A program made the position numbers and the translations under genes. The notes beneath the pieces are model-generated. The model had not been told where the DNA came from. It ran no database searches and saw nothing but the letters and a program-made list of their open reading frames with translations. From the NCBI GenBank assembly GCA_040753955.1, contig JBFMDQ010000007.1, positions 2,303 through 59,234 of the forward strand: a stretch of DNA of 56,932 bases, given 5' to 3'. Below are positions 1-56,932 of this stretch, piece after piece (position 1 is the first letter of the stretch; every line of letters begins with the position of its first letter). The stretch comes from Nitrospirota bacterium (GTDB taxonomy: Bacteria; Nitrospirota; Thermodesulfovibrionia; Thermodesulfovibrionales; SM23-35).

Positions 1-117
1 GACCTCCAGCGCTTTGGGTAATGCCTCGTTATCAATAAGTATAGCGCCTAAGATAGATTGTTCTGCCTCTATGTTCTGGGGAGGTAGTCTATCTAACTGC
101 GAGTCTATTTCCTTCAT
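1..117 (-). CDS. dnaB: Replicative DNA helicase, N-terminal 39 codons (runs off the window)
   Basis: Manual translation MKEIDSQLDRLPPQNIEAEQSILGAILIDNEALPKALEV carries the DnaB PPxxxxAEQxxLG motif; follows rplI as is typical. Confidence 0.9.
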   Translation of the reverse strand, partial: MKEIDSQLDRLPPQNIEAEQSILGAILIDNEALPKALEV

Positions 118-136
118 TCCTGAATAATCCCCAAAC

Positions 137-206
137 TGTCATTCCGAGCGAAGCGAGGAACCCCGTCTTTTGAGATTGCTTCGTCGCTTCACTCCTCGCA
201 ATGACA
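137..206. repeat. Miniature palindromic element (TGTCATT..GAG family) inside a 19-bp direct repeat
   Basis: TGTCATTCCGAG...CTCGCAATGACA terminal inverted repeat (11/12); TTCCTTCATTCCTGAATAA at 109-127 and 219-237; partial copy at 36860-36883. Confidence 0.8.
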
Positions 207-223
207 TTGTCGATACAATTCCT

Positions 224-670
224 TCATTCCTGAATAACCTGAATATTAAGTTGTACTGATATTTCGGGATGGAGCTTTATATTTACAGAGTAAGAGCCGA
301 GCCTTTTTATTGGTTCTTCAAGGGAAATCTTCTTTTTGTCTATCTCGATCCCTTCATTTTGAAGTGCCCCGGCAATATCCATAGTTGTTACAGAACCAAA
401 GAGTTTTCCCTCTTCACCAGCCTTTGCCTTGATCGAGAGCGTCATGGTCAAGATCCTGTTTGCGAGGTCTTGAGCAGAATTTTTGAGCCTCCTTGCCTTC
501 TCCTGGAGAATCCTCTTTTCATGTTCTAAGGATCTTATATTTTTGGTGTTGGCCTCGGTAGCAAGTCCCTTCGGTATTAGATAATTTCTTGCATATCCAT
601 CTGCCACATTCACAATCTGACCCATCTTCCCAACCTTCTTGACATCTTCCTTGAGAATTACCTTCGCCAT
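224..670 (-). CDS. rplI: 50S ribosomal protein L9
   Basis: KVIL..DV...G..G..V.VADGYARNYLIP and GKLFGSVT motifs; 148 aa. Confidence 0.97.
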   Translation of the reverse strand: MAKVILKEDVKKVGKMGQIVNVADGYARNYLIPKGLATEANTKNIRSLEHEKRILQEKARRLKNSAQDLANRILTMTLSIKAKAGEEGKLFGSVTTMDIAGALQNEGIEIDKKKISLEEPIKRLGSYSVNIKLHPEISVQLNIQVIQE

Positions 671-832
671 GAGTCTCCTTCAAGAATTTTATTAATACTA
701 CCCTATGGGTTCGAATTATTCAAGGACTAATTACTTTATGCGATACTTGCCATAAAGGTCCGTAAAGCAGCAGAACTCCAAGTCTTTTGAAAACAAGGGA
801 TTTAATAGAAGAGATCGAGAAGATGGGGGAAA

Positions 833-1669
833 TCACAAGATCTTGAATGGGACTGGTATAAAGGTAAGGGCGAATATGGCGAGTGTAATCCAACCGATGA
901 ACCTTCTCTTACGATCTAATGGAACCTCCGGATACAGAATAGGTGGATGCCTCAGGCCAAGAATCAACAATAAGACAGCCCATATAGCCCATCCTTCCCA
1001 CAATAATAGTCCGAGGAGAAGCATTATGGGTATAAGTATATTTGAAATAAGATTATATTTCTCGCCAAACAGTGCGTAGGCAATATGACCGCCATCGAGC
1101 TGTCCAACAGGTATAAGGTTTATAGATGTTACAAAGAGACCGATCCATCCGGTAAAGGCAACCGGGTGAAGTAGTATGTCCTGAGAACCGGGTTGATAAT
1201 CGAGAATCAAACTGGAAAGGATAGAAAAAAGCAAGGAATCTCCAAGACTGATAGCTCCCTTTGTCTCTTGAATCGGAACGACCTTAGAAAGAGAAAGCCC
1301 AATAATTGAGACCACGACCGAGATGATGAAGCCTGCTACAGGGCCAGATGCACCAATATCCAGAAGGGCCTTTCTTGTAGAAATAGGGGACTTCATTTTG
1401 ATAAAGGCCCCAAAGGTACCGATAATTGTAGGGGCAGGGATAAAATACGGAAGCGTAGCCTTTACTCTGTGTTTCCTTGATGCGAAGTAATGTGATAATT
1501 CATGGGCCAAGAGAATTGACATGAGTGTTAATGCGAAGGGAAGGCCCTTGTAGATTTTTTCAGGTTCCTTCAATATACTTACCCCAGCCTGCATTGCACC
1601 TGCAAGCAATGTAGAAAACAATGTAAATGTAAAAAGTATAAGGTGCAAAAATAGACCCTTTCTTTGCAT
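833..1669 (-). CDS. Site-2 protease (peptidase M50) family membrane protein
   Basis: HELSH zinc motif, GPVAG, NLIPVGQLDGGH; several TM segments. Confidence 0.9.
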   Translation of the reverse strand: MQRKGLFLHLILFTFTLFSTLLAGAMQAGVSILKEPEKIYKGLPFALTLMSILLAHELSHYFASRKHRVKATLPYFIPAPTIIGTFGAFIKMKSPISTRKALLDIGASGPVAGFIISVVVSIIGLSLSKVVPIQETKGAISLGDSLLFSILSSLILDYQPGSQDILLHPVAFTGWIGLFVTSINLIPVGQLDGGHIAYALFGEKYNLISNILIPIMLLLGLLLWEGWAIWAVLLLILGLRHPPILYPEVPLDRKRRFIGWITLAIFALTFIPVPFKIL

Positions 1670-1707
1670 CTTCAGACCTTTCTCTACCTTATTCTTGATC
1701 TCAAGTT

Positions 1708-1923
1708 CTATATATTGTCCTGCTTTTCATTTTGATACCGTCCTTCCAAACCACATCTGGAAAAGACGAAGAGCAAGATTCCCATTAGCATTATATCCAA
1801 TATGTCGTGCCATACATAAGCAAGTCCATTGCCCTTGAATAATACGCCGTAGCCGAAATCAATAAAGTATCTCATCTTAACAGAGATGCAAATATCCCGG
1901 AACAAAGGGTAGTAAAGAATCAC
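1708..1923 (-). pseudogene. C-terminal remnant of an ABC-2 (YbhR-like) permease
   Basis: MRYFIDFGYGVLFKGNGLAYVWHDI...LLFVFS resembles the last helices of YbhR/YhhJ permeases; no N-terminal part present. Confidence 0.5.
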
Positions 1924-3035
1924 AGTGTCCTCTTAAATGTCGCTATTGATATTGTCATCGTCACAATGGTAAAAACCAGAAGAAAGGCTATGTCACCTGA
2001 AATAGTAGAGAGACTTGCATTTTTAAAGAGAATTGACTTCAAGGCATCCACAGCATATGCCTCTGGGTTCACCTTTGCAAATACCTTGAGCCAGTCGGGA
2101 AAGCTTGCAATAGGATATATTGCACCACTCGGAAAGAAGAGGATAACATTCAGGAATCCGCTGAGAATCCCAACAACTCTTGGATGACTTACCCTTCCAA
2201 GGATTACGAACAGCATACTGAGCAGACAGAGTGTCGTCAGTATTATCACGATAAATATAGAGACACCCTGTTCTATAACTCTTGGAAAGGGAATTCCCGT
2301 TATGAGCAAACTCACAACTAAAATTAACGTGGCAATGATCGTTGTTATCGAGAGACCACTGATGATAAGGCCAGATACGATATGCGATTTGGAAAGTGGT
2401 GTGAGGAGATAGCTTTCATCGATTCCAAGAAACCTGTCCATAACAAGATTAAAAGCACCCGTTGTCAATGCCCCCAGGAATATAGCCATAATTACCACAC
2501 CGGGAACGAGAGACTGGTAATAGTCGACCTTTCTGTAAAGGTCTATGCCTCGCAGGTATTTTTCATCAGTCCTTTCCCGTATTGATGCATACTCTGGTTC
2601 AAGAAACCGAAAAGCACCATCAACAGCATTCCTTATGGCCTCAGCAGATATGCTGTCTGTATTATCAAGAAAGAGACCTACCTCTGCCCTCCTCTTTAAG
2701 GAGATTCGCTTATTGAAATCGGGAGGAATGATGAGCGCTCCCTTATATCTGCCTTGTCTGACTCCATTAAGGGCATCACCTTGATCTTTCATCCTGATGA
2801 TGGTAAATGTCTGTGGCCCTGCCTCAACAGCTCGCAAATTTTGGATGAATCTCTCAGAGTAAGGGCCTGAGTCTTGGTTTATGACAACCAGGGGAAGGCC
2901 TCTCAATTTTCCCTGAAATGAATTCCCTAAAATTATAAGATAAAGGATAGGCATGATAATGCTCATTGCGAGAACAACAGGATTCCGCTTGAATTTCTTT
3001 AAGTCCCTTTCAATAACCGCCAGCAGTCTTACCAT
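1920..3035 (-). CDS. ABC-2 type transporter permease
   Basis: N-terminal TM helix, extracytoplasmic loop, LVPG, FFPSGAIYP..FP.WL..NP..YAVDA. Confidence 0.9.
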   Translation of the reverse strand: MVRLLAVIERDLKKFKRNPVVLAMSIIMPILYLIILGNSFQGKLRGLPLVVINQDSGPYSERFIQNLRAVEAGPQTFTIIRMKDQGDALNGVRQGRYKGALIIPPDFNKRISLKRRAEVGLFLDNTDSISAEAIRNAVDGAFRFLEPEYASIRERTDEKYLRGIDLYRKVDYYQSLVPGVVIMAIFLGALTTGAFNLVMDRFLGIDESYLLTPLSKSHIVSGLIISGLSITTIIATLILVVSLLITGIPFPRVIEQGVSIFIVIILTTLCLLSMLFVILGRVSHPRVVGILSGFLNVILFFPSGAIYPIASFPDWLKVFAKVNPEAYAVDALKSILFKNASLSTISGDIAFLLVFTIVTMTISIATFKRTL

Positions 3036-3063
3036 ACTACTCCTAAACTTTCAATTTTTATTT

Positions 3064-4071
3064 TCATCTTCCCCATTTCCGGGGTATCCCCGCACCTAAA
3101 AGGAGGCTCACCTTCTTTGCCTCTTCTTCTCTTATAGACCTGCCAGTGTAGTGGATAAAAACATCCTCAAGGGACTGCTCGTGGATTGTTGCTGATAAAA
3201 CCTTCCCACCGGATGATTTCATTTCATCCATGAGCACAGGGAGGTTCTGTGCCCCACTGTCAACATAGACCCTGACACTGTCATCCTCAACGTTTACCTT
3301 ATGTACAAAAGGCAAATCTTTTATTTTCTCAATAATGCTTGCTGATAGATCCTCAATAGTTAAAGAAATGATATCATTTCCTGGTATCTGTGACTTAAGC
3401 TCATCAGGGCTTCCAATCGCTATTATCTTTCCCGAATCTATGATAGCAACCCTATCACATAACACCTCTGCCTCTTCCATATAGTGGGTTGTGAGAAATA
3501 TTGTTATTGTATCTCCTTCTCTAAGCTTTCTGAGAAAATCCCGGACAACATGTCTAGACTGGGGATCAAGCCCAATAGTCGGTTCATCGAGAAAAAGGAT
3601 TTTTGGTTTATGCACTAAACCCCGTGCAACCTCAAGCCTCCTCCTCATTCCGCCTGAGTATGCCGCAACAAGGTCATTGGCCCTTGCTGTGAGGCCAACC
3701 ATCTCAAGGAGATACTCAATCCTCTCTTTCCTTTCTTTTGAGGGTATTCCATAGAACCGTCCATAAATATCCATATTCTCATAGCCTGTGAGATCGAGAT
3801 CTGTCGTCATCGCCTGCGGAACGACACCAATCTCTCTCCTGACAGCCTCCGGATTCTTTGCCACATCGCAACATGCAACAACAGCCCTCCCACCTGTTGG
3901 TTTAAGAAGCGTGGTAAGCATTCTGATAAGAGTCGTCTTTCCGGCCCCATTTGGACCAAGGAAGCCAAAGAATTCGCCCTCTATCACATCAAAACTCACA
4001 TTATCAACGGCGGTAATAGGGCCAAATTTCTTTGTTATTCCTGAGACCTCTATGGCCTTGGTCTTTTGCAT
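3064..4071 (-). CDS. ABC transporter ATP-binding protein (DrrA/NodI-like)
   Basis: GPNGAGKT, YSGGMRRR, LFLDEPT, TTH. Confidence 0.93.
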   Translation of the reverse strand: MQKTKAIEVSGITKKFGPITAVDNVSFDVIEGEFFGFLGPNGAGKTTLIRMLTTLLKPTGGRAVVACCDVAKNPEAVRREIGVVPQAMTTDLDLTGYENMDIYGRFYGIPSKERKERIEYLLEMVGLTARANDLVAAYSGGMRRRLEVARGLVHKPKILFLDEPTIGLDPQSRHVVRDFLRKLREGDTITIFLTTHYMEEAEVLCDRVAIIDSGKIIAIGSPDELKSQIPGNDIISLTIEDLSASIIEKIKDLPFVHKVNVEDDSVRVYVDSGAQNLPVLMDEMKSSGGKVLSATIHEQSLEDVFIHYTGRSIREEEAKKVSLLLGAGIPRKWGR

Positions 4072-4076
4072 AATCC

Positions 4077-5117
4077 TTATACCTTTTTTGGTATTTCCAC
4101 TTCTACGGTCATCCCTGGCTTTAACACTTCAGCAGTATCAGTTAACTTTACCTTAACCCTGAAGGTCTTTATATCCTGCCTTCCGCGTGTTACATCCCTC
4201 TGGGTTGCAAACTCTGCATACCTTCCTATCTCTGAAACCTTTCCTTTAAACACTTTATCAGGAATCCCCTCCGCCCTGACAATCGTCTCGCTATTTAGCG
4301 CCACAGAACCTATAAGGGTCTCCTCTATATCTACCCTGACATAAAGGTTGTCCATGTCCACTATTGTTAAAATTGTCACACCTGGACTTACTGTTTCACT
4401 TTCTTCCAATGACTTGAATATGACTGTCCCTGATATAGGAGTTTTTATCACGGTGTCATAGAGCCTTGATATGTGATAAGAAAGATTGGCCTCTGACTCC
4501 TTAAGTTTTGCCTTTGCAGAGTTGAGCTGACTGATTGATGCGTTAAGCTGAGCTGTAGCAGCATCCCTTTTTGAGTAAGAAGCCGTGAGTCTTGCCTTTG
4601 CAGACATATAGGTCGCCACAGATGTATCATAATTGGTTGTTACTATCTCAAAGGAGTCCGTAGAGATTAATTCCTCTTTGTAAAGGGCAGTGGCTCTGTC
4701 AAGCTTTTTCTTTGCCTCATCCATCACTGCACGGGCCTTTTCTACATCTGCCTCTGAACTCTTAATCTCGGCCTCAGCGTTTTGAATATTCGCCTTTGCA
4801 TTTTCAATTGCTGACTCTGAAACCCTGACATCTGCCTTTGCCTTCTCAACTCCTGCTCTTGCCTGCTCTACTGACGCTCTGAGGTCATCACTTTCGAGTT
4901 TAATAACGATCTGGCCTTTCTCGACTTTGTCGCCCTCATTACAGCAAATCTCAGAAATTTTGCCTGATACCTTTGAGGAAAGATTCACCTCTACTCCCTC
5001 AATGATTCCTGTTGTATGGATTGCTTCAGCCCTTTTTCCCCTTTGGGCAAAGAAAACCATAAGGATTGTGACTGCTATCAGAAAGATTATGGCAAAGGTA
5101 ATTATCCGTTTTTTCAT
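4077..5117 (-). CDS. HlyD-family membrane fusion protein
   Basis: N-terminal anchor, lipoyl halves, long coiled coil, LKPGM. Confidence 0.9.
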   Translation of the reverse strand: MKKRIITFAIIFLIAVTILMVFFAQRGKRAEAIHTTGIIEGVEVNLSSKVSGKISEICCNEGDKVEKGQIVIKLESDDLRASVEQARAGVEKAKADVRVSESAIENAKANIQNAEAEIKSSEADVEKARAVMDEAKKKLDRATALYKEELISTDSFEIVTTNYDTSVATYMSAKARLTASYSKRDAATAQLNASISQLNSAKAKLKESEANLSYHISRLYDTVIKTPISGTVIFKSLEESETVSPGVTILTIVDMDNLYVRVDIEETLIGSVALNSETIVRAEGIPDKVFKGKVSEIGRYAEFATQRDVTRGRQDIKTFRVKVKLTDTAEVLKPGMTVEVEIPKKV

Positions 5118-5246
5118 GAATTCATCTATCCAACTGGGGGAAAATAGCGTTCAAGAAAATCTGCCAGTTCCAGTCTAAAGGCACCGCAATCTATGGGTTC
5201 CGGTGCTAGGCCAATGCTTTCTTGATAATACCCATTATTTCCTTTC

Positions 5247-5678
5247 CTAAAAGCGTTCCTTTATATTCTTGATGGCCTCTCTAATCTCAGCCCTGACCTT
5301 TTCCGTTGCTTCTTTGGTAGTTTCTTTAGCTATTTCCAGAGTGTGCTCCAGACCTTTCACGGCTCCCTCCACGGCATCCTTGAGAAAGACTTTTGTTTTA
5401 TCTCCAGCCTCACTTATAGCCTCAATCGCCCCTGTTGCTGCGCTGTGAGCGATATCGGTTAATTTGCCGCCGGCTTCTTTTGCTGCCTCAGCGGCACTTT
5501 TTACTACACCTTCTGTAATCTTTTTGATGTTCTCCCCTGTAGCCTCTGTCTTTTCCAGAGTAGAGGCCACAGTTTCTTTCACCTTTTCCCTCACATCCTT
5601 CGAGACTTCCCTTCCCCTTTTAATGATCTCCAATACATCTTCCCTGATCTTTTCGACGATCTTCTCTGGCATTTTCAT
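5247..5678 (-). CDS. Hypothetical Ala/Glu/Lys-rich amphipathic helical protein
   Basis: 143-aa ORF with AGGAGG Shine-Dalgarno, co-oriented in the cluster. Confidence 0.75.
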   Translation of the reverse strand: MKMPEKIVEKIREDVLEIIKRGREVSKDVREKVKETVASTLEKTEATGENIKKITEGVVKSAAEAAKEAGGKLTDIAHSAATGAIEAISEAGDKTKVFLKDAVEGAVKGLEHTLEIAKETTKEATEKVRAEIREAIKNIKERF

Positions 5679-5771
5679 TTACCTCCTGTTATTTTTGTGC
5701 CTCTTTCTTCTATTTTTGATTTTTATCAAAAGAATTCCTCGAAGCACTGCTTCGGGTATGACCATATATCC

Positions 5772-5819
5772 TTTACCACCCCACCCAGAAAGCCCCACCC
5801 TGTGGGTGGGGTGGTTTAC
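5772..5819. mobile_element. TTTAC-bounded miniature palindrome, IS200/IS605-end-like
   Basis: 13-bp perfect inverted repeat (5775-5787 / 5803-5815), internal AAGCCCCACCC, TTTAC at both ends. Confidence 0.6.
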
Positions 5820-5822
5820 TGC

Positions 5823-5988
5823 TGTCATTCCCGCTTGCCTGCCCTGCTTCGCAGAGCGAGGCCAGGGTCGGGAATCCTTCTTCAGAGAGATTCTGGACTT
5901 CGGCGTGAGCCCTCGACCTGAGCGTTCGGCTGAGCTCACGCCGAAGCCTCGGGCCGAAGGTTCAGTCGAACGACAAGCCAGAATGACA
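5823..5988. repeat. Nested cluster of miniature palindromic repeats
   Basis: TGTCATTC...GAATGACA outer element containing inserted short palindromes. Confidence 0.75.
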
Positions 5989-6017
5989 TGATGACATGTT
6001 TTATCCAGGAATCTTCT

Positions 6018-7388
6018 TTATCGTACCTTACCCTTTGCAAGCGATGCAAATATGCCTCCGGAACAAAGAGTAGCAAAAATGATAAAGGCTGCTTTCACAC
6101 TTTTCATAAAAAGTTGATGGTATTCAGGTGTAATCTGAACCTTCCCGATGTATATTGCAAATAGCAGCATTGCGATTCCCATGCTGAGCATCTGCCCTAT
6201 CAGCCGCATTGTTCCGAGTGTCCCTGAGGCTACCCCGTAAAACTTTTTCCCTACAGAACTCATCACGGCATTGGTATTGGGAGATGCGAAAAAGGCAAAG
6301 CCAAAGCCAAGAAGAATCAAGCAGGCTATGATGAACTCGAGATTTGTTTTCTCATTTAAAGAAGTAAGGAGGAAAAGTCCGAGGGCTGTCAAAGCCATCC
6401 CTATCGAGGCAACTATTCGTGGTTCGATTCTGTCTGAAAGCCTGCCAGCAAAGGGTGAGAAGATAGTCATCACAACGGGTTGGAATACTAAAATCAAGCC
6501 TGTTTTCTGTGGGCTTAAACCTTTTATATACTGCAAGTAAAGACTTAAAAGAAATACAACGGCAAATGTTGCGCAATAATTGATGAAAGCAGCCAGATTT
6601 GAAAAGGAAAAGACCATGTTATTCCTGAAAAGATTTATACCCAGAATGGGATTTATAGCCTTTATTTCCCATCTAATAAATGCGAAGATCCCTAAAATAC
6701 CAATTAAAATCAGCCAGAGACTCAACGGTGCAGGCAAAAGGGAAAGACCATACATAATTGCTAAAAGGGTGAGGCTGTAGATTATGGAACCGCTTAAATC
6801 GAACCTCTCCCCCCTTGCCTCAGCCCATTCTCCCTTTAATGTCAGGAAAATAAGGGTAATTACTATTAAGCCAACCGGGATGGTTGCAAGAAAAATGCTT
6901 CTCCAGCCGAAATGTTGAGTCAAAAACCCACCGACAAATGGTCCAAGGGAAAGTCCTAAATAAATTGAAGCAGCATTTATTCCAAGGGCCTTACCCCTTT
7001 CCCCGGCGGGAAACACGGATATTAGAATCGCCACTGCCGTACCAAAGACCATTGAACTTCCAATTCCCTGCAAGAATCGGAGGGAAATGAGAAAATTGGC
7101 AGAGGGTGACATTGTCATAAGAAAGGCAGATAGGGTAAAAATAAATATGCCGTATGTAAAAATCCTCTTTCTTCCATGTATGTCCGCTATTCTTCCAGCG
7201 GGAACAAGGAACATTGCTGCGGATAAAAGAAAGGAGGTGGGAATCCAGCTTAACAATACTGCGTTCATCTCAAATTCTCTCCCTATCGAGGGAAGTGCAA
7301 TATTGACTGAAGAGCCCATAAAAGGTGTAAGAAAAGAGGCCATTGTAGCAATGATTAAAGTTATTCTTTTATTTGCAGTATTATTCAC
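6018..7388 (-). CDS. MFS transporter, DHA2-type drug efflux
   Basis: VNIALP, GRIADIHGRKR, LGPFVGG, WRSIF motifs. Confidence 0.92.
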   Translation of the reverse strand: MNNTANKRITLIIATMASFLTPFMGSSVNIALPSIGREFEMNAVLLSWIPTSFLLSAAMFLVPAGRIADIHGRKRIFTYGIFIFTLSAFLMTMSPSANFLISLRFLQGIGSSMVFGTAVAILISVFPAGERGKALGINAASIYLGLSLGPFVGGFLTQHFGWRSIFLATIPVGLIVITLIFLTLKGEWAEARGERFDLSGSIIYSLTLLAIMYGLSLLPAPLSLWLILIGILGIFAFIRWEIKAINPILGINLFRNNMVFSFSNLAAFINYCATFAVVFLLSLYLQYIKGLSPQKTGLILVFQPVVMTIFSPFAGRLSDRIEPRIVASIGMALTALGLFLLTSLNEKTNLEFIIACLILLGFGFAFFASPNTNAVMSSVGKKFYGVASGTLGTMRLIGQMLSMGIAMLLFAIYIGKVQITPEYHQLFMKSVKAAFIIFATLCSGGIFASLAKGKVR

Positions 7389-7442
7389 AAAACCTTAGTG
7401 ACATTGTAAAAATGCTAACATTCCTTTTCTCTCAATGGATTA

Positions 7443-8090
7443 TTATAAACCGAGGTTATATCTTATACTCTCAACAAGTTTAACAATCATTTCCTCTGCT
7501 ATAGTAAAGCTGACCGCGCTTGTATCTATACATAGATGGTAATTCCTTGCATCTGTCCAGTTAACGCCTGTCATGTCGCGTATGAACTTTTCCCTGTTGC
7601 GATCCGATTCCTCTATCTCTGAGAGTGCTTTATCTCTATCAGAGATATTGCGAACCTCCATTATCCGTTTGATGCGAAAATTCAGAGGTGCATGAACAAA
7701 AACATTCACTAGGCCAGGATGCCCTCTGAGCACATAAAATCCTCCACGACCAATGATAACTGCATTATACCTTTCAGCAATCTCATTGATAATTTTAGAT
7801 TCTATATCAAATAAATCTCTGTCGTATATGGGCCTAGATGGCGGCATATAAGCCACTTCAGGTATTTCAAAGGAGAAGGCCCTCAAAAGTTTTTCAAAAA
7901 AGCTCGATGGCTTTTCCTCGAGGCTTGAAATCTCTGACTCATTTACCTCCAGGTATTTAGACGCCTCATAAAGGATATCCCTGTCGAAATATTTAAAGTC
8001 AAGCCTTCTTGCCACCAGATGGCCAATATAAGAACCGCCGCTTGCCTCTTGTCTTGATATCGTTATTACGATGGTTCCACCCTTTTTCAT
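7443..8090 (-). CDS. Cytidylate kinase-like family protein
   Basis: ITISRQ.ASGG, VIIGRGG, D..R, YHLCIDT. Confidence 0.85.
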   Translation of the reverse strand: MKKGGTIVITISRQEASGGSYIGHLVARRLDFKYFDRDILYEASKYLEVNESEISSLEEKPSSFFEKLLRAFSFEIPEVAYMPPSRPIYDRDLFDIESKIINEIAERYNAVIIGRGGFYVLRGHPGLVNVFVHAPLNFRIKRIMEVRNISDRDKALSEIEESDRNREKFIRDMTGVNWTDARNYHLCIDTSAVSFTIAEEMIVKLVESIRYNLGL

Positions 8091-9581
8091 ACATCCCCAT
8101 GTTCTACTATTTTCTCATATCCTTAACCCTCTTCATGTCCCCCCTCTTTCGGCTCGATAGATTTACACTACATTTTAAGTCCCCCTTTTCTAAAGGGAGA
8201 CATAGAAGGATTACTAAAGCCTGAATAGTTACAAATTCTTTATGCATGATTACTTTGATCTTTTCATAAACTTTCCCTGCAGTTCATCAAATAAATCATA
8301 TGCCACAGGTACCACAACAAGAGTCAAAAATAGAGATGTCAGAAGACCTCCTATAGTTGCAATGGCCATTGGAGACCGCGTCTCCGCACCTTCGCCAATT
8401 CCGAGGGCTATGGGCATCATACCGAATATCATTGCGAATGTAGTCATTAATATCGGCCTCAGTCGAACGGGCCCGGCCTGTAGTATCGCTTCTTTTCTCT
8501 CCATTCCCCTTGACCTCAGTGTGTTTGTATAATCTACAAGCAATATTGCGTTTTTCTTTACAAGACCCATAAGTAGAATAATCCCTATGAGGCTGAAGAT
8601 GTTGATTGTCTTTCCTGTGATGAAGAGGGCTCCAAAGGCACCAATAAAGGATAGGGGCAACGAAAGAAGTATCGTAAAAGGATGGATGAAGCTTTCAAAC
8701 TGGGCCGCAAGAATCATATATGCAAGGGCTATTCCGAGCACAAGAGCGAACAAAAGATAGAAAAAAGATTCTTCCATAACCTCAGCCATACCCTTATACC
8801 TTCCTGAATAGTCTGGTGTCAGAACCTTTGCTGATATACTATCAAGCTCTGCCTTTGCCTGACCGAGGGGTTTCCTTTCAAGGTTTGCAAAGACTGTTAC
8901 CGCCCTTTGCCTATCAACCCTATTGATGATGCTCGGACCACCTGCCTCCTGAACACTGACCACATTAGAAATTTCGACAAGCCTTCCATCACTTGATCTC
9001 ACATAAAGTCTTCCTATATCATCAGGATTCCTCCTATCTATGGGGATAAGCCTTGCCCTGACATCATATCTCCTGCCCTTTGCCTCATCCTTGAACTTTG
9101 TGACGTCAACCTCACCACCTATAAGGAAGTTTATAGCCTCGGCAACTGTAGCGACTTTGACTCCAAGATCCGCTGCCTTATCCCTGTCAATATAAACTTT
9201 CAGTTCTGGTTTTCCGGTTTCAAGGGATGTATCAACATCTACAATGCCGGGAAGTTTTGAAAATTCATTTACAATCTGCTTTGTATATGTCTCAAGGGAC
9301 AGTAAATCCCTTCCTCTGATGCTATACTGAATGGGAACCATCCTCTGACCTCCACCGATAAGAGAGACATTTTCAGCTGTTCCCGTCAGTCCCGGAATCT
9401 GTCTGAATCTCTTCCTCACCTCTGCCATTAGCTGCTCCTGATTTTTCTCTCTTTCTGCCTTTGGCTTAAGTCCGATGAACATTATCCCCTTATTGACCTC
9501 TCCTCCAACAAGCCCCTGTGCATAGAAAACGGTTTTTACTTCAGGTATGGATTGTATATAATCCTCTGCCTTTTTAAACAT

Positions 9582-9613
9582 CCTGTCCACCTCATCACCT
9601 GTCCACCTCATCA
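9582..9613. repeat. Exact 16-bp tandem duplication
   Basis: CCTGTCCACCTCATCA at 9582-9597 and 9598-9613. Confidence 0.97.
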
Positions 9614-9841
9614 ACAGAATAATCTATTGGTGCTTCAAGCCTTACTATAAATCGGCTCTGGTCTTCAGGAGGTATAAATTCCTTACCTAAAAATCCTGTC
9701 ATAAAAAGGCTGAAGATAAAAATGCCGGTTGCCAGAATTATCACAATTGCCCTGTGTCTTAAGGCAATTGCAAGCAGTCTCCTGTAAAGCTCCTCTACTT
9801 TTTTATAGCCTTTTTCAAGGCGCATTGAAATTCCATGGAGA

Positions 9842-9885
9842 ACCCCCCCAGTCCCCCCCTTGCTAAGGGGGGGATTAGAGGGGGT
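9842..9885. repeat. C-tract/G-tract palindrome in frame within the RND gene
   Basis: ACCCCCCC..CCCCCCCTTGCTAAGGGGGGG..GGGGGT encodes TPSNPPLSKGGTGGV. Confidence 0.75.
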
Positions 9886-11357
9886 ATGTAGATAGCGTGA
9901 TGCCATCAGGGGCGTGAGTGTAAAAGAGACAAAAAGTGACACGAGTACTGCGAAAACTACTGTCAGAGCAAACTGCAGGAAAAATCTCCCGATAATCCCT
10001 TTCATGAATGCTACCGGAAGGAATATGGCAACGATAGCAAAGGTTGTAGCCATAACTGCGAGCCCTATCTCAGAGGTTGCAAAAGATGCAGCATCCCTCG
10101 GCTTCATCCCCCCCTCTATATGCCTGTAGATATTTTCTATGACAATGATGGCGTCATCAATAAGAATCCCGATAGAAAGAGCAAGGGCAAGCATGGTCAT
10201 ATTATTGAAGGTAAATCCAAAGGCGTTCATTATAGTAAATGTAGAAATTATTGAGGTCGGAATAGCTAAAGCACTTATCAGCGTAACCCTGAAATTTTTT
10301 AGAAACAGGAGCACAGCCAGAGCAGCAAAGAAGCCTCCGTAGATCAGGTGCCGCTGGACTTCGTGAATGGAACGTTTTATAAAGTCAGACAGGTCAAAAG
10401 AGGTCTCAAGTTTTATTCCCGGGGGAAGATTCTGTCTGATCGTTACAAGTTCCTTTTTAATTCTGTTTATAACCTCAACAGTATTCGTGCCAGACTGCTT
10501 CTGTATTCCAAGGCCAACAGCGGGTGTACCGTTGAACCTCGCTATTGAACGCTTCTCCCCCATCCCGTCTTCAGCCCTGCCGATGTCCCTGACCCTCACA
10601 GGAGCGCCTTTATAATATCCGACGATAAGATCGTTAAATTCCTGCGGACTTCTGAATTCACCCTTGATTTTTACGGAATACTCCTTTGTTTCGCTCTCAA
10701 TCCTGCCACCCGGAAGTTCGACATTTTCTCTCTGAAGGGACATCAATACATCGTGTGCGGTTATTTGGTAAGCGGAAAGTTTATCAGAATTAAGCCAGAC
10801 CCTTACCTGCCTCGGCCTTAGCCCTCCCATCCTTATGGCTCCAACGCCATTTATTTTCTGGAGCTGTTCTTTCAATACCTCATCAGCATAGGTAGAAAGC
10901 TCTCTGGAGGATCTTTCTCCTGTGAGGGCAAGCCACATAACAGGGGTTGCATCTGGGTCTACCTTTTCTATCACAGGTTCATCTATATCAGTAGGGAGCT
11001 TCTTTCTGATGATTGAAATCTTCTCTCTTACATCCTGCACAGCAAGGTCGATGTCCCTTTCGAGGACGAACTCAACTGTAACAACAGAAACGCCCTCTGT
11101 GCTTGTGGAGGTGATTGTCTTTACGCCATTGATGGTATTGACTGCTTCCTCTATCTTGTCAGTAACATCAATATCCATTATTTCAGGGCTTGCACCTTTA
11201 AGGATGGTGGTAATGTTCACGATGGGAAAATCTACCTTTGGGAACAGGTCAACACCGATACGGGGGTAACTCACAATGCCAAGGACAACAAGGCCGAGAA
11301 TGACCATTGTTGCAAATACAGGACGTTTAATCGAGGTATCAGCGAGCCACATATTAA

Positions 11358-11747
11358 TTAGTCCTTAGTCAAAAGTCGAGAGTCAGGAGTCAAATACTTG
11401 ATAAAGCCTCTAATAAGTTTCGACGTTTCTACGCTTTTAGAATAAAGTCTTTCAAATTCATCTCTGCTTATATAATTCAGGTCTATAGCCACATAAAGTT
11501 GGCTTTGAAACTCAGCATTAGAACCAATAGCAATGTATAAAAATTTTGTAAATTCTTTATCCGTTTGCCTTGCATAGCCCTCCGCAATGTTGCTCATTAC
11601 GGATATTGCAGACCTTCTTATCTGATCTTTTAACGCAAAATCACCTTTGAAGTTTTTATTGTTTTCTGTTAGCTGATATATTTGCTTCACCATTTCCCTT
11701 GCTTTTTTCCACGCTTCAATATCCTCAAATCTTGAGATTTTAGCCAT
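11358..11747 (-). CDS. Four-helix-bundle protein (TIGR02436 / 23S rRNA IVP / bAvd-like), copy 1
   Basis: FEDIEAWKKA, DQIRRSAISVMSNIAEG, FLYIAIGS..E..SQLY.A.DLNYI. Confidence 0.92.
   Translation of the reverse strand: MAKISRFEDIEAWKKAREMVKQIYQLTENNKNFKGDFALKDQIRRSAISVMSNIAEGYARQTDKEFTKFLYIAIGSNAEFQSQLYVAIDLNYISRDEFERLYSKSVETSKLIRGFIKYLTPDSRLLTKD
11360..11394. repeat. 7-nt repeat arm (AGTCnnn x5), complementary to 11762-11789
   Basis: AGTCCTT AGTCAAA AGTCGAG AGTCAGG AGTCAAA. Confidence 0.85.
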
Positions 11748-11749
11748 TT

Positions 11750-12862
11750 TTAAAATGCCTTCTTGACTGCCGACTCTTGACTGCCGACTATATTGACTTT
11801 CACATTTTCAGAAAGGTTCTGTTGACCGACTATGACTACCTTTTCCCCTTCCTTTAACCCTTCAATTATCTCCATCAATTCTCCGTATTTACTCCCAATC
11901 TTTACTTCCCTCTCCCTTGCCCTATCCCCTTCCACGACAAACACCTTTACATTCTCGGCTTCATAAAGAAGAGATGTGACAGGGACAACTACAGTATCCC
12001 TTGCAGCACCCATGTAAAGCGTGACGTGGGCAAAGAAACTTGGTTTCAAAAGCCCGTTTGGATTCGGAACCAATGCCTCTACCTCAAGTGTCCTTGTTCT
12101 TTCTTCAAGGCTTGGATAGATAATGCTTACTTTCCCCTCAAATTCTTTATCAGGGAAGGCATCCACTCTGAAGGTCACATCCTGACCTTTCTTCAATTTT
12201 CCCGCGTCCTTTTCGGTTACAGTAAAATTCAGCTTGAGGGGATTATTCTGGATGATTACAAAAAGATTAGTGCCATTTTTCACATAATCACCTGTCGAAA
12301 CCTTTCTTTCCTTTACAACACCTGATAGAGGTGAATACATTTTTGTCTTTTTGAGTTTCTCTCTTGCAAGGGAAAGTGTTGCCTTTGCCCTTTCTATTTC
12401 AGCCTCAGCGAGAGAGAGCCTCGTTGAGACATCATCAAATTGCTGTTTTGTAACGAGCTCCTCTTTATAAAGGACTTCTTTTCGCTGATATTCTAATTTA
12501 GTATTGGCTAGGGTCGCCTCCGTCTGCCTTAAAGCCGCCTCAGCTCTTTTAACTTCAAGGTTGTAATCAGTATCATCAATCGCCGCCAGAACCATGCCCT
12601 TTGAAACCGCAGTCCCTTCATCAACTCTTACACTCTTTAAACCCCCATCCACCTCTGCACTCACGATAACTTCCTCATAGGGATTCAATGTGCCGATCGT
12701 TTCAACAAAAGGCCTCAGAGGCTTCTTCTCGGCAGCCTTTATGCTCACATTAACTGCCCTTTCTCCTACGGTCTTCACTTCTTTTTTCTTGCAACCAGCA
12801 ACGGATAGTAAACAGTAGACAGAAAACAGTAAACAGAAAACAACAAAAGACATTTTTTTCAT
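11750..12862 (-). CDS. RND efflux periplasmic adaptor (MFP), lipoprotein
   Basis: VAGC lipobox, lipoyl halves, helical hairpin, SPLSGVV, TRT, LLKP. Confidence 0.92.
   Translation of the reverse strand: MKKMSFVVFCLLFSVYCLLSVAGCKKKEVKTVGERAVNVSIKAAEKKPLRPFVETIGTLNPYEEVIVSAEVDGGLKSVRVDEGTAVSKGMVLAAIDDTDYNLEVKRAEAALRQTEATLANTKLEYQRKEVLYKEELVTKQQFDDVSTRLSLAEAEIERAKATLSLAREKLKKTKMYSPLSGVVKERKVSTGDYVKNGTNLFVIIQNNPLKLNFTVTEKDAGKLKKGQDVTFRVDAFPDKEFEGKVSIIYPSLEERTRTLEVEALVPNPNGLLKPSFFAHVTLYMGAARDTVVVPVTSLLYEAENVKVFVVEGDRAREREVKIGSKYGELMEIIEGLKEGEKVVIVGQQNLSENVKVNIVGSQESAVKKAF
11762..11789. repeat. 7-nt repeat arm (nnnGACT x4)
   Basis: CTTGACT GCCGACT CTTGACT GCCGACT. Confidence 0.85.
12803..12851. 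repeat. 7-nt repeat arm (AAACAGT-type), complementary to 13120-13154
   Basis: GGATAGT AAACAGT AGACAGA AAACAGT AAACAGA AAACAAC AAAAGAC. Confidence 0.85.
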
Positions 12863-13104
12863 TTTGACGTTGCTCCCACGAATTTATACAAAAGTTTCCC
12901 TATGACATCGATCTTTCTCAACAGTTCTTCATTTTCAGCTTCTGCTATATTTGCCGGGATCGAAATTGCAGAACGTCGCATCTGAGAGATAAGCCCAAAT
13001 TTTTCTTCATCGGGAAAATTCCTTGTAATTTTATAAATATCAAGTACTAATTCATGTGACTTTTGCCAAACAATCAAATCCTGAAAACTGGTACAAACGC
13101 CCAT
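12859..13104 (-). pseudogene. Four-helix-bundle protein, copy 2, with an in-frame internal deletion
   Basis: FQDLIVWQKSH...FP.EEKFGL.SQMRRSA.SIPANIAE joins directly to the last helix; about 36 aa missing relative to copy 3. Confidence 0.85.
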
Positions 13105-13119
13105 TTTTTCCTCCCGTAT

Positions 13120-13154
13120 GCTGTTTGCTGACTACTGTTTACTGAGTACTGTTT
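13120..13154. repeat. 7-nt repeat arm (ACTGTTT-type)
   Basis: GCTGTTT GCTGACT ACTGTTT ACTGAGT ACTGTTT. Confidence 0.85.
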
Positions 13155-14463
13155 TTAACAGTGTTCCCGTTGCCCGTTCTACCCTCAAAATAGCTAACTC
13201 ATAATTATATTGTGCATCTGATAATTGCCTTTCTGATGTAAGCAACAACGTATTAGCATCAATAACATCTATGCTATTGGCAAGGCCAAATTCATATTGC
13301 CTTGAGATGGAATTATAGTTGTCCCTGGCAAATGTAACTTCATCTTCAAGGGATTTCAAAACACCTTTTTGCGTCATAAAGTCAAGGTAAGCGTTTTCTA
13401 CTTCAATATTTATTGTCTTTCTTAAATCTTCATAAATAAGTTCAGATTGCCTCTGTCTTGCTTTTGCTTCCCTCACTTCAGCCCTTCGGAGACCTCCCTC
13501 GAAAAAAGGGAAGTTTAGCGTTAGTCCTCCATAAATGCTTTCTTTAAGAAAAAACGGGGAGGCTGGGTCTTCGTCTTTCCCTGAATAAACACCCTCAACA
13601 CAAAGGGTTGGCCAGTACGCCCCTTTTGCATATTTAACCTGATCTTCTGCAATTTTCTTCTGGAGTTCGGAACTTTTAAGCTCTGCCCTTTGCATTCTCG
13701 CCTCTTCTCGTAAAGAAGGCAAAAAAAGATAAACGGGTTCTTCTAAAGGTGTTTCCTTAAGAGTATATTCTTCGTATATTCCAACAATTCTTGCAAGAAC
13801 TGCCTTTGCAAGCTTGAGGTTGTTTTCTGCCTTTACCATCTCAGATTGTGCGCCTGAAAGCTCCGCCTCTGCCCTCAGGAGGTCAGTCTTTGTTACTTCG
13901 CCAACCTTAAGCCTTATAGCTGCCGCATCCCTGTGCTTTATTAGCCTCTCCATATTTGCCCTCGCAATCTCCAGAGCCTTTTTCGCCCTTAGGACATCAT
14001 AATAGGCTGAGGCAATGCTGAAAAGATAGCCTTCTCTTACTGCATAGAGGTCATATCCGCTCTTCTCAATGTTTTCCTTCGAGATTTTAAAAGCCTTTAG
14101 TTCTTTACCACTTAAGGACATTGACTGGTCAAGCCTTAATCCCCATGATGTAGAATAATCAGGTTGAATAACCCATGTGCCGGTTGTTTTAGCTTCACTA
14201 TACCTCGTATAATCCCAGAAAGTAGAAAGTTTGGGAAGGAGCACCGAAAGAGCCTTATCCTTTCCTCTTTCTGCGATATAAACGCCCTCTTCTGATATTT
14301 TTATTACCTCAGCGCGCTCAAGGGCAATCCTGTATAGGTCATCGAGTGAATATTCCTGGGCAAAAGTATTTTCGGTGCCTGAGGCTACGATATAAAAAAT
14401 AAATGCAACAAGGGTGCAGGTTATCAATTTAAACAACCTGTTGTAATTCCTCCTTCCGGTCAT
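13132..14463 (-). CDS. TolC-family outer membrane efflux protein
   Basis: Signal peptide, two OEP repeats, P.FEGG, YEFGL...DVIDA. Confidence 0.92.
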   Translation of the reverse strand: MTGRRNYNRLFKLITCTLVAFIFYIVASGTENTFAQEYSLDDLYRIALERAEVIKISEEGVYIAERGKDKALSVLLPKLSTFWDYTRYSEAKTTGTWVIQPDYSTSWGLRLDQSMSLSGKELKAFKISKENIEKSGYDLYAVREGYLFSIASAYYDVLRAKKALEIARANMERLIKHRDAAAIRLKVGEVTKTDLLRAEAELSGAQSEMVKAENNLKLAKAVLARIVGIYEEYTLKETPLEEPVYLFLPSLREEARMQRAELKSSELQKKIAEDQVKYAKGAYWPTLCVEGVYSGKDEDPASPFFLKESIYGGLTLNFPFFEGGLRRAEVREAKARQRQSELIYEDLRKTINIEVENAYLDFMTQKGVLKSLEDEVTFARDNYNSISRQYEFGLANSIDVIDANTLLLTSERQLSDAQYNYELAILRVERATGTLLKTVLSKQ

Positions 14464-15077
14464 TAGCCTTCTCCTTTTACCTGATGTTTATCTTTTAGGG
14501 TGCCATTTACAAATATATCAACAAACTCTCCTATTGTCTTTTCCGTCTCCCTTCTGGAGATATTGCGCCTCTTTACAATCTCTTCAGCCTTGAAATAGGA
14601 GAAGATCATCCCGAGAAATGCCCTGGCAGCTATTCTATTGGAAAAATTCCTGAGTAAACCCGTTTTCTGCAGAGACCCAAGATAATTCGCAAGAGTTTGT
14701 ATAAGTTCATCAATGAAACCGTTGTAGACCGCCCTGATCTTATCTGGATAGATATTCATCTCAGAAAGCATAATCATAATCAGAGGTTTCCGCTCCTTAA
14801 GGGTCTCAAGAAACCTTATGCCTACTAACCTAAGCGCCTTATCAAAGGAAAGCCCCTCAAGCTGGAGCAGGAGTTCCCTTAGTTTAGGCAGGAAGGTATA
14901 TCTCTTGAGAACCTCCTCAAAGAGCTTTTCTTTAGAGCCAAAGTGTCTGAAGAGAGTAAGTTCCGTAACACCTGCCTCCTGGGCAATCTCCCTTGTTGTG
15001 GCCCCAAGATAGCCCTTCTCTGAAATCAATCGCAGAGTTGCCTCTAAAAGCTTCTCCTCAGTGTTAGGCTTCTTCAT
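14463..15077 (-). CDS. TetR/AcrR-family regulator
   Basis: [25 protein letters not shown] helix-turn-helix. Confidence 0.95.
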
Positions 15078-15081
15078 TATT

Positions 15082-15097
15082 GTAAGTAATTACTTAC
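15082..15097. promoter_or_regulatory. Probable TetR operator
   Basis: Perfect 16-bp palindrome GTAAGTAATTACTTAC, 4 nt upstream of the tetR ATG; TTGACT on the minus strand at 15115-15120. Confidence 0.75.
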
Positions 15098-15152
15098 TAT
15101 AAAATGAGCTAAGAAGTCAAGGGAAAACTTGAAAGACTAAATTTGTAAGAGG

Positions 15153-15503
15153 TTATTTAACGCTGAGAATTTTATTCTTCTCGTCAAGTAGGACTATCTT
15201 TGGCTTGAATCTCTTTAGCTTATTATCTTCAACATAGCTGTAACAGAAGATTATAATCTTATCTCCAATAATACCTTTTCTTGCGGTAGGGCCATTAAGG
15301 CAGACCTCACCCCTCTTGCCAGGTATCACATATGTCTCAAATCTTTCTCCGTTATTAAGATTACTTACCATCACCTGTTCATATGGAAGTATCCCTGCCT
15401 TTTTTAATATCTTCTCATCTATGGTAATACTGCCCTCATATGACAGGTTTGACTCTGTAACTGTTGCCATATGTATCTTTGCCCTAAGTATGCACCTTAA
15501 CAT
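15153..15503 (-). CDS. panD: Aspartate 1-decarboxylase
   Basis: KIH.ATVT..L.YEGSITID (Gly-Ser cleavage site), NGERFETY, CLNG. Confidence 0.95.
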   Translation of the reverse strand: MLRCILRAKIHMATVTESNLSYEGSITIDEKILKKAGILPYEQVMVSNLNNGERFETYVIPGKRGEVCLNGPTARKGIIGDKIIIFCYSYVEDNKLKRFKPKIVLLDEKNKILSVK

Positions 15504-15535
15504 GACAGTATCCTTTTCTTATTTAATTATGCATC

Positions 15536-15754
15536 TTGGCATATAACAAATTCAAGTGTCCAACCCCTGCCGGGGAAAACAAAAAGACAACCAAATGGTT
15601 ATTGAACTTTGCTGAAGAAGTAAATAAGATAAATATGAGATTTAAAGATGAACTTAAAAAGGCTTTTGACCGCTTTGAAGAAAAGGAGCTGGTTATCGAA
15701 AGGAATCCTGAATTATTTTCAGTTGCTATAATCATAACAAAGAATAAATCATGA
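15536..15754 (+). other. Short ORF or gene remnant coupled to the R-M gene
   Basis: 72 codons, TTG start without a Shine-Dalgarno; stop overlaps the R-M ATG (ATGA). Confidence 0.3.
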
Positions 15755-18700
15755 AGGCCCACCGAAATAGAGGACTTTTCTCAAATTATTACTTGGATGA
15801 ACTACTTCCAAAAGAGGATGAATTCAAAGTTTCCATTTCTGTGGTCAAAGGTGTCTATGAGAAAGTCAAAGGGATTTGGGATAAAAGCAGATTTGAAGCC
15901 ATCAACGAAGATCAACTAAGAAAACATTTTCTGGATAAAGTAATGGATTGCCTGGGATGGGTGGTAGATGTTAACGCTCCTGTCCCGGTAGGCGAATGGT
16001 CAAAGCGGCCTGACTATGCCTTCTTTCAGGATAGTGAGACTTTAAAATCTGCACATAAGGGTAAGAAGGAAGATTACTTCAAGAAAACTATATGTGTTGC
16101 TGAAGCAAAGCGGTGGGGAAGACCTCTCGACAGAAAACTTAAGACAGAGGCCGATCCACTTGAGGTTCAGAACCCATCGCTTCAGATTAGCCGTTATTTA
16201 TGGCTTACCGGTGTTAAGTGGGGAATTCTTACAGACGGAAAATACTGGCGGCTTTATGAACGTGAGACTTCAAAGAGGCTCGACATTTTTTATGAAATTG
16301 ACCTTGAAGATCTTATAGAATCAGGCTCGCCTGAAGATTTCCGATATTTCTATCTTCTCTTCCGTAAGGATGCCTTTCCTGAATTCATAGAGAAGGTCTA
16401 TAAAGGGAGCGTTGATTATGCAGAAGCTGTTGGCGAGGAACTCAAAGAGAATATTTATCAGGCTCTTAAAATATTGTCACAGGGATTTTTGAAAACGCCT
16501 GGCAATAATCTTTCAGAAGCTAACTTAAAAGAAACCCATGATAATTCTTTGATCTTGCTTTATCGTCTTCTTTTCATCCTCTATGCAGAGTATCGTAGTC
16601 TTCTTCCCATCGGAGTGAACAGGCTTTATACCGAATCATACAGTCTGGATGCCTTTAAAAAGGAGATTTCAAACAGGCTTGATAAAAATGAGCCCATTGC
16701 TATCTCGACTTTTAGCTACTGCAACAAACTGAAAGAGTTGTTTGAGATTATTAATTTTGGCAACAAAGAACTCGAAGTTCCTCCTTATAATGGTGGTCTT
16801 TTCGACTCGGAAAAACATACATTTCTCGAAAAACACAGGGTGGGTGATTTCTTTGTTGCAAGAGCGATTGATCTCCTTTCACGCTCAAGGGACAAGGCAT
16901 ACATTGATTACGGAAGCCTTGAAATAAGACATCTGGGCTCTATCTATGAGGGGCTTCTCGAATACAAACTGAGGATTGCAGAAGAAAATATTATTCCTCT
17001 GAAGGATAAAGGCAAGGAAAAGTTTGTCTCTCTTGAGGAGGCAAAAAAGCAGAAGAAAATCAGAGAAGATGAGATAGTTCGAACAGGAGAAATGTATCTC
17101 GTAACAGACAAAGGTGAGCGTAAGGCTACCGGTTCTTATTACACCCCTGATTATATTGTGAAGTATATTGTTGAAAATACTCTTGGACCTCTGGTAGAGG
17201 AGAAAAGGAAGCAGGTCTCAGAAAATATTAAGAATCTGAGAGAAAGAATCAAAGTATCAAGAGGTCTGAACAGAGAACTGCTTGAAAAAGAACTCAAAAA
17301 GGTTGAAGGGACTTTAATAGATGAGATTCTTTCATTAAAGGTGCTTGACCCTGCAATGGGGAGCGGTCATTTTCTTGTCGAAGCTACAGATTTTCTGGCA
17401 AGGGAATTATTGAAAGTCTTGAGTGGAGAACCGCTTGATAAGCACGCAAAAGAAATGGTTATTAGTGAAACCCTGGAACCATACGGTCTGAAAGAACCAG
17501 AGGAAGAAGACATAAGATGGGCAAGACGTGAGGTTGTAGAGAGATGTATTTTCGGAGTGGATTTAAACCCGATGGCAGTTGAACTTGCAAAACTATCCCT
17601 GTGGCTTTACACCGTTGCAAAGAACAGACCCCTTAATTTCCTCGACCATCACTTAAGATGTGGAAATTCTCTGATTGGAGCAAGAATAGATGACCTGGCA
17701 GGCCTCCCCAAAATAAAAAAGAAAAAGAAAGCGCCTGAAGGGCAACCTGTTCAGCTTGGTCTTTTCGAAAGTGTCTTTAAAGAAAAGGTAAATATTCTTC
17801 TTGGTGCATTTGCTCAGATTGAATCACTTCCTTCCGATACAGTCGAACAAATAAGACAGAAAGAGAAACTTTATCAGGATTTCAGGAAAATCGTCTCTCG
17901 GTTTCAGGATGTGGCAGATGTCTGGACCAGCAATTATTTTGGGAATGAAATAGATTTTGGAAAATATCAGGGCCTTCAGGATAAGCTTCGTTCCCCTGAT
18001 AAGGAATGGGAAAGCTTAGGCCATGAGCCATGGTTTAAAAAAGCAAAATGGATCGCAAATGAAAAAAGATTCTTTCACTGGGAACTTGAATTTCCAGAAG
18101 TCTTTTTTGAAGGGCACCTGAGAAAAGAAAATCCAGGATTTGATGTAGTTGTTGGGAATCCACCATATGAAAGGACTAAATATCTCATCCAAGATCAAAA
18201 TGTTTATGATCAATTTTTTAAAACTGCTTTTGGTGCTTATGACATTTATGTACTTTTTATGGAGAAATCACTTTCGCTTATTTCATCTATTGGAAGATTT
18301 TCATTTATAGTATCCAATAAATTTCTTATATCAGATTATGGAGACAAATTAAGGAATTTGCTCTGTGAAGAATATAATGTTTCGCAATTAATCGATCTGA
18401 CAGAATGCCCAAGTGTATTCAGGGATGCACTAATTAGTCCGGTAGTGATAGTTGCAAGTAAAATTAAATCAGATTTTGTTTATATCGCTGTGTTTAAAAA
18501 AGATTTACCCGAAGAAATATCCAAACTTTATGATCTGTTCTATCAGTGTACTGACAGCTTGGAGACTGATCTTGTGGATGTTGAGCGAAGGTTGCCCAAA
18601 GAATTAAGACATCCAGAAACAGGACATTTCAATATTTATTTAGTCGGCAATAAGAAACGTTTAGAAAGGAAAATATATTCAAAATCTCTACTATTAAAGA

Positions 18701-19869
18701 AGTTAAGGTCAATTAGGACTGGTGTGATGGGCTTCGAATACTGGAGCTTTGAACCTTATATAACAGAGAAGGAATCACCTTCTTCTGATAATCTCAGACT
18801 ATTGACACCAAGCCTAATTGATAGATACGAGGTGCTTTGGGGGTTGCAGCCGATTGATATCTACAAAACTAGCCTATTTTATCCAGTTCTCGATATTCGA
18901 AATGCTCCCCTAAATGAGATGGCCAGAAAATTTTTTGAATCATCAAAAGTTGTTGTTCGTGGAACAGCTCGAAAGTTGTCAGCTGCTCTGGATACGGCCG
19001 GCTATGCCCTCTTGGTAGCTGTCCACGGAATACCTTATCATAGCTTGAGAGATGGTCTGTTTCTTGTAAGCTTAATAAACAGTAGTCTTTTGAATTGGCT
19101 CCACATAGTATCTTTTTATAGTGCGAGAATCCCTCAAGGTTCTTTGAGATATCCAGTTTCGTTCTATGAAAGTCTTCCTATCCGCAGCATTTCCTTTGTT
19201 ACGCCTAAAGATGGAAGGAAAAAGTTGTTTGAGGAGGCTAAAAATTACTACAAAAAATATCTTGAAAGTGGAAACTCGGATACCATTGTCTACTTCATTG
19301 AATCTAGATTAACTAAGGAGCATAAACCAGAGCCTGGACTTGTCAAAAAGCATAACGCTGATCCATTAAATAAAGACTGGCAGATTCCCGAAGGAGCTTT
19401 GTGGGAGCAGTCTGACGTGGTACATGACATTCTGGCATACCTCGCGGAACAGATGATCGAGATGAATAAAGAAAAACAATCTGAAATTAAAGGATTTCTT
19501 GGATGGCTTGAGAGTCAGTTGAAAGCTCAGCCGGATAAGGATGGTAATAAAGGAATAGAAGCTCTTACTGGAAAGAGCCATATGAAAACCTACTTAGGGG
19601 ACTATCAGAAAGGGGAAGTACATCTGTCTTTTGAAAACTTCTGGAAAGTTCTGGAGAAAAACAGAAATAGGATTCAGGCAAATCTAAAATCCAGAGGGCT
19701 TTATGAAACCATCAAATCCGAATATGAAAAATCCCTGTCAACACTTCTACCCCTGAAAGAGAAACTCCGTAAAACCGACTGGCTCATCGACCAGATTGTT
19801 TATAAACTTTATGGTCTGACTGAAGAAGAAATCAAAGTAGTCGAGGGTCAACAGAAAAAAATAAAATGA
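15751..19869 (+). CDS. Type IIG (Eco57I-like) fused restriction endonuclease / N6-adenine methyltransferase
   Basis: RPDY...EAK nuclease motif, LTDG..WRLY, GSYYTP, LDPAMGSGHF, VGNPPY, variable target-recognition region, C-terminal IDQIVYKLYGLTEEEI. Confidence 0.93.
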   Translation: MKAHRNRGLFSNYYLDELLPKEDEFKVSISVVKGVYEKVKGIWDKSRFEAINEDQLRKHFLDKVMDCLGWVVDVNAPVPVGEWSKRPDYAFFQDSETLKSAHKGKKEDYFKKTICVAEAKRWGRPLDRKLKTEADPLEVQNPSLQISRYLWLTGVKWGILTDGKYWRLYERETSKRLDIFYEIDLEDLIESGSPEDFRYFYLLFRKDAFPEFIEKVYKGSVDYAEAVGEELKENIYQALKILSQGFLKTPGNNLSEANLKETHDNSLILLYRLLFILYAEYRSLLPIGVNRLYTESYSLDAFKKEISNRLDKNEPIAISTFSYCNKLKELFEIINFGNKELEVPPYNGGLFDSEKHTFLEKHRVGDFFVARAIDLLSRSRDKAYIDYGSLEIRHLGSIYEGLLEYKLRIAEENIIPLKDKGKEKFVSLEEAKKQKKIREDEIVRTGEMYLVTDKGERKATGSYYTPDYIVKYIVENTLGPLVEEKRKQVSENIKNLRERIKVSRGLNRELLEKELKKVEGTLIDEILSLKVLDPAMGSGHFLVEATDFLARELLKVLSGEPLDKHAKEMVISETLEPYGLKEPEEEDIRWARREVVERCIFGVDLNPMAVELAKLSLWLYTVAKNRPLNFLDHHLRCGNSLIGARIDDLAGLPKIKKKKKAPEGQPVQLGLFESVFKEKVNILLGAFAQIESLPSDTVEQIRQKEKLYQDFRKIVSRFQDVADVWTSNYFGNEIDFGKYQGLQDKLRSPDKEWESLGHEPWFKKAKWIANEKRFFHWELEFPEVFFEGHLRKENPGFDVVVGNPPYERTKYLIQDQNVYDQFFKTAFGAYDIYVLFMEKSLSLISSIGRFSFIVSNKFLISDYGDKLRNLLCEEYNVSQLIDLTECPSVFRDALISPVVIVASKIKSDFVYIAVFKKDLPEEISKLYDLFYQCTDSLETDLVDVERRLPKELRHPETGHFNIYLVGNKKRLERKIYSKSLLLKKLRSIRTGVMGFEYWSFEPYITEKESPSSDNLRLLTPSLIDRYEVLWGLQPIDIYKTSLFYPVLDIRNAPLNEMARKFFESSKVVVRGTARKLSAALDTAGYALLVAVHGIPYHSLRDGLFLVSLINSSLLNWLHIVSFYSARIPQGSLRYPVSFYESLPIRSISFVTPKDGRKKLFEEAKNYYKKYLESGNSDTIVYFIESRLTKEHKPEPGLVKKHNADPLNKDWQIPEGALWEQSDVVHDILAYLAEQMIEMNKEKQSEIKGFLGWLESQLKAQPDKDGNKGIEALTGKSHMKTYLGDYQKGEVHLSFENFWKVLEKNRNRIQANLKSRGLYETIKSEYEKSLSTLLPLKEKLRKTDWLIDQIVYKLYGLTEEEIKVVEGQQKKIK

Positions 19870-20046
19870 AAGTTCATCCCAAAGATATCAACCGAATGTA
19901 AAAATTGAAGTTTTTAATAAATGAATGAGTTGGTGTCAGGCCTTGAATTGTGAATTTGTTATCAGAAAATGACGATCTGAAAACATTTTTCATGCTTTAT
20001 CTGGAGTGGGTTGTTCTAAAAACCACAAAAATTAATCGAGGAATAC

Positions 20047-21606
20047 ATGAAGCTCACAGTATATGATGGTGCTGACACAATAGGCGGGAATAAAATTCTG
20101 ATGGAAGACCAGGGAATTAACATCTTTTTTGACTTTGGCATAAATTTCAATCTTCGTAACAAATACTTTGAAGAGTACTTAGTTCCACGCCCTCGACGAG
20201 GACTACTCGACATGTTTCACATGAGCTTGCTACCTCCTCTACAGGGTATCTATAGGCCAGACTTAGAAATAGAGAGTATTGATATCTGGTCAAGAGTACA
20301 TGTTCCTTATCCCATCCGTAAGATTGAACTCCATGGGGTTATTTTATCCCATGCTCATTTAGACCACAGTGGATATATCTCTTTCCTCCGTCAGGATATT
20401 CCAATAGTATCCAGCCTTTGTACCGCTTACATAGCTAAAGCAATCCAAGACTCATCAAAATCAGACTTTGAGAAGGAGGTATGCTATCTGATTCCTAAAG
20501 TGGAAAGCAATGGTCTGCTTCAGTCAGGTCATTATAAGAAATTCGAAGCGAAACAACGTCCCTTTAAAGTGTGCGATTGGGACCCTTCCGAAGAGGGATG
20601 TAAATTCTGGCGAAACATACCTGGTAGCAGAGACATTATTTCATGTAGTTTAAATAGGGTGGGGACTATTGAGGGCTTACCAATTAAGGCATTCCCGGTA
20701 GATCATTCAATATTCGGCGCCGCAGCTTTTGCCTTGGAAACAAGCCAAGGTTGGGTCGTTTACACCGGAGATCTAAGAATGCACGGCAAACACGGCTTAC
20801 TTACCAGAGCATTTGCAGATGCAGCCAGAGTTCTGAATCCTGTTGCTCTTATATGCGAGGGCACCCATGTTGATATGGATAGTGCTATTGATGAAGCTAC
20901 GGTATATGCTAAGGCTCTTGACGTTGTTCAAAACTGCCACAGTTTAGTGATAGCAGATTTTGGTCCACGTAACCTTGAGCGTCTTTTGACATTCCGGGAA
21001 ATAGCAAAAGACTGCAAACGAAAGCTGGTGGTCACGGCCAAAGACATTTGCCTTTTAGAAGCTGCTTCGTTGGCTTCAGACCTATTCATACCACCTCAGC
21101 AAGACGAAATAATACTTCTGTATAAAGAGCCAAAGCGTCTCGATAAGTGGGAAGAGCAGATATATGTCAGATACAAACACAGATGTGTTGACCCTCAAGA
21201 AGTTAAAAGGAATAGTGCTGATTATATTTTATGTTTCAGCTTCTGGGACATCAACGAGCTAATAGAAATTGACCCTGAACCCGGGACAGTTTATATATAT
21301 TCTTCCAGCGAGGCTTTCGACGAGGAACAAAAGTTAGACATCGTTAGGCTTAGAAACTGGTTAAGCCTGTTCCAGATGCAGTCCATAGGAGTACCGGATG
21401 CTCATACAGGAAAAGTGCCTGACAGAGAGCAAGGATTTCACTCGTCGGGGCATATTGCGGGTCCAGATCTATTAGAACTCATTGAGACAATTGACCCACG
21501 GTTTGTCATCCCAGTTCACACCGAGAACCCAGAGTTTTTTAAAAGAAATATTGATTCAAAGAAGCTGCGTGTTCCGACTAAGGGGAACCCAATTATTTTA
21601 GGATGA
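20047..21606 (+). CDS. Metallo-beta-lactamase / beta-CASP nuclease (RNase J-like)
   Basis: IGGN, DFG, HAHLDH, VDHS, YTGDLRMHG, CEGT, HSSGH, PVHT. Confidence 0.88.
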   Translation: MKLTVYDGADTIGGNKILMEDQGINIFFDFGINFNLRNKYFEEYLVPRPRRGLLDMFHMSLLPPLQGIYRPDLEIESIDIWSRVHVPYPIRKIELHGVILSHAHLDHSGYISFLRQDIPIVSSLCTAYIAKAIQDSSKSDFEKEVCYLIPKVESNGLLQSGHYKKFEAKQRPFKVCDWDPSEEGCKFWRNIPGSRDIISCSLNRVGTIEGLPIKAFPVDHSIFGAAAFALETSQGWVVYTGDLRMHGKHGLLTRAFADAARVLNPVALICEGTHVDMDSAIDEATVYAKALDVVQNCHSLVIADFGPRNLERLLTFREIAKDCKRKLVVTAKDICLLEAASLASDLFIPPQQDEIILLYKEPKRLDKWEEQIYVRYKHRCVDPQEVKRNSADYILCFSFWDINELIEIDPEPGTVYIYSSSEAFDEEQKLDIVRLRNWLSLFQMQSIGVPDAHTGKVPDREQGFHSSGHIAGPDLLELIETIDPRFVIPVHTENPEFFKRNIDSKKLRVPTKGNPIILG

Positions 21607-21702
21607 GGAGAAAGGTGAAAGAAAGACTCCGCAAAACCGACTGGCTCATCGACCAGATTGTATACAGATTGTACGATTTGACCGAAGAAGATATCAAAAT
21701 CA
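21603..21702 (+). pseudogene. Duplicated 3' end of a type IIG R-M gene
   Basis: KERLRKTDWLIDQIVYRLYDLTEEDIKII versus KEKLRKTDWLIDQIVYKLYGLTEEEIKVV; 29 nt identical (21633-21661 = 19771-19799). Confidence 0.9.
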
Positions 21703-21990
21703 TTACTCTATTATCTTTGGCACCCTGTAGAATTTATCTGTACGGTCCGGTGCGTTCATCAGGGCATCGCTCCTCGGGATCGAATACCCTAATGTATCAT
21801 CCCGCATTATATTGCTCAACGGCAGGACATGGGATATTGGTTCAATGTCTTTTGTATCAAGTTCATTTAGCTTTTCCATGTAATCAAGAATACTGCTTAG
21901 CTGTGAGCCAAATAGCTCCTTTTCTTCTTCAGAGAGATATAGCCTTGCCAATGATGCTATATGTTCAATTTCTTCTTTAGATATCCTCAT
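21703..21990 (-). CDS. gatC: Asp/Glu-tRNA amidotransferase subunit C
   Basis: HIA.LARL, IL.Y...L.ELDT, MRDD, NAP, VPKIIE. Confidence 0.96.
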   Translation of the reverse strand: MRISKEEIEHIASLARLYLSEEEKELFGSQLSSILDYMEKLNELDTKDIEPISHVLPLSNIMRDDTLGYSIPRSDALMNAPDRTDKFYRVPKIIE

Positions 21991-22002
21991 TCTCCCATCC
22001 TG

Positions 22003-24114
22003 CTACATCTTTTCCAGATTTGCAAACTTCACTGCAAGCCTCTTCAACCCGATATTCGGAAAGTTGACCGTTACTTTCTGATCGTCTCCGTCTCCGAAAC
22101 AGTCGCGCACCACACCTATGCCCCAGATTGGATGTTTTACCCTGCATCCAGCAGTATACAGGGCGAAAGGGCGTTTGGGTTCAACCCTTCTCTTCACAGG
22201 CGCAGGCTTTATTTTCTGATAGTCTGTTATATTTTCTATCCACTGGCAGCAGTTCTTGGGTATATCTCTCAGGAATCTCGAAGGTTCCTGATCCTGTAAC
22301 TTTGTGTATAATCTCCTCTTACTGGCACCTGTTAGCCAGAGGACATCCTTCGCCCTTGTCATCCCTACATAAAAAAGCCTTCGTTCTTCGGCGATCTCAT
22401 CCTTACCTTCTAAGGCCTTACAGTACGGCAGTACACCTTCCTCAAGTCCTGTAATAAATACAACAGGGAATTCAAGACCCTTTGCGCTATGCAGTGTCAT
22501 GAGGGAAATGTAATCTCCTCCTGTTATTTCGTTCATACTCGTAAACAATGACACCCTATCAAGAAAATCCTTTATCTCCTTACCCTCGGCAGAGGAGATG
22601 AGCTCCTCAACGTTCCTTGCCCTTTCCTCATCCTGGGTTTCTGGGTAACCCGACTTTTCAAATACGCCTTTTAACATCTCTGCTGCAGACCCGTACTTTG
22701 TAGCAGAGAAATCCTCAATCAGCTTGACAAACTCTGTAAGCCTATCTTTTATAGTACGGGAGAAGCTATCACTACGAAGGGTCGCCTTTATCGTATCAAA
22801 GAGAGATATAGATCTTTTCTTTGCCTCATGCTCTATCCTCGAAAGGGTCGCTGCACTTATTCCCCGTGGTGGGCAGTTTATAATCCGCCTGAGGCTTACA
22901 TTATCTCCATGATTTAGCGATAAACGCAAGTATGCTACTACATCCTTGATTTCCTTCGTTTGATAAAAACTGGCATTACCAAGAACGCGGTAAGGGAGAC
23001 CTTCTTCACGCAGTGCATCTTCTAAAGCCCTCGACTGGAGGTTTATACGATAGAATATTGCAAAATCTTTGTAGTCATGTCTCCCTTTCAGATAGAGTTC
23101 CTTTATAACCTTAGCAATGTATTTTGCCTCCTCTTCATATGTATGAAACCAGCAGCAGTATACCTTCTCGCCCCAGCCCTTGTCTGTCCATAACTCCTTG
23201 TGTTTCCTTTCAGAATTTTGTGAAATCACAGCACCTGAAACAATTAGTATACTCTGTGTAGAACGATAGTTCTGTTCCAGCTCCATGAGTTTTGCTTCTG
23301 GGAAGTCATTCTCGAAACTCAAAATGTTATTTACATTAGCGCCCTTAAACCTATATATACTCTGGTCGTCATCCCCAATAACACATATTCTTTTGTGAGC
23401 GGATGTCAGGAGTTTAAGGAAGTAATACTGCGCATAGTTAGTATCCTGAAAATCATCAACGAGTATATAAGAAAACATATTCTGGTATTTTTCCAGAATC
23501 CTTGGATTCTTTTCGAATAGTTTCACCGTCAGCATAATCAAATCGTCAAAATCAAGGGCGTTACTCCTCTTGAGTTCATCCTGATACCTCACATAAACCT
23601 TTGCCAGTTTCTCATCAAAGCCAAAACCATCACTTGAAGAAAGAAACTCTTCTGGCCCTGTGAGGGAAGACTTTAGAGAGCTTATCCTTGTTGCAACACC
23701 CTTATAAAGGGCCTCATGAATCTTGAATTCCTTTAATATATGTCTCACAAGGCTATATTGATCATCCTCATCATAAATGGAAAAATTATTATTGTATCCA
23801 GGGATCTTTATCTCCCTTCGTAGTATTCTGTTACACTGTGAATGAAATGTGCCTATCCAGGAGGTATTGATATCTTTCTCGAGGAGACTATATATCCTCT
23901 CCTTCATCTCATCAGATGCTTTGTTAGTAAATGTAACTGTGAATATCGAATCTGGGGAAAGTCTCTCCGCCTTTACAAGGTATGAGAACTTATGAGCTAT
24001 AACCTTCGTCTTACCACTTCCTGCACCCGCTAATATGAGTAAGGGACCTTCTGTACAGACGATGGCCTTTCTCTGCTGTGGATTTAAATCACGCATCAGG
24101 ACGTCTTTTGACAT
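22003..24114 (-). CDS. UvrD/PcrA-family SF1 helicase
   Basis: AGAGSGKT, TFTNKA, GDDDQSIYRF, LEQNYRS, TLHSAKGLEF, EERRLFYVGMTRA, C-terminal Tudor-like domain. Confidence 0.93.
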   Translation of the reverse strand: MSKDVLMRDLNPQQRKAIVCTEGPLLILAGAGSGKTKVIAHKFSYLVKAERLSPDSIFTVTFTNKASDEMKERIYSLLEKDINTSWIGTFHSQCNRILRREIKIPGYNNNFSIYDEDDQYSLVRHILKEFKIHEALYKGVATRISSLKSSLTGPEEFLSSSDGFGFDEKLAKVYVRYQDELKRSNALDFDDLIMLTVKLFEKNPRILEKYQNMFSYILVDDFQDTNYAQYYFLKLLTSAHKRICVIGDDDQSIYRFKGANVNNILSFENDFPEAKLMELEQNYRSTQSILIVSGAVISQNSERKHKELWTDKGWGEKVYCCWFHTYEEEAKYIAKVIKELYLKGRHDYKDFAIFYRINLQSRALEDALREEGLPYRVLGNASFYQTKEIKDVVAYLRLSLNHGDNVSLRRIINCPPRGISAATLSRIEHEAKKRSISLFDTIKATLRSDSFSRTIKDRLTEFVKLIEDFSATKYGSAAEMLKGVFEKSGYPETQDEERARNVEELISSAEGKEIKDFLDRVSLFTSMNEITGGDYISLMTLHSAKGLEFPVVFITGLEEGVLPYCKALEGKDEIAEERRLFYVGMTRAKDVLWLTGASKRRLYTKLQDQEPSRFLRDIPKNCCQWIENITDYQKIKPAPVKRRVEPKRPFALYTAGCRVKHPIWGIGVVRDCFGDGDDQKVTVNFPNIGLKRLAVKFANLEKM

Positions 24115-24161
24115 ATTATTTTAAAATTAACAGATATTTATCATTAAAATCTACAGCACCA

Positions 24162-25988
24162 CTATTCAACGGTAACACTCTTGGCAAGATTCCTCGGCTG
24201 GTCGACATCGCACCCCCTTAAAACACCGACATAATAAGCAAGGAGTTGTACGGCAATAGCCATTAATACAGGTGTAAGATATGAATTCGTATTTGGTACA
24301 AGGATACATTTATCTGAAGTCCTGAAAACCTCACTATCAGAATTATTCGTGATTGATATTACCCTTCCCCCCCTGCTCTTTACTTCCTGGATGTTAGAGA
24401 TTATCTTCTTATGCAGGTTATCCATGGGTGCAAGGACAATAACCGGGAGCTCTTCGTCTATCAATGCTATCGGGCCGTGCTTCATCTCACCGGCAGGATA
24501 GCCCTCTGCATGTATGTATGATATTTCCTTAAGTTTCAATGCACCCTCAAGGGCAATGGGATAATTTATACCCCTTCCAAGGTAAAGAAACCCTCTCGCC
24601 TTAAAAAAACCCTCTGCTATCCTTCTTATGTCTTCATCTATAGCTAATGCCTTCTCTACCTTCCCGGGGAGCATCAGAAGCTCCTTTAATAACTCCCTTG
24701 AAAGGTTCTCCGAGATTACACCTTTTGTCTTTCCCAGACCAATTGCAAAAAGGTAAAGCGCTACAATCTGAGCTGTGAACGCCTTTGTCGAGGCAACCCC
24801 TATCTCAGGCCCCGAATGGGTATAAAATACAGCATCGGCCTCCCTCGAAGATGTACTCCCGACAACATTACATATGCTCAATATCCTTGCACCAAGCCTT
24901 TTTGCCTCCCTCTGGGCAGCAAGTGTATCAGCCGTCTCTCCAGACTGGGTTATAGCTATCATAAGGTCACCAGGTTTCACAAGAGGTCTCCTGTAGCGAA
25001 ACTCTGAAGCGATATCAACCTCGGTGGGGGTCCTTGCAAGCTCTTCTATCATATATTTGCCTGTAAGGGCCGCATGATAGGAGGTGCCACAGGCCACAAT
25101 AAAAATCTTCTTGACCTTCTTCAACTCATCAATACCAAACCCGAATTCATCGAAATTCACAGCTCCCCTTTCAGGATAAAGCCTGCCTCTCAATGTATCT
25201 CCTATCGCCCTTGGCTGTTCATATATCTCTTTAAGCATAAAATGCCTGTAACCGCCCTTCTCTGCCATCGAAAGGCTCCATGGCACAGACTTCACATCCT
25301 TCTGGGCAGGGGTATTATCAGGTTCAGTAATCACGAGGCCTTTGCATGTCAGGACAGCCATCTCCCCATCATCAAGAAATATTACATTTCTCGAATAATT
25401 CAGGAATGCCGGCACATCTGACGCAAGGAAGAACTCTCCTTCACCTAACCCGATAACGAGGGGGCTATCCTTCCTCGCACCCACGATCTTAGCAGGCTCG
25501 TCCTCCTTAACAATAACGAGGGCATAGGAACCCTTAACTTCCTTCAAGGCCTCTCTTACAGCCTGTTCGAAAGGATATCTCTTCGTATACTCCTCGACGA
25601 GATGGCAGAGGACTTCTGTGTCAGTCTCTGACTTAAACTCATATCCCTTTTTAATCATCCTCTCCTTAAGGTCAAGGTAATTCTCTATTATTCCGTTATG
25701 CACTAAAACAATACTATTTGACCTGTGCGGGTGGGCATTTTCTTCTGAAGGTCTCCCATGAGTAGCCCATCTCGTATGCCCTATCGCAGTACTACTGGAT
25801 GGGTTTTCGGATTCAAGCATAGAGGCCAACTCTCTTATTTTACCCGTACACCTTCTAATCTCGATGCCCTTATCAGAGAAAAAGGCGATCCCTGCAGAAT
25901 CATATCCCCTGTATTCAAGACGCTTCAGGCCTTCGAGTATCACTGAGACCGCATTTCTTTTACCTATATATCCAATTATCCCGCACAT
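24162..25988 (-). CDS. glmS: Glutamine-fructose-6-phosphate transaminase
   Basis: MCGI, LEYRGYDSAG, GHTRWATHG, PRNLAKSVTVE. Confidence 0.98.
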   Translation of the reverse strand: MCGIIGYIGKRNAVSVILEGLKRLEYRGYDSAGIAFFSDKGIEIRRCTGKIRELASMLESENPSSSTAIGHTRWATHGRPSEENAHPHRSNSIVLVHNGIIENYLDLKERMIKKGYEFKSETDTEVLCHLVEEYTKRYPFEQAVREALKEVKGSYALVIVKEDEPAKIVGARKDSPLVIGLGEGEFFLASDVPAFLNYSRNVIFLDDGEMAVLTCKGLVITEPDNTPAQKDVKSVPWSLSMAEKGGYRHFMLKEIYEQPRAIGDTLRGRLYPERGAVNFDEFGFGIDELKKVKKIFIVACGTSYHAALTGKYMIEELARTPTEVDIASEFRYRRPLVKPGDLMIAITQSGETADTLAAQREAKRLGARILSICNVVGSTSSREADAVFYTHSGPEIGVASTKAFTAQIVALYLFAIGLGKTKGVISENLSRELLKELLMLPGKVEKALAIDEDIRRIAEGFFKARGFLYLGRGINYPIALEGALKLKEISYIHAEGYPAGEMKHGPIALIDEELPVIVLAPMDNLHKKIISNIQEVKSRGGRVISITNNSDSEVFRTSDKCILVPNTNSYLTPVLMAIAVQLLAYYVGVLRGCDVDQPRNLAKSVTVE

Positions 25989-25996
25989 TTTACAAC

Positions 25997-26099
25997 AGTT
26001 ATAAGTTATGAGTTATGAGTGGAGAGTTTAATACAAAATGCATTTTATTTATTCTTTCCTTTTTTAACTTTTAACTTTAAACTTCTCACTTTTAACTTT
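25997..26099. repeat. Empty inverted 7-nt repeat element at the glmU-glmS junction
   Basis: AGTTATA AGTTATG AGTTATG AGTGGAG AGTTTAA ... TTTAACT TTTAACT TTAAACT TCTCACT TTTAACT. Confidence 0.8.
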
Positions 26100-27487
26100 C
26101 TTTTAAGTGCCCAATCTTCGATATGCCTCTGTTGTACCCTACTCAAGGCAAGGGCCATGGAAGGGACATTTTTTGTTATAGTAGAACCTGCACCAATGTA
26201 TGCGCCCTCACCTATTTTTACAGGCGCAACAAACTGGGAATCACTTCCTACAAAAACGTTGTCTTCGATAACTGTAATATGCTTTTTGTAACCATCATAG
26301 TTACAGGTTATTGTACCTGCACCTATGTTAACATTATTCCCTATCTTTGAATCTCCAAGATAAGTAAGATGGCCTGCCTTTGTACCGGAGCCTACTACTG
26401 ATTTTTTAACCTCAACAAAATTACCTATCTTTGCACCTTTCCCAATCTCAGAACCCGGCCTTATGTGAGTGAAGGGTCCCACAGAGGCCCTATTCTTTAC
26501 AACAGACCCCTCGATAAGAGTCGAATCTTTGATAACGACCCCATCACCTATGATGCTGTTATGAATCCGAACATTTGGATATATTGTGCACCCCCTTCCA
26601 ACTTTTGTGTTACCCTCGAGATGAACATTTGGATAGATGAGCGTATCTTTACCTATCTCAACATCTGGAGATATAAATACTGAAACGGTATCCATGAAAC
26701 TCACGCCTCTGTCCATCCATCTTTTAATGATCCTGTCTTTCATTAACTGCCGGACCCTCTCAAGCTCCTCCTGAGTATTCACCCCCATCAACTCATCCTC
26801 GGAGCCGGTGCAACAAGCATTTACCTTTATCCCCTTATTCCTTGCAATACTAATCATGTCGGTCAAGTAATATTCACCTTTTGATTCATTTAGCTTTATC
26901 TCTTTTAGAATGGGAAGGGCCTCAGACTCAATAGCATATATTCCGCTGTTGACTTCCTTTATATTCTTCTGTAGATCCGTGGCATCCCTATCCTCAACAA
27001 TGGATGTTATATTACCTGCCTCACCTCTTATAATCCTGCCATATGAACCTGGCTCTTTAGCCATAAACGAGAGTATTGAAATAACATTACCTTTCTTCTT
27101 ATGGAGGGTTAAAAATTTCTTGAGGGTCTCTCGAGTAATAAGGGGAATATCTCCATTGATAACAATAACTGTTCCTTTAAATCCTTTGAGAGCTGGCCAT
27201 GCCTTCAGGAGTGCATCTCCTGTGCCTTTTGCCTCCTTCTGCTGTGCAAAAGAGATTGAACTATCACCCTTTATAGATTCCCTTATTTCCTTAAAATGTT
27301 TTCCTGCTACAACAACAATCTTTTGCGGTTTAAGTCCATAAAGGGTATTTAAGACATACTGAAGCATTGGGGTGCCATGAATTTTGTGGAGAACCTTTGG
27401 TAAAGATGAATTCATCCTCTTTCCAAGCCCTGCAGCCAGGATGACACCTGCTAACTTCAGAACGTTGCTATTAGCTACGTTCTTCAC
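26045..27487 (-). CDS. glmU: Bifunctional UDP-GlcNAc pyrophosphorylase / acetyltransferase
   Basis: LAAG.GKRM.S..PKVLH, GEYYLTD, hexapeptide repeats, CNYDG. Confidence 0.97.
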   Translation of the reverse strand: MKNVANSNVLKLAGVILAAGLGKRMNSSLPKVLHKIHGTPMLQYVLNTLYGLKPQKIVVVAGKHFKEIRESIKGDSSISFAQQKEAKGTGDALLKAWPALKGFKGTVIVINGDIPLITRETLKKFLTLHKKKGNVISILSFMAKEPGSYGRIIRGEAGNITSIVEDRDATDLQKNIKEVNSGIYAIESEALPILKEIKLNESKGEYYLTDMISIARNKGIKVNACCTGSEDELMGVNTQEELERVRQLMKDRIIKRWMDRGVSFMDTVSVFISPDVEIGKDTLIYPNVHLEGNTKVGRGCTIYPNVRIHNSIIGDGVVIKDSTLIEGSVVKNRASVGPFTHIRPGSEIGKGAKIGNFVEVKKSVVGSGTKAGHLTYLGDSKIGNNVNIGAGTITCNYDGYKKHITVIEDNVFVGSDSQFVAPVKIGEGAYIGAGSTITKNVPSMALALSRVQQRHIEDWALKRKLKVRSLKLKVKKGKNK

Positions 27488-28116
27488 TATTTCGCCTCAG
27501 AAATCCTCTCAGGTGTCACAATACCAGCCGAGAGTATGATCTTAATCCCCTCTTCTATTGGAATGCTGGTGTAGAATATATTTTCATCTCTGAAGAGTGC
27601 TATTTCACCAAAGTAGATGAGGTTTGTAGGGATATAAACAGCCTTTAGACAGGATTCGTGACCATCTCTCTCTTTTGTGATAACACATTCCTTTGTAAGA
27701 AATCCGAATGCAAAAACACCGGGTCTCGGGTACTCAACAACAACGAACTTCTTAAATGACGAAACCTTACTCTCAGGTGAGAAGGCATCAACAAGCTGTT
27801 TAATAGCGGTGTATATACCCTTGAATACAGGTATCTTGAGCATGATCTTATCAAAAATTTTTATGACCCTTCTCCCGAAGACATTCGTGGAGATAACACC
27901 CACGATGAATATAAGTACCATTGCTGAGATGAAGCCAAGACCAGGGATATGGTAGCCAAGAATCCTGTAGTACAAGGGCTCAAGAAGGCCATCAACAAAG
28001 TTGAAAAACCACCCTATTATGAAGAGGGTAACAATAATAGGGATCAGTACCAGAAGTCCTGCAAAAAACCTTCTCTTGAAGGTGGCACGGATGGAAGTGG
28101 CCATATCACCTGCCAA
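27487..28116 (-). CDS. DUF502-family membrane protein
   Basis: F.AGLLV..P..VT, IP....IY...KQ, VEYPR, YIPT. Confidence 0.85.
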
Positions 28117-28861
28117 CCTTAGCCATCACCTCATCAGGAATATCAAAATTAGTATAAACATTCTGGACATCATCATGCTCCTCGAGTGCCTCCACCAGCC
28201 TGATCATCTGCTCTGCGGACCTTCCATCGAGGCCAACATAACTCTTTGGTAGCATCGTTATCTCTGCGAGGGATACAGGAATCCCCTCTGCCTCTAAAGA
28301 AGCCTTCACCTTATTCATATCTTCAGGGGCTGTAATAATCTCATAGTTTTCTTCTTTAGGGTCATTCTTCATGTCCTCAGCACCTGCCTCAAGGGCAACT
28401 GTTATCAGGGAATCTTCGTCGATTTTTGTCTTTTCAACAAGGATGTATCCCTTCTTCTCAAACATCCAGACAACACAACCTGCCTCACCCAGGTTTCCGG
28501 CATTTTTTGTCATAATATGTCTTATCTCAGAAACCGCTCTGTTTCTGTTGTCTGTAAGCACTTCTAAAAGTATAGCGGCACCACCAGGACCATACCCCTC
28601 ATATACAGACTCCTCATAGGCCACGCCAGGAAGCTCGCCTGTCCCTTTCATGATCGCTCTCTTTATATTCTCATGGGGCATGTTTACCTCCTTTGCCTTC
28701 TCTATTGCAGCCCTGAGCCTCGGATTTCCATCAGGGTCTCCACCCCCGAGCCTTGCAGCAACAGCTATCTCTTTAACAATCTTGGAAAAGATTTTTCCTT
28801 TCCTTGCATCAACAAAGGCCTTTTTGTGTTTTACCTGTGCCCATTTAGAATGCCCTGACAT
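28106..28861 (-). CDS. yebC: YebC/PmpR family protein
   Basis: [32 protein letters not shown]. Confidence 0.95.
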
Positions 28862-28878
28862 GATTATTTCTCCAAATT

Positions 28879-28990
28879 AAATAACCAATAATCAATAACC
28901 AAACATCAAATAAGCTCCAATTACTAATAACCAGACAAATGTCTGCTTATTGTAATTTGGTCATTGGATATCATTTGGTTATTGGTAATT
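28879..28990. repeat. Empty inverted 7-nt repeat element (ATAACCA/TGGTTAT) in the yebC leader
   Basis: ATAACCA-type units followed by TTGGTTA-type units; near-identical left arm at 46466. Confidence 0.85.
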
Positions 28991-29092
28991 TCCCTCGTTA
29001 GTCAAGAGCCAATTTTATGATAATTGTATAATAATTACACTGTCAAGCCTCAATACCATATTCTTTAATCTCTATGAGCAAGGAGATGTTTT

Positions 29093-29887
29093 CTACATCC
29101 TCGCATCTTTAAGGGCATCCTTACAGGCACATCTTCTTTCGCTGGGTATAAGTTTAAAGGCCTCCTTCAACAGGTTCACCACCTTTCCAGTAGTCCCCCC
29201 CATCATCTCCATAACCTCTGTTGTTGTTAGCCTTTTTTCCGTAATCCCTGCAGCATAATTTGTAACAACTGCAATACCGGCAAAACAAAGCTCCGCTTCC
29301 CTTGCCAGAGATGCCTCGGGCATCGCTGTCAGCCCCACAATATTAATGCCCATGTTCAAAAAAATTTTTATCTCTGCCTTGGTCTCTAACCTCGGTCCAT
29401 TCATACATATATACGTTCCTGATTTCCTTAACTCTACCCCTAACTTTTCGCCTGCTCTAAAAATAGATTCCCTCAACTCAGGACAATATGGCTCTGTAAA
29501 GTCTATATGTACAACTTCGTCACCATCATAGAATGTAGATTCCCTGCCCTTCGTCATATCTACAACCTGATCTGGAACAGTGATCATTCCTGGTTTCATT
29601 TCAGGCCCTATGCCCCCAACAGCACCAATGGATATAATCCTTTCTACGCCGAGTTCTTTGAACCCCCATATGTTTGCCCTATAGTTTATTTTATGGGGGG
29701 GTATATGATGTGGTGAGCCGTGTCTTGGAAGAAATACGACCTCTACACCTGATAACTCTCCTACACGGTAGATATCTGAGGGGTCTCCAAAGGGAGTTGT
29801 GATCTTTTTGTATTCTGTGATAGTCAGGCCCGGTATATCATATAGACCACTTCCCCCGATAACCCCTATCTTTGGCATGTTATTCAC
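29093..29887 (-). CDS. mtnP: S-methyl-5'-thioadenosine phosphorylase
   Basis: IGGSGLY, TPFG.PS, RHG..H, NYRANI, GPR.ET.AE. Confidence 0.9.
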   Translation of the reverse strand: MNNMPKIGVIGGSGLYDIPGLTITEYKKITTPFGDPSDIYRVGELSGVEVVFLPRHGSPHHIPPHKINYRANIWGFKELGVERIISIGAVGGIGPEMKPGMITVPDQVVDMTKGRESTFYDGDEVVHIDFTEPYCPELRESIFRAGEKLGVELRKSGTYICMNGPRLETKAEIKIFLNMGINIVGLTAMPEASLAREAELCFAGIAVVTNYAAGITEKRLTTTEVMEMMGGTTGKVVNLLKEAFKLIPSERRCACKDALKDARM

Positions 29888-30001
29888 TTCGAATCTTATC
29901 GCATCCCTTCACTCTTAAGTTACAGTGAATTACTTATAGATAATAGCAGATTATGAGAAATAGTAACAGCTAAACCTCTGCCACATCTGATATAATTTTC
30001 T

Positions 30002-31384
30002 ATGCTCGATAAGGACCTTCTTTTAAAGGTCTTGAAGAAGACCCTCTCATCCGGAGACGAATATGCAGAGATATTCGTAGAGCATAAAAAGCCCATCTTC
30101 ATCCACCTGGAAGACAGGAAGATTGAAAAAGTAATCACAGGTGTTGATTATGGTCTGGGCATCCGCCTCATTTATAATGGTAGATCTGCCTATGCCTACA
30201 GCAACGACCTGTCTGAAGAATCACTGCTAAGGGCTGCATCTGAAGTAAGCAGGGCTGCACCTGGCAAGGCTACCGATTCTGTTATTGACCTGAGGATCAA
30301 AACTCCCTCTGTTTCCTTTAGTATAAAGCTCTTTCCAGAAAATATACCCGTAGAGAAAAAGATATTCCTTGTTAGAAAGGCTGATAGTGTTGCAAGGGGC
30401 TACGACCGCCGAGTGAGACAGGTCAGTGTCATATACAATGACTTTATCCAGAACGTCCAGATTGCAACAACAGATGGAACAATCGCTGAGGACGAAAGGG
30501 TTCACACACTGACAGTAATCCAGGTGATCGCTGCAGATGACGGTATTATACAGACAGGATACGAATCCACAGGTGGCTTTATCGGCTTTGAACTCTTTGA
30601 TGAAACAGATATAGAAGAGTTAAGCCTGAAAGCAGCAAAAAGGGCTGTGATGATGCTTACTGCGAGAAGGGCACCTGGCGGAAGGATGCCTGTTGTTATT
30701 TCATCTGAGGCAGGAGGCACTATGATACATGAAGCTATAGGCCATGGCCTTGAGGCTGATTTTGCACAGCAAGGGTTATCAGTCTACTCGAAGAAGATAG
30801 GGCAGCAGGTTGCATCCCCTCTTATAACAGTAATAGATGACTCAACTATTCAAAAGAAGAGAGGCTCCTTCAGGTTTGATGATGAAGGTACCCCCTCCCA
30901 GCAGAGTGTCCCTGTAGAAAGGGGTATTTTAAAAAGCTACATATACGATAAATTAACTGCATTAAAAGATGGGGTAAAGTCAACAGGCAATGGAAGGCGG
31001 CAATCGTACCAGCATAGGCCTATACCAAGAATGACCAATACATTTATTGCACCTGGTGAAATGCCTCCAGAGGAAATTATAAACTCTGTAGAGTACGGCC
31101 TGCTTGTCAAAAAAATGGGGGGAGGACAGGTAAATACAATTACAGGTGATTTTGTTTTTGAGGTGCAGGAGGGCTATCTTATCAACAAAGGCAGGATAGA
31201 AGAACCTGTAAGAGGCGCAACTCTTGCGGGAAACGGGCCAGAGGTCTTGAAATCCATAGATATGGTTGGTTCTGACTTAGGATTTTCTATCGGGACATGT
31301 GGTAAAGATTCTCAGGACGTCCCTATCTCGGATGCAATGCCAACAGTCAGGATCCCTGAGATGGTAGTCGGTGGCGAGGTATAA
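30002..31384 (+). CDS. tldD: TldD metalloprotease
   Basis: HEAIGHGLEAD, DDEG, GNGRR, PRMTNT, CGK..Q. Confidence 0.93.
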   Translation: MLDKDLLLKVLKKTLSSGDEYAEIFVEHKKPIFIHLEDRKIEKVITGVDYGLGIRLIYNGRSAYAYSNDLSEESLLRAASEVSRAAPGKATDSVIDLRIKTPSVSFSIKLFPENIPVEKKIFLVRKADSVARGYDRRVRQVSVIYNDFIQNVQIATTDGTIAEDERVHTLTVIQVIAADDGIIQTGYESTGGFIGFELFDETDIEELSLKAAKRAVMMLTARRAPGGRMPVVISSEAGGTMIHEAIGHGLEADFAQQGLSVYSKKIGQQVASPLITVIDDSTIQKKRGSFRFDDEGTPSQQSVPVERGILKSYIYDKLTALKDGVKSTGNGRRQSYQHRPIPRMTNTFIAPGEMPPEEIINSVEYGLLVKKMGGGQVNTITGDFVFEVQEGYLINKGRIEEPVRGATLAGNGPEVLKSIDMVGSDLGFSIGTCGKDSQDVPISDAMPTVRIPEMVVGGEV

Positions 31385-31468
31385 CACTGTGTCAAATACT
31401 ACACAACCCATAGATGATAAGCAACACCACTATGCCTCTAAATCATTTATTTAACAACAGATTATCGC

Positions 31469-31484
31469 TGGCATTATATTTGCA
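31469..31484 (+). promoter_or_regulatory. Sigma54 (-24/-12) promoter of lpxC
   Basis: TGGCATTATATTTGCA with GG-N10-GC spacing; IHF-like AATCATTTATTTA at 31441; TGTGT-N8-ACACA at 31388-31405. Confidence 0.7.
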
Positions 31485-31499
31485 GAAAATATTCAGCAG

Positions 31500-32369
31500 A
31501 TGATTATGCGACTGCAAAGGACCCTAAAACAGGAAGTGAGCTTTGAAGGCATCGGACTGCATACGGGGCAGTACTCAAAAGTTCGCCTCAAACCGGCACA
31601 GAGGGATACAGGTATAATATTTGTAAAGCCAGATAAAGAGATAATTATAAGGGCCTCTATGGGTTCGGTTATAGATACTGCCTTTTCAACCACGCTCGGG
31701 TATAACGGGGTGAAGATCAGGACTGTTGAACACATTCTTGCAGCCTTATCTGGCCTCGGGATAGATAATTTGATCGTGGAAGTTAATGGGCCTGAGATAC
31801 CCATCCTTGACGGAAGCTCAATAGAATTAATAAGCGTAATCTTTAAGGGTGGAATCGCAAGGCAGAGCAAGAAAAGACCCTATATCAGAATAACAAACCC
31901 TGTGGTCTTCACTGACGGTCACACCAAGATTGCAGCCCTTCCCTATAATGGAAGACGAATAACATACAGGATTCATTTTAATCATCACCTGCTCGGAGAG
32001 CAAAGGTTAAGCTTAGAACTTTCAGAGGAAATCTTTGTGAAAGAAATAGCCCCTGCAAGAACCTTCGGTTTTCTCAAGGATGTCAAATACTTAGAGGCAA
32101 ATGGATTTGCAAAGGGTGGTTCCTTTGAAAACGCTATAATACTCAGTAAAGACGGTGTATTAAATTCTTCCGGCCTTAGGTTCAAAGACGAATTCGTACG
32201 CCATAAAATGCTTGATCTGATAGGTGACTTTTCATTAATCGGATTTCCCATTTACGGTCACATCGTTGCCAGTAAGTCAGGCCATACGACAAACCTGAAA
32301 TTCCTGAAAAAGCTCCTCTCCTACCAGGACTGCTGGGAAATAGTCTCAGAGATACCACAGCTATTCTAA
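31500..32369 (+). CDS. lpxC: UDP-3-O-acyl-GlcNAc deacetylase
   Basis: QRTL, GIGLHTG, TVEH, PILDGS, ARTFGF, HKMLDLIGD, GH. Confidence 0.97.
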   Translation: MIMRLQRTLKQEVSFEGIGLHTGQYSKVRLKPAQRDTGIIFVKPDKEIIIRASMGSVIDTAFSTTLGYNGVKIRTVEHILAALSGLGIDNLIVEVNGPEIPILDGSSIELISVIFKGGIARQSKKRPYIRITNPVVFTDGHTKIAALPYNGRRITYRIHFNHHLLGEQRLSLELSEEIFVKEIAPARTFGFLKDVKYLEANGFAKGGSFENAIILSKDGVLNSSGLRFKDEFVRHKMLDLIGDFSLIGFPIYGHIVASKSGHTTNLKFLKKLLSYQDCWEIVSEIPQLF

Positions 32370-32449
32370 AAAATCCTTTATTTTCAACAAGTTATAAATT
32401 TTACTTGAATTTTTCAAAAATTGAGTTTTATTATTATATAGAAGACCGC

Positions 32450-32484
32450 AAAAAAGGAAGGCTGGAGAATTTCTTCTCCAGCCT
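32450..32484 (-). terminator. Intrinsic terminator after the small basic peptide
   Basis: AGGCTGGAGAA-TTTC-TTCTCCAGCCT stem with a nearby T-tract on the minus strand. Confidence 0.7.
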
Positions 32485-32510
32485 GAAATCGCATGTGCGT
32501 GTAAGGGAAA

Positions 32511-32573
32511 CTATTTCTTTTTCTTTGCGGGCTTCTTTGCGGTCTTCTTTGCGGCTGCCTTCTTTGCTGCCAT
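32511..32573 (-). CDS. 20-aa Lys/Ala-rich peptide MAAKKAAAKKTAKKPAKKKK
   Basis: Strong Shine-Dalgarno AAAGGGGGTGA, ATG to TAG, own terminator; below the ORF-track size cutoff. Confidence 0.8.
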   Translation of the reverse strand: MAAKKAAAKKTAKKPAKKKK

Positions 32574-32636
32574 TAAATATTCACCCCCTTTCTAGCCCGC
32601 ACTTACTTGCGCAGGTAAGTGCGGGATACTCTGAGC

Positions 32637-33182
32637 TCACAGTCTGCCTATTAGGGTAATCCTTTTACCTGATAAGAGTCTTTTCAGATTAGCATCACCC
32701 TTCTTTTTCTTAAGTCTGTATTCGTCCTCGTCAGTTATAGTGCAGTTAACCTTTAGATCAAACCTTCTTTCAATATCCTTAAGTTCTTTTGTAAGGGACG
32801 ATAGTGCACCGATAACAAAAAGGTTTACAGTATCCACATCGTCCCCTTCTGCATACGGACCGTAAAGAAAAGCGGCCTTTGTACCAGAGGCCCTCAAGAC
32901 TGCCTTGAGTGCACCTGGCAGCCCAAGAGACTTTGTTATCAAATTCTTCAGCTCAGAAAACAGAGGTGAATCTTTGTTCGCTCGAAAATACTTGAGATTG
33001 GCAACCTTTTCGCCAATCACCATACCCATCTTTTCAAGATTGTCAAGTTCCCTCTTCACGCCGGAGGGATTTTTTCTAAGGAGCTTTGCAATCTCTCTAA
33101 TATAGAACTGCTCGTCTGGGCTGTTCAGAAGCAGCGAAAGAACATCTGCCCTTATTGATGATGAAAATAAACTCTTTAACAT
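32637..33182 (-). CDS. Winged-HTH plus degenerate minimal nucleotidyltransferase-like domain
   Basis: LFSS..R..L..L, YIREIA, V.REL.NLE..G; C-terminal LYGPYAEG...VNLFVIG; TTGACA-N17-TATAAG promoter at 33200-33228. Confidence 0.8.
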   Translation of the reverse strand: MLKSLFSSSIRADVLSLLLNSPDEQFYIREIAKLLRKNPSGVKRELDNLEKMGMVIGEKVANLKYFRANKDSPLFSELKNLITKSLGLPGALKAVLRASGTKAAFLYGPYAEGDDVDTVNLFVIGALSSLTKELKDIERRFDLKVNCTITDEDEYRLKKKKGDANLKRLLSGKRITLIGRL

Positions 33183-33515
33183 CCACTCACCTATATAAAC
33201 TTATACAACAAAAATTTCTATTTGTCAACAAAAAAATTATATTTAAAAACAAATAATGCATTTTAGTGAACGATATTTAAAATGCTATTTTTAGAACAAT
33301 TGTTCTGAAATCTTGAACTCTCGTTTATCTGATCATCTGCCTGACCTTTCTCAGTTCTCGTAATCACCGAACTCTCTTCTTTGGTATCCTCCAATCCTCT
33401 CGTCTCCAGCGAGTTAAGGTTAAATTTAGATGATCCATTGCAGACATTGACAATCTCATGCTGATTATATTATTTTATTTAAAATCCTTTTGAAGGTGTT
33501 CAATAACAAATGTGG

Positions 33516-33604
33516 TTTACCCGCAGCAAAGCAAACTTGGTACGGGGCACAGGTGTGAAGCCTCTGTGCACAGGGGCTGAGTAAAGCCGTGGTGCGGGGT
33601 TTAC
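33516..33604. mobile_element. TTTAC-bounded miniature palindrome in the rplM leader
   Basis: TTTACCCGCA...GGTGCGGGGTTTAC; same right end as 44978-45116. Confidence 0.55.
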
Positions 33605-33629
33605 TTCAGGGGTGAAAAAAGGTGAGAGT

Positions 33630-34061
33630 ATGAAAACTCAATTTGCCTCAAAGGGTGATATCAAAAGAAAGTGGTATCTCATTGATGCTGAAGATGCTAT
33701 TCTCGGAAAGCTTGCAACGAGGATAGCCACTCACCTTCGCGGTAAAAACAAGCCAATATTCACTCCTAATATCGATACAGGCGACTTTATCATTGTTGTT
33801 AATGCAGATAAAGTAAGGCTTACAGGCAAAAAACTTGAGAATAAGATTTACTATCATCACTCAGGTTATCCAGGTGGTCTAAAGGCCGAGACTGCAAAAG
33901 AGCGTCTTAGCAAGAGACCAGAAAAGATCATAGCTGATGCGGTGTGGGGAATGCTTCCAAAGGGAAGGCTTGGAAGAGCAATGTTAAAGAAGCTTAAGGT
34001 ATACAGGGGACCTGAACACCCCCACAAGGCACAGAAACCGGAAATATTGCCCCTGAAGTGA
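33630..34061 (+). CDS. rplM: 50S ribosomal protein L13
   Basis: WYLIDA, LRGK.KP.FTP..DTGD, GYPGGLK, GMLPK; ATG 33630 follows AAGGTGA. Confidence 0.98.
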
Positions 34062-34076
34062 GCGGATAAGTCTGGT

Positions 34077-34121
34077 ATAAACCTCGTTAGAAAAGGTGGG
34101 GCTTTCTTTTAACGGGGTAAA
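34077..34121. mobile_element. TTTAC-family miniature palindrome (reverse orientation) between rplM and rpsI
   Basis: Minus strand reads TTTACCCCGTTA..AAAGCCCCACC..TAACGAGGTTTAT. Confidence 0.55.
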
Positions 34122-34131
34122 GGAGTTGTAA

Positions 34132-34524
34132 ATGGCTGAGATTCAATATTATGCAACGGGAAGGAGAAAAACATGTATAGCAAGGGTGACCATTGCTCCA
34201 GGGGATGGCCAGATAATAATAAACAAAAAACCTGTCAATGTCTATTTTCCAAGAGAGACATTAAGGATGATGCTACGTCAACCAATTGAGCTTGCCGGCA
34301 TAACAGGAAAATACAACATTACTGCAACAGTAAGCGGTGGTGGCCTCGCAGGCCAGGCAGGTGCAATAAGGCATGGCATAGCAAAGGCGATTGTTAATAT
34401 GGATAATGACCTTCGTCTAAGGCTAAAGAAAGAAGGCCTTCTCACAAGAGATCCAAGGGAAAAAGAGAGAAAGAAATATGGTCAGAAGGGTGCAAGGAAG
34501 AGATTCCAGTTCTCTAAGAGATAA
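34132..34524 (+). CDS. rpsI: 30S ribosomal protein S9
   Basis: [31 protein letters not shown]. Confidence 0.98.
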
Positions 34525-34526
34525 AA

Positions 34527-34622
34527 ATGGCAGTTACCAGTCGGCAGTCAACAGTTGTTAGTCAGATATCAAAAGGAAAGACGTCTTTGACTGCGGACTA
34601 TCGTCTATTGACTATCGACTGA
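34527..34622 (+). repeat. Empty inverted 7-nt repeat element forming a 31-codon bridging ORF
   Basis: CAGTnnn x5 (34531-34565) and nnGACTn x5 (34587-34621); ATG at 34527 to a TGA overlapping the argC ATG. Confidence 0.8.
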
Positions 34623-35662
34623 TGTTACGTGTTGCCATATGTGGTGGCAGTGGATATACGGGAGGCGAACTACTCCGTATCCTCTCAAAACACCCAGTAG
34701 TTTCAGTTACAGCAGCCACCTCAGAAAGATCAGCAGGGAAATCTGTAGTTGATCTTTTTCGGAACCTTCACAAATATTCAAACCTGATATACGAGCCGTT
34801 ACGTGTCGAAGATATCCTTGACAGGGCAGAACTATTTTTTATGGCCCTTCCGCATGGAGAATCGCAAGGGGCAGTGGACTTCTTCTTCAGGAACGGGAAG
34901 AAGGTTATTGACCTCTCTGCTGACTACAGATTCAAAGATATAAAGACATATGAAGAATGGTATGGGGTGTCCCATAAATTTCAAAGGACTCTTGAAAAGG
35001 CTGTCTACGGCCTCCCAGAGCTTTACCGTAAAAAGATCGCCAAGGCGAGCCTTGTGGCCAATCCCGGCTGTTATCCGACAGGTGCAATCCTTGGGTTATA
35101 TCCTGTCATAAAAAATAAACTCATTGATGTAGCCTCAATAGTTATAGATTCTAAGTCAGGGACAAGTGGCGCTGGAAGAAAGTCGGATGTCGAATACTCA
35201 TACTGTGAGGTAAACGAAGGGTTTAAGGCTTATGCTGTGGTAGGTCACAGGCATACACCAGAAATGGAACAGGAGCTTTCAGCCATAGCTGGTAAAGCTA
35301 TAAAGGTCAATTTTACACCTCACCTCGCCCCTTTTGACAGAGGGATACTCACAACTATGTACGTGAGGCTTATAAAGAGTGTGGATACAGAAAAAATTAT
35401 AGAACTTTATAAAAAGACATATACCAATGAACCATTTGTAAAGATTCTTGATGTTGGAAGATTTCCCAATGTGAAGAATCTACGCGGGACGAACCTATGT
35501 GAGATAGGGCTAATTGTAAACATAAGGACAAATACCCTTATTATAATTACTGCAATAGATAATCTTGTAAAAGGTGCTTCAGGGCAGGCTGTGCATAACA
35601 TGAACATCATGATGGGATTTGATGAAAAGACAGCACTTGACACCGCGGGTCTTTTCCCATAA
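34622..35662 (+). CDS. argC: N-acetyl-gamma-glutamyl-phosphate reductase
   Basis: GGSGYTGGEL, DLSADYR, ANPGCY, DNLVKGASGQA. Confidence 0.97.
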   Translation: MLRVAICGGSGYTGGELLRILSKHPVVSVTAATSERSAGKSVVDLFRNLHKYSNLIYEPLRVEDILDRAELFFMALPHGESQGAVDFFFRNGKKVIDLSADYRFKDIKTYEEWYGVSHKFQRTLEKAVYGLPELYRKKIAKASLVANPGCYPTGAILGLYPVIKNKLIDVASIVIDSKSGTSGAGRKSDVEYSYCEVNEGFKAYAVVGHRHTPEMEQELSAIAGKAIKVNFTPHLAPFDRGILTTMYVRLIKSVDTEKIIELYKKTYTNEPFVKILDVGRFPNVKNLRGTNLCEIGLIVNIRTNTLIIITAIDNLVKGASGQAVHNMNIMMGFDEKTALDTAGLFP

Positions 35663-35670
35663 AGCACTCC

Positions 35671-36846
35671 ATGAGTCCTAAAGGATTCCTCTTTTCTACT
35701 GCAGAGGCTGCGATCAAAGATACAGGCCGTAAAGACCTTGCCCTCATATACTCTGAGGCGGAGGCAGCTATAGCCGGGACATTTACAACTAATAAGGTCA
35801 AGGCAGCACCCGTAAAACTTAACATTAAAAAGATACGGTCAGGCAGAGGACAGGTAATAATGGTAAACAGTGGCAATGCCAACGCATGCACAGGAAAAAG
35901 AGGTCTGCAGGATGCCTCTGAGATGGCAGATCGTGTTGCCAGTTGCCTTAATATAAAACAATCTCTTGTTTATGTCTGCTCGACAGGTGTAATAGGTGTT
36001 CCCATGCCAATGGAACGAGTAAAACCAAAGATTCATGAACTGGTAAATAATCTTGGCAGGTCATCAATAGAAGATGTTGCAAAAGCAATCATGACGACCG
36101 ATACATTTCCAAAAATCGTGCATAAAAAGGTGAAGATTGGTGATATGGCAGGTTTAATCATCGGTATCTGTAAAGGTGCTGGCATGATATGGCCAAATAT
36201 GGCTACGATGCTCTGCTTTCTGATGACAGATGTTGCAGTACAGCAGAAGACGCTGGATAAGACACTGAAAGAAGCTGTAAGTCAGTCTTTCAATAGAATT
36301 ACTGTTGATGGTGACAGATCGACGAATGATACAGCACTCATAATGGCCAATGGCCGGCTCGGTAACCCTTTGATTACAGAGAGATCAGAAGCATACACCG
36401 CTTTCAAAAAGGCCGTTTATGATGCCACCACAGAGTTGTCAAGACTGATTGTTAAGGATGGAGAGGGTGCAACTAAGTTTATAGAGATAGAGGTGAAAGG
36501 TGCAAAGAGCAATGCGGATGCTGAAAGGGCTGCCTTTTCGGTGGCAAATTCAAACCTTGTAAAGACAGCCATTTATGGAAATGATCCAAACTGGGGACGT
36601 ATCATGGCAGCCCTCGGATACTCGGGTATCCCAATTAAAGAAGAGAAGGTGGATATCTATTTTGGTAAGGTAAAAATTGTGAATAAAGGATTAGGTACAG
36701 GAGAAGATGAGGATGCAAAGGAGGTCTTAAAGGAGAAAGAAATCAGAATAGTTATTGACCTACACCTCGGGAGGTCTTCTGTAAAAGTCCTGACCTGCGA
36801 TTTAACAGAGGATTACGTTAAGGTAAACAAAGCGTATAGAACCTGA
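35671..36846 (+). CDS. argJ: Ornithine acetyltransferase
   Basis: NSGNANACTG, IMTTDT, KGAGMI.PNMATML, DGEGATK. Confidence 0.97.
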   Translation: MSPKGFLFSTAEAAIKDTGRKDLALIYSEAEAAIAGTFTTNKVKAAPVKLNIKKIRSGRGQVIMVNSGNANACTGKRGLQDASEMADRVASCLNIKQSLVYVCSTGVIGVPMPMERVKPKIHELVNNLGRSSIEDVAKAIMTTDTFPKIVHKKVKIGDMAGLIIGICKGAGMIWPNMATMLCFLMTDVAVQQKTLDKTLKEAVSQSFNRITVDGDRSTNDTALIMANGRLGNPLITERSEAYTAFKKAVYDATTELSRLIVKDGEGATKFIEIEVKGAKSNADAERAAFSVANSNLVKTAIYGNDPNWGRIMAALGYSGIPIKEEKVDIYFGKVKIVNKGLGTGEDEDAKEVLKEKEIRIVIDLHLGRSSVKVLTCDLTEDYVKVNKAYRT

Positions 36847-36895
36847 AGCATTTTTAGTATGTCATTCTGAGCGAAGCGAAGAAGTGCTCGCTATT

Positions 36896-37147
36896 TCAGG
36901 ACTTTACAAACTTGTTATAAATCCACCCTATCAGTACGCCACTTATTAGGCCGTCAACAAAACCATAGATTAGGCCGAGGAGACTTCCCAATGGTGAGAT
37001 GGCATATCCTGGATAGAGAGACTGAGGAAGGGCTTCAAGAAATAACTTTCCGTATCCTGTGAAGTAAGAAAGCCATGTTGTTATAAATAATGCCCCGCCC
37101 CAGACTGCTCCGAGGGCGATACCTAACGCAACTGGCTTAAGTTTCAT
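36896..37147 (-). CDS. Small conserved two-TM membrane protein (similar proteins are sometimes labelled holin-like)
   Basis: ALG.A.G..WG, YPGY..S..GS..GL..GF.DG...G....WIYN; start moved to ATG 37147. Confidence 0.7.
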   Translation of the reverse strand: MKLKPVALGIALGAVWGGALFITTWLSYFTGYGKLFLEALPQSLYPGYAISPLGSLLGLIYGFVDGLISGVLIGWIYNKFVKS

Positions 37148-37191
37148 ATGTTTATTATACATAATTAAGATGGCCTTGTTATAATGTTTTC

Positions 37192-38202
37192 ATGAAAGAG
37201 GCGATGTTTTATGAAAAACTCGATGAAAAGGAAGTCAGGTGTTTCCTCTGTAATCACCGCTGTACGATCAAAAATGGAAAGAGGGGAATCTGTTTCGTGC
37301 GTGAGAACAGAGACGGCACTCTATATAGTCTTGTTTATGGTAAGGTTATCTCTATGAATATTGACCCTATAGAGAAGAAGCCCCTTTTTCACTTCCTGCC
37401 TGCTTCAACCTCCTTTTCCATTGCAACAGTAGGCTGCAATTTCCACTGCACACACTGCCAGAATTTTGGGATATCCCAGTATCCAAAGGAACACGGTGGA
37501 GACATTCCCGGGCAATCTGTTACTCCAGAGGCTATAGTAGAGGCGGCAGAGAGGTATGGTTGTAAGAGTATTTCATATACTTATACTGAACCAACAATAT
37601 TCTTTGAGTTTGCCTATGACTGCGCAAGGCTTGCACACGAAAGGGGTATAAAGAATGTCTTCGTGAGCAATGGATATACAAGCCCTGAGGCAACAAGGCT
37701 GATTGCACCCTATCTCGACGGAAACAATATAGATCTAAAAGGAGACAGTGAGCATTACAAGAAGGTATGTGGTGCAAGGCTTGAGCCTGTGAAAGAGACA
37801 ATAGCACTCATGAAGGAGCTTGGTGTATGGGTCGAGGTAACGACATTGATAATTCCTGATTATAATGACTCTGAAGAGGGTCTGAAGGATATAGCAGAAT
37901 TTATCAGATCAGTTGACCCCTTTATACCCTGGCATGTAACCCAGTTTTATCCGACATATAAATTGACTGATAAGCCAAGGACACCCATAAAGACACTGCG
38001 AAGGGCGAGAGATATCGGTTTTGAAACAGGCCTTAAATACGTGTATGAGGGCAATGTACCAGGAGAAGGTGGAGAGAATACCTATTGCCACCACTGCAAA
38101 AAGCTCCTCATCAAGCGCTTCGGCTTCAGCATTATCGAAAATAGGATTAAAGACGGAAGATGCCCAGAATGTGAGGTAGAGATTAAAGGTGTATGGTCAT
38201 AA
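37192..38202 (+). CDS. amrS: AmmeMemoRadiSam-system radical SAM enzyme
   Basis: C.LC.H.C, DPIEKKPLFHF, CNFHCTHCQN, YTYTEP, C-terminal CxxC pairs. Confidence 0.92.
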   Translation: MKEAMFYEKLDEKEVRCFLCNHRCTIKNGKRGICFVRENRDGTLYSLVYGKVISMNIDPIEKKPLFHFLPASTSFSIATVGCNFHCTHCQNFGISQYPKEHGGDIPGQSVTPEAIVEAAERYGCKSISYTYTEPTIFFEFAYDCARLAHERGIKNVFVSNGYTSPEATRLIAPYLDGNNIDLKGDSEHYKKVCGARLEPVKETIALMKELGVWVEVTTLIIPDYNDSEEGLKDIAEFIRSVDPFIPWHVTQFYPTYKLTDKPRTPIKTLRRARDIGFETGLKYVYEGNVPGEGGENTYCHHCKKLLIKRFGFSIIENRIKDGRCPECEVEIKGVWS

Positions 38203-38673
38203 TCACAGCTCAAGCATCATAATAACTGCATCCTCTCTCGGAAATGTGTAATAGTCCCTCCTGACATCCACAGGCCTGAAGCCAAGACGCTCGTAAAATC
38301 TTCTTGCACCAAGATTTGAAATCCTGACTTCAAGGTATAAGGACCTGCAACCTTTTCCCCTCAATTCATCCAGAACCTCTTCAACAAGTGCAGTAGCAAT
38401 GCCCCGTCTTCTCAGGTCAGGATGAACTGCAAGGTTCAGTATATGGCCTTCGTTGATCATATGGTTTACACATATATAGCCAATAACCTCGTCTTCAAGC
38501 ACAGCAACCTTCGTTATTGAATATGGATCGTGGATCTCGTTAAAAAAGGCAGCCTCAGACCAAGGGGTAGTGAAGGACATGCGCTCGATTCTTAAGACCT
38601 CAGGGATGTCAGAGGCATGCATATCTCTTATGAATATCTCAATTACTGAAGAGTCGTCGGTATTCTTTATCAC
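38203..38673 (-). CDS. rimI: Ribosomal protein alanine N-acetyltransferase
   Basis: IE..SF..PWS, NLAVHP..RRRGIA, LEVR.SN, R.DYY...EDA; follows tsaB. Confidence 0.93.
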   Translation of the reverse strand: MIKNTDDSSVIEIFIRDMHASDIPEVLRIERMSFTTPWSEAAFFNEIHDPYSITKVAVLEDEVIGYICVNHMINEGHILNLAVHPDLRRRGIATALVEEVLDELRGKGCRSLYLEVRISNLGARRFYERLGFRPVDVRRDYYTFPREDAVIMMLEL

Positions 38674-39449
38674 CCTGATCCTGCCGAAAGGTTACCCTCT
38701 ATCCTTTTAAGCTCGGCCTCTGATCTTCTTATATAAAATGGAACAAGGCTTATGGGCTCAGAGAATTCACCTCTCAGGGCCTTTTTTATTCCGATGTAGG
38801 CTACATTAGCCGGTGAAGGCACCATCTTTTCAGGGGATGCAAAGATAGCCCTCTCACCCGTCAGCTCTAAAATTTTATCTCTGTACAGGATTGTCCCGTC
38901 TCCTGTGAAAATAAGTCTTTCATGCGAAAACGATCTTCCAAATCCCCCTTTACTCCCCTTTACTAAAGGGGGGATGGGGGGATTATTTTCAGCAAGTCTT
39001 TCCAGAAGCCTGTCTACTTTTATTGACACCTCATCTATTAATCTTATAAAACCATCGTCTTTCCATTTAAATAAGGCAGCGTATACCTCCTTCTTTCTTG
39101 CGTCAAGCATAGCACAGACAGGATATTGGCAGAAGGGAAAATTCCATGCAAGTGCCTCAAGTGTGGGAACAGAGACGACGGGTTTTCCTGCAGCATATGA
39201 AAAACCTTTCACTGTGCTCAAACCTATCCTCAACCCTGTAAAAGATCCGGGACCTATAGCTACTGCAAAGAAATCCATGTCCGCTATCATGTATCCTGAT
39301 TGTTTCAAGACATGGTCTATAGATGTCATCAGCCTTTCTGAATGTGTTGATTTTATATTAAGCCTTACTTCAGCAATCAGACCCAAAAAATCATCCATGA
39401 TAGCCACGCCCCCGAGCATTGTCGATGTGTCTATTGCAAGGACTTTCAT
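38670..39449 (-). CDS. tsaB: t6A biosynthesis protein TsaB with an in-frame palindrome insert
   Basis: LAIDTS, HSE.L, GPGSFTGLRIG, DARKKEVY, P.YIR.S.AE. Confidence 0.95.
   Translation of the reverse strand: MKVLAIDTSTMLGGVAIMDDFLGLIAEVRLNIKSTHSERLMTSIDHVLKQSGYMIADMDFFAVAIGPGSFTGLRIGLSTVKGFSYAAGKPVVSVPTLEALAWNFPFCQYPVCAMLDARKKEVYAALFKWKDDGFIRLIDEVSIKVDRLLERLAENNPPIPPLVKGSKGGFGRSFSHERLIFTGDGTILYRDKILELTGERAIFASPEKMVPSPANVAYIGIKKALRGEFSEPISLVPFYIRRSEAELKRIEGNLSAGSG
38941..38984. repeat. C-tract/G-tract palindrome in frame within tsaB
   Basis: AATCCCCC..CCCCTTTACTAAAGGGG..GGGGGATT encodes NPPIPPLVKGSKGGF. Confidence 0.8.
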
Positions 39450-39495
39450 CACTCAAAATTAATATCTACCATTTTTTATCCCAGCCAAGATTTAG

Positions 39496-40260
39496 CTACA
39501 ACCTCACGGGAATTCCCCGCCTATCTAAATATTCTTTCATCTCTTTAATCGTATATTTTCCAAAGTGTGCAATTGAGGCAACAAGGACGGCATCTGCATG
39601 GCCTTCAGTGATGGCTCTATAGAGGTGTTCGAGTGTCCCAGCGCCACCCGAGGCTATTACAGGCAGACTCACGGCATCTGCTATTGCCCTCGTCATCGGG
39701 ATGTCATATCCAGCCTGTGTGCCGTCTGTGTCTATACTTGTTGGCAATATCGAGCCAGCCCCTAAATCCCCAATCTGTTTCGCCCATTCAACGGCATCTA
39801 TCCCTGTGGGTTTCGTCCCACCGCTTATCATTACCTCAAAGCCCGATGGAAGCCTTGTTGATCTGCGTGTGTCTATGGCAATTGCGATCTTTTCTCTGCC
39901 AAATTCTCTCGAGGCTTCTTTGACTAAATCAGGCTTTTTTACTGCTGCTGTATTGATGGATACCTTTGATGCTCCAATGTCCATTAAACCCTGAATGTCC
40001 TTGATACTCCTGATACCTCCGCCAACTGTAAGAGGCACGTTAATTCTTTCTATAGTTCTCTTCACAGTATCGATAAGTGTCTTTCTATCCTCGATCGTTG
40101 CGGTAATGTCAAGTAACACCAATTCGTCCGCGCCTGCTTCGCTATAAGTGGCTCCGGCTTCTGCTGGATCACCTACATCCTTCAAGTTAATAAAATGAAC
40201 ACCCTTAACTAAGCGACCACCTTTTACGTCTAAACAGGGAATGATTCTTCTGTAATCCAT
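39496..40260 (-). CDS. hisF: Imidazole glycerol phosphate synthase cyclase subunit
   Basis: RIIPCLDV, GADEL..LDITA, PLTVGGGI, DGT..GYD, PVIASGGAG. Confidence 0.95.
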   Translation of the reverse strand: MDYRRIIPCLDVKGGRLVKGVHFINLKDVGDPAEAGATYSEAGADELVLLDITATIEDRKTLIDTVKRTIERINVPLTVGGGIRSIKDIQGLMDIGASKVSINTAAVKKPDLVKEASREFGREKIAIAIDTRRSTRLPSGFEVMISGGTKPTGIDAVEWAKQIGDLGAGSILPTSIDTDGTQAGYDIPMTRAIADAVSLPVIASGGAGTLEHLYRAITEGHADAVLVASIAHFGKYTIKEMKEYLDRRGIPVRL

Positions 40261-40346
40261 ATGCGTTCCTCCTCTCTACGAGTCATCGACTATATTTCTT
40301 TAGTAAGCCCGCGAGATGTTGCAAAATCCTTTCCTTTCGTCTAATT

Positions 40347-42458
40347 CTAAAGAGTAGCACGGAGCTTTGAAAAATCTGCAATAGTTGAGGCGGTTCTCCA
40401 GACCTCTTTCAGCAATGCCAGCCTGTTCTGCCTTATCTCTTCCCGTTTGTCCATCACAAGGACATGGTCAAAGAAATGGCTAACTGGATCTGTAAGGGAG
40501 GAGAGGAGACTGATTACATTATAATACCTTTTTTCCTTAAGAAGGACAGGGAGATCAGATTTTACATAATCGAGTTTTTCCTTAAGCCTCTTCTCAGCCT
40601 CTTCTATAAGGAGTTCTGCCTTTAATTCAGGAATTACCTCCTTCGGAATAATATTATTAACGCGTTTCATTGCGAGGAGGAAATTGTTGTAATCCTTGTC
40701 CTCTTTTAATCTCTTCAGGGCGTCAAGCCTTCCCTCTATTTCCTTTAGATGTAAATCAAGCGACATGGAAAGGATTGACTGTACAAGGTCAGGACTATAT
40801 CCCTTGCCAGAAAATAGGGGTTCAAGCCTCTGCTCGAAGAACTGAAAGATTTTTTCCTCTATCTCCCCCAGCGAGGGGAATACACTTGACAAGTTCTGTA
40901 AGGCCTTGTCTATCAGATCTCTCAGGGGTAGATGATAGCCCCTCTCTAACAGTATCGCTATAATTCCGAGTGCCTGCCTTCTAAGGGCAAAAGGGTCTTC
41001 AGAGCCTGTAGGTGTAAGCCCTATAGAAAAAAAGGCAGCTATATTATCTATTTTATCAGCTATGCTGAGAAGTGCTCCAACTTCTGTCTGTGGAAGTATT
41101 CCGCCTGAATGTGCTGGAAGATACTGTTCTTCCATAGCTTCTGCAACCTCGCTGTCTTCTCCATCATGCATAGCATAGTATTTACCCATGATTCCTTGTA
41201 GTTCAGGGAACTCCCTTACAATCCCTGTTAAGAGGTCTGTTTTTGAAAGCCATGCAGCACGAGCAAGCTTGCCTTTTACAGAAGGCGAAAGCCTCTCAGC
41301 AAGAAACTCCGCAATAGAGACCGCCCGTTCTGTCTTTTCATATAGACTTCCGAGTCTCTCCTGGTAGGTAACTTTTCTTAGTTCCTCTATCCTCTCATAA
41401 AGCAGTTTTTTTCTGTCCTCTTCGAAATAAAATTTTGCATCCTCAAGCCTTGCCTTAATAACTCGCTCTGCGCCAATCCTAACTGTCTCTTCATTTTCTT
41501 CTTTTGTATTGCTTATGACAATAAAGTGATTGATCAGTCTGCCTTCTCCATCTTCTATAGCAAAGCATCTCAGATGGTCCTTCATGACTGTAATAAGTAA
41601 TTCTTTTGGAAGTTCCAGATATCCTTTCTGAAAGCTACATAGCACAGGGAACGGATATTCAACAAGGAAATTAACTGTCTCGATGAGTTCTTCATCCTCT
41701 ACGGGTTTACCCTCTGCTGAAGCAGAAAGCCTCCTGACGCCCTCAAGAATTGTCTTTTTTCTTTCTTCCTGGTCGAGGATTACAGAGCTGTTTTTGAGAA
41801 GGTTTGTGTAAGTCGATATCTCTTCCACCTCAAATGCGGCTGGTGAAAGGAAACGGTGCCCCCATGTCATGTTACTGCTTTTTATTCCGTCAATCTCAAA
41901 AGGAATGACATCCTTACCAAACATCGCTAATAGCCAGTGTATTGGCCTGGCAAATCTAATACTACCATTTCCCCATCTCATGGTCTTAGGGAAGCGTATT
42001 GAAAGGGTAATCTTTTTTAATACTTCTGGCAGAAGGTCTCTAACAGCTAACCTTTTCTCTTCAATCACTGCAGCCACATATTCGCCCTTATCCCTCTTTT
42101 TTACAATAAGACTCTCTACATTTACTCCTTGAGAGTTCGCAAACTTCAAGGCTGCCTCTGTTGGATTGCCTTCCTCGTCAAAGGCTACCCTTTTTGCAGG
42201 ACCGAATACCTCCCTCGCACGGCCTGCCTGTAGCTCTGGCAATCTAGCAACTATAAGAACAAGTCTTCTCGGTGTTGCATAGGCCTTTATTTCTGAAAAA
42301 TGGATATAGTTTTCACTCAGGATTGTGGCAGCATTTTCCTTTAAGCTCTGGATTGCCCCAGGCAGGAACCTTGCAGGTATCTCCTCTGTGCCTATCTCCA
42401 ACAATAGTGAGGAGTGAGGAGTGAGGAGTGAAGGGTTATTTTTAATGTCATGATTCAT
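40347..42458 (-). CDS. glyS: Glycyl-tRNA synthetase beta subunit
   Basis: LLEIGTEEIP, TPRRL, F.RP..W, EFPELQG.MG, DPFALRR. Confidence 0.97.
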   Translation of the reverse strand: MNHDIKNNPSLLTPHSSLLLEIGTEEIPARFLPGAIQSLKENAATILSENYIHFSEIKAYATPRRLVLIVARLPELQAGRAREVFGPAKRVAFDEEGNPTEAALKFANSQGVNVESLIVKKRDKGEYVAAVIEEKRLAVRDLLPEVLKKITLSIRFPKTMRWGNGSIRFARPIHWLLAMFGKDVIPFEIDGIKSSNMTWGHRFLSPAAFEVEEISTYTNLLKNSSVILDQEERKKTILEGVRRLSASAEGKPVEDEELIETVNFLVEYPFPVLCSFQKGYLELPKELLITVMKDHLRCFAIEDGEGRLINHFIVISNTKEENEETVRIGAERVIKARLEDAKFYFEEDRKKLLYERIEELRKVTYQERLGSLYEKTERAVSIAEFLAERLSPSVKGKLARAAWLSKTDLLTGIVREFPELQGIMGKYYAMHDGEDSEVAEAMEEQYLPAHSGGILPQTEVGALLSIADKIDNIAAFFSIGLTPTGSEDPFALRRQALGIIAILLERGYHLPLRDLIDKALQNLSSVFPSLGEIEEKIFQFFEQRLEPLFSGKGYSPDLVQSILSMSLDLHLKEIEGRLDALKRLKEDKDYNNFLLAMKRVNNIIPKEVIPELKAELLIEEAEKRLKEKLDYVKSDLPVLLKEKRYYNVISLLSSLTDPVSHFFDHVLVMDKREEIRQNRLALLKEVWRTASTIADFSKLRATL
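42406..42433. repeat. 7-nt repeat arm absorbed into the glyS N-terminus
   Basis: AGTGAGG x3 plus AGTGAAG; encodes PSLLTPHSS. Confidence 0.8.
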
Positions 42459-42475
42459 TCCTGTTTTCTATTTCT

Positions 42476-43351
42476 TTAAACTTTTAACTCAAGAAGGGGG
42501 AATGCCTTTTCTTCTCTCTGTTTGTAATATGCCTCTGCACAGAGTCGAGCAAGATTCCTTACGCGCGCAATGTATCCCGTCCTCTCCGTGACAGAAAGGA
42601 TACCCCTTGCATCAAGGAGATTAAAGGTATGTGAACACTTCAAGCAAAACTCATAAGAAGGAAGCACGAGGCCGAGTTCATTGAGTCTGATTGACTCTCT
42701 CTCATATCCATCAAAATGTCTTGTTAACAGCTCTGTATCAGCATAATCAAAATTGTACCTCGAGAATTCTACCTCGCCAGTATGGTGCATTTCTCCATAT
42801 TTTATGTCCCTGCACCAGAAAAGATTAAATACATTATCCACTTCCTGGAGGTACATGGCAATCCTCTCCAGTCCATATGTCAATTCAAGTGAGACGGGTT
42901 TAAGATCAATACCTCCAACCTGCTGGAAATAGGTAAACTGGGTGATCTCCATACCATCGAGCCATACCTCCCAGCCAAGACCCCAGGCACCGAGGGTGGG
43001 TGATTCCCAATCGTCCTCTACAAACCGTATATCGTGTTTGAGTGGGTCTATACCTAAATAGGAAAGGCTTTCGAGATACACTTCCTGACTATCGGGTGGA
43101 GATGGTTTCAGTATGACCTGATACTGGTAGTAGTGCTGAAGCCTGTTAGGATTTTCCCCATATCTACCGTCCGTTGGCCTTCTCGAGGGCTCAACATAGG
43201 CTGTTCTCCATGGCTCCGGCCCCAAGACCCTGAAGAATGTCGCAGGATGAAATGTCCCAGCTCCCACCTCCACATCATAGGGCTGAAGGATAATACAACC
43301 TTTTTCTGACCAGAACTGGTGAAGTCTTAAAATCAATTCCTGAAAATACAT
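42476..43351 (-). CDS. glyQ: Glycyl-tRNA synthetase alpha subunit
   Basis: [33 protein letters not shown]. Confidence 0.98.
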
Positions 43352-43361
43352 AATGAAATCC

Positions 43362-43470
43362 GTTTCTTAGTTTATTTAGTTTACCTGGTTTACCCAGTTT
43401 ATTGTGTTTACGAGCTCTTAATAAACCCAAGAAACGCAACAAACTTGAGAAACTCAAGAAACCAACAAAA
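43362..43470. repeat. Inverted 9-nt-period repeat element in the glyQ leader
   Basis: GTTT at 43370/79/88/97/43406 and AAAC at 43423/32/41/50/59. Confidence 0.8.
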
Positions 43471-43596
43471 AAATCATAAAGTAAGGGTAAAGTCTTTGTC
43501 AAATCACCTTACTTCGCCTCTCCCTTATTTCCCTCCTCGGCAAGGAGGGGTTATGAGATGAACTGATTAAAGGATTTTTGTGTTATAATTTCAGGC

Positions 43597-44685
43597 GTGA
43601 ATAAAAAAATTCTCATGAAAGGCAATGAAGTGATTGCTGAGGCAGCAATTCAGGCGGGTTGTCGCTTCTATGCAGGATACCCAATAACTCCCCAGAATGA
43701 GATACCTGAGTATATGTCGTGGAGGATGCCTGAGGCAGACGGTGTCTTTATCCAGGCCGAAAGCGAACTATCTGCAATAAATATGGTCTATGGTGCATCT
43801 GCTGCTGGTGTAAGGGCCATGACCTCATCAAGCAGCCCGGGAATGAGCCTGAAGCAGGAGGCGATATCATACCTTGCAGGTGCGGAGCTTCCTGCTGTCA
43901 TCGTTAACGTGCAGAGAGGAGGGCCCGGCCTCGGGAATATCTCAGGTAGCCAAGCAGATTATTTTCAGGCAGTAAAAGGTGGTGGCCACGGCGACTATAA
44001 ATTACTTGTCTATGCGCCTTTCAATCTTCAGGAAATGTGGGACCTCACGATGCTCGCCTTCGATAAGGCGGATGAATATAGGAATCCTGTGATGATCCTT
44101 ACTGATGGTGTAATTGGCCAGATGATTGAGCCTCTTTATCCAACACCTTATGTAAGACCAGAACTTCCTGAAAAAGACTGGATACTCGATGGATGCAAGG
44201 ACAGGGAACCACGAATGATCAAATCCCTTTATATGGGGGAGGGTGAACTTGAAATGAGAAATCTTATCCTGCAGAGAAAATATGAAAAGATGAGAGAAAA
44301 AGAGGTGAAGTTTGTTGGCTATCACGTTGAAGACTCAGAGGTTTTAGTAGTTGCCTTTGGAATTGCTGCACGTATTGCCCTTTCTTCGGTGAGAAGGCTA
44401 AGACGTGATGGATTTAAAGTCGGCCTTTTCAGACCAGTTACCCTCTTTCCCTTTCCTGAAAAAGAACTCTCTATGCTTGCTGAAGAAAATAGGCGGTTTA
44501 TTACAATAGAGATGAACGCCGGCCAGATGGTCGAAGATGTGAAACTGGCAATTAATGGTAAATCCAAGGTACTCTTTTACGGAAGGCCTGGCGGGTCTAT
44601 CTTTACACCTGAAGAGGTTCAGGAAAAGATAAAGCAGTCATTAAATTACCAGCCTCATTTAGCAAAAACAAACCTTATTCTCTAA
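43597..44685 (+). CDS. vorB: 2-oxoacid:ferredoxin oxidoreductase alpha subunit (VorB-like)
   Basis: GYPITPQ, QAESE, TSSSSPG.SLKQE, RGGPGLG, EMN.GQM. Confidence 0.85.
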   Translation: MNKKILMKGNEVIAEAAIQAGCRFYAGYPITPQNEIPEYMSWRMPEADGVFIQAESELSAINMVYGASAAGVRAMTSSSSPGMSLKQEAISYLAGAELPAVIVNVQRGGPGLGNISGSQADYFQAVKGGGHGDYKLLVYAPFNLQEMWDLTMLAFDKADEYRNPVMILTDGVIGQMIEPLYPTPYVRPELPEKDWILDGCKDREPRMIKSLYMGEGELEMRNLILQRKYEKMREKEVKFVGYHVEDSEVLVVAFGIAARIALSSVRRLRRDGFKVGLFRPVTLFPFPEKELSMLAEENRRFITIEMNAGQMVEDVKLAINGKSKVLFYGRPGGSIFTPEEVQEKIKQSLNYQPHLAKTNLIL

Positions 44686-44846
44686 TGTTGTTCTTTGTCT
44701 TTGTCCTCTGAATCTATTAGCTCAGCATCCTTTCGGGTACTGACTCCTTTGTTAAAACGTCGCTGCCTTTTCTCCTCCTGCTTTTTCAGACGGGACAGTT
44801 CTTTTCTCCTCTTTTCACTTTTATATGCCCCAGCATGTTTTACCAT
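44682..44846 (-). CDS. Small basic hypothetical protein (54 aa)
   Basis: EKRRKELSRLKKQEEKRQRR; AAGGGGG Shine-Dalgarno before ATG 44846. Confidence 0.7.
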   Translation of the reverse strand: MVKHAGAYKSEKRRKELSRLKKQEEKRQRRFNKGVSTRKDAELIDSEDKDKEQH

Positions 44847-44977
44847 GTGACCCCCTTGATTTATAGTCATAATAGCATGGAGAACAAGTTTAATGCTAAA
44901 CCTTTATGGTGATCACTCATTCAATACTTTTGCCGTAAGCCTTGGAATCATGAACATTTCAAACCTTGTAGAAAGTA

Positions 44978-45116
44978 TTTACCCCGCACCATGCCAGAAT
45001 GCCCTAACCTTTGGTTGGGGATGAATAGCACTATAGATTTTCCTTATTGCAAGGGTGGGTTTAAAGCCCCACCCTTGCAGCCCCTGCAACATGCGTTAGC
45101 ATGGTGCGGGGTTTAC
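44978..45116. mobile_element. TTTAC-bounded miniature element with IS200/IS605-like internal hairpins
   Basis: 14-bp perfect inverted repeat ACCCCGCACCATGC (44981-44994 / 45099-45112); hairpins at 45001-45020 and 45047-45080. Confidence 0.65.
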
Positions 45117-45176
45117 TTTTTATTTTCAAGTATGTTATCTTTTTCTACAAGTTTCAGAAGTTTTTGTAACTGATAA

Positions 45177-45212
45177 GGCCACAAAGACTTTTAGGCTTTG
45201 TGGCCCTTTTTT
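45177..45212 (+). promoter_or_regulatory. Terminator-like hairpin in the csp 5' leader
   Basis: GGCCACAAAG-N9-CTTTGTGGCC followed by CTTTTTT, 52 nt before the ATG. Confidence 0.6.
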
Positions 45213-45264
45213 GTTAGGCTAAGTTCATTCTGAGACTTTAGTCTATGTGTAAGGAGGTAAAAAG

Positions 45265-45465
45265 ATGGCTAAAGGAACAGTTAAGTGGTTCAATGAGTCC
45301 AAGGGTTTTGGCTTTATCACACGCGATGACGGCAGTGACGTTTTTGTCCACTATTCCTCTATCCAGGGCAACGGATTTAAGTCTCTTGCCGAGGGTGATA
45401 CAGTCAGCTTTGATGTTGAAAAAGGCCAAAAAGGTCTTAAGGCAATCAATGTGATTAAACTTTAA
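45265..45465 (+). CDS. cspA: Cold-shock protein
   Basis: GTVKWFN..KGFGFI, DVFVH; 66 aa. Confidence 0.95.
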
Positions 45466-45473
45466 TTGACGGC

Positions 45474-45502
45474 AAAAGCCCCCTGTTAAACAGGGGGCTT
45501 TT
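45474..45502 (+). terminator. Intrinsic terminator
   Basis: AAAAGCCCCCTGT-TAA-ACAGGGGGCTTTT. Confidence 0.8.
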
Positions 45503-45518
45503 ATATTGAAAGGAGAAA

Positions 45519-45905
45519 ATGGCACACAAACAAAATTATGTGGAAAGGATGGAACTGAACAAACAACTCAGACGTGCATCTGGTTTGGTCTCTGAACGCT
45601 TTCCTGAAGTTTCAGGCATAGTAATTCATATGACTTACTATCATAAAGGAGTAAGTCCTATTCTCATGGTGCGCACTGTTAATTTCTTCCCCTCTGGTTA
45701 TGCATATTTTAATATGGACTGCATGATAAAGGGCTGTGTCGGCGGTGGTTTTGATTTAACCTCAGTGATTACTGATATGATTAAACATCATAAGAAGTTG
45801 GGAAAGGGAAAACTCGTTTGTAATGGAAAAGGTGATACCCTTGCCTCTGACCATGCAAGCATTGCCTACGAAATCAGGATACAGTACAACAAACAGTCTC
45901 AATAA
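45519..45905 (+). CDS. Hypothetical protein with a Cys/His cluster
   Basis: AAGGAG Shine-Dalgarno; CxxxxCxGGGFDL...C...H. Confidence 0.75.
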   Translation: MAHKQNYVERMELNKQLRRASGLVSERFPEVSGIVIHMTYYHKGVSPILMVRTVNFFPSGYAYFNMDCMIKGCVGGGFDLTSVITDMIKHHKKLGKGKLVCNGKGDTLASDHASIAYEIRIQYNKQSQ

Positions 45906-45906
45906 C

Positions 45907-46449
45907 CTAACTGATTTTATCAAACTCCCTCTTAAAGTATCCCAGTGTAAGGTCGTCATAGACACAGAATTCTATGAGTTCAAGGCTGCTCTCTGGATCC
46001 TTCTCTGTATAATTCACCGCCTCTTTTACCAGTATTTCAGCGCATCTATCCTTGGGGAATCCAAAAATACCAGAGCTTATTGCAGGTATAGATATGCTCT
46101 TTAAGCCCCTTTCTGATGCAAGCATAAGACTGTTCAAAATAGCACTCTCCAGCTTATTATCCTCATCTCCTTCACCCATCCTCGGACCAACTGCATGGAT
46201 GACGAATTTTGCAGGTAACTTCCCCGCACCTGTAATAACTGCGGTGCCAACAGGTGTATACCCTATTTTGTTACTCTCTTCCTGTATTATTTGACCCCCT
46301 TTCCTTACAATAGCGCCTGCGACTCCTCCACCATGCTGAAGCCAAGAATTGGCCGCATTTACTATCGCATCTACATCTCTCTCTGTAATGTCTCCCTGAA
46401 CAAGCCTCAGGGTTTTCCTGTTAATGGTTTTCTCAGAAATAACCTTCAT
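45907..46449 (-). CDS. Macro-domain protein (YmdB-like)
   Basis: GDIT, AIVNAAN..L.HGGGVAGAI, VIHAVGP, PAISSGIFGFP; AGGGAGG before ATG 46449. Confidence 0.93.
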   Translation of the reverse strand: MKVISEKTINRKTLRLVQGDITERDVDAIVNAANSWLQHGGGVAGAIVRKGGQIIQEESNKIGYTPVGTAVITGAGKLPAKFVIHAVGPRMGEGDEDNKLESAILNSLMLASERGLKSISIPAISSGIFGFPKDRCAEILVKEAVNYTEKDPESSLELIEFCVYDDLTLGYFKREFDKIS

Positions 46450-46465
46450 AAACCTCCCTTTTTTA

Positions 46466-46596
46466 AAATAACCAATAATCAATAACCAAGCACCAAATAA
46501 GCTCCGATAATCAATTCATCAAATAAGCACCGTGTTGGTTATTGGTAATTGAATATTGGTCATCATTTGGTTATTGTAATTTGGTGATTGGTTATT
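46466..46596. repeat. Empty inverted 7-nt repeat element (ATAACCA/TGGTTAT)
   Basis: First 40 nt match 28879-28918 at 38 positions; complementary TGGTTAT arm. Confidence 0.85.
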
Positions 46597-46656
46597 CCCG
46601 TTCCCGCTCCGGTTATTTAACCATTATGATATAATATAAAAAATTGGAGGGTATAA

Positions 46657-48315
46657 ATACCAGCACTCTACGGAAATCTGACAGGGCTCAAGGCCAGCTA
46701 TCTTAACTCCCTCGAGAGGGTTTACCGGAGAAAGGTACATAGCGAGATAGTCACCCCCGAGCTTGGAAGATACCTTACTGAGCTCTCTTCTGAAACAGGT
46801 CGCCAAGTAGGCATTCTCATTGACAGGGATGGCACTATTACCCATGTAATTGTTGGTGATGCAAAGGGAATCGTTATTCCTCCGCTTGAGGATTATCCTG
46901 TAGGAAGAAGGGCTTTAAGAGGACTCAGGCTTGTGCATACCCACTTGAAAGAAGAGCCCCTCAATCGAGATGACCTTACTGACCTTGCCTTATTAAGGCT
47001 CGACCTCATAGCAGCAATATCTGTAAAAGATGGGTTACCAGGAAATATCTACGTAGCACATCTAATGCCTTCGGGCTCAGAAAAGGAAATAGAAGTACTA
47101 CCCTCAAAAAATTTCTATGCCTTTAAACTGGATTTTAATCCCTTTATACAATCTCTCGAAGAGGAGATGGAAAGGGCGATAATCTTTGACCAGAGAGATG
47201 GGAAAGAAAGGGCGATACTGGTAAGTATTTCGACAAGACCAAGATATGAGCAGGAAGATTCTGTAGAAGAGCTAAAGGAGCTTGCCCGATCAAGCGATGT
47301 AATCGTCCTCGATGCTGTTATCCAGAGACCAAAGGAGATTAACCCGAAATATCTTATGGGTGAAGGAAAGCTTAAAGAGCTCATTATGAATGCCATGAAT
47401 AAAGGTGCAACACTTCTGATATTTGACCAGGACCTGAGCCCATCTCAGGCAAAGGCAATAGCAGAGTCCACTGAACTTAAGGTAATAGACCGCACGCAGC
47501 TCATCCTGGATATCTTTGCGAGGCGTGCACACAGTAAGGATGGAAAGGTACAGGTTGAACTTGCACAGCTCAACTACAGGCTACCAAGGCTTACGGGTAA
47601 GGGGACAGCTATGTCCCGTCTGATGGGAGGAATTGGTGGAAGAGGACCCGGAGAGATGAAACTTGAGGTAGACAGGAGGCGGGTACGCGAGAAGATAAAC
47701 CTGCTCGAGAAAGAACTGAAGTCTCTAAGCGAGGCAAGGCGACAGAGGAGACATAAAAGGGTTCGGAGAGACATTCCGATCGTCTCCATTATAGGGTATA
47801 CCAATGCTGGAAAATCAACGCTCCTCAATGCCCTTACGAAGAGCTCTGTATTTATCGAAGACAAGATGTTTGCAACCCTCGACACCTCAAGCAGGCGCTT
47901 GAGGTTCCCGAGAGAGAGGGAGGTTATTATTACCGATACTGTTGGCTTCATAAGAAACCTTCCAAAGGATCTAATAGCAGCATTCAGAGCAACCCTTGAG
48001 GAGCTCGAGGATGCTGACTTATTATTGCACCTTGTTGATGTCTCAAACCCCCGTTTTGAGCAGCATATAGAATCTGTAGATAAAATACTCGAGGAGCTTC
48101 ATCTGTCCGAGAAATGGAAGCTTCTTGTCTTTAATAAGATAGACAGATTAGGTAATGAAGAGGCACAGAATCTCGCCCTGCGCTATGGCGCAGTCGCAAT
48201 CTCAGCACTCGATTCGTCAACATTTCAGCCCCTTCTAAATGCTATAGAAGAACGGGTCTTCTTGCCTCGGCGAGTCTTTGATAGTAATGGAAAACTGGCA
48301 GAAATGATAAGGTAA
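46657..48315 (+). CDS. hflX: Ribosome-splitting GTPase HflX, long form, probable ATA start
   Basis: Frame open from ATA 46657 ([12 protein letters not shown]...[10 protein letters not shown]...HTH); [21 protein letters not shown]. Confidence 0.92.
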
Positions 48316-48331
48316 CGCTAAGGCAGGTCAG

Positions 48332-49390
48332 ATGGAATTTACCCCCAAATGGATTGCATGGGAGATTACGAGGAGATGTAATCTTAAGTGCATACACTGC
48401 CGTTCTTCATCTGAAATAGAAGTAAAAGACCACCCTGATTTCTCCACAAAAGAGGCATTCAGAATCATAGAGGACATTATCGGTTACGCAAGACCTGTTG
48501 TTGTCCTTTCAGGGGGCGAGCCACTTCTCAGGGAGGACGTGTTTGATATTGCAAAATATGGCACAGATAAAGGCTTGAGGATGTGTCTTGCTACAAATGG
48601 TACACTCGTCAGGGATGATGTCTGCAATAAAATGAAAACATCAGGAATAAAGATAGTCTCTCTTAGCATTGATGGCTCAACAGAAAAAGCACATGACAAT
48701 TTCAGGAACCAGAAGGGTGCCTTCGATGGGAGTATAAGGGCAGCAAGCCTTTTTAAAAAACATGGTATCGAGTTTATCATCAATTCATCCATCACAAAGA
48801 GAAATCAGGAAGAGATTCCGAGAGTATATAAACTTGCGAAAGAAATCGGGGCAACGGCATGGTATATGTTTATGATAGTACCCACGGGCAGGGGTGAGGA
48901 GATAATGAATGAGCTTATTTCTAAGGAGGATTATGAGAAAATCCTCGAGTGGCATTACCAGATGGAAAAGGATGAAAAGGACATACTTGTAAGGCCTACA
49001 TGTGCGCCGCATTATTACAGGATAGTCTTTCAGAGGTCACGACAAGAGGGTGTTAAGTTTGAAAGGAGGACACTGAAATTTTCGACAGGTGGAGCTAAGG
49101 GTTGTATTGCTGGACAGGTTATATGCTTTATAGATGTTGATGGTAATGTGCTCCCTTGTAGTTACCTTCCTAAACCTGCAGGAAACATTAAAGAGCAATC
49201 CTTCAAAGATATATGGGAGAACTCGGAGCTCTTTAAAGAGCTCCGAGACTTCAAAACATATAAAGGCAAGTGCGGTTCGTGCGAATATATAACTGTCTGC
49301 GGAGGATGCCGCGCAAGGGCGTATGCCGTATATGGTGATTATCTTGAGGAAGAACCATTCTGCAGCTATATACCACGTAAATTGAAGTAG
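48332..49390 (+). CDS. Radical SAM/SPASM enzyme, AhbD/NirJ-like (heme biosynthesis)
   Basis: [31 protein letters not shown]....VCGGCRARA; upstream of hemE. Confidence 0.8.
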
Positions 49391-49412
49391 TAAGTAGAAA
49401 GTAGTTAGTAGT
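49385..49412. repeat. 7-nt repeat arm (AAGTAGT x4), complementary to 49780-49814
   Basis: AAGTAGT AAGTAGA AAGTAGT TAGTAGT. Confidence 0.9.
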
Positions 49413-49429
49413 TAAGGGAGGAAATAGAA

Positions 49430-49780
49430 ATGGAAAGTGCAAAAACATTTAAAGATTTGGTAGTCTGGCAAAAAGCACATGAACTTGTAATTGAAGTCTA
49501 TCGGACAACAAAACTGTTCCCTTCCGAGGAAAGATTCGGTCTTGTATCACAGATGAGGCGTGCAGCTGTATCCGTACCTGCTAATCTTGCAGAAGGTTTT
49601 GTAAAGAGAAGTATAAAAGATAAAAGCAATTTCTATAATATGTCTCAGGGATCGCTCGAGGAGCTGAAATATTATTTCATTTTATCGGAAGATCTCGGTT
49701 ATGCAAAAAATGAACGTCTGGCATTAAAGGCTGATGAAGTAGGTAAATTGCTTAATGGGTTATTATCTTCTTTATCCTAA
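49430..49780 (+). CDS. Four-helix-bundle protein (TIGR02436 / bAvd-like), copy 3
   Basis: FKDLVVWQKAH, FP.EERFGL.SQMRRAAVSVPANLAEG, GSLEEL.Y...LS.DLGY. Confidence 0.93.
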   Translation: MESAKTFKDLVVWQKAHELVIEVYRTTKLFPSEERFGLVSQMRRAAVSVPANLAEGFVKRSIKDKSNFYNMSQGSLEELKYYFILSEDLGYAKNERLALKADEVGKLLNGLLSSLS

Positions 49781-49814
49781 CTACTTACTACTTACTACTA
49801 ACTACTTGCTACTT
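49780..49814. repeat. 7-nt repeat arm (ACTACTT x5)
   Basis: ACTACTT ACTACTT ACTACTA ACTACTT GCTACTT. Confidence 0.9.
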
Positions 49815-49829
49815 TTATAAGGGGGTAAC

Positions 49830-50861
49830 ATGAATGATACCTTCCTCAGGGCATGTCGTGGAGAAAGAGTTGAATATATACCTGTCTGGCTTATGCGCCA
49901 GGCAGGGAGATATCTTCCTCAATATCAGGCAGTACGAGCCGATGTTGAGTTTCTTACGCTCTGTAAGACGCCTGAACTTGCTGCAGAGATCACGCTTCAG
50001 CCTGTTGACATCCTTGGAGTTGATGCAGCCATACTATTTTCTGACATTCTCATCCCTGTTGAGGCAATGGGTGTGTCCCTTGAATTTTCTGATAAAAATG
50101 GGCCTATCCTCAGTGAGCCGATAAGAAACAAATCTGCTGTTGACAGGTTAATTATGCCGGATGCAGAAGACGACATGCCTTTTGTTATTGAGACAATTAA
50201 GATCTTGAGAGAAAAACTTAAGGATAAGGTACCACTGATAGGATTTTCAGGCGCCCCCTTTACACTTGCTGCATATATGATTGAGGGTGGTGGTTCAAAG
50301 AATTTTCTCCATACAAAGAAGATGATGTTTCAGAACAACAGGCTATTCAATTATCTCATGGAAAAATTAACCCTAACTGTTATCTCCTATCTCTCCGCCC
50401 AGATAAAGGCTGGTGCCCAAGCAGTACAGATTTTTGATACATGGGCAGGTGTGCTCACACCTTTTGACTATAAAGAAACCGTGCTCCCTTATCTTAAGAA
50501 AATTATTTCTGAGTTAAAGAGAGAAGCGGTTCCGATAATCTATTTCGCAAATGATTGCGCAGGGATACTTAAAGAGGTAAAGAAATCAGGTGCTGATGTT
50601 ATCGGAATTGACTGGAGGATTGACATAGCTGATGCAATAAAAAAACTTGGAAGGAGAGTGGTTGTTCAGGGAAACCTTGATCCATGTGCACTTTTTCTTT
50701 CAAAGAAAGAGATTGAGGAGAGGGTTAAAGATATATTATGGAAAGGAGAGGCCGCAAAAGGTCATATCTTCAATCTCGGGCACGGAATCTTGCCAGAGAC
50801 ACCTGTTGAAAATGCAGTTGCCCTGGTTGAGGCAGTGCATAAGTACGGCCGTAAAGATTAG
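49830..50861 (+). CDS. hemE: Uroporphyrinogen decarboxylase
   Basis: PVWLMRQAGRYLP, DAAILFSDI, IFNLGHGI. Confidence 0.97.
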   Translation: MNDTFLRACRGERVEYIPVWLMRQAGRYLPQYQAVRADVEFLTLCKTPELAAEITLQPVDILGVDAAILFSDILIPVEAMGVSLEFSDKNGPILSEPIRNKSAVDRLIMPDAEDDMPFVIETIKILREKLKDKVPLIGFSGAPFTLAAYMIEGGGSKNFLHTKKMMFQNNRLFNYLMEKLTLTVISYLSAQIKAGAQAVQIFDTWAGVLTPFDYKETVLPYLKKIISELKREAVPIIYFANDCAGILKEVKKSGADVIGIDWRIDIADAIKKLGRRVVVQGNLDPCALFLSKKEIEERVKDILWKGEAAKGHIFNLGHGILPETPVENAVALVEAVHKYGRKD

Positions 50862-50871
50862 ATAGGCTTTT

Positions 50872-52626
50872 CTATGAAGAAACCTGTTGCCTTATCTGAA
50901 TCAGATTATCTTTTATCTCGTTCATCCTCTTTTCTGTTTCTAATAGAACTGCCTTTCGCTCCTTAATATCCTTTTCACCCTTTGCTCTCTGGCTCATCCC
51001 CTTTTCTACAGCAGTAGATATTCCTTCGATGGTTGCTTCTATTCTTTGAAGCATCTCCCATCTGAAATCAAGCTTACTCTTGTCGAGCCTTTTTACAAAG
51101 TCATATCTTATCCTCCCACCTTGCACGTCCGCCATCTCGAGTATATACTCTTTGATCTTTTTCAGAATAATCTTTTCGCCTATGAACTTAGGTAACGAGA
51201 GAGTAAATGATGTTGTAAGAAACTCGAGCATTCCTGGTTCCCACTTAAATTTGTAATAGAAACTCGGTTTTATTGTCCATAACTCTTCTGCCTTGAATGC
51301 CTCAAAGGGGATAGCAAAAAGCTCTGAAGAAAATTTAAAGAGGGAATCAACGATTTCGTTTATTTTTGTAATAAATCTACTACATATAGCCTCAAAGGCA
51401 GAGGCAAGTTTTTCATCTTCCATTGCCCACCAGTTATTATAGGCATTCCTTATTTCATCGATCACATATTCTTCAAGGGCTTTATTCAACTCCTTTGACG
51501 GGAGTGACTGTTTTTCTCTGTAAAAAGATTCGAGACCTGCTGAAAGTATAGAAACTGTCTCTTTCTTAAACTCCTCAAGGTCCTCGTCAAGGCCTCTTTT
51601 TACAAGTCTGTTGACCTCGCCATCAAGGAGTATGTCGAAATCCTGCTTTTCACGCATAACCTCTTTTTTCTTTTTCTCAAACATCCCTATCTTCGCTTTA
51701 AGTTCTTCAACAGGGATTGTCAATGATTTCATCTCGAGTCCGAGTTCAAACAATGCTTGAGAGAGAACCCTCAGTAGAGAATTTGATACCGAGAGAAGCA
51801 GAACCTTACCTTTCTCCTCCATAAGAAATGTATTCAGTTTACTTTCGAATTCAGGGAGATAGCTTTTCTCAAGGAGTTCTTTTGATCCGGATAATTTACC
51901 CTCAATAGCAAACCTGGCAGAAAGTGGGAAAATTTTTACCTCTCTGTCCATACACTCCCCTATAATCTTTTTAGAGAAAGAAATGGATTCTTTGAGGTCT
52001 TCGATATCGACATAATCCGCCTTATTCTGGAGAAAGAATATCCTATTGGAGTATTCTTTTACATCCTTTAGAAAATCGAGTTCTGCTTGGCCTACTGGCT
52101 GGTCCACTGAAAGGAGGAACAGGGCGGCATCTGATTTCGGTAGATACTGGTATGCAATATCTGTATTGTGCTGATAAATAGAGCCAACGCCCGGTGTATC
52201 TATCAGCCTCACACCATCTTTCAGATAAGTGGAAGGATAGGTGATAACAACTTCCCGGACATCTTTTTCATTCCTTGGATTTCCCCTCTCTGTAACATAT
52301 TCTGAAAGATTTTCAGGCTTAATCTCGATCACCCTGCCATCATTGAAAAAGACCTTTATATTCAGTGAATCGCCAAATTTCAGAATCGTTGCTATAGAAG
52401 TAAGGGGGACAACTGCTGTGGGTAATATCTCTGCTCCTAAAAGTGCATTAATTAAGGTAGTTTTGCCCCTTTTGAATTGTCCGAGCACAACGAGGTTAAA
52501 TACATTATCCTGGATTTTCTCTTTAAGCTCCTCGCAGGGACATCCGGGAATATCTTCAATAACAGACATGGACTCAATACACTTTAGAAGCCCTTCTTTC
52601 AGATGAGAATATTTATCGAGAACCAT
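50872..52626 (-). CDS. Bacterial dynamin-like GTPase
   Basis: G1 GQFKRGKT, G2 PLT, G3 DTPG, G4 NKAD, helical stalk. Confidence 0.88.
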   Translation of the reverse strand: MVLDKYSHLKEGLLKCIESMSVIEDIPGCPCEELKEKIQDNVFNLVVLGQFKRGKTTLINALLGAEILPTAVVPLTSIATILKFGDSLNIKVFFNDGRVIEIKPENLSEYVTERGNPRNEKDVREVVITYPSTYLKDGVRLIDTPGVGSIYQHNTDIAYQYLPKSDAALFLLSVDQPVGQAELDFLKDVKEYSNRIFFLQNKADYVDIEDLKESISFSKKIIGECMDREVKIFPLSARFAIEGKLSGSKELLEKSYLPEFESKLNTFLMEEKGKVLLLSVSNSLLRVLSQALFELGLEMKSLTIPVEELKAKIGMFEKKKKEVMREKQDFDILLDGEVNRLVKRGLDEDLEEFKKETVSILSAGLESFYREKQSLPSKELNKALEEYVIDEIRNAYNNWWAMEDEKLASAFEAICSRFITKINEIVDSLFKFSSELFAIPFEAFKAEELWTIKPSFYYKFKWEPGMLEFLTTSFTLSLPKFIGEKIILKKIKEYILEMADVQGGRIRYDFVKRLDKSKLDFRWEMLQRIEATIEGISTAVEKGMSQRAKGEKDIKERKAVLLETEKRMNEIKDNLIQIRQQVSS

Positions 52627-52672
52627 TTTATCCTCCTATCATCTTTCTTTATAGGAGTCTTTACCCTAAACT

Positions 52673-52777
52673 AAAAAACTCCTACAACCCCACCTGCCCT
52701 CCCTGTAAGGGAGAAGGTTAGAGTGGTAGGAGTTATCAGTCCCGATTTATCGAGACAGTTAAGCGAACTCCATCGCT
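52673..52777 (-). promoter_or_regulatory. Fluoride riboswitch (crcB motif) with terminator expression platform
   Basis: Minus strand AGCGATGGAGTTCGCT-TAAC...CTGATAACTCCTAC...GTAGGAGTTTTTT matches the crcB aptamer, its pseudoknot and the overlapping terminator. Confidence 0.88.
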
Positions 52778-52995
52778 TATATAATTTTACTATAATCGCT
52801 GAGTAATAAGCAAGCAGGGATTTAACGAAGTAATGGTATGTTCTAAAGATAACAACAGTGTGAAAATTCTTGACAGAGAAGGAAATCGTAGAACTCTACA
52901 AGAAACAGTTATACATCCCTATTTACTCAGTGAGATGCAGCTTGAGAAAATTTATTATCACAAACACTTCGCAATGGATTGTAAGCCTCATATTT

Positions 52996-54090
52996 TTAGT
53001 CGGTGTGCAACACCACGGAATAGCTATTGAATATGACCCATACACGATCATTCTCTTGAAAACCTCTCTCGCGAGCGTTTTCTGTGCTAACCACTGAACA
53101 CAGTTCCGTTCCATCCGAAATACGCACGACATACTCTGTAGTAATTTTACCTCTGCTGATACGTTTAATGGTTCCGAAAAATCGGTTTTCCGCTGTAGAT
53201 TCGGGCTCTTTATCGCTTTTCTGTAAAATCACCCAGGGAGCTTTTATCTCCGCTGTAATTAATGAGCCTGTTTTGAGTCCGAGCCTTGACAGGCTGTTAT
53301 TGGTTATCACCGTCGTCACTCTATCACCACTGATTGTGACCATCTCAATTTTCGACTGTATGTCTCCCTTCTGGATAGATTGGATTTTACCGAAAAAGCT
53401 ATTTCGGGCACTCGTTTTTCGAGAAGATTCTTTTTCTATAAAATATTTTGCTACTTGCTGAATATCGTCATCGGAAAATGCAACATAGGAAGCTGTTACG
53501 CTGGGTGTTGAATGGCCCAGCATCCTTTGTACAACAGGCAATGGCATATTGCTCTGCAGTAGTTCCACAGCACGGGATTTTCGTATGACATCCGGGGCGC
53601 CCAAGGCAGGAGGTAAGCCACAATCAAGTGCCCTCTCGTAAAACTTACGGCGAACATGGCCCGGGTCTACCTTGAACAAATTGCCCAGATATTTTTTGAA
53701 AGAAGGCTCATTCAAAGAAATCTTGATCTCTTCAGAAATTGTTCCCGGTATCTGGACTTTCCTTGGTGGTCGACTGTCAGAGATACTCGTTCTTCCTAAA
53801 ACCACCGTTTGTCGATTGAAGTCTATATCCCGAAAGGGATTGAGGGCTAAAACTTCGTTCAGTTTTGCTCCGGTATAGCGTATCAAAAGGAATAACAGCA
53901 AGATACGCCGACGGGATAGACGAACGTCTGATCTTGAAGAATTCTCCACCCAGCTACGAAATGACTGCTCCATTTTATTGAGCTGAACCGCATCGAGGCA
54001 GTGTGCTTTGTCTGGCATAGAGACAATGCGTGCATGGCTTGACCGCTCAGTTATCGATGACCGTTGTATATGCTGTCTATGCCGAAACAT
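52996..54090 (-). CDS. TunR-type regulator: degenerate tyrosine-recombinase domain plus tandem TOBE/Mop domains
   Basis: YTGAKLNE, LPVVQRMLGHS...TASY, TSARN.F.G, IKAP.V, AEN.F.G; start codon uncertain. Confidence 0.85.
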   Translation of the reverse strand: MFRHRQHIQRSSITERSSHARIVSMPDKAHCLDAVQLNKMEQSFRSWVENSSRSDVRLSRRRILLLFLLIRYTGAKLNEVLALNPFRDIDFNRQTVVLGRTSISDSRPPRKVQIPGTISEEIKISLNEPSFKKYLGNLFKVDPGHVRRKFYERALDCGLPPALGAPDVIRKSRAVELLQSNMPLPVVQRMLGHSTPSVTASYVAFSDDDIQQVAKYFIEKESSRKTSARNSFFGKIQSIQKGDIQSKIEMVTISGDRVTTVITNNSLSRLGLKTGSLITAEIKAPWVILQKSDKEPESTAENRFFGTIKRISRGKITTEYVVRISDGTELCSVVSTENARERGFQENDRVWVIFNSYSVVLHTD

Positions 54091-54192
54091 AATATTGTCT
54101 CTATAATCTCAGCGCCGGGCACATATATATTTTTTTCTCAGAACGCTAATGACTGCCATACTTTTAGTATATCACATTTTTGTGCGAAGCAC

Positions 54193-54260
54193 TTGACAGA
54201 CTCTATAGTACATGGTAAAGTGTTAATCAACACGAAAACTATAATTATCGTGTTAATTAA
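54193..54260 (+). promoter_or_regulatory. Sigma70 promoter with downstream palindromic operator
   Basis: TTGACA-N17-TAAAGT (extended -10); TTAATCAACACGA-N12-TCGTGTTAATTAA (12/13) at 54223-54260. Confidence 0.75.
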
Positions 54261-54288
54261 TACCTCTTAATTTTAAAAGGGGCCTTAT

Positions 54289-55266
54289 ATGGATTTTCTC
54301 TATATGCTTTTTCCTGTTTCTGGAGTTAAGACATATATATTTATCCCCCCTCTGGTTGCACTAATCGTCTCTTTTCTCACCTCAATGGGTGGGGTTTCGG
54401 GTGCATTTTTATTATTACCATTTCAGGTGAGTGTCCTTAATTTTACAAGTCCATCTGTAAGCGCTACCAATTTCGTCTATAACATTGTCGCAATCCCAAC
54501 CGGGGTTTACCGCTATCTCAAGGAAGGTCGAATGGCATGGCCTCTGACTAATATTGTCATTATAGGAACACTCCCCGGGGTACTTATTGGCTACTATCTC
54601 AGAGTAAGGTATCTGCCTGACCCACGAGCCTTCAAGTTCTTTGTTGGATGTGTACTTCTTTATATCGGTAGCCGCCTTCTTTATGATCTTACAGGAAAGG
54701 CAACAGCCGGAAAATTGAAGATGAAGGCGCTCGAGGAAAAATTCAGGGAGAGAAGTAAACAGATTAAAAACCAACAAAAAAGCAGAATAGCTGCAGGCCT
54801 TCCTCCAGAAGCTGTAGTTAAAACAGCCTCGGCAAGTGTAAAGAGAATAGAATATGAGTTCTGGGGAGAAAGATTTTCGTTCAGCACACTACCCCTCTTT
54901 CTTGTTGCCTTTATTGTCGGGATAATTGGAGGTACCTATGGAATCGGTGGAGGGGCAATTCTTGCGCCATTCTATGTGGCAATCTTCCATCTGCCAGTTT
55001 ATACTATTGCTGGCGCTGCCTTAATGGGGACATTTTTAACTTCTATTGCAGGTGTATTTTTTTACAGCATCGTACCTGCTCCGGGTGGGATGGTCACCTC
55101 ACCAGACTGGCTATTAGGATTCCTTTTTGGTATAGGAGGATTTGCAGGTATGTACATCGGCGCACGATTTCAAAAATTCGTTCCTCAGAAGTTTATCAAA
55201 CTCATGTTGGGACTCATTATTGTCTTCCTCTCATTTCGTTATATTTCGCAGTTTTTTATGAAATAG
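54289..55266 (+). CDS. TSUP (TauE/SafE) family permease
   Basis: MGGVSGAFLLLP, YGIGGGAI.AP, multiple TM segments. Confidence 0.88.
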   Translation: MDFLYMLFPVSGVKTYIFIPPLVALIVSFLTSMGGVSGAFLLLPFQVSVLNFTSPSVSATNFVYNIVAIPTGVYRYLKEGRMAWPLTNIVIIGTLPGVLIGYYLRVRYLPDPRAFKFFVGCVLLYIGSRLLYDLTGKATAGKLKMKALEEKFRERSKQIKNQQKSRIAAGLPPEAVVKTASASVKRIEYEFWGERFSFSTLPLFLVAFIVGIIGGTYGIGGGAILAPFYVAIFHLPVYTIAGAALMGTFLTSIAGVFFYSIVPAPGGMVTSPDWLLGFLFGIGGFAGMYIGARFQKFVPQKFIKLMLGLIIVFLSFRYISQFFMK

Positions 55267-55277
55267 GAGGCACAAAT

Positions 55278-56114
55278 ATGAAAGGGCTGGTATGCCCGGT
55301 AGCAAGACTGGAGAAACTGCTTGTAGCAACAGACGGATCTGAATTTAGCGAAAGTGCCATAAGAGAAGCAATAAATCTTGCAAAGACATGTTCAAGCAAG
55401 CTATACGCAGTATCAGTAGTCAAAACGAATCCTGAGTTTGAGGCTGTCATGCCACAGGTCGTTGAAAAGGATGAAAAAGAGGCGATGGAACATCTTGAAT
55501 CAATTAAGAGCAGGGCTTCAAAGGAAGGCGTTGACTGCGAGATAATTGTTCATCGGGGTGAAGAGCCTTTTCAGGACATAGTGAACGATGCAGCAAAGAA
55601 TCAAGTCGATATGATAATCATAGGAACGCACGGCAGAACAGGACTTAAGAGGCTTATGATGGGGAGTGTGACCGCAAAGGTTATAGGCCATGCCCCTTGC
55701 AAGGTTTTGGTTGTACCTAAGGATGCTAGAGTCACCTTTGAAAAGATCCTCATTGCTACGGATGGTTCAATATATAGCGAATTAGCATCCCGTGAGGCCA
55801 TCAGCATTGCAAAACGCACCGATAGTAGCCTGATCGCCCTTTCCGTTGCTAAAAGAGATGAAAATCTTCCAGCAGCAAAGGAAAGCGTTGATATGGTGAG
55901 AAAGGTTGCAGAAAAGGAAGGCATAAAGGTGGAAGCTCTAACCCCGAAAGGCTTGCCATTTGAGGCTATAGTCAATATAGCAAAGCAGAAAAATGCAGGT
56001 CTTATAGTTGTTGGAAATCATGGCAGGACTGGCACGGAAAGACTACTCATGGGAAGCGTGACTGAAAGGGTCATCGGTCATGCAAAGTCTGCAGTTTTGG
56101 TAGTCAAAACATAA
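55278..56114 (+). CDS. Tandem universal stress protein
   Basis: Two ATDGS / G.HGRTG...L.MGSV repeats. Confidence 0.93.
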   Translation: MKGLVCPVARLEKLLVATDGSEFSESAIREAINLAKTCSSKLYAVSVVKTNPEFEAVMPQVVEKDEKEAMEHLESIKSRASKEGVDCEIIVHRGEEPFQDIVNDAAKNQVDMIIIGTHGRTGLKRLMMGSVTAKVIGHAPCKVLVVPKDARVTFEKILIATDGSIYSELASREAISIAKRTDSSLIALSVAKRDENLPAAKESVDMVRKVAEKEGIKVEALTPKGLPFEAIVNIAKQKNAGLIVVGNHGRTGTERLLMGSVTERVIGHAKSAVLVVKT

Positions 56115-56152
56115 TCCTCTTTTCTCTATCAAAAATCAAATCTACAGGAAAC

Positions 56153-56731
56153 ATGTTAAACTTTCCATTAAGCTCGGGGGTACGCAGATTGAAAAATGTT
56201 TCATTAAAAAACATCTTCCTAGTTTTTCTGAAGATTGGTACCTTTGCCTTTGGAGGGGTTTATTCCATGCTTGCCTTTTTTGAGAAAGAATTGGTGGAAA
56301 GACATAAATGGCTCACGCATGACGAATATATTGAGAGTGTAGCTATAGGGCAGATGACCCCAGGCCCGCCCATTGTGAATACCGGGATCTGTATCGGGTA
56401 TAAACTGAAGAAAATAAAAGGGGCACTTATAGCTACTGTAGGACAAGCATTCACAGGTACAGTTCTGGCTATCCTACTGGCAATTTTCTACATAAAAACC
56501 AGAGATAATGTTCTATTAGGCTCAATCATGAAAGGTGTGGGGGCGGCTGTAGTAGGTCTGCTCCTCTCTATTGTCTATAAGATGGCAAGAGAAATCATAA
56601 AGGATTACAAAACAGCCTTATTTGCATTATCTGCCTTTATTGCACTGGCTGTACTTAAACTTAATCCTATCGGCCTTATTCTGACTTCAGGTATAATCGG
56701 CTTGGTCGTTTATGGGATGAAATCCAGATGA
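56153..56731 (+). CDS. Short-chain chromate transporter (CHR) subunit
   Basis: FLKIG..AFGG, V....WL, Q.TPGP; true start may be TTG near 56189. Confidence 0.9.
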   Translation: MLNFPLSSGVRRLKNVSLKNIFLVFLKIGTFAFGGVYSMLAFFEKELVERHKWLTHDEYIESVAIGQMTPGPPIVNTGICIGYKLKKIKGALIATVGQAFTGTVLAILLAIFYIKTRDNVLLGSIMKGVGAAVVGLLLSIVYKMAREIIKDYKTALFALSAFIALAVLKLNPIGLILTSGIIGLVVYGMKSR

Positions 56732-56932
56732 TTCTACTTAAATTTTGCTGGATACTGATTATTGTCAATGCCCTGACTATCGGGGGAGGCTTCGTCATGC
56801 TCCCGATGCTTCAAAAGGAATTTGTGGAAAAAAATCACTGGTTAACCAACAAAGAATTTATAGATGCTATTGCTATCGGGCAGGTTACCCCGGGACCTCT
56901 AACAGTCATGAATGCCTTTATCGGATATAAAA
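56728..56932 (+). CDS. Second short-chain chromate transporter subunit (partial)
   Basis: ATGA overlap; MILLKFCW...TIGGGFVMLP...FVEKNHWL...GQVTPGP; not in the ORF track. Confidence 0.88.
   Translation, partial: MILLKFCWILIIVNALTIGGGFVMLPMLQKEFVEKNHWLTNKEFIDAIAIGQVTPGPLTVMNAFIGYK

Follow-up and report, generated by a model that had tools for sequence, protein, structure and literature searches.

The three four-helix-bundle genes of the window (the whole analysed stretch of 56,932 nucleotides from a Nitrospirota bacterium, contig JBFMDQ010000007.1) are probably carried by IVS-type insertion cassettes that lie within transcription units and whose decay yields STRR-like hairpins. Such a cassette most likely measures about 0.45 kb and consists of a PF05635/TIGR02436 gene placed between two inverted arrays, each with some 4-7 heptamers in tandem. 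The function of the TIGR02436 family is not known; it was first found in excised 23S rRNA intervening sequences (IVS) and shares its fold with Avd.

All three genes reported by the first-pass annotation of this DNA are present at their coordinates and score far over the family cut-offs (24 bits for TIGR02436, 33.8 bits for PF05635), but the second is a truncated copy. The first gene (11358..11747, minus strand; 129 aa, full-length; TIGR02436 121.9 and PF05635 124.9 bits) is situated between genes for an RND adaptor and an RND pump. On the transcribed strand its 5' arm of AGTCnnn units (11757..11803, minus; TRF 11761-11789) overlaps the final codons of the adaptor gene, and its 3' arm of nnnGACT units (11352..11394, minus) overlaps the last codons of the four-helix-bundle gene. 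The second gene (12859..13104, minus; 81 aa, covering profile positions 1-49 only; TIGR02436 70.5 and PF05635 78.9 bits) is found between an OMP gene and the RND adaptor gene; its 5' arm of AAACAGT-type units on the transcribed strand (13116..13154, minus) overlaps the 3' end of the OMP gene, and its 3' arm (12804..12853, minus) codes for the hydrophobic core in the lipoprotein signal peptide of the adaptor. The third gene (49430..49780, plus; 116 aa, full-length; TIGR02436 113.3 and PF05635 121.0 bits) separates a radical-SAM/SPASM gene from hemE, with a 5' arm of four to five AAGTAGT units (49382..49419, plus) in which the upstream gene has its stop codon and a 3' arm of five ACTACTT units (49768..49817, plus). 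The arms are therefore partly within adjacent coding sequence, at the C-termini of the adaptor, the OMP and the four-helix-bundle protein and in the adaptor signal peptide. The neighbours agree with those named earlier (OMP, RND adaptor and AcrB-type pump; radical-SAM-SPASM and hemE), as do glmS, glmU, rpsI, argC, yebC, macro, the HflX-type GTPase, glyQ and glyS elsewhere in the window.

Complementary heptamer arms, as had been claimed, surround each of the three genes. The arm-arm duplexes have energies of -37.6 kcal/mol (z = -6.6), -37.1 kcal/mol (z = -5.1) and -36.1 kcal/mol (z = -6.0) at the first, second and third locus, where shuffled sequences average -14 to -17 kcal/mol (0/300 shuffles in each case), and in minimum free energy folds of the whole elements the first and last 55 nt are joined by 26-29 base pairs. 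At the first locus pairing is limited to the 4-nt core of each unit, which would make a poor substrate for RNase III and counts against the mechanism proposed below.

The same architecture had also been described without a gene. This holds for two long empty hairpins of the multi-copy CCAATAA arm family, one adjoining yebC (28874..28990; z = -4.1) and the other between the macro-domain and hflX-type GTPase genes (46462..46590; z = -4.2), and less strongly for AGTC-type units between rpsI and argC (34529..34620; z = -2.8, 2/300 shuffles), but the hairpin between glmS and glmU (25991..26100) is weak, with a z of only -1.4 and 28/300 shuffles. The glyQ-glyS junction, earlier called a partial case, is just that, a single array of 3.7 AGTGAGG units without a complementary partner (42399..42441). 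None of these five features is assigned a strand.

The heptamer-armed architecture is a family-wide signature found in many phyla. More specifically, inverted flanks with a score of at least 14 accompany 7 of 10 four-helix-bundle ORFs in this genome and 22 of 1694 other crude ORFs (Fisher p = 2e-11), and period-7 arrays stand on both flanks of 6 of the 10 and 24 of the 1694. Among related genera the inverted flanks are present at 29 of 46 loci and 3 of 96 decoys, and across many phyla at 57 of 78 loci and 1 of 298 decoys, with 7 as the best period in most; 17 of the 46 and 21 of the 78 loci are under the arm threshold. The enrichment over control genes expected by the first-pass annotation is thus seen at all three scales. 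At 75% lag-match this genome yields 275 arrays of period 7 against 29 of period 6 and 16 of period 8, and the corresponding free arrays in 194 kb near four-helix-bundle genes of many phyla number 65, 6 and 11. Arrays that adjoin the genes have a median length of 5.7 units. Cyanobacterial plasmids, including those of Nostoc, exhibit the same flank pattern with TCAGGAG-type units, and the Nostoc and Trichormus genes are flanked by STRR-type heptamer arrays. The architecture is conserved across phyla, but the suggestion that the sequence is not holds only in part: at orthologous loci the unit family is retained even where synonymous divergence is saturated. No paper generalising this architecture was found in the literature searched.

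Cassettes come and go within the lifetime of a genus. The presence/absence polymorphism predicted for relatives is evident between this genome (G000) and its congener (G001), which lacks the intact gene at 5 of 5 comparable junctions. At hemE the congener has neither gene nor hairpin, with flanks 96.5% identical; at the adaptor-pump junction it has a naive overlapping stop/start, as do G010 and G007; at the OMP-adaptor junction it has arms only; at the C55 junction it has an empty hairpin with a different unit, while G007 retains an 86%-identical ortholog; and at the C6 junction it keeps both arms and the last ~25-30 nt of the ORF. Neither of the two best gain events showed a clear target-site duplication. 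Paralogs within a genome are less than 60% identical, CRISPR-array duplicates excepted, so that nothing points to gene-bearing cassettes having recently transposed within a genome.

Once the ORF is lost, empty heptamer hairpins and single arrays remain. The OMP-adaptor junction exhibits a graded series, with the 81-aa remnant in this genome, a smaller remnant of the same gene in G004, an empty hairpin in G003, one arm in G010 and naive junctions in G005 and G021, and additional four-helix-bundle fragments are present in this genome. Because an empty hairpin of the congener retains the 3' end of the ORF and decay is graded, at least some empty hairpins derive from filled cassettes rather than the other way round; the earlier view of them as derivatives or scars is upheld by true deletion derivatives (C94 of G001) as well as by the decay series. 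In MITE-like fashion, at least one arm family, that of the C6 cassette, has grown to dozens of copies, with 28 sites in this genome and about 70 HSPs in the congener.

Cassettes sit co-directionally within transcription units, namely operon junctions, tRNA spacers and CRISPR arrays. Both neighbours are co-directional at 60 of 71 loci of the broad sample, and genes of one direction also flank 33 of 37 empty hairpins; cassettes lie between tRNAs in G018 and G011 and inside CRISPR arrays in G001, G009 and G024, and four-helix-bundle genes are also found between cas10 and cmr3. As had been proposed, the element is transposase-free, in that no transposase lies inside the unit.

The protein is maintained by purifying selection, with dN/dS of 0.03-0.17 in nine ortholog pairs; four further pairs are saturated. 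The homolog Xcc0516 (2GSC, E = 1.4e-21) is cited as a pentamer in PMC3936711. Arm units do not track protein similarity at non-syntenic loci, where sharing stays at 0.8-7% whichever identity bin is taken, and a second, unrelated cargo, GxxExxY (TIGR04256), occupies the same arm architecture, so that the arms are not specific to the four-helix-bundle protein; together these two findings argue against strictly cognate recognition of arms by protein.

Excision of the cassette from RNA is plausible by its anatomy, which is shared with the 23S rRNA IVS. The arms would pair in the host transcript as a stem of ~26-30 bp, which RNase III, whose gene is present in this genome, could cut as published for the homologous intervening sequence; the cut would release the cassette RNA and leave the flanking cistrons, tRNAs or crRNAs usable, and insertion at such places would therefore be tolerated. 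The pentameric protein may act on the repeated arms and so favour retention or spread of the cassette, and with ~5-6 units to five protomers one unit per protomer is geometrically plausible. Sense-strand mismatches in 97 arm pairs comprise 120 G·U and 160 A·C; without a G·U excess, selection at the RNA level alone fails to explain the complementarity, which may instead be renewed in DNA by slippage and templated copying between arms. The 351 arrays of this genome and the thousands of cyanobacterial STRR arrays would be largely cassette debris or non-autonomous derivatives. The idea that the element spreads through RNA was not borne out, as a search of the 97.8%-complete genome gave no PF00078 reverse transcriptase. 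Counting further against the cassette explanation, the IVS ORF of Coxiella is considered unexpressed and decaying by the authors of PMC4990558.

Alternatively, though this seems unlikely, the heptamer hairpins may be STRR-like host elements that arise at gene junctions by slippage and quasi-palindrome correction on the spot and have a role in RNA stability, in processing or in translational coupling, with four-helix-bundle and GxxExxY genes as separate selfish ORFs that prefer to land or survive in hairpin loops. The use of one architecture by two unrelated cargo families is in keeping with this, as are the 33 of 37 empty hairpins that lie between co-directional genes, the first unit of the 5' arm that matches sequence in cassette-free genomes (hemE, OMP C-terminus, adaptor-pump), the units that differ between genomes at one junction (hemE, C55), the one-sided single arrays in C-terminal tails (G004, G007) and the possible roles in stability or coupling credited to STRR hairpins in PMC2670836. 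However, genomes without a four-helix-bundle gene hold 0-2 arrays per 100 kb, and G019, G008 and G002, with only 0-1 free arrays per 100 kb, yet have armed genes; gene and arms thus behave as one unit, as the first-pass annotation supposed. The retained ORF end, the decay series and the lack of a G·U excess likewise speak against host hairpins.

Less probable again is that REPIN-like DNA hairpins, with or without cargo, are moved in trans by Y1 (HUH) tyrosine transposases of the RAYT or IS200 type, the four-helix-bundle protein having no part in mobility. Y1 enzymes act on single-stranded DNA hairpins, and this genome has five Y1_Tnp genes (~320 aa) whose best NCBIfam match is a REP-associated tyrosine transposase, at 52 bits under a cut-off of 80. 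Among 31 related genomes, moreover, the five without a four-helix-bundle match (G020, G021, G025, G028, G029) are five of the six without a Y1_Tnp match, a co-distribution among kin that may reflect only mobile-element-rich and mobile-element-poor genomes. The Y1 genes, however, bear short inverted repeats of their own and not heptamer arrays, their number does not track free-array density (G002 combines 22 genes with 1 array per 100 kb, G024 a single gene with 17 arrays per 100 kb), and G006 has an armed cassette without a Y1 match. An Avd-type accessory role in DGRs or another reverse-transcriptase system, with arms as RNA elements for cDNA synthesis, is very improbable. Weak matches to the Avd models NF033474 (26-30 bits) and PF22296 (26-33 bits) speak for it, as does a survey in which PF05635 was the commonest Pfam near DGRs (PMC10053308), but both models stay under their cut-offs of 80 and 40 bits, the neighbours are housekeeping genes, PADLOC gives no match and the 97.8%-complete genome yielded no PF00078 reverse transcriptase.

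The insertion cassettes share features with several known systems. Avd of DGRs has a homologous four-helix-bundle fold and is a pentamer-forming, nucleic-acid-binding protein. Its homology to PF05635 has been noted (PMC10053308); the missing reverse transcriptase, the sub-threshold Avd models and the genomic setting set the present genes apart. Earlier work lists 18 PF05635 genes in cas loci (PMC3936711) and 'CRISPR-associated' 23S_rRNA_IVP genes in a figure legend (PMC10910872), and here too the genes occur inside arrays and between cas10 and cmr3, where they may represent cassettes that were inserted at or between CRISPR repeats together with heptamer arms of their own, and not functional cas partners. 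As with REP/REPIN and RAYT, palindromic extragenic hairpins abound at gene junctions and Y1 genes reside in the same genomes, but the RAYT-like genes are flanked by other, non-periodic inverted repeats, and the heptamer hairpins carry another gene or none. MITEs with an autonomous master resemble the cassettes in their inverted terminal arms, gene-bearing and gene-less forms, presence/absence polymorphism and one arm family scattered in dozens of gene-less copies; they differ in that the master here has no transposase or detected target-site duplication (two best gain events), the arms are tandem arrays whose unit varies by family, and gene-bearing copies within a genome are old.

STRRs (short tandemly repeated repetitive sequences) of filamentous cyanobacteria consist of 7-bp units in tandem, fold into hairpins where co-transcribed genes adjoin and are described as having no known function (PMC2670836); in this they resemble the arrays at gene junctions here. 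They have been regarded as repeats that stand alone within a single group of cyanobacteria, whereas the present arrays lie in a non-cyanobacterial genome, and no link between STRRs and PF05635 genes was found in the literature searched. The 23S rRNA IVS with an S23p/23S_rRNA_IVP ORF (Leptospira, Coxiella and CPR 16S/23S insertions) contains the same protein family, lies in a transcript that is processed anyway and has a sporadic distribution that suggests mobility (PMC4990558; bioRxiv 10.1101/2024.02.27.582315). It is further alike in its size of ~0.43-0.45 kb, its terminal inverted repeats with a stem of ~28 bp and its variable-number tandem heptamers just upstream of the ORF; in C. burnetii the S23p ORF is accompanied by a 28-bp terminal stem and 3-4 GACAGAT units, and RNase III cuts at the first repeat, inside the heptamer stem (PMC4990558). 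The IVS resides in rRNA helices, whereas the present cassettes occupy mRNA operon junctions, tRNA spacers and CRISPR arrays, have the heptamer period on both arms family-wide and give rise to empty derivatives and multi-copy arm families, and their ORF, thought expendable in Coxiella (PMC4990558), is under purifying selection.

The three four-helix-bundle (4HB) genes of the window, members of the family TIGR02436/PF05635, are each enclosed by two arrays of approximately four to seven heptamers that are reverse complements of one another. The first-pass annotation had proposed this architecture, and profile scores, shuffles and minimum free energy (MFE) folds confirm it at all three loci. The gene at locus 1 (11358-11747, minus strand) scores 121.9 bits against TIGR02436 (cut-off 24) and 124.9 bits against PF05635 (cut-off 33.8), and the gene at locus 3 (49430-49780, plus strand) scores 113.3 and 121.0 bits; locus 2 (12859-13104, minus strand) encodes a truncated protein of 81 aa that matches the first half of the profile only (70.5 and 78.9 bits). 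The heptamer unit is AGTCnnn at locus 1, AAACAGT at locus 2 and AAGTAGT at locus 3. Pairing of arm with arm is predicted at -36 to -38 kcal/mol (z = -5.1 to -6.6 versus shuffled arms, with none of 300 shuffles equaling it), and the MFE fold of each whole element joins its ends by 26-29 bp, arm with arm. Loci 1 and 2 flank the gene of an RND periplasmic adaptor, between an outer-membrane efflux protein and an AcrB-type pump, while locus 3 lies between a radical-SAM/SPASM gene and hemE; all of these neighbors run in the same direction as the 4HB gene. Within each cassette, meaning the 4HB gene with its two inverted arms, this gene is the sole ORF, no Pfam match besides PF05635/bAvd is obtained, and an encoded transposase was not found.

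The arms of the window overlap the coding sequence of adjoining genes. Upstream genes acquire lysine- or serine-rich C-terminal tails from the 5' arms, and the 3' arm of the decayed cassette at locus 2 (12804-12853) constitutes the hydrophobic core of the lipoprotein signal peptide of the RND adaptor, as it also does at this junction in the congener G001 and in the related genomes G003 and G004. The adjacent AcrB-type pump gene (8250-11352) is split into two overlapping ORFs covering ACR_tran positions 2-575 and 574-1020, and the split at 9582-9613 coincides with a perfect 16-nt tandem duplication that looks like a frameshifting one. The gene-less hairpins that had been described at other junctions of the window are likewise present, with the qualification that the one at glmS-glmU is weak and that glyQ-glyS has a single arm only. 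Between the glyQ gene and its divergent next gene are two period-9 arrays (43378-43462) that are not complementary heptamer arms. In a run of another study (X7), single contigs join 49375-49830 (skipping 454 nt, side 36) and 49412-49778 (skipping 365 nt, side 28) at a likeness threshold of 85; as cassette-free and empty alleles of locus 3 these joins are discounted on account of their short sides, the threshold and the repeat nature of the arms.

The genome under study (1.69 Mb in 80 contigs, 42% G+C), on whose contig C7 the window spans positions 2303-59234, contains 12 matches to TIGR02436. Inspection by eye reveals complementary arms in 8, truncation by contig ends in 2, a fragment pair that stems from a single gene split by another element, and a weak match to a longer protein without arms. 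The fragments (C28:110-370 and C46:2-157) belong to one 4HB gene at two contig ends, and the element between them has terminal inverted repeats of approximately 21 nt, which makes this a cassette gene into which a different mobile element has inserted. Using a crude ORF set of our own and a +1/-1 flank score, inverted flanks scoring at least 14 are found at 7 of 10 4HB ORFs versus 22 of 1694 other ORFs (p = 2e-11), and period-7 arrays occupy both flanks at 6 of 10 versus 24 of 1694 (p = 4e-9). An earlier +1/-2 score was dropped because it is too strict for units with variable positions. The 22 high-scoring other ORFs include five Y1 transposase genes with terminal repeats of their own and one 4HB remnant. 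RNAduplex applied to the 120-130-nt flanks of all ORFs does not discriminate, the median control already reaching -37 kcal/mol. Of the 12 matches, eight are found in the terminal 1.5 kb of a contig, zones that comprise 14% of the genome (p = 4e-5); this fits population polymorphism or repeat-induced assembly breaks. An rRNA setting for the contig-edge copies is rejected, as the Rfam matches beside them are tRNAs only and include no rRNA.

The architecture is general. The 4HB family is present in 26 of 31 related genomes, and inverted flanks are found in related genera at 29 of 46 4HB loci versus 3 of 96 decoys shifted within those loci. A pattern search with one genome per species (at least 600 stretches matched, 594 of them confirmed) provided a broad sample of 80 loci, 2 with too little flank, drawn from Bacteroidota, Acidobacteriota, Chloroflexota, Planctomycetota, Nitrospirota, Omnitrophota, Firmicutes, several proteobacterial classes, a CPR lineage and others; across these phyla the flanks are inverted at 57 of 78 loci versus 1 of 298 shifted decoys. 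The comparison with controls that the first-pass annotation had called for yields an excess at 4HB genes, of 7-nt periodicity and arm complementarity in the genome under study and of arm complementarity in its relatives and the broad sample. The best period is 7 in most broad-sample loci, and among the related genomes there are also units of 6, 8 and 9 nt. Both neighbors are co-directional with the 4HB gene at 60 of 71 broad-sample loci. Insertion contexts extend to tRNA genes: two relatives (G018 and G011) carry an orthologous cassette between two of them, and a tRNA cluster of the genome under study has empty hairpins, that is heptamer hairpins without the gene, in its spacers. Chance or low complexity as the source of the arms is dismissed by the comparison of periods, the shuffles, the other ORFs and the shifted decoys.

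Cassettes turn over between close relatives. Five junctions can be compared between the genome under study and its congener, the C16 and C48 junctions having no detectable synteny, and the congener has an intact 4HB gene at none of the five. At the hemE junction its flanks are 96.5% identical, the 416 nt of cassette are absent and a single copy of the unit sequence is present. At the adaptor-pump junction an overlapping stop/start is common to the congener, G010 and G007; because precise reversion to such an overlap is unlikely, the cassette at locus 1 is a gain. No more than 3-4 nt can be read as a target-site duplication at the two junctions with a gain, where the alignments are ambiguous. 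At the C55 junction the congener has an empty hairpin of a different unit, and G007, which belongs to another genus, has an 86%-identical ortholog with the unit family of the genome under study. Across genera the OMP-adaptor junction exhibits a graded series of decay, from the 81-aa remnant of locus 2 through a smaller remnant of that gene (G004), an empty hairpin (G003) and one arm (G010) to naive junctions with neither arms nor gene (G005, G021). The congener retains the arms there around approximately 110 nt of unrelated sequence; within the stretch that replaces the 4HB gene, the congener and G007 (L141, L145) have in common a short GC-rich stem-loop motif, which may be another small repeat family. 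The hemE junction is found across genomes in naive, one-armed, empty, 4HB-filled and GxxExxY-filled states. Filled, empty and naive alleles, which the first-pass annotation had suggested seeking at orthologous junctions, are thus all seen.

Some empty hairpins are derived from filled cassettes, and one arm family has multiplied. At the C6 junction the congener retains both long arms together with the last 25-30 nt or so of the ORF, a plain internal deletion. The arms of this cassette, of CCAATAA type and approximately 60 nt each, recur at 28 sites in the genome under study (86-100% identity over 23-85 nt) and in about 70 HSPs in the congener; full copies are hairpins of 120-150 nt with matching termini, two of them within the window.

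A second cargo gene, GxxExxY (TIGR04256), occurs in related genomes with arms of CACAGAG/CACAGAT type at L044:1974-2381 (G003), L148, L149 and L150, three of the four loci having inverted arms of similar unit. The one at the hemE junction scores 109 bits and lies within CACAGAT arms that another genus has empty. The genome under study has no GxxExxY gene, and further cargo is rejected there, since its inverted array pairs 100-1600 nt apart without a 4HB gene are two independent hairpins around ordinary genes (DUF2905, pseudopilins, tRNAs). A type II secretion-like pseudopilin operon (C8:9147-10775) has an A/T-rich heptamer hairpin of one unit family at three successive junctions.

The abundance of heptamer arrays outside cassettes bears on whether arms go with the gene or with the host. 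At 75% lag-match the genome under study has 275 period-7 arrays versus 29 of period 6 and 16 of period 8; at 70% the number is 370, which merging reduces to 351; these arrays fall into 170 canonical units, and their median length is 39 nt. Arrays separated by under 100 nt form 65 neighboring pairs, 39 of them in inverted and 7 in direct orientation. The inverted close pairs are the empty hairpins; of the 37 that have a gene on either side, 33 lie between co-directional ones, versus a background of 1227 co-directional pairs among all 1677 adjacent gene pairs. A random free array matches a median of 24 others within one mismatch, a background too high for units common to free arrays and resident cassettes to be informative. 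Flanks of the broad sample outside cassettes (194 kb) likewise have 65 period-7 arrays versus 6 of period 6 and 11 of period 8. It is conceivable, if rather unlikely, that such hairpins belong to the host and have been colonized by selfish ORFs. In 100 kb sampled from each of eight relatives, the four without 4HB matches have 0 (G025, G021), 1 (G020) and 2 (G028) period-7 arrays, and G024, with seven matches, has 17 per 100 kb, close to the 16 of the genome under study. Three others have almost no free arrays (0 in G019 and G008, with five matches each; 1 in G002, with two), and their 4HB genes are armed nevertheless; arms therefore travel with the gene, and abundant free heptamer arrays are a trait of some hosts only.

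Mobilization of the hairpins by Y1 transposases is improbable, more so than colonization of host hairpins. The five genomes without a 4HB match are five of the six without a Y1_Tnp match among the 31 relatives, as this explanation would have it, but the Y1_Tnp genes of the genome under study are themselves flanked by different, non-heptamer inverted repeats. These five genes of approximately 320 aa (C2:262-1224, C6:8266-9225, C25:19522-20484, C28:8407-9372 and C58:4488-5360) have the REP-associated tyrosine transposase (RAYT) as their best NCBIfam match, below cut-off, and short inverted repeats of their own on each side.

The 4HB protein is under selection, as dN/dS is 0.03-0.17 in nine ortholog pairs; synonymous sites are saturated in a further four. 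Across 18 aligned members Q41, S48, N52, E55 and E78 never vary, R44 and W13 are at least 90% conserved, and the alignment carries the motif GxxRxxxSxxxNxxE given for the family (PMC3936711). The closest solved chain is 2GSC (Xcc0516; E = 1.4e-21), cited as a pentamer of four-helix bundles (PMC3936711). Arrays adjoining 4HB genes have a median of 5.7 units, and the copy number varies between orthologs. The unit family is kept between orthologs even at dS above 1, and units are shared by 6 of 9 syntenic pairs of at least 65% identity; among non-syntenic loci sharing is 0.8-7% in every bin of protein identity. Paralogs within a genome are less than 60% identical. No PADLOC match was obtained, and a defense-system reading is set aside accordingly.

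In 97 gene-oriented arm pairs there are 2670 Watson-Crick positions, 120 mismatches of G·U type and 160 of A·C type. The sense strand of these pairs shows no surplus of wobble pairing. Selection on sense RNA therefore does not by itself keep up the complementarity, which agrees better with copying at the DNA level or with recent origin. The arms are also polar. G exceeds C in the 5' arm at 50 of 54 informative loci, and, less strongly, stops in all three frames occur in 35 of 57 5' arms versus 12 of 57 3' arms of the broad sample (sign test p = 5e-4). This latter excess is not supported in the AT-rich empty hairpins of the genome under study, where the 5' arm is A-rich and the 3' arm T-rich.

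The best reading of the whole is a cassette of the type of the 23S rRNA intervening sequence (IVS) that resides within transcription units, undergoes gain and loss and, on decay, leaves heptamer hairpins behind; the original observation is upheld and extended well beyond the window. We infer that cassettes in mRNA would be processed by RNase III, whose gene scores 245.7 bits in the genome under study, that the 4HB protein would act on the arms and, likewise, the way in which new insertions would arise. Among the RNA sequencing runs searched, none contains this sequence. A more speculative proposal, which we consider doubtful as a whole, is that the cassettes form a mobile class without transposase, for which the 4HB pentamer is the sole dedicated factor. 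Each of its protomers would read one of the tandem heptamers on the single-stranded DNA or RNA of an arm, leading to hairpin formation, arm homogenization and spread; heptamer repeats of the short tandemly repeated repetitive (STRR) type dispersed over bacterial genomes, the 23S rRNA IVS and the 'CRISPR-associated' IVP genes would be products of one system, and Avd, the accessory protein of diversity-generating retroelements (DGR), would have arisen from it by domestication.

PF05635/TIGR02436 is a very large family without known function, and several loose ends connect if its members are cargo of one cassette type with inverted heptamer arrays. This would bear on rRNA intervening sequences, whose origin and sporadic spread have been a question since the early 1990s, on what the STRR repeats of cyanobacteria are, on the recurring and unexplained 'association' of 4HB genes with CRISPR loci and on the ancestry of DGR Avd. 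For annotation, a heptamer hairpin at a gene junction may be taken as the mark of a past cassette insertion, and as a possible supplier of C-terminal tails and signal peptides to adjoining genes. Among the papers covered, which include few subscription journals, none ties heptamer arms to PF05635 outside rRNA, or STRR to PF05635; such a link may nevertheless exist in print.

Identity with DGR Avd is rejected (NF033474 at 26-30 bits versus a cut-off of 80), and no reverse transcriptase (PF00078) is matched anywhere in the genome under study. Unlike REPIN/RAYT systems, the Y1_Tnp genes here are flanked by non-heptamer inverted repeats rather than by heptamer hairpins. The C6 arm family, with its 28 sites, resembles MITEs in that dispersed gene-less copies have the terminal arms of the master; unlike transposons with MITE derivatives, the cassettes encode no transposase. 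The 4HB family is listed as associated with cas loci (PMC3936711; PMC10910872). Cassettes with heptamer arms occupy the position of a spacer, either between CRISPR repeats or within them, at L066 (G001 C141), L071:2392-2870 (G001 C66), L135 (G009), and L039 and L127 (G024), and at L066 the cassette start is repeated after two normal repeat-spacer units; on a Picosynechococcus plasmid a 4HB gene with its own arms lies between cas10 and cmr3.

The cyanobacterial STRR hairpins are described as 7-bp repeats between co-transcribed genes, with no known function (PMC2670836), and the hairpins of the genome under study are similarly formed of tandem 7-bp units between genes predicted to be co-transcribed. 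In cyanobacterial plasmids TCAGGAG-type arrays flank a 4HB gene in Nostoc punctiforme and Trichormus variabilis. The STRR repeats are those of filamentous cyanobacteria, whereas the nearest named relatives of the 4HB proteins studied here are not cyanobacterial.

A likeness also exists with rRNA intervening sequences. The 4HB ORF is reported in 16S and 23S insertions of CPR bacteria (bioRxiv 10.1101/2024.02.27.582315), and the 23S rRNA IVS of C. burnetii comprises an S23p ORF and terminal inverted repeats that form a 28-bp stem (Warrier et al. 2016, PMC4990558). Upstream of that ORF are tandem GACAGAT units, three or four depending on the strain, and the same source calls the origin and function of the IVS unclear and quotes mobile-element hypotheses (PMC4990558). 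In the cassettes an ORF of the S23p family likewise lies inside inverted repeats that form a long stem, here of 26-29 bp, and tandem heptamers of variable number adjoin it. Unlike the 23S rRNA IVS, located in helix 25 or 45, the cassettes of the window neighbor protein genes. The anatomy of the cassette is thus that of the C. burnetii IVS in another setting.
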